From an uncultured Planctomycetaceae bacterium (GTDB lineage Bacteria > Planctomycetota > Phycisphaerae > SM23-33): a stretch of DNA of 39,053 nt. This document shows, one piece after another, positions 1-39,053 of the stretch. Location of the stretch: contig CAYMAP010000002.1 in the NCBI GenBank assembly GCA_964388425.1, forward strand, positions 1 through 39,053, given 5' to 3'. The notes beneath the pieces were generated by a model. It was given only the letters and a program-made list of their open reading frames with translations, searched no databases and had not been told where the DNA came from. A program made the translations under genes and the position numbers. Numbering within the stretch: the first letter of the stretch is position 1; every line of letters begins with the position of its first letter.

Positions 1-1
1 G

Positions 2-46
2 CGTTGACGAATCGCCCTGCTTTTTCGTTCCGTCGACGTTTGAGGG
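2..46. repeat. Copy A of a 45-nt intergenic repeat (partner at 3415..3459); it lies at the window edge and may extend leftward
   Basis: An ungapped position-by-position comparison with 3415..3459 gives 38/45 identities. The first 14 nt (CGTTGACGAATCGC) and the last 8 nt (TTTGAGGG) are identical. It contains the inverted repeat GACGAA-N12-TTCGT. Confidence 0.6.
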
Positions 47-70
47 GCGCATCAATGGGAAAATCGCGCC

Positions 71-103
71 CGGCGGGAGGCTTGGGAGACAGGTCTCCCG
101 CCG
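71..103 (-). terminator. Candidate weak intrinsic terminator hairpin downstream of the encapsulin gene
   Basis: CGGCGGGAG (71-79) is the exact reverse complement of CTCCCGCCG (95-103). An alternative inner stem is GGGAGAC/GTCTCCC (84-90/93-99). On the minus strand the hairpin is followed by GGCGCGATTTTCCC, so the U-tract is short and displaced. Confidence 0.3.
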
Positions 104-126
104 AGCGATGCGATCCGGTATTTCGG

Positions 127-924
127 TCAGGCGTTGAGGACGACGGCGGCGGCGGGGTCGATAACGCGGAATGTGAAGGATTCGGTCAGGAACAATTCGA
201 CGTTGTGCCGGTCGTGGTCGGTATAGCCGATGGAGAAATCCGTGCCGACAGCGAGTTCGGCATCGCCTCCTCGGGTCGAGGCGAGCAGCCCGCCGGTGAA
301 GGCTTCGCTGACGTGGATGTCCCCGCCGATCATTTCCGCGACGATGCGCTGGGGTGGATAGCCGCTGCGGGCGGCGCCCATCAGGTCGTAGTAGGCGTCG
401 GGTCCGAGGACGAGATCATAGGGCCCGTCCACCGATGCCGATCGAAGGGCTTTGAGCCCTGCGGAGACGGCGGCGGGATACTCGTTGGGATCGGCCGGCA
501 GGGCGACGGGGTCGTGTTCGGAGGCCTGGGCCAGGCCCGTGATGCCCCCGCCCTCGAAGCCATTGAAGACGGCTGCGTCCTCGAAGCGGGCGGCCTCGAC
601 GGTTGCTTTCTGGAGGGGTTCGAGGTCGACATCCGGCTTGCCGCGGGTGAGGTTGTCGATCTCGAACTGGCCGAGCGTGAAGAACGTGCGGATTTCCGTT
701 AGGGGCTTAACCTCGCGGACGCCCCAGTGGATCTGGCCCTGCTGTTCGGTGTTGCGGAGTCGCCCGAGGTTCAGCGCGCCGAATTCCCAGCCGTTCGGGC
801 CGGTGAAGTCCACGAGTTTCCGCGCGGTGAGGTTGGCCCGGAGGAAGCGGGCGGCCTCTTCGTCGAGGGCGGCCCAGGCTTCGTCGCTGACGGGGGCGAA
901 TTCGCGTTTGAGGATGGAGGCCAT
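127..924 (-). CDS. Family-1 encapsulin (linocin M18-like, HK97-fold) nanocompartment shell protein, 265 aa
   Basis: ORF 127..1098 is trimmed to the ATG at 924, giving MASILKREFAPVSDEAWAALDEEA..., a canonical encapsulin N-terminus. The size is typical of T=1 shells. The start lies 2 nt after the stop of a cargo gene that carries a targeting peptide. Confidence 0.9.
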   Translation of the reverse strand: MASILKREFAPVSDEAWAALDEEAARFLRANLTARKLVDFTGPNGWEFGALNLGRLRNTEQQGQIHWGVREVKPLTEIRTFFTLGQFEIDNLTRGKPDVDLEPLQKATVEAARFEDAAVFNGFEGGGITGLAQASEHDPVALPADPNEYPAAVSAGLKALRSASVDGPYDLVLGPDAYYDLMGAARSGYPPQRIVAEMIGGDIHVSEAFTGGLLASTRGGDAELAVGTDFSIGYTDHDRHNVELFLTESFTFRVIDPAAAVVLNA

Positions 925-926
925 GG

Positions 927-1301
927 TTACTGTCCTTTCTTCTTCATCGAACCGATGTTCAGGCTGCCGTCGGAGGAAGATTTCGAGGCCGGGCTTTGTT
1001 CGCCCTCGCCGGCTTCTTCGATTTCGGTGATGGGCGCGGTGGTGAACAGGTAGGTTTTCAGTTGTTCCTCGAAGCCGGGAAAGTTCCGGCGGAGCCATTC
1101 CAGAAGCATGCAGGCGTGTTCGATTTCTTCGTCGCGATTGTGTTCGAGGACGGCCCGGATGGTGGCGTCCTGCGTGACCGAGGCCCGTTCCTGGTACCAG
1201 GCGACGGCTTCGAGTTCTTCGATCAGGCTCGCCAGGGCGCGTTTCTGGTCCTTGACGGGCGGGGGGACGAGGTCGGGGGATTCATGCTGAGGCAGTGGCA
1301 T
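927..1301 (-). CDS. Encapsulated ferritin-like protein (EncFtn/Flp cargo), 124 aa
   Basis: It carries ferritin-like Glu/His motifs (LIEELEAVAWYQE and EEIEH). The C-terminal SDGSLNIGSMKKK resembles the GSLxIGSLK cargo-loading peptide. The RBS is aaaGGAattctcATG. Confidence 0.88.
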   Translation of the reverse strand: MPLPQHESPDLVPPPVKDQKRALASLIEELEAVAWYQERASVTQDATIRAVLEHNRDEEIEHACMLLEWLRRNFPGFEEQLKTYLFTTAPITEIEEAGEGEQSPASKSSSDGSLNIGSMKKKGQ

Positions 1302-1351
1302 GAGAATTCCTTTCCGGTTGGAGTCTGGTGAGTTTCGTCAGCGTGCTTCGT

Positions 1352-1357
1352 ATTATA
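1352..1357 (-). promoter_or_regulatory. Candidate -10 box (TATAAT on the minus strand) for the EncFtn-encapsulin operon
   Basis: There is an exact TATAAT about 50 nt upstream of the EncFtn ATG, in the divergent intergenic region. No convincing -35 element was found. Confidence 0.3.
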
Positions 1358-1435
1358 GGCGCGAGCGGAGCGGCGAAAAAACGAACTGTTTTCCTGCGGG
1401 TTCCGGCGGCTCAATCCGGCCGGGCGCCAAGGCGG

Positions 1436-1465
1436 TTGTATTTTGTCGAACAGGACATTTACAAT
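1436..1465 (+). promoter_or_regulatory. Candidate sigma70-like promoter for the CAP-domain lipoprotein gene
   Basis: TTGTAT-N18-TACAAT ends 20 nt upstream of the ATG at 1485. A GGAGA RBS lies at about 1474-1478. Confidence 0.3.
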
Positions 1466-1484
1466 GCCCCGGAAGGAGACGCCC

Positions 1485-2132
1485 ATGCGAACCAACCTGA
1501 TTGTTGCGGTATGTCTTGTGAGTGGGTTGCTGGTCGGCTGCAATGGCCGAAGCGATTCGCCCGAGCCGGCCCCTGCGGACGCCGAGCGCCGACCGGCGTT
1601 GCCCGAATCGAGCGATCCGACGGTGGAAACCCTCCAGCCTGGCACCCAGCCGACCGGGCCGGAAGACCCGGCCGTGGCGGGCATGGGGCTGGAGGCCAGA
1701 CGAATCTACTGGCGGATCAACGAGGCGAGGCGCAAGCGCGGACTGGAGATGCTCGAGGTTCGCGGCGACCTCAAAGCCCTCGCGCGGGAGCACAACCGCG
1801 GCATGCTGCGGACTCGCGTGCTGTCCCACCGCAGCGGGGCGGGGGACGTCGGGCAGCGTCTCTCGGCCGTCGGCATCGCGTGGAACTACGTCGCCGAGAC
1901 CGTCGCGCGGTTCGGAGCGACGGACGACCCGGCGAGGCGGGCCTTGGAACTCTGGCAGGCCTCCGATGCCGACCGGAAGAACCTGCTCGACAACGTCTAC
2001 CGCGAGATTGGCGTCTCGGCCCGGAAGGACCCGAAGACCGGGTTGTGGTACGTCACCGCCATCCTCTGCCGACGGAATCTCCGTTACCAGGACGACCCGC
2101 CGGCCGAGGCGTCCGGCCCGCCGGGGCGGTAG
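1485..2132 (+). CDS. CAP/SCP (PR-1-like, YkwD-type) domain lipoprotein, 215 aa
   Basis: The start was chosen at MRTNLIVAVCLVSGLLVGC, a signal peptide with lipobox L-V-G-C, preceded by a good RBS. The body (INEARRKRGL..LAREHNRGM..NYVAETVA..ALELWQAS..) reads as an SCP/CAP domain. Confidence 0.7.
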   Translation: MRTNLIVAVCLVSGLLVGCNGRSDSPEPAPADAERRPALPESSDPTVETLQPGTQPTGPEDPAVAGMGLEARRIYWRINEARRKRGLEMLEVRGDLKALAREHNRGMLRTRVLSHRSGAGDVGQRLSAVGIAWNYVAETVARFGATDDPARRALELWQASDADRKNLLDNVYREIGVSARKDPKTGLWYVTAILCRRNLRYQDDPPAEASGPPGR

Positions 2133-2135
2133 CGT

Positions 2136-3242
2136 TTACGACCCGACCGGCCGGGGCCAGTTTTTCCCGGCGGTGATCTCCCGCCCGCGACGGATGAAGT
2201 AGGCCAGCGAATCGTACTCCACGTCCGGGGGGATCGAGTGGTCGCTGTGGAGGATGTATCCCACGCCCATCTCCAGAAGCGGGGGCAGACGACGTTGGAG
2301 TTCGGCTTCGATGCGGTCGGGATCATTGGAGATGATCTCCCTCGCATCCATGCCGCCGAAGAAGGCGATCCGGTCGCCGAACTGTTCGGCGAGCTTCACG
2401 ACGTCCATGCCGGCTTTGACTTCCATGGCCTGGAGACAGTCCATGCCCGCCTCGATGAGCCCCGGCACGAGCGGTTCGACAAACCCGCACGAGTGGACGA
2501 TCACCTTGCAGCCGATCTGGTGGGCGTAGTCGAAGAGCTTCGCGTGGGCGGGCTGGATGATCTCGGCGTACATCGCGGGCGACATGAACGGCTTGCCCTT
2601 GAAGCCCATGTCCTCGTAGAAGAACAGTCCGTCGGGTTTGCCCTCGTCGGCGAAGAGTTTCTCCAGGTGCATGAGGGTGAAGTCCGCGTATGTCAGGGCC
2701 ATGTCGCGCACCCAGTCCGGGTCGGTGACCATGCCCATGAGCATGTACTCGTGCCCGCAGACGGGGTGCATCTGCTCGAACGGCGCGACGCCGGACCAGT
2801 GGAAGTATTGCCCGTGCTCTTCGGCGAGGGCCTTGGCGTTGCGATAGTTCTCGGTGTTCAGCCGGCGGTCGTCGACGGTCAGCAGGTGGGGCTTGATCTT
2901 CTCTTCCCAGGCTGTGCGTTCCTTGACGGCGAAGTCGACGTGCTCCGGCGTGGTGTCGTGAACCTTGTGCCGCCGCAGCGTCGCGCCGTTACCGTCGATC
3001 TTGACGACCGTCTCTTCGGTTTCCTCGACGACGACCTCCTCGAAGTCGAGGTCGGCCAGGCTGACCAACCACCCCCCGCCTCGGAGGTCGAGCTGGAAAT
3101 GGTCGATGAAATTTTCGTCTTCCTGGAGGTAGCCCTTCTCCAGCCAGACTCTCCCGGTCTCGGACCAGAACGATTCGCTGGCGGGGCATTGGTCGACGGG
3201 TTGGCGGTTCAGGACGTGTTCGACTCGCTGCTTGCCAGTCAT
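2136..3242 (-). CDS. Uroporphyrinogen decarboxylase (URO-D) family protein, MtaA/CmuA-like methyltransferase superfamily, 368 aa
   Basis: It is full length and has the overall URO-D TIM-barrel pattern, with a C-terminal ..HSCG...GMDCLQ...ILHSDHSIPPDV. The RBS is aaGGAGcctccATG. The substrate cannot be told from sequence. Confidence 0.65.
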   Translation of the reverse strand: MTGKQRVEHVLNRQPVDQCPASESFWSETGRVWLEKGYLQEDENFIDHFQLDLRGGGWLVSLADLDFEEVVVEETEETVVKIDGNGATLRRHKVHDTTPEHVDFAVKERTAWEEKIKPHLLTVDDRRLNTENYRNAKALAEEHGQYFHWSGVAPFEQMHPVCGHEYMLMGMVTDPDWVRDMALTYADFTLMHLEKLFADEGKPDGLFFYEDMGFKGKPFMSPAMYAEIIQPAHAKLFDYAHQIGCKVIVHSCGFVEPLVPGLIEAGMDCLQAMEVKAGMDVVKLAEQFGDRIAFFGGMDAREIISNDPDRIEAELQRRLPPLLEMGVGYILHSDHSIPPDVEYDSLAYFIRRGREITAGKNWPRPVGS

Positions 3243-3414
3243 GGAGGCTCCTTTGCAGTGGTGGTGTATTCCGTTGCAGCGGCATCTTGCCGGTGTGTAG
3301 CAGGGTCATCCTGGCCCTGATGGTTTTTTTGTTTTTGTTCTTTGATGGCGATTCCCTCAGAACTACCCAGGACGCGGTTGTAGGACCCTTTGGGGGACGT
3401 AACTCGATTGTTTT

Positions 3415-3459
3415 CGTTGACGAATCGCTCTGATGTTTCGTCCCGTCAAATTTTGAGGG
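3415..3459. repeat. Copy B of the 45-nt intergenic repeat (partner at 2..46)
   Basis: It is 38/45 identical and ungapped relative to 2..46. It contains GACGAA-N12-TTCGTC and the alternative pairing TTGACG/CGTCAA. It lies about 175 nt upstream of the URO-D-family start and about 70 nt downstream of the Nif3 stop. Confidence 0.6.
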
Positions 3460-3477
3460 AGACGTCTTTGATTGGGC

Positions 3478-3496
3478 CATGGGCGGGACGCCCATG
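3478..3496. other. Perfect 8-bp GC-rich hairpin CATGGGCG-GGA-CGCCCATG
   Basis: The arms are exact reverse complements. It is 16/19 identical to hairpin 27047..27065, and two of the three differences form a compensatory G:C to C:G swap. No U-tract lies on either side. Confidence 0.5.
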
Positions 3497-3529
3497 CTAC
3501 GCCGGGGCGAGACGCTCGTGCCATGTGTT

Positions 3530-4639
3530 TCAGACGAGGCGGAACGGATCGCGGTCTGTTGCGGACAGGGCGGTCTGCAGGCCGGGCAGGGCATGGGCGA
3601 GTTGTTCGGTCAGTCGGCTGAGGGTGGTGCGTTCGGTGTTGGAGTGTCCGGCGCAGACCACGCAGAGACCGGCGGCGGCAGCGGCGAGGGCGTCGTGGTG
3701 CTTCATCTCGCCGGTGAGATACAGCGACGCCCCGGCGTCGGCGGCAGACTGCCACATCGGCCCGCAGGCTCCGGCGGCGACGGCGACCGTGCCGATCATC
3801 CGCTCGGGGTCGTCGCCCCCGGCCACCAGCAGTCGGCTGACGCCCAGGCCCTTGCGGATGCGGTTCAGCAGCGCCCCGAGTTTGACGGGACGGGGCAGTC
3901 TCCCGGCCCGGCCCAGCCCGAGTTGCCCGGGCATCTCCCGCAGAGGGTAGACGTCGATGGGCGGCTCCTCGTAGCTGTGCGCCAGACGGATCGCCTCGCA
4001 GACGCCTGCGACGCGGTGGCTGGGGGCGATGAGTTCCAGCCGGAGTTCCTCGACGGCCTCGAATTGGCCCGGCTGCCCGACTGTCGGGTGCGACCGTTCG
4101 TTGCCGCGGAACGTCCCCAGTCCGCGGGCGGCGAAGCTGCAGGAATCATACTCGCCGATGCGACCGGCACCGGCGGCGAAGGCGGCCTGGGCGACGGGTT
4201 CCTGGTCGGACTCGGGAACGAAGGCCACGATTTTGCACGAACCGCCCCCGCTGGACGGCTCGAGAGGCCGGCGGTCCTGCAGGCCCAGCAGATCGGCCAG
4301 GACGTCGTTGGTCCCCCCCACGGCCGAGTCCAGCGCGGTGTGCGGACAGTAGACGGCCAGGCCCGAGCGGATGGCCTCGTAGACCACCGGCGCACGGTCG
4401 GCCGTCAGGCGGGGAAGTGGCTTGAAGATCACCGGGTGATAGGCCAGGACCATCTCGGCCTTGGTGGCCCGGGCTTCCTCAAGGACCTCGCGTGTCAGGT
4501 CGATGCACAACAGTAGCCGGCGGACTTCGGCAGGTCCCTCGCCGATAAGCAGCCCGACGTTATCCCAGTCTTCGGCCAGTTCGGGCGGGGCGAGGTCGTC
4601 CAGGGCCCGGCAGACGTCCGTGACGGTCAGATCGCTCAT
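3530..4639 (-). CDS. Nif3-like dinuclear metal centre protein (YbgI/YqfO family, with inserted PII-like domain), 369 aa
   Basis: ORF 3530..4795 is trimmed to the ATG at 4639 (MSDLTVTDVCRALDDLAPPELAEDWDNVGLL..AYHP..CAGHSNTER). The start overlaps the upstream stop as ATGA. Confidence 0.85.
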   Translation of the reverse strand: MSDLTVTDVCRALDDLAPPELAEDWDNVGLLIGEGPAEVRRLLLCIDLTREVLEEARATKAEMVLAYHPVIFKPLPRLTADRAPVVYEAIRSGLAVYCPHTALDSAVGGTNDVLADLLGLQDRRPLEPSSGGGSCKIVAFVPESDQEPVAQAAFAAGAGRIGEYDSCSFAARGLGTFRGNERSHPTVGQPGQFEAVEELRLELIAPSHRVAGVCEAIRLAHSYEEPPIDVYPLREMPGQLGLGRAGRLPRPVKLGALLNRIRKGLGVSRLLVAGGDDPERMIGTVAVAAGACGPMWQSAADAGASLYLTGEMKHHDALAAAAAGLCVVCAGHSNTERTTLSRLTEQLAHALPGLQTALSATDRDPFRLV

Positions 4640-5517
4640 GATTCGCTCTCCGCGGGGTTGACGGTGAGCCGCTGGGCGCACTCGGCGTCCAGCAGGTCGG
4701 CGTAGGCCTGCATGAATCGGCGAGTCACCTCGCCGGGCGTTTCGTCGCCGACGGCGTGACGTTCGATGCGGACGACCGGGCGGATGCCCATGCACGAACT
4801 GGTCAGGAACATCTCTTCAGCCGTCAGCATGTCGTTGACGGTCAGCGATCGGGAGTCGTCGTGCTCGATGCCGAGATGTTCAGCCAGTTCGAGAACCGCT
4901 TGGCGGACCACGCCGGGCAGGACCGGCGTGTCGCGAGGCGGGGTCAGCAGCGTTCCGTCCAGCACGAGGAAGACGTTGGCGAAGCAGGACTCGGCCAGCC
5001 GATTGTCGGTGGTGAACCACAGGGCATCGGAGGCTCCTTTGGCGGCGGCTTCTTGACGGGCGAGCATTCGCGGCAGGTAGCAGCCGGTCTTGGTCCCGAA
5101 CGTCGGATCGCCCGAGGCTTGCTTCAGCGCGGTGACGACGACGGTGATGCCCGTGTCGTACCACTCGGCGGGGTAGTCCGGCAGGGGTTCGGCGGTGAGG
5201 AGGGTGGTCGGCTCGCCCCCGACCGGGCCGGGGGTGAGGGTGATCCGACAGCGGGCTTCGGCGAGTTCGTTGGCATCGAGGACCGCGTGCATGCCGTCGA
5301 CGAGTGCGCCCGTCGTCGGGCCGGTCTGCAGGCCCAGCAGGCGGAGGGTCTCGGCCAGTCGCTGGAGGTGGCGGTCGAACCGGAAGACCGCGCCGCGGTG
5401 CGCCCGCATGGTCGTGAACGTGCTCGCGCCGTGGAGGAACCCGGGGTCGGCGATGCTGATCGTCGCCTCGCCGGCGGGCAGGAGCCGGCCATTGAGTTGT
5501 ACCGTCCTGTCGCTCAT
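4636..5517 (-). CDS. Class IV (fold type IV) PLP aminotransferase, either IlvE-like or aminodeoxychorismate lyase-like, 293 aa
   Basis: The family pattern is ..ADPGFLHGASTFTTMR..FRFDRHLQRL..TKTGCYLPRMLARQEA..NVFLV..TPP....LPGVVRQ. Specificity is not assignable from the sequence. Confidence 0.75.
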   Translation of the reverse strand: MSDRTVQLNGRLLPAGEATISIADPGFLHGASTFTTMRAHRGAVFRFDRHLQRLAETLRLLGLQTGPTTGALVDGMHAVLDANELAEARCRITLTPGPVGGEPTTLLTAEPLPDYPAEWYDTGITVVVTALKQASGDPTFGTKTGCYLPRMLARQEAAAKGASDALWFTTDNRLAESCFANVFLVLDGTLLTPPRDTPVLPGVVRQAVLELAEHLGIEHDDSRSLTVNDMLTAEEMFLTSSCMGIRPVVRIERHAVGDETPGEVTRRFMQAYADLLDAECAQRLTVNPAESES

Positions 5518-5575
5518 GGGCGCATGATAGCTCCCGGCACCTGAAAATCAACAGCGGACGCCTTTGGGCTGAACG

Positions 5576-6763
5576 TTACCGCACGGTGAGGAAGAATTCC
5601 ATGAGGTCGCAGCCGCGGGCGATGTGGAGGTCGCTGCCGGCGGCGGTGTCTTCGTCGAACGGGCCGGTGTAGACAGGGACCATGTGTTTGCCGGCGATGA
5701 CGAAGGGCACGGGCGTGCGGGTGTGGGTGCGGACGGTGCAGGGCGTGGGGTGGTCGGGCAGGACGAGCAACCGCCAGTCCTCGCCTTCCTGCCGGAGGCG
5801 TTCGAGGAGGGGTTTGACGACGAGTTGGTCGATGCGCTCGAGCCCGAGGATTTTCGCGTGGGCGTCGCCCTGGTGACCGGCTTCGTCCGTGCCTTCGAGA
5901 TGGACCAGGGCGATGTCGTGGTCTTCCAGGGCGGCGATGGCGGCTTCGGTTTTGCCCTGATAATTCGTGTCGACCAGCCCGGTCGCGCCCTCGACGTGCA
6001 GGACGTCCCAGCCGATGAGCTTGGCCAGGCCGCGAACGAGGTCGACGGCGGAGACAGCCGCGCCGCGGAGTCCGAAACGGTCGGTGAAGTGCGTCAGCCG
6101 GGGCATCTTGCCCTGCCCCCACAGCCAGATGTCCGTGGCGGGGTTCTCGCCGAGGTCCCGGCGGACGTTGTTGATCTCGTGGTCGACGAAGATCGGGCGG
6201 GCGTCGAGCATGAGGTCGATGAGCGTCTTGGCGCCTTTGCCCCTGGGCAGGTGGGCGTCGGCGGGCTGGGCGAGGATGTCGTGCGGCGGGGTGCAGGTGA
6301 CGTCGAGATCGGCGTCGGTGATCAGCAGGTGGCGATAGCTGACGCCGGGATGGAACCTCGCCGATTCGCTGCCGAGGGCGGCCTGGAGGTCGGCGATGAG
6401 CCGGCGGGCCTCGGTATCGGTGATATGCCCGGCCGAGTGATCCTGCATGACGCCCTCGAGGATCGTCACGAGGTTGCAGCGGAAGATCCACTCGTCGTCG
6501 CGCGTTCGGATGTCCTGGGCGGCGGCTTCGAGGGGCGCCCGGCCGGTGTAGCAGTCAGCGGGGTCGTAGCCGAGCACCGAGAGGGTGGCGACGTCCGAAC
6601 CGGCGGGCAGGCCCTCGGGAAGGTTGGCGACCGTCCCGATCCGCCCGGTTCGGGCCAGGGCGTCGAAGGTGGGCAGGTCGGCGGCCTGGAAGGGCGTCCG
6701 CCCGTCCAACTCGTCCAACGCGACGTCGGCAGCGCCGTCGGGGACGACTATCGCGTACTTCAT
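5576..6763 (-). CDS. apgM: Cofactor-independent phosphoglycerate mutase, archaeal ApgM type (a family also annotated as proposed homoserine kinase), 395 aa
   Basis: ORF 5576..7273 is trimmed to the ATG at 6763. The product reads MKYAIVVPDGAADVALDELDGRTPFQAADLPTFDALA..GSDVATLSVLGYDP..HLEGTDEAGH..LPDHPTP. Confidence 0.75.
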   Translation of the reverse strand: MKYAIVVPDGAADVALDELDGRTPFQAADLPTFDALARTGRIGTVANLPEGLPAGSDVATLSVLGYDPADCYTGRAPLEAAAQDIRTRDDEWIFRCNLVTILEGVMQDHSAGHITDTEARRLIADLQAALGSESARFHPGVSYRHLLITDADLDVTCTPPHDILAQPADAHLPRGKGAKTLIDLMLDARPIFVDHEINNVRRDLGENPATDIWLWGQGKMPRLTHFTDRFGLRGAAVSAVDLVRGLAKLIGWDVLHVEGATGLVDTNYQGKTEAAIAALEDHDIALVHLEGTDEAGHQGDAHAKILGLERIDQLVVKPLLERLRQEGEDWRLLVLPDHPTPCTVRTHTRTPVPFVIAGKHMVPVYTGPFDEDTAAGSDLHIARGCDLMEFFLTVR

Positions 6764-6800
6764 GATCGCGTTTCTCCTGTGGTTGCCTGCAACGGGCGTG

Positions 6801-7829
6801 TCAGTCGGACTGTCCGAAGAGCGAGCCGGTCTGCGTTTCGTCGTCGAGGTCGGCCAGCGGACGCGTGCGCTTGTACAGCCTCGTCTCCAACTGCCGGATG
6901 TACGGCGTGAAGTCGGAGGCCTCGTCGTGGTCCTCGTCGATGGCGTGGGCGAGCATCCACATCTTGGCGTCGAGGTTGTCGAGGTAGTGGATGAAGAAGG
7001 CCTCGGGAATGGCAGGGAGCTTCGGGCTGCCGAAGTCGTGCTGGCCGTGATGGCTGAGGATGAGATGCTGCAGGAGCGTGATGGTCTTGTGCGGGAAGGG
7101 CTGGCCCAGCTCAGCTTCCAGGGCGCGGGCCTTTTCCTGGACCCAGATGCAGGCGATGGCGAGGTGCCCGACGAGCATCCCGCGGTCGGTGTAGTGGATG
7201 GCCAGACCGCCGGAGAGCTCCGCGCTCTTGCCGAGGTCGTGTAGGAAGATGCCCGCACGGACGAGGTCGGCATCGAGCTGAGGATAGAGCGGCAGGAGGG
7301 CCTCGGCCGACCGGGCGATGTTGAGAGTATGTTCGATGAGACCGCCCTGGAAGGCGTGATGCATCTGCGCGGCGGCGGGGGATTTCTTGACGGCTGCGAC
7401 GAGTTTGCGGTCCTCGGTGAATTTCTTGACCAGAAGTTTGAGCGGGCGATTCCTGATTTTGCGGAGAAAGGCGGTCAGTTCGGACCACATCTCCTCGACG
7501 TCATATTCGCTGGCGGGGAGGAAGTCGGCGGTCTGGACCTGGTCGGGCGGGACGGGTCGACAGGCGTCGAAGACGATCTGCGGCTGGCCGCGGTAGTCCT
7601 CGACTCGCCCTTTGACGCGGAGGAACCCCTCGGGCGGGATGCCCTGGAAGATGCTCTCGGTGGCCTGCCACATCCTCGCCGGAATGCCGCCAGTGCGGTC
7701 CCCGAGGGTCGCGGAGATGTAGTACTCGCCCTTTTTCGTGGTGCGGAGGTCCTTGTCTCGCACGACGAAGATCTGGTCGACCGGCTGGCCGGTCTGGAGC
7801 TCGTTCACCCATGTACGCTCGGTGTCCAT
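6801..7829 (-). CDS. yhaM: YhaM-like 3'-5' exoribonuclease (OB-fold plus HD domain), 342 aa
   Basis: It has an N-terminal OB fold (..KKGEYYISATLGDRTGGIPARMW..VKGRVEDYRGQPQI) and an HD domain (HHAFQGGLIEHTL..FLHDLGK..SHHG). The ATG at 7829 is preferred, but a GTG at 7880 is an alternative start. Confidence 0.75.
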   Translation of the reverse strand: MDTERTWVNELQTGQPVDQIFVVRDKDLRTTKKGEYYISATLGDRTGGIPARMWQATESIFQGIPPEGFLRVKGRVEDYRGQPQIVFDACRPVPPDQVQTADFLPASEYDVEEMWSELTAFLRKIRNRPLKLLVKKFTEDRKLVAAVKKSPAAAQMHHAFQGGLIEHTLNIARSAEALLPLYPQLDADLVRAGIFLHDLGKSAELSGGLAIHYTDRGMLVGHLAIACIWVQEKARALEAELGQPFPHKTITLLQHLILSHHGQHDFGSPKLPAIPEAFFIHYLDNLDAKMWMLAHAIDEDHDEASDFTPYIRQLETRLYKRTRPLADLDDETQTGSLFGQSD

Positions 7830-7890
7830 GGGCGGGAGTCTACCGCGCCGCCGGTCCCGCCGCCACGAAGAATCCGTCACCCTTTTCTCA

Positions 7891-8751
7891 TCAATACTCG
7901 ACTGGCAGCTTCTGCACTTCCGCCAGGCTGAAGACCGGCCCGTCGATGCAGACGTACTTACTGCCGATGTTGCACCGGCCGCACTTACCGATACCGCATT
8001 TCATCCGCATCTCGAAACTCACGTAGACGTCCTCGGGGGAAAAGCCCAGCTCCTCCAGGACGGGGATGGTGAACTTCAGCATCACCGGCGGCCCGCAGAG
8101 CAGGCAGATTGCATTCTCCGCCGCCGGCTCGACCTGCTCGAGCACCTGCGGGACGAACCCGACGTTTCGTTCCCAACCCTCCTCGGCCTGGTCGATCGTC
8201 AGGTGTACGTCGATGTCGTCCCGGCCTTCCCAGTCGAGGAACTCCTCGCGGTAGCACAGCTCCCCGCTGCTCCGCGCGCCGTACACGGTGACGATATCGC
8301 CCACCGTCGGGCGGACGGTCTCGTCCAGCAGGTAGCGGATCGTCGAACGCAGCGTCGTCACCGCGAACCCGCCGGAGACCAGCAGCAGGTTCTTCCCCGC
8401 GAACCGTTCGATCGGATAGCCGTTGCCCAGCGGCCCGCGCAGCCCCATCTGCCGGCCCGGCTCGGAGCTGTGCAGAGCGTTGGTCACCACGCCCGAGGCG
8501 TAACGCTTGACCGTGAACTCCACGTAGTCCTCGTCGAGCGGGCTGGAGGCGATGCCGATCGGACTCTCGCCGTAGCCCAGCAGGCTGAGCTCGGCGAACT
8601 GGCCGACGCGGAAGTCGAAGGCTCGGCGATCCTCGGGGTTGCGGAACGTCAGCCGAAACGTCCGCAGATCGCGGGCGTCGTTTTCCGGGCGGATCTGGTC
8701 GATGACGACCGGGTAAGGAATGTACGGGTTGGCCTGGTGGGCTTCGGTCAC
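7891..8751 (-). CDS. FlxA-like / HydG- or AsrB-like FAD and NAD(P)-binding oxidoreductase subunit with C-terminal [2Fe-2S] motif, 286 aa
   Basis: The GTG start at 8751 overlaps the upstream stop (GTGA). It has a ferredoxin-reductase-like fold (..FRVGQFAELSL..SPIGIASSP..LVSGGFAVTTL..) and a C-terminal CGIGKCGRCNIG..C motif. Confidence 0.75.
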   Translation of the reverse strand: MTEAHQANPYIPYPVVIDQIRPENDARDLRTFRLTFRNPEDRRAFDFRVGQFAELSLLGYGESPIGIASSPLDEDYVEFTVKRYASGVVTNALHSSEPGRQMGLRGPLGNGYPIERFAGKNLLLVSGGFAVTTLRSTIRYLLDETVRPTVGDIVTVYGARSSGELCYREEFLDWEGRDDIDVHLTIDQAEEGWERNVGFVPQVLEQVEPAAENAICLLCGPPVMLKFTIPVLEELGFSPEDVYVSFEMRMKCGIGKCGRCNIGSKYVCIDGPVFSLAEVQKLPVEY

Positions 8752-9815
8752 GTTCCGTCTCCGGGGGGCTCGGGGCGGGTCTGCTCGATCCGAGTCAGGA
8801 TGTCGCGCAGGTCGTTGTTGGCCGGGCAGGCGTTGACGCACCGCCCGCAACCGACGCAGAAAGGCCTCTGGAAGTTGCGGTAGCCGTAGTTGAACTTGTG
8901 CATGATCCGCTGCCGGCAGCGCGGGTAGCGGTCGTCTCGCGGGTTGTGCCCGCTGGCGTGCTGCGTGAAGCCCTGGAACTGGCAGGTGTCCCAGTTCCGC
9001 ACCCGAGCGCCGGTTTGTCCGCGGGTCTCCTCGGAAATGTCGAAGCAGTGGCAGGTCGGGCAGAGGAACGCACACGCCCCACAGGAAACGCACTTGTGGG
9101 CGATTTCACGCCAGTAGTCGTCATCGAACATCGCGTCGAGTTTGTCCGCCAGCACCGCCGGATCGAACCCCGCGTCGATGTGCCCCGCCGCTTCGTCGCG
9201 CAGTCGTTTCAGGGTTGCAAGGTCCTCGGCGGTCGCTTCGCCAAAGGCGTCGCAGGCGTCGATCAGCTCCGCGCCGGTCTCCGTGAGCACCTCCGCGAGG
9301 TACCGCCCCGGGGCGACCTCCGCGAGGAACACGTCCGCGCCGTCGTTCGACAGCGGGCCGATGCCCACGAGGTGACAGAAGCAGGACTCCGGGTTCTGCT
9401 CGAACGGCACGCCGACGGCCACGATGGCCGTCATCGCCCGCCGGTCGAGATACGGCTTGTCGGGGTACGGCTCGGCGGAGAAGACCGCGTCCAGCACCCC
9501 CACCGCCGCGACGTCCGCCGGGTGCAATCCGAAGAGCACCTGCGACTGCGGGGGCTTGGGGGGGATAACCTCCTCGCTGTCCCGCCCCAGCCGATAATAA
9601 AACAGCACCTCGGTCCGCGGCAGGAGGGCTTCCTTGGGGCTGTTCCGCGGGACATCACCGATCGGCGAGACCGACGAGCCTTCGGTGACCCACTGGAACT
9701 TCCGCAGCCCGTCCGTGACGACCGGCGCGAAGACCTTCCGCAGCTGGAGAATCGAATTGACGAACAATCCCAGCTTCTCGGCCTCAATCGTTTTTGTCTG
9801 CAACACGTCGCTCAT
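8748..9815 (-). CDS. FlxB-like / HydB- or AsrA-like iron-sulfur subunit, 355 aa
   Basis: The Cys motifs are CVSCGACAFLCPTCHC and CVGCGRCVNACP. It lies immediately upstream of, and is coupled to, the FAD/NAD subunit, as in sulfhydrogenase beta-gamma, AsrAB and FlxBA pairs. Confidence 0.75.
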   Translation of the reverse strand: MSDVLQTKTIEAEKLGLFVNSILQLRKVFAPVVTDGLRKFQWVTEGSSVSPIGDVPRNSPKEALLPRTEVLFYYRLGRDSEEVIPPKPPQSQVLFGLHPADVAAVGVLDAVFSAEPYPDKPYLDRRAMTAIVAVGVPFEQNPESCFCHLVGIGPLSNDGADVFLAEVAPGRYLAEVLTETGAELIDACDAFGEATAEDLATLKRLRDEAAGHIDAGFDPAVLADKLDAMFDDDYWREIAHKCVSCGACAFLCPTCHCFDISEETRGQTGARVRNWDTCQFQGFTQHASGHNPRDDRYPRCRQRIMHKFNYGYRNFQRPFCVGCGRCVNACPANNDLRDILTRIEQTRPEPPGDGT

Positions 9816-9870
9816 GTTTTCTCACAGATGCTGTTCGTGTTCTTCCTGCCTTCGGTCTCCTGCCTTCTGA

Positions 9871-10818
9871 CTACTTAAAAATATCATTCACGTCTTCGAA
9901 CGTGAAACAGCCCAGCGGCGCCTGTGTTTCCGGATCCATCCCCGCCTCGAAGCCGTCGAAGAGATTCTTGACGTCCTTGCGGAGCTTGTCGTTGTAGACC
10001 CGCAGGTCCACGCCTACCGGGCAGGCCCGCACGCAGGCTCCGCAGCCGGTGCATCGCCCGGCGAGGTGGTGCAGCCGGGTCATGTGGAAGAACATCGCGT
10101 CGGCGGGGTCGTCGGTCTTGCTCATCCACTTGGGGTTCGTCGAGTCCGCGAAGCACTCTCCGCAATAGCAGGCCGGGCAGACGTTCCGACAGGCCAGGCA
10201 CAGCACGCACTTGCCCATCTCGGCCCGGAAGGCTTCCCAGCGGGCGGCGCTGTCGGCGGACTCGAGTTCCCCGACGCGCGGTGAGAGTTCCGTGAGCATC
10301 CCCTCGCCGGTCGGCTCGGCAAGGAGGTAATCGGCGAATCGCGGGTCCTCGCGGAACTCCGGGTAGATCACGTCCGCCAGCGCCAGCCGACGCTCCTTCC
10401 CGCAGGCCTGCACGACGACGGTCTCTTCCTCGACCGAAGCGCCGGTAAAACTCTCGGTTCCCACGGCCCGGGCGACGCGGCGGCGGTCGATCACGCCGTC
10501 GCACGGAGCGCCGAGGATCACCACCTCTTCGCGCTTGACCTGCCGCTCCTGAATCAGCCCGACGATGGACCGCTCGTCGCAGCCTTTCGCGACGATCGCG
10601 ACCTTCTGCCCGCGGAACTGGTGGAGGTAGTTGGCAAGGTTGTACTCGCACGTCCGGTCAAAAATCAGCCGCTCGGCCTCCTCCGGCGTGCGCGCGAACA
10701 AAGGCGTGGCCGTCAGCGGTCGGTGCCCGGCCTCGTAGCCGATCACCACCGAGACCTCGCCGTCGGCGAGCAGTTGCTTTGCGATCCGTTTGAGGTCCAC
10801 CACGTCGGCCACGTTCAT
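9871..10818 (-). CDS. FlxC-like iron-sulfur protein, 315 aa
   Basis: ORF 9871..11247 is trimmed to the ATG at 10818, which forms an ATGA overlap with mvhD. The Cys motifs are CVLCLACRNVCPACYC and CTGCGACVRACP. Its N-terminal half resembles that of the FlxB-like neighbour. Confidence 0.65.
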   Translation of the reverse strand: MNVADVVDLKRIAKQLLADGEVSVVIGYEAGHRPLTATPLFARTPEEAERLIFDRTCEYNLANYLHQFRGQKVAIVAKGCDERSIVGLIQERQVKREEVVILGAPCDGVIDRRRVARAVGTESFTGASVEEETVVVQACGKERRLALADVIYPEFREDPRFADYLLAEPTGEGMLTELSPRVGELESADSAARWEAFRAEMGKCVLCLACRNVCPACYCGECFADSTNPKWMSKTDDPADAMFFHMTRLHHLAGRCTGCGACVRACPVGVDLRVYNDKLRKDVKNLFDGFEAGMDPETQAPLGCFTFEDVNDIFK

Positions 10819-11315
10819 GCTCCCTGCTTTGCGGTTTCGTCGGCCAGCTCGGCCGGGAGGTCCCACAGCCGTTTGACCATACGATTCGCCGGGCCCAACG
10901 AACGGATGCTCTCGGTCACCTCGCGGATGACGTCGGCGAACTTCTGGCCCTCCGAGGCACTGACCCAACTGAACTGCACGCGCCCCGGCTCGAGCCCGCA
11001 GAACTCCAGCATCCGCTGGAGGACGAGGAACCGTCGGCGGGCGTAGTAGTTGCCCGTGAGGTAGTGGCAGTCGCCCGGGTGACAGCCGCTGACCAGCACG
11101 CCGTCGACGCCCTGCTGCAGCGCCCGCAGGATGAACATCGGGTTCACCCGCCCGCTGCACGGCACGCGGATGACGCGGACGTTCGGCGGGTACTGAATCC
11201 GCGAGACGCCCGCGAGGTCCGCCCCGGCGTAGCTGCACCAGTTGCACAGAAACGCCAAAATCCGCGGCTGAAACGCAGTGTCTTTCGCGTCGTGTTGTTT
11301 GCTGTTTTCTGTCAT
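10815..11315 (-). CDS. mvhD: MvhD/FlxD-type [2Fe-2S] electron-transfer protein (methyl-viologen-reducing hydrogenase delta subunit family), 166 aa
   Basis: It has the canonical motifs ILAFLCNWCSYAGAD, IRVPCSGRVNP and VSGCHPGDCHY. Confidence 0.9.
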   Translation of the reverse strand: MTENSKQHDAKDTAFQPRILAFLCNWCSYAGADLAGVSRIQYPPNVRVIRVPCSGRVNPMFILRALQQGVDGVLVSGCHPGDCHYLTGNYYARRRFLVLQRMLEFCGLEPGRVQFSWVSASEGQKFADVIREVTESIRSLGPANRMVKRLWDLPAELADETAKQGA

Positions 11316-11366
11316 GTCACACGAGTCCGGCCATTTCGCACTCCGCTTTCCACACGTCGCATTTGT

Positions 11367-14300
11367 CTACAGTTGCAGGATTTCCGCGAGGATCTGCTGG
11401 TTTGTAAAACCCCGCAGGTCCAGTGCCCCGGAGCGGCAGGCGGCGACGCACGCGCCGCAGCCCTTGCAGACGGCCGGGTTTACCTGGGCGCATTGCTTCT
11501 CATCCCGGCCGAGGCGGACTTTTTCCATCGTGATCGCCGAGTACGGGCAGATGCTCTCGCAGAGCCCGCAGGTTGCGCACTTCTCGGGGCTGCACTCGGC
11601 GATGGTGCCTTGGGTCTCGATTTCGCTTTTCTCCAGGACCGTACACGCCCGCCCGGCCGCGGCGAGGGCCTGGGCGACGGACTCGCCGGCGTTCTTGGGG
11701 TTGTGGGCCAACCCGCAGACGAACACGCCGTCCGTGGCGAACTCCACCGGCCTGAGCTTGACGTGGGCTTCCAGGAAGAAACCGTCGTCGTTGACGGGGA
11801 CCTTCAGCAACTTGCCCATCGCATCATTGGCGGGGACGTCCGGCTGAACGCCCGTGGAAAGCACCACCCAGTCGGCCGGTAACCTCACCGACCCTCCCAG
11901 CAGATCGGAGGTGACGGAAACCGCCAGCGGAAGTCCGTTCGACACGGACGGGACGTCCGTGCCACGAACAACATCCGGGAGCTGGTCATCCTCGAAGCGG
12001 ATGAACGTCACGCCCAGTTCCCGTGCGCGCTGGTAGTGTTGCTCGGCCAGGCCGTAGGTGCGGATGTCGCGGTAGAGGACCGTCACGTCCGTTTCGGGGC
12101 AACGTTCTTTCAGGGAGACGGCGTTCTGCACCGCCCGCGTGCAGCAGATTCGGCTGCACCAGGGGTGCTCGTCGCTCCGCGAGCCGACGCACTGGATCAT
12201 GACCACGCGCGATGGCGCTTCGTCGAAGGGTTCGGTTTCCTGGAGCCTCGCCAGCAGATCGACCTGCGTGATGACGCGCTCGTGGGAGGCGGCGTACTCG
12301 TCCTCGGCCGGCTCGTAGGGCTTGGCGCCCGTGGCGACGACGACAGCTCCGCAGGGCAGTTCCGTCCCGTCGGACAATTGCAGCGTGAAGTTCCCGACGA
12401 ACCCGTGGACGTCCGTGACGCTCGTCGCGGTGTGGACGGTGACGTTGGGATGGTTCCGCAGGGCCTGTTCCCATTCGGCGAGTTTCTGGCGGTAGTCCTG
12501 GCCCTCGAAGCCGCGGGGGACGTGGCGGAGGTTCCCGCCGAGCCGGTCCTCGCGTTCGATCAGGTGGACGGGGTAGCCGCGGTCGGCGATCGCCAGGGCC
12601 GCGTGCATGCCCGCGACGCCCCCACCGAGGACCGCGCCCTGCTGCTGGACGGCGACGCGCTCCGGGTGCAGCGCCTGGAGGTGCCTCGCCTTGGCGACGA
12701 TCATCCGCAGCAGGTCCCGGGCTTTTTCCGTCGCGGCCTCGGGTTCGTTCATGTGCGCCCAGGAGCACTGGTCGCGGATGTTGGCCATCACGAAGAGGTT
12801 CGGGTTCAGCCCCGCCTCGCGCAGCGTCTGCTGGAAAAGCGGCTCGTGCGTCCGCGGCGTACACGACGCGACGACCACGCGGTTGAGGTCGTGCTCGACG
12901 ATCATGTCGCGGATGTGGACCTGCGTGTCCTGGCTGCAGGTGTAGAGGTTGTCCTCGGCGTGGACGACGTTCGGCAGGGCCTTGACGTACTCGGCGACGC
13001 TGGGGACGTCGACGATCCCGCCGATGTTGATCCCGCAGTGGCAGACGAACACGCCGATTCGCGGCGGCTCGGCCGAGAGGTCCTTCTCCGGCGGGTACTC
13101 CGCCTGCCGCGTCAGCGTCCCCGTCGACTCGGCCAGCAGCCGGCCGGACTGGCACGCCGCCGCCGAGGCCTGCACGACCGTCTCGGGAATGTCCTTCGGG
13201 CCCTCGGCGACGCCGATGGCGAACACGCCCTTCCGCGAGGTCTCCATCGGCACGTCCGGGTCCGTCGCGACGAAACCGAACTCATTGACCCGGATGCCGA
13301 GCGTCCGGCAGAGGGCGCGAACCTCCGGCGGGGCCTGGAAGCCGACGCTCAGGACGACCATATCGAAGCTCTCGTGCTGCACGCCGTCGGCGGTTGCGAA
13401 GGTCAGCACGAGTTGCCCGCTCGCTTCGTCACGTTCGACGTTGCTGACCCGCGAGCGGACGAATCGCACGCCGTACTCCCGCTTGGCCCGGAGGCAGTAT
13501 TTGTCGAAGTCCTTGCCGTACGCCCGCAGGTCCATCAGGAACACCGTCGGCTGGACGCGTTTCTCGTGTTCGTGGGCGATGACGGCTTCCTTGACGGCGT
13601 ACATGCAGCAGACGCTCGAGCAGTACCCGTCGCGGCAGGAGAGGTCCCGCGAGCCGACGCACTGCAGGAAGGCGACTTTCTCGGGGACCTTGTGGTCGCT
13701 GGGGCGGACGACGTGCCCGCCCGTCGGCCCGGAGGCCGAGAGAATCCGCTCGAACTCCATGCTCGTGACGACGTCCGGCAGGCGGTTGCCGCCGAGGTCG
13801 AAGCAGGCCTGTTTTTCGTAGAGCCGCCCGCCGGGCGCGAGGATGACCGAGCCGACCTCGATGTCGCTGAACGTGGCGGTCTGGGAGTGGTCGACGGCGC
13901 GGGCCTGGCAGGCGCGGACGCACGCGCCGCAGTTGCTGCAGATGCCGCACTGCATGCAGCGGTCGGCTTCGGCGAGGGCGTCGGCTTCGCTGTAGCCCAA
14001 CTCGACCTCCTCGAAACTGTCCGTCCGGCGATCCATCGGAAGCGTGGGAATGATCTGGCGGGCGGCTTCCTTCTCCTTCCGGCCGGTCATATCCGGGTGG
14101 GCGACGCGCAGCGGGCTGACCGCCCGGGCGTGGGTCGGTTCTTCGGCGAGGTGGTGGGCGAGGTTGTCCGCGGCGTGTCGGCCGGCCGCGATCGCCTCGA
14201 TGACGCTCGCCGGGCCCGTCACGGCGTCCCCGGCGGCGAAGACGCCCGGCATGGACGTCTCCAGCGTTTCGTCGTCAACGTCCAGCGTTCCCCAGCGGGT

Positions 14301-15836
14301 GGTGGCCAGCTCCTCGCCGAGCCAGTCCAGGCCCGGCTTCTGGCCGATAGCGGGAATCAGCGCATCGCAGTCGAGGTCGAACGTCTCGCCCTCGATGGGC
14401 ACGGGCCTGCGCCGACCGGAGTCGTCCGCCGGGCCCAGCTTCATCTTCTGGCAGGTGATTTTGACAAGTTTTCCGTCGGCGGCGTGGATCGCGCAGGGAT
14501 TGGCGAGGAAGAGGAACTCCACGCCTTCTTCGATGGCGTCGTGGACTTCGTGGGCGTCGGCGGGCATCTCGGCCTGGGTGCGACGGTAGACGACGGTGAC
14601 ATCCTTGCCCAGCCGGACGGAGGTGCGGGCGGCGTCGATGGCGGCATTGCCTCCGCCGACCACCACGACCCGCCGGCCGGTCGTGTCGGACTTGCCCGAC
14701 GCGAGGTTCCGCAGGAACTCCACCGCGTCCAGGACGCCCTCGGTGGTGTCCTCGCCGTCCAGCCGGAGCTTGCTGCCGACGTGCGCGCCGACGGCCAGCA
14801 GAACCCCGGCGAACTCCTTGCGGAGCTCGGCGAGTTTGCTCTCGCGTCCGACGGCCTGGTGCGTGCGAATCTCCACGCCGAGCCTGCGGATGCAGTCGAT
14901 CTCGAAGTCGAGCTGGTCCTTGGGGAGCCGATAGTCCGGTATGCCGTAGCGCATCATCCCGCCGGGTTCGGCGAGCTCCTCGAAGACCGTCACGGGGTGG
15001 CCGGCCCGGGCGAGGTCGGCGGCGGCCTGCAGCCCGGCAGGTCCCGCGCCGATGACCGCGACCTTCTGTTCGGGGAAGGTCACCTCCGCCGGAGCGATCT
15101 GCACCTCCTCGGCGTGCTCGCGTTCCCAGTCGCAGATGAACCGCTTCAGGTGCATGATGTCCACGGGCTGCTCGACCTGTCCGCGGGTGCAGTGAGTCTC
15201 GCAGAACCGCACGCAGACCCGGCCACAGACGGCGGGGAAGGCGATCTTGTCGCGGACGATCTCCAGGGCTTCGGCGTACTTCTTCTGGCGGATCAGCGCG
15301 ACGAAGCCCTGCACGGGCACGTCCGCGGGGCAGGCGTGCTGGCAGGGCGGTTCGCCGGCCTTCTGGATGGTGTAGACGTTCGGCACGCCCTGGGCGTAGG
15401 GGCGGAAGATGGCCTTGCGTGCGGTCTGGCCTTCCTCGTATTCGTTGGGCAGGCTTACCGGGCAGACCTCTTCGCAGTCGCCGCAGCCGGTGCAGGCCTC
15501 GGGGTCGACGTAGCGGGGCTTGTGGCGGATCCGCGCGGTGAAGTGCCCGGCCGAGCCAGTCACGGACTCGACCTCGCAGTAGGTCAGCAGTTCGATGTTC
15601 AGGTGCCTCCCGGCCTCGACGAGCTTCGGCGAGAGGATGCACATCGAGCAGTCATTCGTGGGGAAGGTCTTGTCCAGCCGGGCCATGTGCCCGCCGATGG
15701 AGGGGTCCGATTCCACGAGGTAGACCTTCTGGCCGGAGTCGGCGAGGTCCAGGGCCGCCTGGATGCCGCCGATGCCGCCTCCGACGACCAGCACCGCCCC
15801 GATGTTCGGTTTGCCGCTGTCTGCGTTTCGGATCAT
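11367..15836 (-). CDS. Giant HdrA-GltD/NfnB-HdrA fusion flavo-iron-sulfur protein (HdrL-type), 1489 aa
   Basis: ORF 11367..16193 is trimmed to the ATG at 15836, an ATGA overlap. There are two HdrA signatures (CVGSRD..CSSVCC at aa 726-744 and CVGSRS..CSRICC at aa 1216-1232) and three dinucleotide folds (VVGGGIGG, VIGAGPAG, VLGGGVAG). A GltD/NfnB-like module spans about aa 160-560 (CQHACP..GRVCVRFCE..C, GGMMRYGIPDYRLPK, VVVGGGNAAIDAA, GVFAAGD). An HdrA N-domain motif VCHCGINIGG lies at aa 931-940, and 4Fe-4S motifs lie at the C-terminus. Confidence 0.85.
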   Translation of the reverse strand: MIRNADSGKPNIGAVLVVGGGIGGIQAALDLADSGQKVYLVESDPSIGGHMARLDKTFPTNDCSMCILSPKLVEAGRHLNIELLTYCEVESVTGSAGHFTARIRHKPRYVDPEACTGCGDCEEVCPVSLPNEYEEGQTARKAIFRPYAQGVPNVYTIQKAGEPPCQHACPADVPVQGFVALIRQKKYAEALEIVRDKIAFPAVCGRVCVRFCETHCTRGQVEQPVDIMHLKRFICDWEREHAEEVQIAPAEVTFPEQKVAVIGAGPAGLQAAADLARAGHPVTVFEELAEPGGMMRYGIPDYRLPKDQLDFEIDCIRRLGVEIRTHQAVGRESKLAELRKEFAGVLLAVGAHVGSKLRLDGEDTTEGVLDAVEFLRNLASGKSDTTGRRVVVVGGGNAAIDAARTSVRLGKDVTVVYRRTQAEMPADAHEVHDAIEEGVEFLFLANPCAIHAADGKLVKITCQKMKLGPADDSGRRRPVPIEGETFDLDCDALIPAIGQKPGLDWLGEELATTRWGTLDVDDETLETSMPGVFAAGDAVTGPASVIEAIAAGRHAADNLAHHLAEEPTHARAVSPLRVAHPDMTGRKEKEAARQIIPTLPMDRRTDSFEEVELGYSEADALAEADRCMQCGICSNCGACVRACQARAVDHSQTATFSDIEVGSVILAPGGRLYEKQACFDLGGNRLPDVVTSMEFERILSASGPTGGHVVRPSDHKVPEKVAFLQCVGSRDLSCRDGYCSSVCCMYAVKEAVIAHEHEKRVQPTVFLMDLRAYGKDFDKYCLRAKREYGVRFVRSRVSNVERDEASGQLVLTFATADGVQHESFDMVVLSVGFQAPPEVRALCRTLGIRVNEFGFVATDPDVPMETSRKGVFAIGVAEGPKDIPETVVQASAAACQSGRLLAESTGTLTRQAEYPPEKDLSAEPPRIGVFVCHCGINIGGIVDVPSVAEYVKALPNVVHAEDNLYTCSQDTQVHIRDMIVEHDLNRVVVASCTPRTHEPLFQQTLREAGLNPNLFVMANIRDQCSWAHMNEPEAATEKARDLLRMIVAKARHLQALHPERVAVQQQGAVLGGGVAGMHAALAIADRGYPVHLIEREDRLGGNLRHVPRGFEGQDYRQKLAEWEQALRNHPNVTVHTATSVTDVHGFVGNFTLQLSDGTELPCGAVVVATGAKPYEPAEDEYAASHERVITQVDLLARLQETEPFDEAPSRVVMIQCVGSRSDEHPWCSRICCTRAVQNAVSLKERCPETDVTVLYRDIRTYGLAEQHYQRARELGVTFIRFEDDQLPDVVRGTDVPSVSNGLPLAVSVTSDLLGGSVRLPADWVVLSTGVQPDVPANDAMGKLLKVPVNDDGFFLEAHVKLRPVEFATDGVFVCGLAHNPKNAGESVAQALAAAGRACTVLEKSEIETQGTIAECSPEKCATCGLCESICPYSAITMEKVRLGRDEKQCAQVNPAVCKGCGACVAACRSGALDLRGFTNQQILAEILQL

Positions 15837-16324
15837 GTCTGCGTTTCCTTCCGGATCGCTTCGATGGTCGTTTCGCAGGTCGCGGGGTTGTCGATGAGCT
15901 GTTGGACGAGCGCGCGGCGGGTCTGCTGGGCGAATTCGTCGAGCCGGCGGACGTTCTCCCATCGGTCGGCGGGGACGAAGCCCTCCGCGATCGCCATTTC
16001 TCGCAGGGCGCGCATCACGTCGCGGAACTTGACGTTCTGGGGGCACTGGCTGGTGCAGGCGTAGCACTGCACGCACCGCCAGAGGACCGGGTCGGAGAGG
16101 ACTTCTTTGCGCATGCCCAGGAGGACCTGGCGGATGATTTTGCGGGGGTTGAACTCGCTGTCGATGGCGGCGACGGGGCAGGCCGCGGTGCACGTGCCGC
16201 AGGAGAAGCAGAGCGTGACGTTCTGCCCGCCGGGGTGGGCGGCGACGTCGTATTTGAACTGCGGGTCGAGCTGTGTCGGGTCGATCGGATCGGCGGTCGG
16301 GGGGCTCGGCGTTGTCGGAGTCAT
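15833..16324 (-). CDS. HdrC-like 2x[4Fe-4S] protein, 163 aa
   Basis: ORF 15833..16963 is trimmed to the ATG at 16324, which forms an ATGA overlap with the metF stop. The motifs are CFSCGTCTAACP and CVQCYACTSQCPQNV, in an HdrC-like arrangement and length. Confidence 0.7.
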   Translation of the reverse strand: MTPTTPSPPTADPIDPTQLDPQFKYDVAAHPGGQNVTLCFSCGTCTAACPVAAIDSEFNPRKIIRQVLLGMRKEVLSDPVLWRCVQCYACTSQCPQNVKFRDVMRALREMAIAEGFVPADRWENVRRLDEFAQQTRRALVQQLIDNPATCETTIEAIRKETQT

Positions 16325-17307
16325 GCTACAGCCTTTCCGTCTTTGTCGGGGGCGTCGGGTGCGGGCAGGTCGGGTCGCGGGAGCAGGCCGGCGCGGTCGA
16401 GGATTTCCGGCACGCGTTTTTCCCATTCGATGGCCATCAGGTGGATACCCGCGACACCCTCGGTGTTGCGGAGGCGGTCGATCTGTTCGAGGCAGATCGT
16501 GATGCCTTCTTCCGCGCCGTCCTCGGCGGCGTCGAGGCGTTTGAGATATTCCTCCGGCACGGTGATGCCGGCGACGTGGCTGGCCATGTACTGGGCCATG
16601 CGGGCGCCCTTGAACGGCGTGAGCCCGGCCATGATGTAGCACTGCTCGTGCAGCCCGAGGTTGCGGACCTCGGCCATCCAGGCGTCGAAGCGCTCCATGT
16701 CGTAGATGCACTGGGTCTGGATGAAGTCCGCGCCGGCTTCGACCTTGCGAGCGAGTCGCTGGGCGCGGTAGTCCAGGGGCGTGGCGAAGGGGTTGGCGGC
16801 GGCGCCGATGAACAGGCGGATGGGCACGACGTCGGATTTTTTGGTGTTGCGGAGTTCCTCGCCGTTGATGAACTTCCCCTCGCGCATCGCCGCGGCGGTG
16901 CGGAGGAGTTGGATGGAGTCGAGGTCGTAGACGTGGCGGGCGGTGGGGTGGTTGCCGAAGCACTGGTGGTCGCCGGTCAGGCAGAGCAGGTTGCGGACGC
17001 CGAGGCAGTGGGCGCCGAGGAGGTCGGCCTGGATGGCCAGGCGGTTGCGGTCGCGGCAGGTCATCTGCATGACCGGTTCGAGCCCGCGGTCGACGAGCAA
17101 CTTGCTGACGCCGACGGAACTGATGCGGACGATGGCGGTCTGGTTGTCGGTGACGTTGACGGCGTCGACGGCTCCACGGAGGTACTCGGATTTCTTGTCG
17201 ACGACCGAGATGTCGGCGGACTTCGGCGGGCCGAGTTCCGCGGTGACGGCGAAGCGGCCGGCCGCGAGAGTGCGTTCGAGATTGCTGCCTGATTTCAGTT
17301 CGCTCAT
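16321..17307 (-). CDS. metF: Methylenetetrahydrofolate reductase, acetogen/anaerobe MetF type, 328 aa
   Basis: The product reads ..FAVTAELGPPKSAD..AVNVTDNQTA..QMTCRDRNR..NLLCLTGDH..FIGAAANPF..ADFIQTQCIYD. A MetV gene lies directly upstream. Confidence 0.9.
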   Translation of the reverse strand: MSELKSGSNLERTLAAGRFAVTAELGPPKSADISVVDKKSEYLRGAVDAVNVTDNQTAIVRISSVGVSKLLVDRGLEPVMQMTCRDRNRLAIQADLLGAHCLGVRNLLCLTGDHQCFGNHPTARHVYDLDSIQLLRTAAAMREGKFINGEELRNTKKSDVVPIRLFIGAAANPFATPLDYRAQRLARKVEAGADFIQTQCIYDMERFDAWMAEVRNLGLHEQCYIMAGLTPFKGARMAQYMASHVAGITVPEEYLKRLDAAEDGAEEGITICLEQIDRLRNTEGVAGIHLMAIEWEKRVPEILDRAGLLPRPDLPAPDAPDKDGKAVA

Positions 17308-17322
17308 GGAAAGTTCCTGGTG

Positions 17323-17997
17323 CTATTCGTCCAATACCGCGATGTCTTCGCGCGTGAGTTTTCGGGGTCGTCCGTCGTGCATTTTCGACCAGTCACGTGG
17401 GTCCTGGGCGGCGGTGAGGATGTCGAGCTGGTCGAGGGCGGTCAGGCGGTCGATGATCTTCGCCCAGCCGCACTCGATGTCGTCGGTGTCGACTTCGCAC
17501 ATGCCGTCGGCGGACCCGCCGCAGGGGCCGTTGCAGAGGCTCTTGCTGCACTGGCTGACGGGGCAGACCCCGCCGAAGATCCCGAGCTTGCAGTCCCCGC
17601 AGCCGAGGCAGGCTTCCGACCAGAGGCCGGCCCCTTCGTTGATGCCCATCATCTGCGTGTTCAGGGCGGGGTAGACGGGGAGGTTCTCGAAGCGGCGTGC
17701 GGCGAGTTGAACGCCCACGCCGCAGGCGGTGGAGACGATGGCGTCGGCCGGGCCGGGGAGGTCCTCGCCGGCGTCGAAAAATTCCACGTCGCACTGGCGT
17801 TCGAGGGTCTGTTCGGCGACGTTTTCGAAGTCTCCGCTGAGTCGCAGCAGGGAGGCGAGTGTGGCGACTTCGCGTTGTCCGCCGGCGTTGCAGACGCTGA
17901 CGCAGGTCTCGCAGCCGAGCACGAGGATGTTCTTGTGGCCGTGGTCGGTGAGATATCCGCGGACTTCGTCGATCGGTTTTTGTGTGGCTACGATCAT
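17323..17997 (-). CDS. metV: MetV (methylene-THF reductase C-terminal-domain-like Cys-rich small subunit), 224 aa
   Basis: ORF 17323..18468 is trimmed to the ATG at 17997, an ATGA overlap. The motifs are LGCETCVSVCNAGG.., ..CLGCGDCKLGIFGGVCPVSQCSKSLCNGPCGG... and CGW. It is adjacent to metF. Confidence 0.85.
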   Translation of the reverse strand: MIVATQKPIDEVRGYLTDHGHKNILVLGCETCVSVCNAGGQREVATLASLLRLSGDFENVAEQTLERQCDVEFFDAGEDLPGPADAIVSTACGVGVQLAARRFENLPVYPALNTQMMGINEGAGLWSEACLGCGDCKLGIFGGVCPVSQCSKSLCNGPCGGSADGMCEVDTDDIECGWAKIIDRLTALDQLDILTAAQDPRDWSKMHDGRPRKLTREDIAVLDE

Positions 17998-19652
17998 GGT
18001 GTGGTGCTTTCGGCGTTCGGCTCTCGGCCATCGGCGGAGAGCAGGTCGATGAGGCGGTGTGTTTCGGTGGCGATGAGGCTGCCCCAGGCGAGGCGGCTGG
18101 CGTCGAAACCGGCGGCGGTTAATTGCCGTTTCAGGCGGACGAGGCGTTTTTCCGCCCGCGTGGGGCCGTCGAGGTACTGGCAGGCGTCTTCGTTGCAGGT
18201 CAGGACCAGTACGCGGTCTGCGCCGGCTTCGAAGGCGGCCAGGACATTGCGGGGGTCGACCTGCGAGGCGCAGGGGACGCGGACGAGGTGGGTGTTTTTC
18301 GGGAGCCCCAGGCCCTGCTCGGCAGCGGCTTCGGCGGCGGGGTGGGCGGAGTTTTCGCAGGCGAAGACGACGGTCCGGCCGGGCTGGAAGTCGGCGCGGA
18401 GCTGCGGGTCGTCGTAGCCGGGGAGGGTGATGGCCTGGGCGGGGCACTCCGCGGCGCAGAGGCCGCAACGCTGGCAGGCGACGGGTGCGATACGGGCGGC
18501 CTGGTCGGCGGGGTCGAAGTCGATGGCGGCATGCGGACAGAGCCGCAGGCAGGTCAGGCAGGCCACGCAGGTCTCAGCGTCGACTTCGGCGGCTCCGCCG
18601 GGCAGTGTCCAGGTTTCCCCGACCAGCAGGTCCGCGACGTGGCCCGCGGTCAGGGCTGACTCGCGTCGTACGGCTTCGAGGTCGGCGTTGAGGTTCTCGG
18701 CCCCGAGGGCGAAGACGCCGGGGCGGGAGGTTTCCGTCGGGAGTTGCCAGACGTTCTCGCCCCGGCCGGTGGCTTTTCGGCAGCGGAAGATCGCCAGCAG
18801 GTCGTCCAGGGCGGTCGCCGGCAGGAGGTCGGCGGCGACGAACAGGTCGAACGTGCCCCGCAGGACCCGGCCGAGTTCGAGGTCATGTGCGGCGAGGGCG
18901 ACGCCGTCGGATTCTTCGCCGACTGTGGGCAGGCCGTCGTATCGGCAGAGTTCCACGCCGGCGGCGCGGGCGGCGCGGTAGACGCGCTCCAGCCCGGGCG
19001 AGCTGACGCGGACGTGCTTGCAATAGATGCGGATGCGCTGCGAGCCGCGCATTGCGAGGTAGCGGGCGGCGGCGAAGACGGTGGCGGTGGTCATCCGCCC
19101 CTGCTGGGCGACGGCGTCGGTGAGCAGGGCGACCGAGCGGGGGATGTAGCCCTTGCGGACGTTGAGCATCAGCCCGGGCAGGGTGGTGGCCCGGCGGGAG
19201 GTGTCCAGCCCGACGTCCTCCGGACGGGCGGGGGTGAACGGCTCGGGGGCGAGGACGACGGCCCCGGCAGGCAGTTCGATGGAGTTTTCTTCGCTGCGGA
19301 GCGTGACGCGGAAGTTCCCGGCCTGGCCGGTGACGCGGATGACGGCGGTGCCGGTCAGCACGTCGACGCGGTCGGATTGTTCCAGCCGTCGGGCGAGGTT
19401 CGCCAGGGAGTCGTCGAAGTCGGCGGGAACTTCGGCGTCGACGGCGGCGAGTTCGGCGAGGAAGCCCACCATCGCGCCGGTCAGGTCGTCGAGGGGCTTG
19501 TCCGCCGGGCAGGCGAGCGTGACGGCGGTGCCGCGGTCGGCCAGTTGCAGGGCGGTCAGGACCGCCGAGACGCCCGAGCCCACCACCAGTGCCCGCTGCG
19601 TGACGGGGATGGTGATCTCCGGGGGAGTCGACTGGGAGGCGGGTTGGATCAT
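17994..19652 (-). CDS. Degenerate HdrA-like protein with 2x[4Fe-4S] and a C-terminal MvhD-like domain, 552 aa
   Basis: ORF 17994..20336 is trimmed to the ATG at 19652, an ATGA overlap. It has a Rossmann-like VVGSGVSAV. The HdrA CVGSR/CC cysteine signature is absent (SVALLTDAV..TTATVFAAARY). The motifs CVACLTCLRLCP and CQRCGLCAAECP are present. The MvhD-like tail is VVFACENSAH..VRVPCASQVDP..LVLTCNEDACQY. Confidence 0.7.
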   Translation of the reverse strand: MIQPASQSTPPEITIPVTQRALVVGSGVSAVLTALQLADRGTAVTLACPADKPLDDLTGAMVGFLAELAAVDAEVPADFDDSLANLARRLEQSDRVDVLTGTAVIRVTGQAGNFRVTLRSEENSIELPAGAVVLAPEPFTPARPEDVGLDTSRRATTLPGLMLNVRKGYIPRSVALLTDAVAQQGRMTTATVFAAARYLAMRGSQRIRIYCKHVRVSSPGLERVYRAARAAGVELCRYDGLPTVGEESDGVALAAHDLELGRVLRGTFDLFVAADLLPATALDDLLAIFRCRKATGRGENVWQLPTETSRPGVFALGAENLNADLEAVRRESALTAGHVADLLVGETWTLPGGAAEVDAETCVACLTCLRLCPHAAIDFDPADQAARIAPVACQRCGLCAAECPAQAITLPGYDDPQLRADFQPGRTVVFACENSAHPAAEAAAEQGLGLPKNTHLVRVPCASQVDPRNVLAAFEAGADRVLVLTCNEDACQYLDGPTRAEKRLVRLKRQLTAAGFDASRLAWGSLIATETHRLIDLLSADGREPNAESTTP

Positions 19653-20767
19653 GCGGGCACCTCGCGGAGGTCGGCGGCGATGGCGCCTGCGGCGGCGCGG
19701 GCCTGGGCGATGGCCTGGGCGAGGTCCATGGGTCCCCTGCAGGCACCGGCGAGGTAGACGCCGTCGCGGTCGGAGAGTCCCGCGAGGTTGGCGAGCCTGG
19801 GCTGGAAGAAGCCCTGCGGGTCGGTCGCGATGCCGAGGCGTGCGGCGAGTTCGGCGGCGTCGGGGTTGCAACGCATGCCGATGGACAGCACGACGAGGTC
19901 GAACGTCTCGGTCTGGTCGGCGGTGGTCTGCTGGTCTTCGTAGAAGACGGTGACGCGGTCTTCGGGGGCGGCTTCGAGGCGGTACGGGCGGGCCTTGAGG
20001 AAGCGGACGGCCTGGCGGGTCTCGGCGAGGAAGGTTTCGAAGTCCCGCCCGAAGCGCTGGAGGTCCATGTAGAAGACGGTCAGGTCGGTTTCGTCGCGGA
20101 GGTGTTTCAGCAGGCGTGCCTGTCGGAGGGCGTAGGCGCAGCAGACGGTCGAGCAGTAGTCGGTCTGCTGGGGGCCGCGGTGGGTCTGTTCGGTTCGCGA
20201 GCCGACGCACTGGATAAAGGCCAGTCGGTCGGGGGCCTTGCCGTCGGAAGGGCGCAGGATCGGCTTGCGATCGCCGAGCATGGCCGCTTCGAGGTCGGCG
20301 GCGGTCAGGACGTTGGGCAGCCGGCCGTAGTTCCATGCGCGGTCGGTGGCGGCGTCGTAGGGCTCGAAGCCGGTGGCGAGCAGGACGGCGTCGGCGTCGA
20401 GCGCGTCCGGTGCGTTGTCGGGGGAGTCCAGTTCGACGGTGAATCGCCGGCCGTTACTGCCCGGCCGGAGGGCGCGGAGTTCCGTGTGGGTGTGGACGGT
20501 GATGCCGTCGGTCTGCCGGAAGGCCCGTCGGAGGAGGTTCTGGGCGAGGCAGACGTTGCAGCGAAGGCAGTGGTCGGTGGCCTTGCAGGAGAAGCGTGCC
20601 GCCCTGCCGCCGGGACATTCGCTGCGTTCGGCGAGGTGGACTTCGCACCCGGCGTCACGGAGCGACAAGGCCGCTGCGGCACCGGCAGGACCCGCACCCA
20701 AAATGAACACCCTCCCGAAAACCTCGTCGAGGGGGCGTTGACAGATGTCGATGGATCGAAGGTACAT
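19649..20767 (-). CDS. hdrA: HdrA-like FAD-dependent oxidoreductase core (no ferredoxin domains), 372 aa
   Basis: It carries the motifs VFILGAGPAGAAAA, FIQCVGSR..YCSTVCCAYALRQA and GVYLAGACRGPMDLAQAIAQA. It is the first gene of the redox operon. Confidence 0.8.
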   Translation of the reverse strand: MYLRSIDICQRPLDEVFGRVFILGAGPAGAAAALSLRDAGCEVHLAERSECPGGRAARFSCKATDHCLRCNVCLAQNLLRRAFRQTDGITVHTHTELRALRPGSNGRRFTVELDSPDNAPDALDADAVLLATGFEPYDAATDRAWNYGRLPNVLTAADLEAAMLGDRKPILRPSDGKAPDRLAFIQCVGSRTEQTHRGPQQTDYCSTVCCAYALRQARLLKHLRDETDLTVFYMDLQRFGRDFETFLAETRQAVRFLKARPYRLEAAPEDRVTVFYEDQQTTADQTETFDLVVLSIGMRCNPDAAELAARLGIATDPQGFFQPRLANLAGLSDRDGVYLAGACRGPMDLAQAIAQARAAAGAIAADLREVPA

Positions 20768-20948
20768 CGCTGTTTGGAGGATTGTAGCAGGATGGGTCTC
20801 ACAGACAAAACGGAATCGGGGAAATCAGGGCCATTTTTGTGAAGACGCCGGCGACGAACATGACGCAGTGCGGTGGATTTCCCTTGGCAGGATGTCGGCC
20901 TCCGTGGTACACCCCGTCTTTCCGATGCGACGCCGCGAGGAGACCACG

Positions 20949-22232
20949 ATGAAAAACCGCTGGATGATCGCTGCCTGTGCCGTGGGGATTCACATTTCGA
21001 TCGGCTCGGTCTACGCCTGGAGCGTGATGAAGGACCCGCTGCAGGCCCTGACGGGCTGGTCGCTGGGCCAGATCACGCTGACGTTCAGCGTGGCGATCTT
21101 TTTTCTGGGCCTGTCGGCTGCGACGATGGGGCACTTCGTGGAGAAGCGCGGGCCTCGCTGGGCGGGCTCGGTTGCGGCGGTGTTTTTCGGCGCGGGGCTG
21201 GTCACGGCGGGGCTGGCGGTGTCGCTCAAACAGCTCTGGCTGCTGTGGGTCGGCTACGGGGCGATCGGCGGGATCGGGCTGGGCATCGGCTACATCGCCC
21301 CGGTCTCGACGCTGGTGAAATGGTTCCCTGACCGGCGGGGTCTGGCGACGGGTCTGGCGATCATGGGCTTCGGCTTTGCCTCGCTGATCGCCGGGCGGGT
21401 CATGCATCTGATCAACACCACGCTCGGCCCGGCGGAGACGTTTTATCTCCTCGGCGGGGCCTACTTCTTCCTGATGTTCCTCAGCAGCCAGTACCTCGCC
21501 CCGCCGCCGGAGGGCTGGCTTCCGGCGGGCTACGAGGCGAAGCTCAACGCCGGAAAAACGAAGGTCCGGGCGGACCTCTCGCAACTCTCAGCCAACCAGG
21601 CGGTGCGGACGAGGCGGTTTTATTTTCTCTGGCTGATGCTGTTCATCAACGTCACCTGCGGGATCGCGGTGATTTCCGTCGCCTCGCCGATGGGCCAGGA
21701 GATCGCGGGCATGACCCCCGCAGCCGCGGCGACGATGGTCGCCCTGATGGGGCTGTTCAACGGCGGCGGGCGGATCGTCTGGGCGAGCTTCAGCGACGTC
21801 ATCGGCAGGCCGATGACCTACACGCTGTTTTTTGCGCTGCAGATCGGGGCCTTCCTGCTCCTGCCGATCAGCATGGAAGCCTGGCTGCTGCAACTGCTGA
21901 TCTTCCTGATCATGACCTGCTATGGCGGGGGATTCTCTTGCATTCCGGCGTATATCGGAGACCTGTTCGGCACGAAGCAACTGGCGGCGATTCACGGATA
22001 TGTGCTGACGGCGTGGGCGGCGGCGGGACTGGTCGGGCCGACGCTGGCGGCGTTCGTCCGGCAGACGACGGCGAGCTACACGGCCACGCTGTACATCTTC
22101 GCGGGGTTTTTCGGCATCGCACTGGTCGTCAGTCTCCTGACAATGCTCGATATTCGGCGAATTCGCGCGGGAACTACCGGTGCCGCCACCGCCGAAGCCG
22201 TCATCGCTGAGGAAACTTTCGTTGTCGAGTGA
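20949..22232 (+). CDS. MFS transporter, oxalate/formate antiporter (OFA) family, 427 aa
   Basis: The start was chosen at MKNRWMIAACAVGIHISIGSVYAWSV.., an OFA-typical N-terminus. Earlier in-frame ATGs at 20925 and 20892 are possible. It is polytopic and hydrophobic throughout. Confidence 0.8.
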   Translation: MKNRWMIAACAVGIHISIGSVYAWSVMKDPLQALTGWSLGQITLTFSVAIFFLGLSAATMGHFVEKRGPRWAGSVAAVFFGAGLVTAGLAVSLKQLWLLWVGYGAIGGIGLGIGYIAPVSTLVKWFPDRRGLATGLAIMGFGFASLIAGRVMHLINTTLGPAETFYLLGGAYFFLMFLSSQYLAPPPEGWLPAGYEAKLNAGKTKVRADLSQLSANQAVRTRRFYFLWLMLFINVTCGIAVISVASPMGQEIAGMTPAAAATMVALMGLFNGGGRIVWASFSDVIGRPMTYTLFFALQIGAFLLLPISMEAWLLQLLIFLIMTCYGGGFSCIPAYIGDLFGTKQLAAIHGYVLTAWAAAGLVGPTLAAFVRQTTASYTATLYIFAGFFGIALVVSLLTMLDIRRIRAGTTGAATAEAVIAEETFVVE

Positions 22233-22480
22233 GATCCCCGGCACCCTCCCCCACGTTGACGTTGTACTGCTGTCGCCAGAAGCCCTGCCAGCCTCTGGAG
22301 GTTGGTTTTGCGAGTCGGGAAATGGCCACTCCTGCGGCGCAGCTACCCGAAGGCGGATGACAGGAAACACCGTGGATGCAACATGCTTTGCTCTGCGAGG
22401 CGGTGATCATGGCTGGGCTGTGAGGGGCTCACGCCACCCCGCCGAAATCGACATCGGATAGCTCAAAGCCGACGGGTTGT

Positions 22481-24001
22481 TCAGTGCGACAGCGCGTAGG
22501 CCAGGAGGTTTACGCCGATGCGGAGGGCGTCGAGGTCGCTGTAGCCGCGGTTGTAGGCGAATCCGAGCTGTTCCCACCCGGCGGCGAGTCCGAAGGGCGA
22601 GTAGATGACGGCGAGCTGGCCGTTGACCTCGATGCCTTCGAGGACGGGGACGTTCAGGCGGGGCTGCTGGGCCTTGACCAGAGGCGTGTAGTCGACGCTG
22701 CCGATCGTATAGGGCAGTTGGTAGAGGCTGTGGTCGGTGGGGAGAGGTTTGAACCCGGCGTCGGGCAGGACACGCTGGAGTTCGCGCCGGAAGGCGGCGT
22801 CGAAGGCGGCTCGACCGGCAGCGGCATCGGCGATCAGCAGCCCGCCGTGTCGCAGGTACGCCCGAAGCCGGCTGACCTCGCGGTCCGAGAGCGTGAAATC
22901 CCGCAGGCCGGTCATGTGCAGGACCGGGTGTTCGACGACGTCCGGGTCAGTGAGCCGGAGCAGCTCGCGCTTGAACTGGACGTTGAGGGTGGTCTCCTCC
23001 TGGACGTATTTCATGAGGTTCGGCAGGGCGTGGGGCGTGGGGTCCCAGTGGCCTTCGTGGACGACCTGGGCGAGAACGAGTTGATCCCGGCTGGGGTCGT
23101 CCTGCTCGGGGTAGCGCTTGCCGGTCCCGAAGGCGCGGGCGTACTGGAAGTTCGCCAGGACCGTCGTGACGATGTTCATGCCCAGGGCGAGTCCGTCGTG
23201 TCGATGATAGAGCAGGCCTCCGCGGATGGGATGATTGACGATATCCCATGAACAGTTCAGGTCGATGGGCGAGAGGATGACGGCCGGCCGGCAGCCGAGA
23301 TAGACCGCTTCGAGGTACGGCGGGTTGTGCTGGATGGGTTCGGTTCCCTTCCGGAAGCGGACGGTCTTGACGGGCGTGTAGGCGTGAAACAGCGGGCTGT
23401 CGGGGTCGATGACGTCGAGCTTGCGTTTGGGAAACAGTCTCGCAATGAGTTCCCGTGCGGACTGGTGAAATTCCGGTCGCCCGCACTGGGCGTGCAGGAC
23501 GAGCGTCCCGCCGTCGTAGAGGTAGCGTTGAAGCTTGGCCAGCAGGTCGCCAGGGATTTTCGGCAGGGGGGTCCACCCGGTGATGTAGAGCAGGGGCAGT
23601 TCGGTGGGGTCCCAGGAGAATTTCCGGAACGTGGTGGTCATGTATCGGTACCGCAGGCCGAGGTGTTTGTTGGCCTGATTCATGAGCGGTTCGATGTCGA
23701 CCTGGGTGGTGGGGAAGGCCCGGACCTTCTGCCGCTTTCCGTCGACGATGCGGTGGGTCTCGCCCTCGAACTGGATGAGTCCGACCAGCGCGGGCGGGGC
23801 GGGCTGGCGTTTGCGTTCGCTTCGACGGAGCGGTGTGGCGGGCAGAGGCAGGGGGGGCAGACTCTCGGCGGCGGCACGGCGGTGCGGTTTGGCTCGCGGG
23901 GGCCTGAGCTTGGGGTTGACGAACGGCTCAGCCGGGCAGAGCGAAACCCACAGCAGGCCGCCTAGCAGAAGGATCGCAAGGGGTCGGGCGTAATGCGTCA
24001 T
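22481..24001 (-). CDS. Secreted protein with two DUF4159-like domains, 506 aa
   Basis: It has the signal peptide MTHYARPLAILLLGGLLWVSLCPA. There are two internally similar modules (..ELPLLYITGW..LLAKLQRYLYDGGTLVL.. and ..EHPVLHMTGL..EVSRLRAYLRHGGLLIA..). The family assignment comes from motif memory only. Confidence 0.6.
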   Translation of the reverse strand: MTHYARPLAILLLGGLLWVSLCPAEPFVNPKLRPPRAKPHRRAAAESLPPLPLPATPLRRSERKRQPAPPALVGLIQFEGETHRIVDGKRQKVRAFPTTQVDIEPLMNQANKHLGLRYRYMTTTFRKFSWDPTELPLLYITGWTPLPKIPGDLLAKLQRYLYDGGTLVLHAQCGRPEFHQSARELIARLFPKRKLDVIDPDSPLFHAYTPVKTVRFRKGTEPIQHNPPYLEAVYLGCRPAVILSPIDLNCSWDIVNHPIRGGLLYHRHDGLALGMNIVTTVLANFQYARAFGTGKRYPEQDDPSRDQLVLAQVVHEGHWDPTPHALPNLMKYVQEETTLNVQFKRELLRLTDPDVVEHPVLHMTGLRDFTLSDREVSRLRAYLRHGGLLIADAAAGRAAFDAAFRRELQRVLPDAGFKPLPTDHSLYQLPYTIGSVDYTPLVKAQQPRLNVPVLEGIEVNGQLAVIYSPFGLAAGWEQLGFAYNRGYSDLDALRIGVNLLAYALSH

Positions 24002-24129
24002 GTCGGGTCTCCGGATTGGGCCCCGCGGGCAGAACGGTCACCAGCCAGTATAACGCATGGCGAGGCGATGGCTTGCCCAAGGGCAAAAAAACTTGCCGAT
24101 CGACCTTCGGACAAGGGGGGGCGAAGCGG

Positions 24130-26448
24130 TCACCCACTCGGGTGAGCCTGGACCGGCAGCAGCGGGGCGAGGGTTTCCTCGAGCTGCTGAATCTGGAAGG
24201 GCTTGCGGAGGATGGCGTCAGGCGTCACCCCTTCGAGCCGGGTCTGGGCGTCGGCTTCGCTGAGCCCGGTGCAGATGACGACGGGCAGGTCGGGGCGGAC
24301 AGCTTTGATCTGGTCGTAGACTTCCGCTCCAGGCAGGCCGGGCAGGCCCAGGTCGAGCATGACCAGATCGCAGGCCTGGGGGTTGGCACGAAACAGTTCC
24401 AGAGCTTCGGGCCCGTCAGAGGCCGACAGAGCCTCCAGGCCGCAACGCTGGAGCATGCGTTCGGTGACCTTGCGGACGGGTTCCTGGTCGTCGACGAGGA
24501 GGATGGTGGCGGGGGTGAAACATCGGGGGCAGGCATGGTGGGCGCTGCCTCGAGGGACGGGTTGGACGGCGGGGGTCAGGAGCAGACGGAGGCTGGTGCG
24601 GTCCCCGGAGGTTGTGCGAATCTGCATCGCTCCGCCCAGTGAGGCCAGGGCATCGGCGAGTCGGCGGAGATCGGACTGGTCGCGATGGGGCCGCTCTGAA
24701 GGGATCTCCGTCAGATCGAACGGATCGAACGCCGTTTCCAGCAACGGGGATTCCGTTTGGGGCGGCGTGTTCGTAATGTCCAGGCAGAGATACTCACCGG
24801 CAGGCAGGTTCTGGCCGGAAAGGCACGGGGCGAGTTCGTCGCGTGTGAGATTCCGTCGATGGGCCTGAAGCATCACGCCTCCGCCTCGACCATCCATCCT
24901 GCGGATCGTGTGGCGGAGCAGGTGGAGAAGGATGTGCCTCAGGCGATTGGGGTCGACCTGACAGGCGGGCAGGGGCGTATCGCATTCGATCTGCAGCTGG
25001 ATCCGGGTCGGGAGGATGCGCTGGAGGAATCGCCGGAGTTCCTCCAGGATTTCGGACAGTTGGACGGGGGCCTGTGCGGGGGTATCCCGAACGATCAGGT
25101 TGCGGAGATTGCGAACCATGTCGCACATCAGGGCCGTCGCACGCTCGATGTTCTCGAAGTACGTCTCCTCGTTGAGGGGCTTGACGTTCTCGACCCGGGC
25201 CAGTTCGACATTGCCCAGAATGGAAATCATCACGGCATTGAGGTCGCTGAGAACCGTCTGGAGGAAATCGGGCGAGTGCAGCGGCATGTTGCGGGCCGAC
25301 TTTTCACGGTCGGGCGGTACAGACAGTTCCTCCGGGGGCAGGCAGAGGAGCAGGCCCACGTCCTGGTTGGACCATCGGCCGGGCGTGAGCCGGCAGCGAA
25401 GGCGGCGCGGAGGTTTTCCGACCGGCTGGAAGGTTAGAATCCCGCCGAACGGCTCGCCGTCGACGAGTTTCATTCGCAGTTGTTCAATTTTCCGGGGGAA
25501 TTCGGCGTTGAGCAGGTCCTGAATGGACCGCCCGACGATCTCTTCCCGTGTTACTTCAAGTCGTGTCCAGCAGGCGGGGTTCGCCTGGAGCACCTCGCCG
25601 TCGCGGTCCAGGATGAAAATCATCTCCTCCAGTTGCATCATGAGGTTCTGGAGGTTGCATTGGCTTTCTTCCAAGGCCCGCTGGGTCTGCTTGAGTTCGG
25701 TGATGTCGGTGATGACCCCGACCAGCCCAGCGACCTGGCCGTGGATGTCGCGGAAAGCCGCCTTGTTGAAGAGGACATCCCAGAGGTTCGCGTCCGGCGC
25801 CTTGACATGGGATTCGTAGGTCTGGTTGCCGCCGCGCTTGATCAGCTCCTGATCGTGTTCGTCGTAGGTTTTTGCCACTGATTCGCCCGCGATGTCGTAG
25901 ACGGTCTTGCCGACAATCTGCTCCTGCGGCATATCGAGCAATTCCTCGAAGGCCCGATTGCAGCCGACGTAGCGGAGATTGCGGTCCTTGTAAAAAATCG
26001 GACTGGGGATGGTGTTCAGCAGGGCCTGCATGAGGTCGACCTGCTCCTGAAGTTCGCGCTCGGCCCGGACGCGCCGGGAGATGTCCCTCGCGATGGCGAG
26101 GAGGAGTTCCTCGCCTCCCTGCCTGACGAAGGTCGAGGTGATCTCCATCGGGATTTTGCTGCCGTCGCATCGGGTGTGCTCGGTGCGGAAGGTTTCCGAT
26201 CCCCGGCGCTGGATGCGATTCCACTGCGAGGCCCATCGCTCGTAATGGGCCGGGTCGATGTGTTCGATCGTCCGGGCGAGCAGTTGCTCCCGCGTGTACC
26301 CCAGCATTCGGCCGGCCGATTCGTTGACATACGCGAACGAGCCATCGGGACGAATCCAGTAAATCGCGTCGGATGAGTGGTCCAGAGCAAAGCGCAGCCG
26401 TTCCGGCGATATGTGCTCCGGACAGGAATCGTCGGGCTTGTCAGCCAT
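24130..26448 (-). CDS. Three-PAS / degenerate histidine-kinase-like / receiver hybrid signalling protein, 772 aa
   Basis: It has three PAS-like blocks (..DAIYWIRPDGSFAYVNES.., ..PSPIFYKDRNLRYVGCNRAF.., ..MIFILDRDGEVLQANPA..). The DHp-like helix VLSDLNAVMISILGNVEL has Ser where HDFNNLL-type kinases have the phospho-His. The N, G1 and G2 boxes are not recognisable. The C-terminal REC looks intact (LLVDDQ, LVMLDLGLPG, VICTG, LRKPF). The start may be at 26448 (MADKPDD) or at 26496. Confidence 0.75.
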   Translation of the reverse strand: MADKPDDSCPEHISPERLRFALDHSSDAIYWIRPDGSFAYVNESAGRMLGYTREQLLARTIEHIDPAHYERWASQWNRIQRRGSETFRTEHTRCDGSKIPMEITSTFVRQGGEELLLAIARDISRRVRAERELQEQVDLMQALLNTIPSPIFYKDRNLRYVGCNRAFEELLDMPQEQIVGKTVYDIAGESVAKTYDEHDQELIKRGGNQTYESHVKAPDANLWDVLFNKAAFRDIHGQVAGLVGVITDITELKQTQRALEESQCNLQNLMMQLEEMIFILDRDGEVLQANPACWTRLEVTREEIVGRSIQDLLNAEFPRKIEQLRMKLVDGEPFGGILTFQPVGKPPRRLRCRLTPGRWSNQDVGLLLCLPPEELSVPPDREKSARNMPLHSPDFLQTVLSDLNAVMISILGNVELARVENVKPLNEETYFENIERATALMCDMVRNLRNLIVRDTPAQAPVQLSEILEELRRFLQRILPTRIQLQIECDTPLPACQVDPNRLRHILLHLLRHTIRRMDGRGGGVMLQAHRRNLTRDELAPCLSGQNLPAGEYLCLDITNTPPQTESPLLETAFDPFDLTEIPSERPHRDQSDLRRLADALASLGGAMQIRTTSGDRTSLRLLLTPAVQPVPRGSAHHACPRCFTPATILLVDDQEPVRKVTERMLQRCGLEALSASDGPEALELFRANPQACDLVMLDLGLPGLPGAEVYDQIKAVRPDLPVVICTGLSEADAQTRLEGVTPDAILRKPFQIQQLEETLAPLLPVQAHPSG

Positions 26449-26665
26449 GAATGGATCTCGCGGCCTGGTACGGGATACCGGACGGCCTTGGGGCAATCAC
26501 CGTATAGTCCTATGTTTTGTACAACAACATCGTCTCTCTGTCAATGCGCCAATGCGAAGCAAGCGACATCTTACCATGTTGTTGACCATCCAGTTATCCA
26601 ACACATACTGTTTTCGTGAGGAAGCTTCATCGGCGATCAAAATCTAAATTCATATTATTTCCAAT

Positions 26666-26674
26666 ATTATATCA
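26666..26674 (-). promoter_or_regulatory. Candidate extended -10 promoter element (TGATATAAT on the minus strand) upstream of the PAS/REC gene
   Basis: This is an exact TGnTATAAT inside the AT-rich island, about 220 nt upstream of the ATG at 26448. No -35 element was found. Confidence 0.35.
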
Positions 26675-26931
26675 CATTCTGGAGTTCTGCCTCCTCAAAA
26701 ATTCATTTTGTTGATTCGCACATGCCTCTATGGGCTTGCTGAAGTTCAGTGACCTGGGATCGGGTCTTCCCCTCTCAGCCGGTGTGGCGTTTGGAATGTT
26801 GACCGCAGCGACTGCCGGATTTTCGAGGAGTTATCGGCATTACATTCCCGTAGTTTCCATCAGGAAACCTGATCTGGCTGGGGGGATCGAATACCGAAGG
26901 CTGTAATTGCCAATCGGATGCAGGCCGTGCA

Positions 26932-27086
26932 AGAGCCTGTATGAACACCGTTCTTTTTCGTAGCACCGGCCTCTTGCCGGGCCGTTGCAGGGCCCTCCTG
27001 GCCCTGCGCCGCCGGCCCGCTGAACGGGCAGGTTGCCCGTCAAACGCATGGCCGAGACGGCCATGCCACGTCCTCATACAGGTTCT
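26932..27086. ncRNA. Candidate structured RNA or MITE-like palindromic element (~155 nt, closing stem plus four internal hairpins)
   Basis: The 13-bp closing stem 26932-26944/27074-27086 has one G-T pair, which is a legal wobble only on the plus strand. The hairpins are 26966-70/26976-80 (5 bp), 26987-94/27000-07 (8 bp) and 27046-54/27058-66 (9 bp). Two mutually exclusive stems also exist, 27015-19/27025-29 and 27025-30/27034-39. It matches no RNA family I can name. Confidence 0.3.
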
Positions 27087-27163
27087 AAGACTGACGCGAC
27101 AGGCCTTGTCGGATCACGGGTATTTCATTTTGGATAAGGACGGAGACGTGAAGGTAGCTTTCC

Positions 27164-27958
27164 CTACAGTTCGAACTCCATGCCCTCGGGGTGGACGATG
27201 AACCCTTCCCGCAGGAGTCCGTCGGCGGGGTCGTAGGACAGGTCCCGCCCGTTCAGGTCGATGATCCGGCAGCCGGCTTCGAGAGCGACGGCGGCCCCCG
27301 CGCCGGTATCCCAGATATTCGTCGGGCCGTGACGGGGATAGATGTGGGCGGCTCCTTCGGCGACGGCGCAGAGTTTCAGGCTGCTGCCGCGGCTGGTGGT
27401 CTCGGAGATGTCGTTGCGTTGCAGAAAGGCTTCGGTCTCGGGGGAGAGGTGGCTTCGGCTGGCGACGGCGGAGCGGGGACGCGGGGCGGAGGTCGCCTGG
27501 AGCGGCACGGGCGGCGCCTGCCCCTCTTGGCGGTACGCCCCGCCGCCGAGGACCGCATACCAACTCGTCGCCAGGGCCGGTGCATGGACCACGCCCAGAA
27601 CCGGGCGGGCCTGTCGGACCAGGGCGACGTTGACCGTATACTCCGAAATCCCTTTGACGAACTCTTTCGTGCCGTCCAGCGGGTCGATCAGCCAATAGGT
27701 TTTCGGCGATTCGTCGAGAAACGCCTCGACATCCCCTTCTTCGGACAGGACGGGCAGGGGTGGCGCAAGCCCGGCCAGTCCCGCGGTGAGACAGTCGTGG
27801 CTGGCGCGGTCGGCGCGGGTCAGGGGCGAACCGTCGGCTTTGTCCTGGACGTCCAGGGATTCGCGGGCGACGGCGAGGATCGCCATCCCGGCCGATCGGG
27901 CCAGCTCCAGGCAGGGGCCCAGCAGGGCCTCCAACGTCGTGTCATCGGGAGTGTTCAT
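27164..27958 (-). CDS. cysQ: 3'(2'),5'-bisphosphate nucleotidase CysQ (PAP phosphatase), 264 aa
   Basis: ORF 27164..28093 is trimmed to the ATG at 27958. It has the inositol-monophosphatase-family motifs LSEE, WLIDPLDGTKEF and IWDTGAGAAV. Confidence 0.8.
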   Translation of the reverse strand: MNTPDDTTLEALLGPCLELARSAGMAILAVARESLDVQDKADGSPLTRADRASHDCLTAGLAGLAPPLPVLSEEGDVEAFLDESPKTYWLIDPLDGTKEFVKGISEYTVNVALVRQARPVLGVVHAPALATSWYAVLGGGAYRQEGQAPPVPLQATSAPRPRSAVASRSHLSPETEAFLQRNDISETTSRGSSLKLCAVAEGAAHIYPRHGPTNIWDTGAGAAVALEAGCRIIDLNGRDLSYDPADGLLREGFIVHPEGMEFEL

Positions 27959-27989
27959 GCCCGCATGATACCCCCGCCTCGAGGATTTG

Positions 27990-28952
27990 TCACCCGCCCG
28001 ACGTTGCCTGATCCCTCCGGGTGAGGAACCAGTCGATGGTCCGCCGCAAGCCGATCTCGAACGGGACCTCAGCCTGGAAGCCGAAGCGATCATTCGCGCG
28101 GGTCACGTCGAGGCAGCGTCTCGGCTGGCCGTCGGGTTTGGAGGGGTCCCAGACGATCTCGCCCTCGTAACCGGTCATGTCACGGATGAGTTCAGCTAGG
28201 TCGCGGATGGCGATTTCAAACCCCGCCCCGAGATTGACCGGGGCCGGGTCGTCGTAGCGTTCCGTCGCCAGGGCCAGCCCACGGGCGCAGTCCTCGACGT
28301 AAAAAAACTCCCGGCTGGCGCTGCCCGTGCCCCAGACCTCGACGGTCGGCTCGCTGCGCTGTTTGGCCTCGACGAACTTGCGGATCAGCGCGGGGATGAC
28401 GTGGCTGGTTTCGAGGTCGAAATTGTCGCCCGGCCCGAACAGGTTGACCGGCAGGAGATAAATCCCGGGGAACCCGTACTGCTGCCGGTAGGCCTGGAGC
28501 TGGACCAGCAGGGCCTTCTTCGCCACGCCGTACGGCGCGTTGGTTTCCTCCGGATAGCCGTTCCAGAGGTCGTCTTCCCGGAACGGGACGGGGGTGAACT
28601 TGGGGTAGGCGCAGATCGTGCCGACCTGCACGAATTTCGCGAGTTTGCCGCAGCGTCTGCCCTGCTCGATCAGATGCAGCCCCATCGCCATGTTGGCGAA
28701 AAAAAAACGTCCCGGGTTCGCCCGGTTCGCCCCGATCCCGCCGACCTCCGCAGCCAGATGCAGGACAACGGTCGGCTGGAGGTCCTCATACATCCGCGCG
28801 ACGTCGGTTTCGCGCGTCAGGTCATACTCCGCCGACCGGGGGACAAGCAGATGGCTCCCGTCGACGCCTCGGCTGCGAAGTTCCCGCAGCAGGTGCTGTC
28901 CCAGAAATCCTGCCCCGCCGGTGATCACGATGCGCTGTTTTGTCAGATCCAC
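27990..28952 (-). CDS. fcl: GDP-L-fucose synthase (GDP-4-keto-6-deoxy-D-mannose 3,5-epimerase/4-reductase), 320 aa
   Basis: It has a GTG start. The product reads [16 protein letters not shown] (YxxxK), ..[22 protein letters not shown]...SHVIPALI, and it is adjacent to gmd. Confidence 0.88.
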
Positions 28953-29035
28953 GGCTTCGTTCCTTTTCAGTACGACCGGTGGTGTAGCTCATAGCCCGGG
29001 CATGCCCGAAGCCGATTCTCGCCCCAACGCCGGCT

Positions 29036-30052
29036 CTACGCCTTCGACTTGCGATGTTCAGCCAGGATGCGTTCTTCTTTGGCCAGCGCCCAGTCGTGAT
29101 CGACCATCATGTGGATGAGGTCCTTGAACAGGACCGCCGGTTCCCACCCGAGCTTTTCGCGTGCCTTGGCGGGGTTGCCCATCAGGAGGTCGACTTCACT
29201 GGGGCGGATGTATCGCGGGTCGATTTCGACGTAGTTCTTCCAGTCCAGGTCGACCAGCCCGAAGGCCTCGTCGAGCAGGTCGCTGATGCTGTGGGTCTGG
29301 CCGGTGGCGATGACGAAATCCTCGGGTTCGTTCTGCTGGAGCATCCGCCACATCGCCTCGACGTAGTCTCCGGCAAATCCCCAGTCGCGTTTGGCGTGGA
29401 GGTTGCCTAGGTACAGCTTGTCCTGGAGACCTTCGCGGATGCGCGTCGCGGCGCGGGTGATTTTGCGGGTGACGAACGTTTCGCTTCGGCGGGGGCTTTC
29501 GTGGTTGAACAGGATGCCATTGACGGCGAAGAGGTCGTAGGCCTCGCGGTAGTTGACGGTCTGCCAGTAGCTGTAGACTTTCGCGCAGGCGTAGGGGCTG
29601 CGGGGGTGGAAGGGGGTGGTTTCGCTCTGGGGGGTCTCGACGACCTTGCCGTACATCTCGGAGGACGAAGCCTGGTAGAACCGGGTGATGAGTCCGAGGT
29701 CGCGGATGGCTTCGAGCAGGCGGAGCGTGCCGACGGCGTCGACCTGGGCGGTGTAGACGGGCTGGTCGAAACTCACCCGCACGTGCGACTGGGCGGCGAG
29801 GTTGTAGATTTCATGCGGGGTGCATTTGCTGAGCACCTGCCGAAGCCCAGCCCCGTCCGTTAGGTCGCCGTAGTGCAGGAACAGGCGGTCGGCGTCCTGG
29901 GGCTTGGCGTAGAGGTGGTCGATCCGTTCCGTGCCGAACGTGCTCGACCTGCGGATCAGGCCGTGCACCTCGTAGCCCTTGCCCAGCAGCAGTTCCGTGA
30001 GGTAACTGCCGTCCTGCCCGGTAATGCCTGTGATTAATGCCCGTTTGGCCAT
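29036..30052 (-). CDS. gmd: GDP-mannose 4,6-dehydratase, 338 aa
   Basis: The product reads [59 protein letters not shown]. Confidence 0.92.
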
Positions 30053-30212
30053 TGATGACTCCTTTCGGGATATCCTTACTATCGGACGAAGGTCGGGCGG
30101 TGTCTACAGTCTCTGCAACATCGGCGGTGCAGAACCATCCCGGCTGGTGCGGAGGTTGTCGCCCGGAGCGGATTGGGGTATGATGGTCAGCGTCCTATTT
30201 CGGGAAAACACC

Positions 30213-30860
30213 ATGACTGATCCCCCATGCCCATCCGGCTCGGACCGCAACCTGACCTGGCACGCAGGCGAGGTCACCGCCGATGACCGCCACCGCCTGT
30301 TGCGCCAGCGGGGCTGTGTGGTCTGGCTGACGGGACTGAGCGGGTCGGGCAAAAGCACGATCTCGCGTCGGCTGGAGCGGAAGCTCATCGAGGCCGGCCG
30401 GCTCGCCTACGTTCTGGACGGCGACAACCTCCGGCACGGGCTGTGTGCGGACCTGGGATTTTCGCCGGACGACCGCACGGAAAACATCCGCCGGATCGCC
30501 GAGTTGGCGCATCTTTTCGCCGATGCCGGCGTCGTGACGGTCACCGCGTTCATCTCCCCCTACGCCGAAGACCGCGACCGGGCGAGGCAGCTCGTTCCGG
30601 ATGGAACTTTCGTCGAGGTCTTCCTCGATACGCCCCTGGAGGTCTGCCAGAGCCGGGATCCCAAGGGTCTCTACGCCAGGGCCCGGGCCGGGGAAATCCA
30701 GGAATTCACGGGCATTGACGCGCCGTACGAGCCCCCGCCGAATCCCGAGTTGCATCTGCCGACCGCCGAGACCTCCGTCGATGCATGCGCCGAGGTTATT
30801 TTCCGATACCTTTACCAGGCGGGTCTGATCGAACCTCCCGCCTCGGACACCACGTCATGA
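30213..30860 (+). CDS. cysC: Adenylyl-sulfate (APS) kinase, canonical motifs, 215 aa
   Basis: The motifs are [58 protein letters not shown]. The start is the ATG at 30213, with 30180 as an alternative. The stop overlaps the cysD start (ATGA). Confidence 0.88.
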
Positions 30861-31759
30861 ACTACAACCTAACCCACCTCCGACAACTTGAAGCCGAGAG
30901 CATCCACATCCTCCGTGAGGTCGTCGCCGAGTGCGAAAACCCCGTCATGCTGTACTCGATCGGCAAGGACAGTTCCGTGCTGCTGCATCTGGCGGTCAAG
31001 GCCTTCGCCCCGGGGAAGCTGCCCTTCCCCCTGATGCACATCGACACGACCTTCAAGTTTCCCGAGATGATCGCCTTCCGCGACCGGACGGCGAAGGAAC
31101 TGGGCGTGAAGCTCATCGTCAAGACCAACCACAACGCGCTGGAGGAGATCGGCGCGTACGAAAACTGGACTTGCACCCTGTGCGCCACTGTCCTCAAGAC
31201 GCAGGCCCTCGTCGAGGGACTCCAGGAGGGCGGTTTCGACGCAGCCTTCGGCGGGGCGCGACGCGACGAGGAACAGTCCCGCGCCAAGGAACGCATCCTC
31301 AGCTTCCGCGACGGGAACATGCAGTGGGACCCCAAAAACCAGCGCCCCGAACTGTGGAACCTCTACAACACCCGCCACCAGCCTAACGAAAGCTTCCGGG
31401 CGTTTCCGATCAGCAACTGGACGGAACTGGACATCTGGAACTACATCTACCTCGAGAAGATTCCGATCGTCCCGCTGTACTTCGCCGCCGAGCGCCCCGT
31501 CATCGCTCGCGACGGCATGCTGGTCTACGCCGGGGACCTCGAAAAAGCCGGCCCGGGGGAGACCGTCGAGCATCGCTGGGTCCGTTTCCGCACCCTGGGT
31601 TGCCAGAAATGCACCGGGGCCGTCGAGTCCCGCGCGACGACGCTCGAGGCGATCATCGAGGAAACCATGCTCGCCCGGCAGTCCGAACGACAGAACCGCG
31701 CCGTCGACCAGGATCGCGAAGGATCAATGGAAGAAAAGAAAAAAGAAGGCTATTTCTGA
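30857..31759 (+). CDS. cysD: Sulfate adenylyltransferase subunit 2, 300 aa
   Basis: The product reads [37 protein letters not shown] (PP-loop) ..[12 protein letters not shown]... Confidence 0.92.
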
Positions 31760-31893
31760 GGCGGAAAGGCAACCGGCAACAGGAAAAAGAGACAGAAACA
31801 AGAACATGCTGGGTTCCGGAGGCTTGATGCTACAAACGGAGCCCGGGATGTCCGTGTACTGTTTCCAGCATCCAACACCCAGGAACGATATTC

Positions 31894-33810
31894 ATGGACG
31901 TCACCCAACTGCTCAAAGACAACGAGGAAAAGGACCTGCTTCGGTTCGTCACGGCCGGGAGTGTCGACGACGGCAAGAGTACGCTGATCGGTCGGCTGCT
32001 GTACGAATCGAAAGGGATTTTCGAAGACCAACTCGCCAGCATCCAGCAGCGTTCCGCACGGGCAGGCTCGGCCGGGGAAGACCTCGACCTCTCGCTGGTG
32101 ACCGACGGTCTGCGGGCCGAGCGAGAGCAGGGCATCACCATCGACGTGGCCTACCGCTACTTCGCGACGCCCCGGCGGAAGTTCATCATCGCCGACACTC
32201 CCGGTCACGAGCAGTACACCCGCAACACCGCCACGGGCGCCTCGACGGCGAGCCTGATGGTCATCCTCATCGACGCCGAGCAGGGCATCCTCACCCAGTC
32301 CCGCCGGCACGCCTTCATCGCCTCGCTGCTGGGCATCCGGCACCTCGTTGTCGCAGTCAACAAGATGGACCTTGTCGCCTACAGCGAGCGGGTCTATCGG
32401 CAGATCGAGCGGGAGTTCAGCGAATTCCTGACCAAGCTGGAAATCCCGGACGTGGCGTTCATCCCCGTCAGCGCGCTGAAGGGCGACAACGTCGTCCATC
32501 GCAGCCGAAGCATGGAATGGTACCAGGGCAGCACGCTGATGAATTATCTCGAGACGGTTCAGGTCGCCTCGGACCGCAACCTTATCGACCTCCGCCTACC
32601 CGTCCAGTACGTCTGCCGGCCCGACCGGACGTTCCGCGGGTACATGGGCACGATGGCCGGCGGCGTGCTGCGCCCGGGCGACGACGTGCTCATCCTCCCG
32701 TCGGGGACGGCCAACCGCGTCGAGAGCGTCCGCGACCACGACGGGGAATGTGCGGAGGTGTTCCCGCCACTGTCGGTGACCGTTACGCTCGAGAAGGAAA
32801 CCGACGTCAGCCGGGGCGACATGATCGTCCACCCCAAAAACATGCCTCACGTGGGCAACACGTTCGAGGCGATGGTCGTCTGGATGGCCGAGCAGCCCCT
32901 GAAACTCAACCAGCGGTACTTCATCAAACACGCCACCCGCATGGTCGGCGGGCAGGTTTCGGCCCTGCGATACCGCATGGACGTCAACGCCCTGCACCGC
33001 CTGGACGCCGAGACGCTCGATCTCAACGAGATCGGGCGTGTGTCGATGGCGCTGGCGGCTCCGATCGCCTACGACCCCTACAGCCGAAACCACCAGACCG
33101 GCTCGTTCATTGTCATTGACCGCGTGACGAACAACACCGTCGGGGCGGGGATGATCCTCGACCGCAGTTCCAACGAGCTGTACACCGAACCGCAGCAGCG
33201 GATCAGCCAGCCCCGCAGCAGCCACGTCCATGTTCAAACCGACTCCGTCACCCGCGACCAGAGGGCCGAACGCCTCGGGCAGAAGCCCGCGACCGTCTGG
33301 CTGACGGGACTGGTCGGCGCGGGCAAGACAACCTCGGCCTATCTGCTGGAGCGCAAGCTCTTCGACGCCGGCTGCCACGCCGTTGTCCTCGACGGCGAGA
33401 ACCTTCGGCTGGGCGTGAACAAGGACCTCGGGTTCGAGTCGACCGACCGCAGTGAGAACATCCGCCGGGCCGGCGAGATCGCCAAGCTCCTCAACAGCGC
33501 CGGGCAGATCTGCATCTGCGCCCTGCTGAGCCCCCTGGCCGAGGATCGGCAAATCGCCCGCGAGATCGTCGGCGAGGACAGGTTCATCGAGGTCTACCTC
33601 TCAGCCCCGGCGGAGGTCTGCCGGCAGCGGGCCAGCGAACTCTACCAACAGGCCGACCGCGGCGAGGTCGAGCGGTTCCCCGGCGTCACCGCGCCCTACC
33701 AGCCCCCTGACGCCCCGGAACTGATCCTGCCGACCCACGAGCTGCCCCCTGAGGCGTGCGTCGAGAAACTGCTGGCCCTGCTGGCCGACCGCGGGTTCAT
33801 CAAAGGGTGA
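31894..33810 (+). CDS. cysN: Sulfate adenylyltransferase subunit 1 (GTPase) fused to a divergent APS-kinase-like domain (CysNC), 638 aa
   Basis: The GTPase motifs are GSVDDGKST, DTPGHEQY and NKMD. The C-terminal 188 aa (nt 33244..33807) are APS-kinase-like but carry substitutions at conserved positions. Confidence 0.88.
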   Translation: MDVTQLLKDNEEKDLLRFVTAGSVDDGKSTLIGRLLYESKGIFEDQLASIQQRSARAGSAGEDLDLSLVTDGLRAEREQGITIDVAYRYFATPRRKFIIADTPGHEQYTRNTATGASTASLMVILIDAEQGILTQSRRHAFIASLLGIRHLVVAVNKMDLVAYSERVYRQIEREFSEFLTKLEIPDVAFIPVSALKGDNVVHRSRSMEWYQGSTLMNYLETVQVASDRNLIDLRLPVQYVCRPDRTFRGYMGTMAGGVLRPGDDVLILPSGTANRVESVRDHDGECAEVFPPLSVTVTLEKETDVSRGDMIVHPKNMPHVGNTFEAMVVWMAEQPLKLNQRYFIKHATRMVGGQVSALRYRMDVNALHRLDAETLDLNEIGRVSMALAAPIAYDPYSRNHQTGSFIVIDRVTNNTVGAGMILDRSSNELYTEPQQRISQPRSSHVHVQTDSVTRDQRAERLGQKPATVWLTGLVGAGKTTSAYLLERKLFDAGCHAVVLDGENLRLGVNKDLGFESTDRSENIRRAGEIAKLLNSAGQICICALLSPLAEDRQIAREIVGEDRFIEVYLSAPAEVCRQRASELYQQADRGEVERFPGVTAPYQPPDAPELILPTHELPPEACVEKLLALLADRGFIKG

Positions 33811-33925
33811 CAATGGGGTCCTGTTCCCGGGGCTGACGCCCCCGGCTATCCCTCTGACGCCGCTTCTCGACTGAACAACCCCCATTGTCTCCGGCGTTGC
33901 GTGGGAACCGTGCGCGGGTCGAACG

Positions 33926-35197
33926 TCAGTCCCGTTTGCTCAGCACGTCGCGTTCGTACTGCCTGACGTCGTCGAGCCAGTCCAGTCCGGCCGGGACGTC
34001 GTGGCGGAGGCAGCAGGCGTCCCAGACGGCGGCGAGGGGGAAGGTCTTGAGGTCTTCAGCCATCGCCAGCCGACCGGTGAAGTCGCCTTCGAGTTCCATC
34101 GTCCGCAGGCGATCGGCCGGTTCCAGCAGGGCCGCCAGCAGGGCCTTGAGCATCGCCCGCGTTCCGATGACCCAAGCGGCGACGCGGTTGATGCTGGCGT
34201 CGAAGAAGTCCAGCCCGATGTGCGTCCGCTTGAGGAAGTTGCCCCGCACCAGTTCCCGCGCGATGGCGTGGAGTTCGTCGCCGAGCGTCACGACGTGGTC
34301 GCTGTCCCAACGGACGCCCCGGCTGACGTGCAGGAGCAGTTCGGGCACGTACAGCAGGACGGCTGAAAGCTTCTCGGAGATGACCTCGGTCGGATGGAAG
34401 TGCCCGCTGTCCAGCGTCAGCAGGGTTCCTCGCGAGGCGGCATAGCCGAGGTAGAACTCGTGCGAGCCGACGACGTAGGACTCGCTGCCGATGCCGAAGA
34501 GCTTGCTCTCGACGGCGTCGAGGTTGCAGGCCGGGTCGAGCTTCTCGGCAAAAACGGCATCGAGACTCTCCATCAGTCGCTGTCTAGGTCCAAGCCGATC
34601 CGCGGGGGTGTCCTTCATGCCGTCGGGAATCCAGATGTTCGTCACGCAAGGCGAGCCGAGGGTTCGCCCGACATGATCGCCGATCTTTCGACAAGCGCTG
34701 CAGTGCTCGATCCAGAATTGTCTGACCTCGTCCCTGGGGCTGCTGAGCGTCAGGCCTTCCTCGGCCATGGGGTGCGAGAAACACGTCGGGTTGAAGTCCA
34801 TGCCCATGCGGTTGGCTTTGGCCCAGTCGACCCAGGCGGCGTAGTGCTCGGGGGCGATTTCGTTGCGGTCGACCTTCTTGCCACCGAATTCGCCGTAGAT
34901 TGCGTGAAGGTTCAGCCGATGCCTCCCGGGAATCAGCCCCAGCGCGCGGTCGAGGTCGGCCCGGAGTTGCTCTGGCGTTCGCGCTTTGCCGGGGTAGTTG
35001 CCCGTCGCATGAATGCCCCCGCCGGACAGTTCGGCGTCGGGGCTTTCGAACCCGCCCACGTCGTCTCCCTGCCAGCAGTGCAGGCTGATCGGGATTTCGG
35101 AAAGTCGCTGCAGGGCGGCTTCGGTATCGACGCCGATCTCGGCGTAGCGGTCGCGGGCGAGGTCATAAGCGGCTTCGATCTGCTGGCGGTTGGGCAT
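33926..35197 (-). CDS. rhaA: L-rhamnose isomerase, 423 aa
   Basis: The product reads ..[44 protein letters not shown]... The ATG at 35197 with RBS cccGGAGtttccATG is preferred over the TTG at 35227. Confidence 0.88.
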
Positions 35198-35227
35198 GGG
35201 AAACTCCGGGATGTGGTGAGAATTCAA

Positions 35228-35262
35228 GAGTCAGAATACAGGAGTCAGGAGTCAGAATACAG
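35228..35262. repeat. Direct repeat: GAGTCAGAATACAG twice (35228-41 and 35249-62), separated by the partial copy GAGTCAG, with a degenerate fourth unit at 35263-76
   Basis: The two 14-mers are exactly identical, with a 21-nt period. They lie 31-65 nt upstream of the rhaA ATG, in a 179-nt intra-operon spacer. Confidence 0.7.
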
Positions 35263-35376
35263 AAGTCGAATGCCAGGATTCGCAAGTAGGAATTCACAGG
35301 CAGACAGTATCAAGTTGTGGAAAACAGTGTGTCTCGCACGCTTTCTGGCTTTTTGATTTGGTCTGAGGCGGCTCCG

Positions 35377-36450
35377 TCACTGCATCTGTTTTCGGCGATA
35401 GGCTTCGACTTCCCAGTTGTCGATGAATTCGCGTTGCTTGTCGGAGATGTAGTGGATGCCGCCGAAGGCTTCGGCGAGTTGTTTGACCAGGGCGCCGTCC
35501 TGGGCGAACTCCAGTGCGAGGTCGGCGACGTTCTGTGTCGGCCCGATTCCGAAGACGCCTGCCGAGCAGGCGACAACCCGTGGCGGGTAGCCGTACTTCT
35601 TCCGGAAGGCGTCGAGGTTGGCTTGCGTGGGTTCGCCCAGGAGGGGGTAGCTGCGGGCGTAGACGATGTGGTCGGGCGAGATGGGCCCGTCGGCTACCGG
35701 GAAGTGTCCGCCAGCGGCGATGCAGGCGGCGTCGGCCAGGCCGAGGTCGTCGTGCAGCGTCCGCCGAAGGTCCTCGGTTTTCTCGGCCGAGGGGGCTGGG
35801 GAGGTCGGGGACAGTTCCGTCGGGATGCCCGCCCGTTCGTATTCGCCCGCCAGGGCGGTGAGCATATCCTCATAGGCGTGGCGGATGAGTTGCGGGGCGT
35901 CGCCGGCGACGAACACGCCGTGGTTCTGGAGAAACACGACGAGCGGTTCGTCTTCCCCGTTCCGCCGGGCCTGGACCAGGCGATCGCGGACGACCATGCT
36001 CAGCGTGTATCCGGGGTCGGTGTACTCGACCCACAGGGCCTTGGGGCAGACCTCCCGGCAGACGGCCTCGCCGTCTTTGGCGCAGGTCATACCGTTGACC
36101 AGCGTGGGGTGGGTGTGGACCACGAAGGTCGCCTCGAAGGAGTCGTGCAGGGGGGCCTCGACGCTGGGCCGACCGCCCGATCCTTCGCGCACGGCTGCGA
36201 GCATCATGTCCTTGACCATCGCCTCGCGGGCCGTGGAGTCGGCGGGCGGCTCGGCGTGGTACAGCTCGGCGAGCTTCGCACGGTCCAGCGCGACGAAGTC
36301 GCCCGGCTGGATGCCCGCCAGGCTCGTCCCCGACGGTTTGACCAGCAGTGTATCGGGGTCCTTGGCGGAGGTGTTGCCCCCGCCGCCGCGGACGAAATTG
36401 CTCGTGCCGAATTCGTGACTCAGGACCGTAACGGTCTGTCGAAGGTTCAT
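35377..36450 (-). CDS. Class II aldolase/adducin-fold protein resembling the aldolase (RhaE) half of bifunctional rhamnulose-1-phosphate aldolase/lactaldehyde dehydrogenase RhaEW, 357 aa
   Basis: ORF 35377..36567 is trimmed to the ATG at 36450. It has a GGGGNTSAK motif near the N-terminus and VVHTHPT. No short-chain dehydrogenase domain follows. It is adjacent to rhaA. Confidence 0.7.
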   Translation of the reverse strand: MNLRQTVTVLSHEFGTSNFVRGGGGNTSAKDPDTLLVKPSGTSLAGIQPGDFVALDRAKLAELYHAEPPADSTAREAMVKDMMLAAVREGSGGRPSVEAPLHDSFEATFVVHTHPTLVNGMTCAKDGEAVCREVCPKALWVEYTDPGYTLSMVVRDRLVQARRNGEDEPLVVFLQNHGVFVAGDAPQLIRHAYEDMLTALAGEYERAGIPTELSPTSPAPSAEKTEDLRRTLHDDLGLADAACIAAGGHFPVADGPISPDHIVYARSYPLLGEPTQANLDAFRKKYGYPPRVVACSAGVFGIGPTQNVADLALEFAQDGALVKQLAEAFGGIHYISDKQREFIDNWEVEAYRRKQMQ

Positions 36451-36563
36451 GGCGGTCTTCCTCGGGAAGTCTATCCTGGTTCTACTCTGCGATGGTTGGT
36501 GGCGGTCCGTACGGGAATGACGGTATTCACAGCCGGGGGCGGCTGTGGCGCCCGTTGGATGTC

Positions 36564-37676
36564 TCATGCGTATCGCTGGACGGTGTTTTTCATTTCGTCG
36601 TATCGGTCTTCCATCATGCGGACCATTTTGAACTGGGTTCGGCAGCGGTCGAGGTTGTGGTTCTCTCGGTGGACTTTGAAGTAGGTATCGCCAGCGAGGT
36701 GGTCGGTGATGAACCGCAGGCCGATGGTGAAGGTGATCAGGCGTGCGGCGAAGGCGAGGTGGCCGGCCTCGAGGGGGGTGAGAAAGTCGCGGGCGGCTTC
36801 GAGGTAGCCCTTGGCGAGCAACTCGAAGCGGTCGAAGTTCACACCGACCTTGTCGAGGTCCTGTTCGTCTTCCAGTGCGGTGGCCGCGCCGAGGCGGACG
36901 GAGTCTCCGAAGTCGTACATCGCCAGGCCCGGCATGACGGTGTCGAGGTCGATCACGCAGATGCCACGCCCGGTGGCGTCGTCGATCATGACGTTGTTGA
37001 ACTTGGTGTCGTTGTGGGTGGTGCGTTCGGGGACTTTGCCTTCGGCGAGGAGGTCGACGAGGACGGAGGCGGTGTCCTCGCGCTGGAGGGCGAAGTCGAT
37101 TTCCTCGCGGGCGGACTCGGCCCGGCCGGCAACGTCCTTGTCCAGGGCGTCCCGGAAGGCGTCGAAGCGCTTGGAGGTATCATGAAATCCGGGGATGATT
37201 TCGTGCAGACGACCGCCGGGCAGGTCGGCGAGGTCTCGCTGGAAGTTGCCGAACGCCTTGGCGGCGTGGTAGACGTGCTCGTCCTTCTCGACGAGGTCGT
37301 AGGTCTGCGCACCCTCGATGAAGACGTAGGTCCGCCAATAGTTGCCCTCGCCGTCGCGGGCAAAGCAGCGTTCGTCGTGGGCGGGAATGAGCGTGAGGGT
37401 TTCTCGCAGCGGCTCGCCGCCTCGCTGGAGGACCTTGCCGCGTAGATGTTCGGTGACGCGGCGGATGTTGTCCATGAGTTGTTCCGGCTGGGTGAAAATG
37501 GTGTGGTTGATCCGCTGGTGGATGTAGCGGACGTCGCCGGCGGGGGTGCGGAAGGCGCTGGCGTAGGTGTCGTTAATGTGCCCGCTGCCGTAGGGGCGGG
37601 CGTCAAGGAACTCGCCGTCGATCTGGAACAGGTCGCTGATGGCTTTGATGTCATGCTGCATGAACGTCTTTCCCAT
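36564..37676 (-). CDS. APH-fold sugar anomeric kinase, N-acetylhexosamine-1-kinase (NahK)-like, 370 aa
   Basis: It has GSGHINDTY (a nucleotide-loop-like motif), HNDTKFNNVMID (catalytic loop) and IDLDT. The substrate is unknown. Confidence 0.65.
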   Translation of the reverse strand: MGKTFMQHDIKAISDLFQIDGEFLDARPYGSGHINDTYASAFRTPAGDVRYIHQRINHTIFTQPEQLMDNIRRVTEHLRGKVLQRGGEPLRETLTLIPAHDERCFARDGEGNYWRTYVFIEGAQTYDLVEKDEHVYHAAKAFGNFQRDLADLPGGRLHEIIPGFHDTSKRFDAFRDALDKDVAGRAESAREEIDFALQREDTASVLVDLLAEGKVPERTTHNDTKFNNVMIDDATGRGICVIDLDTVMPGLAMYDFGDSVRLGAATALEDEQDLDKVGVNFDRFELLAKGYLEAARDFLTPLEAGHLAFAARLITFTIGLRFITDHLAGDTYFKVHRENHNLDRCRTQFKMVRMMEDRYDEMKNTVQRYA

Positions 37677-37769
37677 GAGTCGTGTGGCACAGCCGCCCTC
37701 GGCTGTGGTTTTGGTATATCGGGTTCTCTCAGCCGGGGCCGACTGAGCTACACGGTGGGGTCTTGTCTC

Positions 37770-38696
37770 TTACTGTGTTTTCCAGAGGGGGCTGGGGTAT
37801 TCGCCGGCCTCGACCAGTTGAGCGATGGCGGACTGGACGCGGGGTTTGTCTTCGGGGTAGGTCACGCCCAGCCAGGCGGAGGGGGTCGGCAGGACGTTCA
37901 CGCGGGCCTTGCCCTCGTCGAGGAGGTCGTTGACGACGGAGGGGATGAAGAACTCGGCCTTGGGGTTGTCGATGTTGTTGCGGAGGAAATCGGCGAAACG
38001 GGCGTCGGCTTCGGCGAGGAAGGAGGGCGTCAAGCCCCACATGTTCATCGAGACGATGCTGTTGGGGTCGATATCCTGCCAGGTCTGGCCGTCGTCGTCG
38101 CTGAACTGAATTCGCCCGTGGTTGCGGGTTTCGACGCGGGTACGTTCGACGATGGACTCGAGGTGTCCGTCGGCGGTGGTGGTGCAGACGCCGCGGGCGA
38201 CGTGGCCGTGCTCCGTGACGGTGTTGACCAGTACGAAGCCGACCATGGCGTATTCCTGGACGCCGGGGCGGTCGGTTGCGGCCGCGAGGAACTTACCGAG
38301 TACGGCGAAGGACTCCCGGCCGTAGAAGTCGTCGGCGTTGATGGCGGCGAAGGGTTCGGCGACGGCGTCTTTGGCCGAGAGCAGCGCGTGGGCGGTGCCC
38401 CAGGGTTTTTTGCGGTCGGAGGGAACCTCGAAGCCCGCCGGCAGGGCCTCGAGTTCCTGGTAGACATAGCGGGTGTCGATCTGCGGCTCGATGGTCCTGC
38501 CGATCTTCTCGCGGAAGAGATCTTCGATGTCTCGGCGGATGATGAAGACGACCTTGCCGAAGCCGGCTCGCAGGGCGTCGAAGATGGCGTAGTCGATGAC
38601 GCCCTCGCCGCTGGGTCCGAACGAGTCGACCTGCTTGAGTCCGCCGTATCGGCTGCCGATACCGGCGGCCATGACGACCAGGGTGGGCTTGCTCAT
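37770..38696 (-). CDS. Sugar-1-phosphate nucleotidyltransferase family protein, 308 aa
   Basis: ORF 37770..38801 is trimmed to the ATG at 38696, an ATGA overlap with eda. It has the signature VVMAAGIGSRYGGLKQ (GxGxR), KPWGTAHA and NADDFYG. Confidence 0.7.
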   Translation of the reverse strand: MSKPTLVVMAAGIGSRYGGLKQVDSFGPSGEGVIDYAIFDALRAGFGKVVFIIRRDIEDLFREKIGRTIEPQIDTRYVYQELEALPAGFEVPSDRKKPWGTAHALLSAKDAVAEPFAAINADDFYGRESFAVLGKFLAAATDRPGVQEYAMVGFVLVNTVTEHGHVARGVCTTTADGHLESIVERTRVETRNHGRIQFSDDDGQTWQDIDPNSIVSMNMWGLTPSFLAEADARFADFLRNNIDNPKAEFFIPSVVNDLLDEGKARVNVLPTPSAWLGVTYPEDKPRVQSAIAQLVEAGEYPSPLWKTQ

Positions 38697-39053
38697 GGTG
38701 TGTCTCCCTTGGCTGCCCGAGCGGCTTGGACCGCCTGGCGGGCGTGGTGGGTGATCGCGTCGAAGTTCCCGGCGGCGATGTCGTCCTTTTTCGCCAGCCA
38801 ACTCCCGCCGACGGCGAGGACGCTGGGCAGGGCGAGATAGTCGGCGAGGTTGTCGGCCTTGATGCCGCCGGTGGGGATGAAGCGGACGCCGGCGTAGGGT
38901 GCTGAGACGGCTTTGAGTGTGCCCGGGCCGCCCATCGCGCCGGCGGGGAAGAATTTCAACGTCGTGCAGCCCAGGCTCATCGCCAGTTCGATGTCCGTCG
39001 GCGTCGCGACGCCGGGGCAGACGGCGATGCCCTTGCTCAGGGCGTGTTCGACG
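38693..39053 (-). CDS. eda: KDPG/KHG aldolase (Eda family), C-terminal part only; the N-terminus lies beyond the window
   Basis: The frame stays open to the window edge: ..VEHALSKGIAVCPGVATPTDIELAMSLGCTTLKFFPAGAMGG..FIPTGGI..AVGGSWL. Confidence 0.75.
   Translation of the reverse strand, partial: VEHALSKGIAVCPGVATPTDIELAMSLGCTTLKFFPAGAMGGPGTLKAVSAPYAGVRFIPTGGIKADNLADYLALPSVLAVGGSWLAKKDDIAAGNFDAITHHARQAVQAARAAKGDTP

What the first reader, a model, noticed from the sequence alone, without database searches (positions are those of the whole stretch)
7891..20767. Ten-gene MetFV / Hdr / Flx redox super-operon with an unusual subunit set and no HdrB
Ten same-strand genes run hdrA-core, degenerate-hdrA::mvhD-like, metV, metF, hdrC-like, the 1489-aa HdrA-GltD/NfnB-HdrA fusion, mvhD, then flxC-, flxB- and flxA-like genes. 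Established knowledge covers two separate modules. One is the Moorella-type MetFV-HdrABC-MvhD methylene-THF reductase. The other is the Desulfovibrio-type FlxABCD-HdrABC NADH-linked module. Here parts of both are concatenated around an HdrL-type giant protein. The catalytic CCG-domain subunit HdrB is absent from the whole window; no CCG motif appears in any of the ten products. There are two MvhD-type modules, four HdrA-type flavin modules, and two candidate pyridine-nucleotide entry points (the GltD/NfnB-like module and the FlxA-like subunit). My inference is a large flavin-based electron-bifurcating or confurcating methylene-THF reductase complex in which methylene-THF replaces a heterodisulfide as the high-potential acceptor. 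I do not recognise this exact composition as characterised.
Basis: partly seen in the sequence, partly recalled or inferred. Interest (0 to 1): 0.8.

Follow-up and report, generated by a model that had tools for sequence, protein, structure and literature searches.

The report
HdrB-less Hdr-linked methylene-THF reductase operon
This is a real ten-gene operon for the methylene-tetrahydrofolate reductase step of the Wood-Ljungdahl pathway, wired to heterodisulfide-reductase-like flavoproteins and an NAD(P)H module; it is an uncharacterised but widespread variant of the Moorella-type enzyme and gives concrete candidates for that enzyme's still-unknown second redox partner.

Summary
Ten minus-strand genes fill 7891-20767, six junctions overlap by 4 bp, and every domain call was reproduced. 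No CCG/HdrB domain occurs anywhere in the window.

- The 1489-aa "HdrL-type" fusion is not a foreign centrepiece. Published analysis shows that Moorella's own HdrA (1487 aa) has this same TrxR/GltD/HdrA architecture.
- So hdrC-like, giant hdrA, mvhD, metV and metF make up the Moorella-type MTHFR minus HdrB.
- The additions are a split HdrA-like pair (g1/g2) and an NAD(P)H module: sulfhydrogenase beta/gamma-like g9/g10 plus g8, whose Fe-S domain resembles the FdhB C-terminus.
- The composite is not unique. The same order recurs in Planctomycetota-like, Spirochaete and Bacillota MAGs and in metagenomes, next to fhs, folD, acsE and cdhD.
- HdrB is absent throughout this cluster family. The module after MvhD varies between Flx-like, formate dehydrogenase and NuoEF-like.
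- Only HdrA module 1 keeps the E/K bifurcation signature.

Best reading: an NAD(P)H-dependent, probably bifurcating MTHFR in which MetFV replaces HdrB. It is a new variant of a known kind. No biochemistry exists for it.

The parts
20781..20808 (-). Promoter-like site (TTGTCT-16-TACAAT with TG) 14 nt upstream of the g1 ATG. It lies in the divergent intergenic region shared with the lactate-transporter gene.
   Evidence: This is a consensus match only: 2 sites found against 0.6 expected in the region.
19649..20767 (-). g1: HdrA-core flavoprotein, the thioredoxin-reductase-like domain only (372 aa). It carries GAGPAG, the CVGSR...CSTVCC cluster motif, signature E160, and R215 in place of Lys.
   Evidence: Natural g1-g2 fusions of about 900 aa exist, for example P0144.
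17994..19652 (-). g2: degenerate HdrA-like domain, then a 2x[4Fe-4S] ferredoxin domain (C362..., C393...), then a C-terminal MvhD/FlpD domain (428-537).
   Evidence: It evolves fast: 43% identity to L081, against 71% for g6.
17323..17997 (-). g3: MetV (PF12225), the Fe-S subunit of the MetFV reductase.
   Evidence: 5.7e-32. It is 68-71% identical in the syntenic loci L081/L082.
16321..17307 (-). g4: MetF (PF02219), the methylene-THF reductase catalytic subunit.
15833..16324 (-). g5: HdrC-like 2x[4Fe-4S] protein (C39..., C84...). No HdrB follows it.
   Evidence: (TIGR03290, 91 bits, profile positions 2-84 of 144; also the qmoC N-terminal part).
11367..15836 (-). g6: giant Moorella-type HdrA ('HdrL'), 1489 aa.
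   Evidence: The architecture matches the published description of Moth HdrA.
13941..15359 (-). g6 residues 160-632: NfnB/GltD-like module (FAD site GAGPAG at 263, NAD(P)H site GGGNAA at 394, 2x[4Fe-4S]). It is inserted inside the inserted-ferredoxin domain of HdrA module 1.
   Evidence: (4ylf_B 4e-95, 5jca_L 3e-94).
13122..13940 (-). g6 residues 633-905: second half of HdrA module 1, with the cluster motif C726...C743C744 and the bifurcation signature E696/K749.
   Evidence: E696 = E356 and K749 = K409 of 5ODC chain A. One search shows both are invariant in about 88 homologues.
11370..13070 (-). g6 residues 923-1489: HdrA module 2 (N-terminal domain, TrxR domain without inserted ferredoxin domain, C-terminal 2x[4Fe-4S] domain). 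The signature positions are L1195/Q1237.
10815..11315 (-). g7: stand-alone MvhD/FlxD-type [2Fe-2S] protein.
   Evidence: (5.4e-58).
9871..10818 (-). g8: 2x[4Fe-4S] protein. Its C-terminal 110 residues resemble the C-terminal Fe-S domain of FdhB in the Fdh-MvhD-Hdr complexes. Labelled 'FlxC-like' by position.
   Evidence: (9t1s_M 5e-20, 7bkb_E 1.5e-19, 8rvu_E 4e-15).
8748..9815 (-). g9: sulfhydrogenase beta / AsrA-like Fe-S subunit ('FlxB-like').
   Evidence: 9nez_B 2.7e-41.
7891..8751 (-). g10: sulfhydrogenase gamma / AsrB / PyrK-like subunit binding FAD, NAD(P)H and a [2Fe-2S] cluster ('FlxA-like').
   Evidence: 9nez_C 1.7e-47; NfnA 4ylf_A 1.9e-16.

Best explanation
The ten genes form one operon. 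It encodes the methylene-THF reductase of a Wood-Ljungdahl pathway in a probable PVC-group (Planctomycetota-like) anaerobe. The enzyme is of the Hdr-linked 'type IV' kind known from Moorella and Sporomusa, in a variant that has no HdrB.

Proposed wiring (inferred):
1. The giant HdrA (g6) is a single-chain pseudo-dimer. It has one N-terminal domain, one inserted ferredoxin domain (split by an NfnB/GltD-like NAD(P)H-flavin module) and one C-terminal ferredoxin domain. Only its module-1 flavin keeps the E/K bifurcation signature, so that flavin is the likely bifurcation site.
2. g10 (FAD, NAD(P)H, [2Fe-2S]), then g9, then g8 exchange NAD(P)H electrons with MvhD (g7). This mirrors the way MvhAG or FdhAB feed MvhD in methanogens.
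3. The high-potential branch runs from HdrA through the HdrC-like g5 to MetV and MetF. There methylene-THF (E0' -200 mV) takes the place of the heterodisulfide/HdrB site.
4. The low-potential branch leaves through the ferredoxin-type domains. It goes either to ferredoxin or to NAD(P)+ at the second nucleotide site.
5. The g1/g2 pair is a second, asymmetric HdrA-like heterodimer tied to MetFV. Its role is unassigned.

The complex should be reversible (methyl-THF oxidation by confurcation).

Shown: gene content, domains, motifs, synteny and pathway context. Inferred: a single complex, the electron path, bifurcation and the identity of the low-potential partner.
For: - Operon structure: six 4-bp overlaps, the largest gap is 55 nt, a divergent gene lies upstream, and a promoter-like site sits just upstream of g1.
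- MetF and MetV are identified with strong scores.
- g6 has the published Moorella HdrA architecture. E696/K749 are invariant across about 88 homologues, while the module-2 positions vary and are L/Q in the window.
- The same gene order is found in L023 (Spirochaete MAG), L026 (Bacillota MAG), L081, L082, L085, L083, L086, L105, L098 and L116. These loci are flanked by fhs, folD, acsE-like, cdhD or RACo.
- HdrB is absent from all of these loci, yet it lies adjacent to hdrL in 38 ORFs of other loci.
- The module after MvhD is interchangeable between Flx-like, FdhA-containing and NuoEF-like, as expected for a plug-in redox-partner module.
- The g8 Fe-S domain resembles the C-terminal Fe-S domain of FdhB in solved Fdh-MvhD-Hdr complexes. 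g9/g10 match the NADP(H)-binding beta/gamma pair of sulfhydrogenase I.
- Natural g1-g2 fusions support a g1/g2 heterodimer.
- The Moorella complex oxidises NADH and reduces methylene-THF with viologens, and its second acceptor is unknown.
Against: - There is no expression, purification or activity data for any member of this cluster family.
- The window itself has no other Wood-Ljungdahl gene within 39 kb, so the pathway context comes from relatives.
- HdrL-MvhD occurs with MetVF alone and with the Flx-like module alone in many genomes, so the two halves can work separately.
- The E/K signature is a literature rule of thumb taken second-hand.
- The roles of g1/g2 and the specificities of the two nucleotide sites are unresolved.
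- An HdrB encoded elsewhere in the genome cannot be excluded.
Confidence: 0.55

Rival explanations
1. One transcript encodes two enzymes. The first is a MetFV reductase served by the g1/g2 HdrA-like pair and the HdrC-like g5. The second is a separate HdrL-MvhD-g8-g9-g10 enzyme that interconverts NADH, NADPH and ferredoxin in an Nfn/Stn-like manner. They are co-regulated because both serve the Wood-Ljungdahl redox budget.
For: - HdrL-MvhD-g8-g9-g10 occurs without metVF in L003, L015, L018, L021, L029, L057 and L071.
- metVF with g1/g2 and an HdrC-like gene occurs without HdrL nearby in L133, L137, L140-L147 and L152.
- The inserted module is NfnB-like, and g10 is distantly NfnA-like.
Against: - g5 and g6 overlap by 4 bp.
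- hdrC-like is followed directly by hdrL in essentially every class-A locus that extends that far.
- hdrL-mvhD-metV-metF adjacency without g1/g2 is the commonest context of HdrL (31 of 85 loci).
- Moorella HdrA of the same architecture co-purifies with MetFV.
Confidence: 0.2
2. A non-bifurcating electron-transfer chain. The Hdr-like proteins act only as wires and flavin relays, passing NAD(P)H electrons to MetFV. There is no second acceptor and no energy coupling.
For: - Module 2 of g6 and all of g2 have lost the bifurcation signature, and g1 has Arg in place of Lys.
- Non-bifurcating HdrA homologues are said to exist.
- NADH to methylene-THF is exergonic on its own.
Against: - E696/K749 of module 1 are invariant in all homologues examined.
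- Ten subunits and about six flavins are excessive for a simple NAD(P)H:methylene-THF reductase. In Acetobacterium the same job needs only MetFV plus RnfC2.
- Two separate nucleotide sites suggest more than one substrate couple.
Confidence: 0.15
3. A canonical Moorella-type MetFV-HdrABC-MvhD enzyme whose HdrB is simply encoded elsewhere in the genome and joins the complex in trans.
For: - Type I Acetothermia are reported to have metVF-hdrA-mvhD in one place and hdrBC elsewhere.
- Only 39 kb of this genome is visible.
Against: - HdrB is missing from every syntenic locus in several phyla. In other HdrL loci it sits directly beside hdrC/hdrL.
- g5 matches only the N-terminal 84 of 144 HdrC profile positions. 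This suggests the HdrB-docking part has diverged.
Confidence: 0.1

Closest known systems
Moorella thermoacetica MetFV-HdrABC-MvhD (Hdr-type, 'type IV' methylene-THF reductase; Mock et al. 2014 as summarised in PMC5861303 and PMC9430772)
   Same: MetF, MetV, a stand-alone MvhD and an HdrC-like protein are all present. Above all, the giant HdrA has the same layout: TrxR domain, ferredoxin domain split by a GltD-type FAD/NAD(P)H module, then a second HdrA. The lengths are 1487 and 1489 aa, and the module-1 signature is E696/K750 against E696/K749. Both are tied to the Wood-Ljungdahl pathway.
   Different: There is no HdrB. The gene order differs (g1-g2-metV-metF-hdrC'-hdrA-mvhD-... against hdrCBA-mvhD-metVF). 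There is an extra HdrA-like pair g1/g2. An NAD(P)H module g8-g10 follows MvhD. The module-2 signature is lost (L1195/Q1237 against E1204/K1246).
Sporomusa ovata HdrCBA-MvhD-MetVF (PMC9430772)
   Same: It is an Hdr-linked MetVF with a tandem-TrxR HdrA in which only one flavin keeps the E/K signature.
   Different: Sporomusa HdrA lacks the GltD insert. HdrB is present. The enzyme is partly membrane-associated and is proposed to end an H2-driven respiratory chain. It has no Flx-like module.
Desulfovibrio FlxABCD-HdrABC (Ramos et al. 2015; recalled from the literature and from citations)
   Same: An NAD(P)H/FAD/[2Fe-2S] subunit, two Fe-S subunits and an MvhD-like subunit are encoded next to an HdrA-type flavoprotein. 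The proposed logic is the same: NADH enters through the Flx module and reaches HdrA.
   Different: The acceptor module there is HdrBC acting on DsrC, and here it is MetFV. HdrA there is a single module. The gene order is reversed. Flx identity of g8-g10 could not be tested, because no reference sequence or HMM was available. There are no adh or dsrC neighbours.
Methanogen MvhAGD-HdrABC and FdhAB-MvhD-HdrABC complexes (PDB 5ODC, 7BKB, 8RVU, 9T1S)
   Same: HdrA domains, the cluster motif and the E356/K409 equivalents align residue by residue. MvhD acts as the adaptor. The g8 Fe-S domain resembles the C-terminal Fe-S domain of FdhB.
   Different: The donor is NAD(P)H rather than H2 or formate. 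The acceptor is methylene-THF rather than CoM-S-S-CoB. There is no HdrB with non-cubane clusters. The HdrA dimer is replaced by a single-chain pseudo-dimer plus a g1/g2 heterodimer.
NfnAB transhydrogenase and P. furiosus sulfhydrogenase I beta/gamma (PDB 4YLF, 5JCA, 9NEZ)
   Same: The g6 insert aligns over the full length of NfnB (4e-95). g9/g10 align over the full length of SHI beta/gamma. g10 is also distantly NfnA-like.
   Different: The NfnB-like unit is a domain inside HdrA, not a free subunit. No hydrogenase catalytic subunits are present.
HdrL of Desulfobacterium autotrophicum and Syntrophobacter fumaroxidans (PMC2702500, PMC5947623)
   Same: It is a giant HdrA/GltD fusion followed by mvhD. 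In S. fumaroxidans it is followed by an FdhB/hydrogenase-beta-like Fe-S protein, as g8 is here.
   Different: Those loci are linked to dsrABC, hdrABC or POR and are discussed in relation to DsrC. None has been characterised biochemically.

Membership tests
Hdr-type (type IV) MTHFR, MetFV-HdrABC-MvhD | MetF catalytic subunit (PF02219) | tested here: met
   3.7e-41, residues 10-307, full profile.
Hdr-type (type IV) MTHFR, MetFV-HdrABC-MvhD | MetV Fe-S subunit (PF12225) | tested here: met
   5.7e-32.
Hdr-type (type IV) MTHFR, MetFV-HdrABC-MvhD | HdrA with tandem TrxR modules and a GltD-type NAD(P)H insert, as in Moorella | tested here: met
   The layout and the E696/K749 signature match the description in PMC9430772. 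No Moorella sequence was aligned directly.
Hdr-type (type IV) MTHFR, MetFV-HdrABC-MvhD | Stand-alone MvhD | tested here: met
   FlpD 5.4e-58 (g7).
Hdr-type (type IV) MTHFR, MetFV-HdrABC-MvhD | HdrC (2x[4Fe-4S]) | tested here: inconclusive
   TIGR03290 scores 91 bits, below the 160 cut-off, and only profile positions 2-84 of 144 match. Both CxxCxxCxxxC motifs are present.
Hdr-type (type IV) MTHFR, MetFV-HdrABC-MvhD | HdrB with CCG domains (PF02754) | tested here: not met
   It is absent from the window and from all syntenic loci.
Hdr-type (type IV) MTHFR, MetFV-HdrABC-MvhD | NADH:viologen and viologen:methylene-THF activities; co-purification of the subunits | not testable with these tools
   This needs biochemistry.
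FlxABCD-HdrABC | FlxA-type subunit binding NAD(P)H, FAD and [2Fe-2S] | tested here: met
   at domain level only. The best solved relative is SHI gamma.
FlxABCD-HdrABC | Sequence homology of g8 and g9 to FlxC and FlxB | not testable with these tools
   No Flx reference sequence, HMM or solved structure was available. g9 is AsrA/HydB-like and the g8 C-terminus is FdhB-like.
FlxABCD-HdrABC | FlxD (MvhD-like) subunit | tested here: met
   (g7).
FlxABCD-HdrABC | HdrBC disulfide-reducing module, and a DsrC or alcohol-dehydrogenase context | tested here: not met
   There is no CCG domain and no adh or dsrC gene in the window.
NfnAB transhydrogenase | Free heterodimer of NfnB (GltD-like) and NfnA (PyrK-like) | tested here: not met
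   The NfnB-like unit is a domain inserted in g6. g10 matches NfnA only at 1.9e-16, against 1.7e-47 for SHI gamma.
HdrL (giant HdrA/GltD fusion followed by mvhD) | HdrA domains plus a GltD-type NAD(P)H domain in one polypeptide, with mvhD immediately downstream | tested here: met
   More than 7985 homologues were found, and about 1480-aa forms occur in many phyla.
QmoABC-like module (architectural analogy for g1/g2/g5, recalled from memory) | QmoA/QmoB sequence family membership; a membrane QmoC | tested here: inconclusive
   g5 hits the N-terminal part of the qmoC profile (1.6e-19, far below the cut-off). No qmoA or qmoB family appeared among the top hits for g1 or g2, which match HdrA2 best. 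g5 matches only profile positions 4-97 of the 360-position qmoC model.

The most novel reading that the evidence does not exclude
The complex is a self-contained, ferredoxin-independent 'transhydrogenase-coupled' methylene-THF reductase. NADH oxidised at one nucleotide site is bifurcated at the HdrA module-1 flavin. One electron pair goes to methylene-THF. The other goes, via MvhD and the sulfhydrogenase-like module or via the NfnB-like insert, to NADP+ at the second site. The net reaction is 2 NADH + CH2-THF + NADP+ -> 2 NAD+ + CH3-THF + NADPH. This would name the long-sought 'second acceptor' of Hdr-type MTHFRs, and it would explain why relatives swap in formate dehydrogenase or NuoEF modules at the same position.
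Probability: 0.15. Interest if true: 0.8.

Novelty: new variant of a known kind. Interest (0 to 1): 0.55.

Why it matters
The methylene-THF reductase step is the largest exergonic step of the Wood-Ljungdahl pathway. How Hdr-type enzymes conserve that energy is an open problem. Reviews list the second acceptor of the Moorella enzyme as '?', and the Sporomusa enzyme could not be coupled to NAD(P)H, ferredoxin or thiols.

This cluster family drops HdrB, the subunit whose substrate nobody could identify. It also places a defined redox-partner module after MvhD, which is otherwise an orphan adaptor. That module is NAD(P)H-linked here and is formate dehydrogenase or NuoEF in relatives. All candidate partners therefore sit in one operon, which is a tractable target for heterologous expression and cryo-EM.

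The finding also shows that this enzyme type is common in uncultured Planctomycetota-like, Spirochaete, Bacillota and sediment lineages. This matters for predicting acetogenic or reverse-acetogenic energy yields from MAGs.

Tried and rejected
1. The strict CCG regex was a poor HdrB detector. It found only some HdrBs in related loci.
2. An HMM built from all regex-positive ORFs was contaminated by HdrC-HdrB fusions and hit g5. I rebuilt it from HdrB-only ORFs.
3. The automatic g1/g2 presence flags were contaminated by paralogy with hdrL, so I ignored them. I used the greedy non-overlapping assignments instead.
The Planctomycetota/PVC attribution rests only on named relatives: the P0004 cluster at 70% identity to g6, and Lentisphaerae/Verrucomicrobia names among the g2 relatives.
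5. Mock et al. 2014, Pereira et al. 2011 and Ramos et al. 2015 are not held in the library. Their content is taken second-hand, or from memory.
6. Ten literature searches found no description of the ten-gene composite. The library lacks most subscription journals, so this is weak evidence of absence.
7. Terminator-like sites are at chance level (9 found, 9.9 expected) and say nothing about transcript ends.
8. No MetV relative has a solved structure, so no structure-based docking argument was possible.
9. I considered AlphaFold on g8 or on a natural g1-g2 fusion. I did not run it, because single-chain models cannot test complex formation.
10. I considered a Qmo-like reading of g1/g2/g5. It remains an untested analogy.

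Full report
**1. What is in the sequence**

The window is GC-rich (about 65%). Ten minus-strand genes fill 7891-20767 exactly as reported. Successive genes are separated by -4, -4, 15, -4, -4, 51, -4, 55 and -4 nt, so six junctions are ATGA-type overlaps. Five of the ten gene calls match products already in the public collection at identical length: g6 1489 aa, g2 552 aa, g4 328 aa, g7 166 aa and g10 286 aa.

Upstream of g1 lies a divergent MFS gene. A sigma-70-like site (TTGTCT-16-TACAAT) sits at 20808-20781 on the operon strand. Downstream, a yhaM-like HD/OB gene follows on the same strand, but it is not conserved next to the cluster in relatives. Terminator-like matches are at chance level.

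**2. Domain content**

Pfam and NCBIfam give the following:
- g1: HdrA-type thioredoxin-reductase-like flavoprotein.
- g2: a weak Pyr_redox region, two [4Fe-4S] motifs and a C-terminal FlpD/MvhD domain.
- g3: MetV (PF12225).
- g4: MetF (PF02219).
- g5: HdrC-like, matching only the N-terminal 84 of 144 profile positions.
- g6: HdrA segments plus a GltD/NfnB-like segment at 158-663.
- g7: MvhD.
- g8: a 2x[4Fe-4S] protein.
- g9: AsrA/HydB-like (Fer4_22).
- g10: AsrB/HydG/PyrK-like, binding FAD, NAD(P)H and [2Fe-2S].

No CCG domain (PF02754) appears in these ten products or in 20 flanking products. No classical CCG motif occurs in any frame of the window. An HdrB-only HMM built from HdrB ORFs of related loci finds nothing in the window at E<=10 with filters off, yet it finds 38 HdrB ORFs in other loci.

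**3. The giant protein is the known Moorella-type HdrA**

Kremp, Roth and Müller (PMC9430772) describe M. thermoacetica HdrA as a 162.8-kDa protein whose C-terminal part (aa 922-1487) is HdrA-like. [quoted passage not shown] The 'bifurcation signature' residues are E696/K750 and E1204/K1246, equivalent to E356/K409 of the solved methanogen HdrA.

Residue-level alignment of g6 to PDB 5ODC chain A gives the same plan:
- Residues 15-159 align to HdrA 146-290.
- Residues 160-632 form an NfnB-like insert (4YLF_B 4e-95, 5JCA_L 3e-94).
- Residues 633-833 align to HdrA 293-495, with E696 = E356 and K749 = K409.
- Residues 923-1077 align to the HdrA N-terminal domain (2-156).
- Residues 1307-1486 align to the end of the TrxR domain and the C-terminal ferredoxin domain.

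So the 'HdrL-type' fusion, named in D. autotrophicum (PMC2702500), is not a foreign element bridging two systems. It is the HdrA of the Hdr-type MTHFR. Accordingly hdrC-like, hdrA, mvhD, metV and metF here equal the Moorella set minus HdrB.

**4. State of the flavin modules**

I aligned about 88 full-length homologues. Module-1 E696/K749 are invariant. The module-2 positions are E/K in about half of them and variable in the rest:
- L1195/Q1237 in the window. This was confirmed by an independent alignment of residues 1053-1409 to solved HdrA.
- H/I in the closest relatives L081 and L082.
- S/K in L083 and Q/V in L085.
- E/K in the Spirochaete and Bacillota versions.

g1 keeps GAGPAG, the CxGSR...CSxxCC cluster motif and E160, but has R215 at the Lys position.

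g2 has GSGVSA, no acidic residue at the end of beta-2, no GG motif and no cluster motif. Longer g2 homologues (about 670 aa) keep an N-terminal domain and an intact FAD motif, but they also lack the cluster motif. Natural g1-g2 fusions of about 900 aa exist, for example P0144 from a Lentisphaerae MAG. These fusions argue that g1 and g2 form a heterodimer.

Between the window and L081, g1 and g2 are 46% and 43% identical. g3-g7 and g10 are 71-79% identical. 'Four HdrA-type modules, one degenerate' is therefore accurate, and by the literature criterion only one module is a clear bifurcation candidate.

**5. The 'Flx-like' genes**

No Flx reference sequence was available, so membership could not be tested. 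The nearest solved relatives are informative:
- g9 and g10 align over their full length to P. furiosus sulfhydrogenase I beta and gamma (9NEZ_B 2.7e-41, 9NEZ_C 1.7e-47). This is an NAD(P)H:Fe-S oxidoreductase pair.
- g10 is only distantly NfnA-like (1.9e-16).
- The C-terminal Fe-S domain of g8 matches the C-terminal Fe-S domain of FdhB in the methanogen Fdh-MvhD-Hdr complexes (9T1S_M 5e-20, 7BKB_E 1.5e-19, 8RVU_E 4e-15).

From my own knowledge of those structures, FdhB is the subunit that passes electrons to MvhD. The S. fumaroxidans HdrL locus has a similar FdhB/hydrogenase-beta-like Fe-S gene next to mvhD.

**6. Distribution and context**

g6 homologues of about 1480 aa are very common: more than 7985 hits, in Planctomycetota, Anaerolineae, Bacillota, Thermodesulfobacteriota, Asgard and other groups.

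Among 85 HdrL-centred loci, 31 carry metVF without the Flx-like genes, 14 carry g8-g10 without metVF, and 7 carry both. Six of those seven have the window's arrangement:
- L023, a termite-gut Spirochaete MAG, with folD and acsE-like upstream.
- L026, a Bacillota MAG, with fhs and folD downstream.
- L081, at 71% g6 identity, with an IS element inserted between g8 and g9 and with fhs and acsE-like upstream.
- L082, at 70% identity, whose cluster members are named Planctomycetota, flanked by fhs, acsE-like and folD.
- L085, with folD inserted between g2 and metV.
- L083, with NuoE/NuoF/FdhA genes inserted and with NfnAB, acsE, cdhD, cooC and RACo downstream.

The seventh, L025, pairs the two modules with different HdrA genes.

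A g2-centred metagenome scan shows 36 of 80 loci with g2-(folD)-metV. Of these, 25 extend to the hdrC-like gene. What follows is hdrL-mvhD and then one of:
- g8-g9(-g10): L086, L105, L098 and L116, plus L087 and L117 in which NuoE/F genes split hdrL.
- Nothing: L088, L095, L109 and L124.
- An FdhA-containing module: L090, L108, L114, L119, L091 and L097.
- A NuoEF-like module: L104, L111 and L154.

An HdrB-like ORF occurs in only 3 of these 85 loci, none of them next to this metVF arrangement.

The window itself has no other Wood-Ljungdahl gene. Here the cluster has been separated from fhs, folD and acsE.

**7. How it most likely works**

*Shown:* gene content, cofactor motifs, tight operon structure, conserved synteny with Wood-Ljungdahl genes, family-wide lack of HdrB, and a swappable module after MvhD.

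*Established knowledge:*
- In methanogens a donor module (MvhAG or FdhAB) feeds MvhD.
- HdrA-FAD bifurcates to HdrC/HdrB (high potential) and to ferredoxin (low potential).
- The Moorella complex oxidises NADH and reduces methylene-THF (E0' -200 mV) with viologens. Its low-potential acceptor is unknown.

*Inference:*
- g6 is a single-chain pseudo-dimer that retains just one N-terminal domain, one inserted ferredoxin domain and one C-terminal ferredoxin domain. This implies one functional electron path centred on the module-1 flavin.
- g10, g9, g8 and MvhD form one NAD(P)H-linked arm.
- The NfnB-like insert is a second NAD(P)H-linked arm, on the branch that leads to ferredoxin in methanogens.
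- The N-terminal-domain cluster, g5, MetV and MetF form the high-potential arm, with methylene-THF replacing the heterodisulfide.
- The low-potential partner is either ferredoxin or, if the two nucleotide sites differ in specificity, NADP+. The latter is the novel case, an option already floated for Chloroflexi clusters in PMC5736913.
- The role of g1/g2 is unassigned.

*Rivals:* two co-transcribed enzymes; a non-bifurcating relay; HdrB supplied in trans.

**8. Novelty and verdict**

Ten full-text searches found papers describing hdrABC-mvhD-metVF clusters in Moorella, Sporomusa, Anaerolineae, Actinobacteria, Acetothermia and 'Ca. Adiutrix', as well as HdrL and Hdr/Flox loci in sulfate reducers. 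None described the g1-g2-metVF-hdrC'-hdrA-mvhD-g8-g9-g10 composite or its donor-module variants. The library lacks many subscription papers, so this is weak evidence of absence.

I rate it a new variant of a known kind. Its main value is as a tractable, HdrB-free, all-in-one-operon form of an enzyme whose energy coupling is still unresolved. Interest 0.55.

Noticed in passing
window 20745-22232 (+); the likely true start is near 20946: The gene divergent from the operon encodes an MFS transporter. It scores above the curated cut-off for the L-lactate transporter family SfMCT (421 bits against 320) and only weakly for oxalate/formate antiporters. Lactate may be a substrate whose reducing equivalents are disposed of through this pathway.
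   Followed up: partly
window 127-1098 (-): This gene encodes a family 1 encapsulin shell protein (Linocin_M18, encap_f1, 278 bits). I did not look for a cargo gene.
   Followed up: no
window 2136-3242 (-): This is a URO-D superfamily protein with weak similarity to MtaA/CmuA-type corrinoid methyltransferases (1e-8 to 2e-12, far below the cut-offs). It may be relevant to methyl-group metabolism, but it lies 5 kb from the operon and has no corrinoid-protein neighbour.
   Followed up: partly
L081 16498-17697: In the closest genome relative a DDE transposase (IS element) sits between the g8 and g9 homologues. It interrupts the Flx-like module while all ten genes remain intact.
   Followed up: no
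L087 11019-16977; L117 14074-19977; L104; L083 4734-9810: In several relatives the hdrL gene is split or preceded by NuoE-like, NuoF-like and FdhA-like genes. A short N-terminal HdrA piece is followed by these genes and then by the rest of HdrA. The NAD(P)H-entry module thus seems to be exchanged between GltD-type and NuoEF/formate-dehydrogenase types.
   Followed up: partly
L090, L108, L114, L119, L122 (metagenome loci): In these variants a g8-like Fe-S protein plus a molybdopterin formate dehydrogenase is inserted within or next to hdrL in the same metVF cluster. This suggests formate-driven methylene-THF reductases.
   Followed up: partly
P0144, P0135, P0146, P0147, P0149, P0150, P0154: Natural fusions of g1-like and g2-like proteins, about 880-920 aa long, occur in Lentisphaerae and other MAGs. 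This is Rosetta-stone evidence that g1 and g2 interact.
   Followed up: partly
L132 and L149 (metagenome loci): Here g1-g2 homologues are followed by hdrC and a true hdrB, with no metVF. The g1/g2 pair can therefore also serve a classical HdrCB module, an arrangement that recalls QmoAB-HdrCB.
   Followed up: no
window 6801-7880 (-): The longest ORF of a yhaM-like 3'-5' exoribonuclease gene (HD plus OB fold) starts only 10 nt after the g10 stop, on the same strand. It may be co-transcribed, but it is not conserved beside the cluster in relatives.
   Followed up: partly
window 30024-33810 (+): This is a sulfate-assimilation cluster: an APS kinase, a CysD-like PAPS_reduct-domain protein and a CysN-APS-kinase fusion. 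APS kinase therefore occurs twice. It is unrelated to the finding.
   Followed up: no

Follow-up and report, generated by a model that had tools for sequence, protein, structure and literature searches.

The name HdrL comes from Desulfobacterium autotrophicum HRM2, for which the proteins HdrL1-3 were described (Strittmatter et al. 2009; PMC2702500). By description, HdrL1-3, Sfum_0824 of Syntrophobacter fumaroxidans and Dred_1327 of Desulfotomaculum reducens share with the protein analysed here a large, soluble HdrA-type chain, a glutamate-synthase-small-subunit-like NAD(P)H region, and mvhD as the next gene. Proteins of this type are expressed under sulfate reduction in S. fumaroxidans and D. 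reducens, and a disulfide-reducing Hdr role has been proposed for HdrL in sulfate reducers. Two relevant building principles were described later for archaeal HdrAs. In ANME-1 and Bathyarchaeota, fused or tandem HdrAs exhibit complementary loss of Cys197 and the N-domain, and HdrAs with an inserted NfnB/GltD unit also occur (HdrA3/4 and HdrA9-11; Chadwick 2022). 'Type II' and 'type III' (GltD-insert) HdrAs have likewise been described (PMC12054007). The HdrL class dates from 2009, and the work on archaeal HdrAs that set out the two principles from 2022 and 2025.

A related arrangement is MetFV-HdrCBA-MvhD of Moorella thermoacetica, which also has a fused HdrA and in which metF and metV are clustered with hdrA, hdrC and mvhD. 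The second electron acceptor of this Hdr-type enzyme has long been sought, and the methylene-THF reductase step is energetically the least understood of the Wood-Ljungdahl pathway. Hundreds of uncultured lineages encode proteins of the HdrL type, none of which is known to have been purified.

We analysed a 39,053-nucleotide stretch of planctomycete DNA (the window) in which an hdrL open reading frame (ORF) occupies positions 11367..15836 (-) and encodes 1489 amino acids followed by a TAG stop codon. The encoded protein belongs to the HdrL type, a known protein class. In its host, a planctomycete that resembles Phycisphaerae, it most likely forms the core of a bifurcating methylene-THF reductase that is linked to NAD(P)H. 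We assign a probability of about 0.7 to the whole reading, namely that this is a genuine HdrL gene whose product forms an intramolecular HdrA pseudo-dimer within such a reductase, which would work by bifurcation or confurcation.

Assignment to the class follows from several features. Domain searches, alignment and Foldseek all reveal HdrA modules combined with a GltD-like NAD(P)H region, and mvhD begins 51 nt downstream. The Kyte-Doolittle method with a 19-residue window, which is a crude test, finds no membrane helix; the highest mean is 1.64 (aa 14) and lies in a Rossmann beta-alpha-beta unit. Relatives in Desulfobacteraceae and Desulfobacterales MAGs are 47-49% identical to this protein, and one Thermodesulfobacteriota relative resides in an HdrC-HdrB-HdrL-MvhD-FeS gene context. 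Unlike the HdrL proteins of D. autotrophicum, S. fumaroxidans and D. reducens, the present representative lacks selenocysteine, is associated with MetVF rather than with HdrB or Dsr genes, and has a host in the Planctomycetota. Its scores against the NCBIfam models for HdrA2 (NF040770, 979 bits) and HdrA (NF041778, 688 bits) fall below the respective cut-offs of 1100 and 1400. Relatives are encoded by 530 species-representative genomes, and the lineages with HdrL-type proteins include Planctomycetota, Chloroflexota, Bacillota, Thermodesulfobacteriota, Asgard archaea and Thermoplasmatales. We examined 80 loci and about 90 full-length proteins, all of which share the architecture of the present copy. 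Because it is common in anaerobes, our findings annotate a known protein type and do not define a new kind of system.

The hdrL ORF is genuine, intact and correctly read. It begins with an ATG codon that overlaps the stop codon of the preceding hdrC-like gene (ATGA), is preceded by a GGAAGGA Shine-Dalgarno-like box, and contains no internal stop codon in the translation of the window. A gene call on a JGI contig gives the identical 1489-aa protein. The window itself derives from a metagenome contig, and an earlier note on this DNA, made from the letters alone, had allowed for an assembly-level fusion or misjoin. We found no support for the notion that assembly or annotation had artificially joined separate hdrA, gltD and hdrA genes, and we regard its likelihood as negligible. 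Logan contigs from three independent runs tile the ORF with no indels, and the ORF start, both junctions of the insert and the junction between the two HdrA modules are each bridged by single contigs; a run from another sample and study also bridges two of these junctions. Moreover, more than 120 full-length homologues of about 1480 aa are present among the matches listed, relatives recur in the 530 genomes noted above, and the insert interrupts a pair of ferredoxin motifs, which is sensible only if the protein is made as a single chain. A joint of positions 12345 to 14625 that appears in two runs was attributed to a contig from another organism or a paralogue, since its shorter side has 20 matching letters and 29 foreign letters lie between the sides. 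The same note had observed that this copy lacks an in-frame TGA, which holds, and had proposed looking for selenocysteine at the Cys positions of homologues. None of the 80 HdrL orthologues checked has a TGA at such a position, and the only TGA-at-Cys matches in the 80 scanned loci fall in neighbouring HdrA paralogues. Selenocysteine is therefore ruled out.

The first HdrA module is divided into two parts by the insert. The N-terminal part (aa 1-160; 15357..15836 (-)) aligns over aa 14-159 with HdrA residues 153-298 of 8rvu_a. It carries the Rossmann start for FAD binding (G19xG21xxG24, VVGGGIGG, aa 17-24), a loop with Cys63 and Cys66 that is equivalent to HdrA Cys194/Cys197, and, from the inserted ferredoxin domain, its first half (C115, C118, C121 and C125, within the motif CTGCGDCEEVCP at aa 115-126). 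All of these glycines and cysteines are invariant in the alignment of 88 HdrL homologues that we used for all residue conservation counts. The C-terminal part (aa 632-925; 13062..13943 (-)) aligns over aa 632-898 with residues 300-569 of the same HdrA chain. It provides the remaining half of that ferredoxin domain (C633, C636, C639 and C643), the remainder of the thioredoxin reductase (TrxR)-like FAD domain, and the cysteines for an HA4-type cluster (C726, C739, C743 and C744; CVGSRD..CSSVCC, aa 726-744). Both the N-terminal domain of HdrA and its C-terminal ferredoxin domain are missing from this module.

The second module (aa 926-1489; 11370..13061 (-)), delineated by alignment to solved HdrA and by conservation, begins with an HdrA N-terminal cluster domain (C932, C934, C967 and C992; VCHCGINIGG, aa 931-940). 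This is followed by an FAD fold (G1071xG1073xxG1076), HA4-type cysteines (C1216, C1227, C1231 and C1232; CVGSRS..CSRICC, aa 1216-1232), and a C-terminal 2x[4Fe-4S] domain with two CxxCxxCxxxC motifs between C1420 and C1467. In module numbering, residues 1-229 correspond to residues 2-231 of the solved protein and residues 232-561 to residues 313-638, and this gap means that the inserted ferredoxin domain of about 80 aa is absent. The positions equivalent to Cys194/197 also lack Cys here, and the Cys197 equivalent is never Cys among the 88 homologues. The module thus departs in both respects from the 'essentially canonical' HdrA that had been described.

Between the two parts of the first module lies an NfnB/GltD-like unit of about 470 aa (aa ~161-631). 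Its body (aa 161-566; 14139..15356 (-)), identified by domain searches, alignment and Foldseek, carries the second half of a Fer4_20 cluster domain (C165, C169, C208, C212 and C216), an FAD fold (G263xG265xxG268) and an NADPH fold (G394xG396xxA399, with Y417-R418-R419). The NADPH signature is retained in the homologues (GxGxxA in 87 and YRR in all 88). NF009410 matches aa 158-663 with 551 bits, above its cut-off of 516, and Pfam-type searches place Fer4_20 at aa 161-241 and Pyr_redox_2 at aa 258-552. With Foldseek, the insert superposes on 9bov_A with an rmsd of 1.6 A over 474 columns and on 4ylf_B with a TMt of 0.82, whereas its flanks superpose on HdrA, and these alignments continue across the insert. 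In canonical NfnB and GltD proteins, an N-terminal RCxxC segment precedes the PPCxxxCP body, but here the segment follows the body. This tail (aa 590-631, ending in DSFEEVELGYSEADALAEADRCMQCG; 13944..14069 (-)), recognized by de-permuted sequence alignment, is the counterpart of the canonical N-terminus and supplies the invariant C627 and C630. Once de-permuted, the insert is collinear with 4ylf_B 14-459, 5jca_L 12-472, 6s6s_G 19-465 and DPD 58-500, and alignment scores increase by 18-26 bits over the native order. Judged by these alignments, the insert is circularly permuted relative to NfnB, GltD and DPD, with the break inside the C-x2-C-x4-C-x3-C motif. Its conserved cysteines are predicted to ligate two [4Fe-4S] clusters.

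Mapped onto solved HdrA, the insertion point falls exactly at residues 298/300, so that the unit has one Cys motif of the inserted ferredoxin domain on either side. The earlier note had claimed a GltD/NfnB-like unit within the first of two HdrA modules, and the domain searches reveal both; all motifs that it quoted are found where it placed them, and superposition of a predicted structure, a check that it had suggested and that here covered aa 1-925, reveals an NfnABC/StnC/NfnB-like insert with HdrA-like flanks. It had placed the unit only roughly at the position of the HdrA ferredoxin domain. That location is correct, but the unit lies inside the domain, between cluster motifs, and is permuted. 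Likewise, its conversion of aa 160-560 to nt 14157..15359 holds, but the unit continues as far as about aa 631.

In both sequence and fold, the insert is matched best by StnC (8OH5), the large subunits of NfnABC (9BOV, 9N5U) and NF009410/PRK12771. The NADPH-input domain of StnC and NfnABC has the same body-then-tail order and is likewise used as a cassette in an iron-sulfur protein, but the host there is a NuoG/FdhF-like subunit and here it is HdrA. Homology to NfnB (4YLF/4YRY, 5JCA), GltD and the DPD N-terminal domains is full length, at about 41% identity, with shared FAD and NADPH folds and a shared two-cluster domain; however, the insert differs from these proteins in being permuted, in apparently lacking a canonical NfnA partner and in scoring below the TIGR01316 cut-off. 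The Stn structure paper makes no mention of permutation, and our literature search for circular permutation of NfnB gave only unrelated papers, a result that does not prove the feature to be unreported. In a tentative and rather unlikely extension of our reading, which is set out further below, the permuted order of the GltD cassette would be what made its splicing into iron-sulfur hosts such as HdrA, StnC and NfnABC possible.

In NfnAB, the bifurcating flavin is the FAD of NfnB. The nested flavin of HdrL might by analogy be a second bifurcating site, with the HydG/AsrB-like subunit of the operon serving as the NfnA equivalent, such that a Nfn transhydrogenase would be built in series with HdrA bifurcation. 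The full-length alignment to NfnB and the conservation in the operon of a PyrK/NfnA-superfamily FAD/NAD/[2Fe-2S] protein favour this arrangement, and Chadwick et al. suggested a similar idea for ANME-1. We nevertheless consider it rather unlikely. The closest solved proteins are the large subunits of StnC and NfnABC (400 bits versus 325 bits for NfnB), which have the same permuted order, and the GltD domain of StnC serves only to deliver electrons from NADPH to the bifurcating FMN, which lies in another part of the protein system. The PyrK-superfamily subunit scores best on HydG and AsrB models (160-200 bits) and reaches only 64 bits with the NfnA/SudB-type model NF004862, and MvhD and two iron-sulfur proteins intervene between it and HdrL. 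We favour a role like that in StnC, in which the nested flavin would simply be a port through which hydride enters or leaves.

In domain content, the two HdrA modules complement each other. Both possess the GxGxxG of a TrxR-like FAD domain as well as an HA4 cluster motif (CVGSR..C..CC), and these are invariant. By contrast with methanogen HdrA (5ODC), in which each protomer has the complete set of accessory elements, neither module is complete, and each accessory element of the HdrA dimer is present once per chain. Module 1 contributes the inserted ferredoxin domain together with the loop equivalent to that of Cys197, and module 2 contributes the N-terminal cluster domain and C-terminal 2x[4Fe-4S] domain. 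Across the 88 homologues, all 41 predicted cluster cysteines and the four dinucleotide-binding glycine motifs are invariant or nearly so. From these conserved ligands, we predict that each chain carries three FAD and nine [4Fe-4S] cofactors, with the ninth cluster having a non-Cys fourth ligand. An AF2 model of aa 1-925 has a pLDDT of 90.3 and a pTM of 0.87, and the Cys63/66 loop is the one internal segment that it predicts weakly, as might be expected if module 2 is needed to order this loop. We propose that the fold of the chain is that of an asymmetric HdrA 'heterodimer' formed intramolecularly, in which Cys66 of module 1 would complete the N-domain cluster of module 2.

This organization parallels other HdrAs in part. 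In methanogen HdrA (5ODC, 8RVU; MvhAGD-HdrABC), the FAD, HA4, N-terminal and both ferredoxin domains are recognizable residue by residue in HdrL, and MvhD and HdrC-type partners are shared, but in HdrL the elements are spread asymmetrically over fused halves and the ferredoxin domain is broken by the NADPH unit. The ANME-1 and Bathyarchaeota HdrAs share both principles, with complementary halves and with a GltD/NfnB unit that breaks the inserted ferredoxin domain, whereas HdrL unites them in a single chain. The halves also follow each other in the opposite order to those of ANME HdrA3/4, with the half that has Cys197 and no N-domain leading. The halves are not products of a recent internal duplication: they are 31% identical over 285 aa, each is far more similar to methanogen HdrA, and in a module phylogeny, a check proposed at the outset, they separate with 100/99 support and have congruent sub-clades. 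The separate, congruent clades point to a single old fusion.

Fusion of an NAD(P)H site to two bifurcating-type flavin sites had been envisaged. Residues E356 and K409 of the HdrA flavin site have been linked to bifurcation (PMC12054007), and we used them as the criterion. Module 1 retains their equivalents, E696 and K749, in all 88 homologues, but module 2 has L1195 and Q1237 at these positions in the present copy. Both residues are kept in module 2 of 70 of the 88 family members, and their loss occurs in this copy and its close relatives. Thus, a single bifurcation-type site per chain is suggested for this copy and close relatives, and a one-site model may fail for the family as a whole. Bifurcation or confurcation would occur at the module-1 HdrA flavin (E696/K749), and the module-2 flavin site in this clade is probably only a scaffold or relay.

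The genes surrounding hdrL suggest what this chain might be connected to. Upstream are metV (17323-17997 (-)) and metF (16321-17307 (-)), a pair recognized by PF02219 and PF12225 matches, and a gene for an HdrC-like protein of 163 aa with 2x[4Fe-4S] (15833..16324 (-); TIGR03290 HdrC, 90.9 bits, below cut-off), which has stop/start overlaps at both ends. The stop and start codons of metV, metF, the hdrC-like gene and hdrL overlap or nearly abut, as in a translationally coupled operon. Downstream are mvhD (166 aa; 10815..11315 (-); PF02662, E=5e-58) and three genes spanning 7891..10818 (-) that encode a 315-aa iron-sulfur protein (9871-10818 (-)), a HydB/AsrA-like Fer4_22 protein (8748-9815 (-)) and a HydG/AsrB-like FAD/NAD/[2Fe-2S] protein (7891-8751 (-)). 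Their HydB, HydG and AsrAB model matches are below cut-offs, and we take them to form an 'Flx-like' NAD(P)H module, a tentative label that goes back in part to Ramos et al. 2015. An HdrC-like gene lies 5' of HdrL in 39 of 68 loci and MvhD lies 3' in 60 of 75, and, where the flank is long enough, about half of the loci keep the downstream FeS/HydB/HydG-like order. Among 67 loci, 27 have MetVF as the partner, 10 have HdrB and two have both.

Given the expression of HdrL-type proteins in sulfate-reducing S. fumaroxidans and D. reducens, and a CCG-domain HdrB gene immediately 5' of HdrL in 12 of 75 loci (mainly Thermodesulfobacteriota, Syntrophia and Nitrospirota), this HdrL could instead serve a disulfide-reducing Hdr system that acts on a DsrC-like protein or heterodisulfide. 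HdrB would then be encoded elsewhere and the adjacency to MetVF would be incidental. However, the coupled metV-metF-hdrC-like-hdrL operon has no HdrB or CCG gene, in contrast to both HdrABC heterodisulfide reductase and the Moorella cluster, and HdrB is absent from the MetVF-type loci examined, including this one. The MetVF arrangement recurs in Planctomycetota, Chloroflexota, Bacillota and Calditrichales beside FTHFS or AcsE, and one of these genes adjoins the operon in the closest relatives, although the present window contains no other Wood-Ljungdahl genes. Furthermore, the sulfate-activation genes in the window are assimilatory and dissimilatory genes are absent from it. A disulfide-reducing role is therefore highly improbable here.

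For the preferred methylene-THF reductase, the operon lacks HdrB, and an HA4 cluster would consequently be connected to MetV/MetF by the HdrC-like protein. The C-terminal ferredoxin domain would be the docking site for MvhD, which would provide the link to the Flx/HydBG-like NAD(P)H module. The site at which methanogen HdrA hands over low-potential electrons to ferredoxin would be hard-wired through four clusters to the NADP(H)-reactive flavin. As a whole, the complex would carry out the methylene-THF reductase step of the Wood-Ljungdahl pathway, linked to NAD(P)H through flavin-based bifurcation or confurcation. The present copy offers a residue-level wiring plan, comprising an asymmetric pseudo-dimer, a permuted NADPH cassette at the ferredoxin site and, in this clade, one putatively bifurcation-competent site, and this plan makes the question of HdrL partners addressable by defined assays and mutants. 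With the ferredoxin exit site taken by the NADP(H) flavin and with a Flx/HydG-like subunit attached via MvhD, ferredoxin independence becomes possible. In a tentative and rather unlikely extension of our reading, HdrB-less HdrL-MetVF would be a ferredoxin-independent bifurcating methylene-THF reductase in which NADH, entering through the Flx arm, reduces methylene-THF, with the energy of this reaction driving NADP+ reduction at the nested unit. If so, NADP+ would be the 'second acceptor' of Hdr-type methylene-THF reductases in this widespread variant.

Beyond metV, the window contains a second HdrA pair in split form. One gene encodes a 372-aa module-1-like core (19649-20767 (-)), and the other encodes a 552-aa fusion of a module-2-like FAD domain, ferredoxin and MvhD (17994-19652 (-)).

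The HdrL open reading frame (11367..15836, minus strand) encodes 1489 residues, beginning at ATG and closing at TAG without an internal stop, and a search of the ORF for an in-frame TGA found none. Its start codon and the stop codon of the upstream gene share an ATGA, and a GGAAGGA box lies 5' of the start. Because the window has a G+C content of 65.6%, long spurious ORFs are common on other frames; the HdrL frame is the one with family matches along its whole length, and all motifs quoted by the earlier note occur in its translation at the positions assigned to them there. Logan contigs from three microbial-mat metagenome runs tile the ORF without indels. A single contig (13590-15961) contains both junctions of the insert as well as the start of the ORF, a second (12935-13619) takes in the junction between modules 1 and 2, and two of these junctions are also crossed in a run that belongs to another study and another sample. 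More than 120 homologues of ~1480 aa are among the matches listed, and relatives are encoded in 530 species-representative genomes. An assembly artefact is ruled out by the indel-free, junction-spanning contigs together with these full-length homologues.

Pfam and NCBIfam searches resolved two HdrA-type regions and one GltD/NfnB-type region, as the earlier note had proposed. The central region is matched by Fer4_20 (aa 161-241), Pyr_redox_2 (aa 258-552) and NF009410 (551 bits versus a cut-off of 516), and the protein scores 979 bits with the HdrA2 model and 688 bits with the HdrA model, both under the NCBIfam cut-offs. Both ends match solved HdrA chains (8RVU, 5ODC, 7BKB), and the middle matches NfnABC/StnC large subunits (9BOV, 9N5U, 8OH5), NfnB (4YLF, 5JCA), GltD and DPD. 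Aligned with methanogen HdrA (8rvu_a), aa 14-159 and 632-898 of module 1 correspond to residues 153-298 and 300-569, respectively. These parts abut at HdrA 298/300, and thus the ~470-aa nested unit (aa ~161-631) interrupts the inserted ferredoxin domain between its two CxxCxxCxxxC motifs. The suggestion that it sits roughly where HdrA carries this domain was therefore correct as to the domain, yet too loose: the unit is within the domain, not merely near it.

An AlphaFold2 prediction of aa 1-925, made from a 72-sequence alignment, has a mean pLDDT of 90.3 and a pTM of 0.87. Its sole weak internal segment is aa 57-63, in the Cys63/66 loop, which in this model would need module 2 for order. Foldseek superposed the insert on 9bov_A (rmsd 1.6 Å, 474 columns) and on NfnB (4ylf_B, TMt 0.82), and the flanks on HdrA (8rwn_A, TMt 0.93), the last in alignments that span the insert and run to ~899 columns.

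The insert begins with EPPCQHACP and ends in ..DSFEEVELGYSEADALAEADRCMQCG, where two extra cysteines, C627 and C630, are invariant. When aa 590-631 were moved ahead of aa 162-566, the de-permuted sequence produced one collinear alignment to each of four canonical families, matching residues 14-459 of T. maritima NfnB, 12-472 of P. furiosus NfnI-L, 19-465 of GltD and 58-500 of DPD. Scores rose for all six canonical chains compared: 4ylf_B (325 to 352 bits), 5jca_L (322 to 340), 5vj7_A (292 to 310), 6s6s_G (212 to 238), 2vdc_G (214 to 234) and DPD (122 to 144). The new junction, RCMQCG joined to EPPCQHACP, corresponds to RCLQCPTHPCVSGCP of NfnB, and so the nested unit is permuted within its C-x2-C-x4-C-x3-C motif. 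This permutation brings the two ends of the unit together, which is a requirement for domain insertion. The same body-then-tail order is found in StnC/NfnABC large subunits, which are the best matches to the insert (400 bits versus 325), and the NF009410 profile is collinear with aa 158-663. In the literature consulted, a search for circular permutation of a GltD/NfnB unit found no mention of it.

Module 1 keeps Cys63 and Cys66, the equivalents of HdrA Cys194 and Cys197. Module 2 (aa 926-1489), whose residues 1-229 and 232-561 correspond to HdrA 2-231 and 313-638, carries the HdrA N-terminal domain and the C-terminal 2x[4Fe-4S] domain. Its description as essentially canonical does not hold, since the inserted ferredoxin domain is missing from it and its Cys194/197 positions hold no Cys; none of 88 full-length homologues has a Cys at the Cys197-equivalent positions of module 2. 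The same complementarity characterizes the fused and tandem HdrAs of Chadwick et al., in which one protomer's N-domain cluster is completed by Cys197 from the other. Invariant or nearly so among the 88 homologues are 41 putative cluster cysteines, three GxGxxG-type flavin motifs and the NADPH-fold GxGxxA, and from these conserved ligands we predict 3 FAD and 9 [4Fe-4S] cofactors.

The nested unit shares its GxGxxA (87/88 homologues) and Y417-R418-R419 (88/88) signature with NfnB, and by the criterion of PMC12054007 we infer from these residues that it is specific for NADPH. Two HdrA residues, E356 and K409, are reported to be key for bifurcation (PMC12054007). Their module 1 equivalents, E696 and K749, are invariant (88/88), whereas module 2 retains the pair in 70 of 88 homologues and has L1195/Q1237 in the window. 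One or both residues are also lost in all eight nearest relatives. Rather than the two bifurcating-type flavin sites originally envisaged, proteins of this clade thus have one HdrA flavin site with the bifurcation signature.

HdrL resides in a ten-gene minus-strand operon, defined from JGI gene calls and HMM searches, in which most stops and starts overlap or nearly abut. The genes encode, in order, an HdrA-like core (372 aa), a fusion of an HdrA-like FAD domain, ferredoxin and MvhD (552 aa), MetV, MetF, an HdrC-like protein, HdrL, MvhD, an FeS protein, a HydB/AsrA-like protein and a HydG/AsrB-like protein; the same searches found no HdrB in the operon. The first two genes (17994-20767) form a split second HdrA pair, because the 372-aa protein resembles module 1 and the 552-aa protein resembles module 2. 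The former contains CVGSR..CSTVCC, and its Cys197 region has the Cys-rich stretch DHCLRCNVC. The HA4 cysteines are gone from the latter, which resembles module 2 in its FAD domain and C-terminal ferredoxin and ends in the MvhD-like fusion.

Taking the HdrA dimer path in the Chadwick et al. literature as a model, MvhD would dock on the C-terminal ferredoxin domain of module 2, and an HA4 cluster would pass electrons to the HdrC-like protein and then to MetV/MetF, which would replace HdrB. A further branch in methanogen HdrA runs through the N-domain cluster, completed by Cys197, and by way of the inserted ferredoxin domain reaches free ferredoxin; in HdrL, this branch would have the nested NADP(H) flavin as its end point instead. 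The homologous domain of StnC is a plain NADPH input, with bifurcation located elsewhere, and on this basis bifurcation or confurcation would be assigned to the module 1 HdrA flavin.

We surveyed 83 other HdrL loci, with denominators set per feature. MvhD follows HdrL in 60 of 75, an HdrC-like gene precedes it in 39 of 68, and FeS, HydB-like and HydG-like genes lie downstream in about half of those with enough flank. Of 67 loci, 27 have MetVF as partner module, 10 have HdrB and 2 have both. FTHFS or AcsE is encoded within 9 kb in many loci, including those of the closest relatives. A Phycisphaerae relative at 71% identity has an otherwise syntenic operon with a DDE transposase gene between the FeS and HydB-like genes (L002:15498-16697, the same locus as L036). 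Five Promethearchaeota MAGs (L037, L039, L043, L047, L075) conserve a convergent arrangement in which HydG-like, HydB-like, FeS, MvhD, HdrA-like, HdrB and HdrC genes lie 3' of HdrL on the opposite strand.

The two modules are 31% identical over 285 aa. In a tree of the individual modules, they part with 100/99 support into separate clades with congruent sub-clades, which points to one old fusion of diverged paralogues. The closest relatives (70-73% identity) are from Phycisphaerae/Planctomycetaceae MAGs. The 2009 definition of HdrL (PMC2702500) describes an Hdr/glutamate-synthase fusion with mvhD following, and HdrL-type proteins have been detected in proteomes. Work from 2022 and 2025 on archaeal HdrAs (Chadwick et al.; PMC12054007) described both the NfnB/GltD insertion and the principle of complementary halves, and the protein studied here, typical of its very widespread family, unites the two. 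The new details are the circular permutation, with the link it makes to StnC-type cassettes, the swap of MetVF and HdrB partners around a constant HdrC-HdrL-MvhD-Flx-like core, and the loss of module 2 flavin-site residues in the Planctomycetota clade.

A longer HdrL class (~1660 aa, range ~1650-1690; P0012-P0060 and L005:9001-14004) has a duplicated NAD(P)H-binding subdomain, such that aa 366-534 of the query match twice. Its Planctomycetota example (L005) has an HdrC-like gene as its sole companion; genes for MvhD, Flx-like proteins and MetVF are absent from its surroundings. One orthologue (L074:5010) has an in-frame TAG in its NfnB-like body, aligned to K356, which could reflect a pseudogene, a sequencing error or recoding. 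In five Thermodesulfobacteriota/deltaproteobacterial loci (L034:10433, L064:19847, L068:6408, L069:20160, L072:20599), an HdrA-type paralogue adjoining HdrL has an in-frame TGA that aligns exactly with Cys66, the HdrA Cys197 equivalent; the inter-protomer cluster ligand there is probably selenocysteine.

Elsewhere the window carries sulfate-activation and sugar-nucleotide genes, and a search there for further Wood-Ljungdahl genes found none. For three successive long plus-strand ORFs at 35317-38840 (455, 317 and 464 aa), Pfam gave no match at E<=1e-5, and some may not be genes given the 66% G+C content. The sulfate-activation cluster (27164-33810) encodes a CysQ-like inositol monophosphatase, an APS kinase extended by ~95 aa at its N-terminus, CysD and a CysN-APS kinase fusion. 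Its two APS-kinase domains lie within 4 kb and adjoin GDP-mannose dehydratase and epimerase genes.
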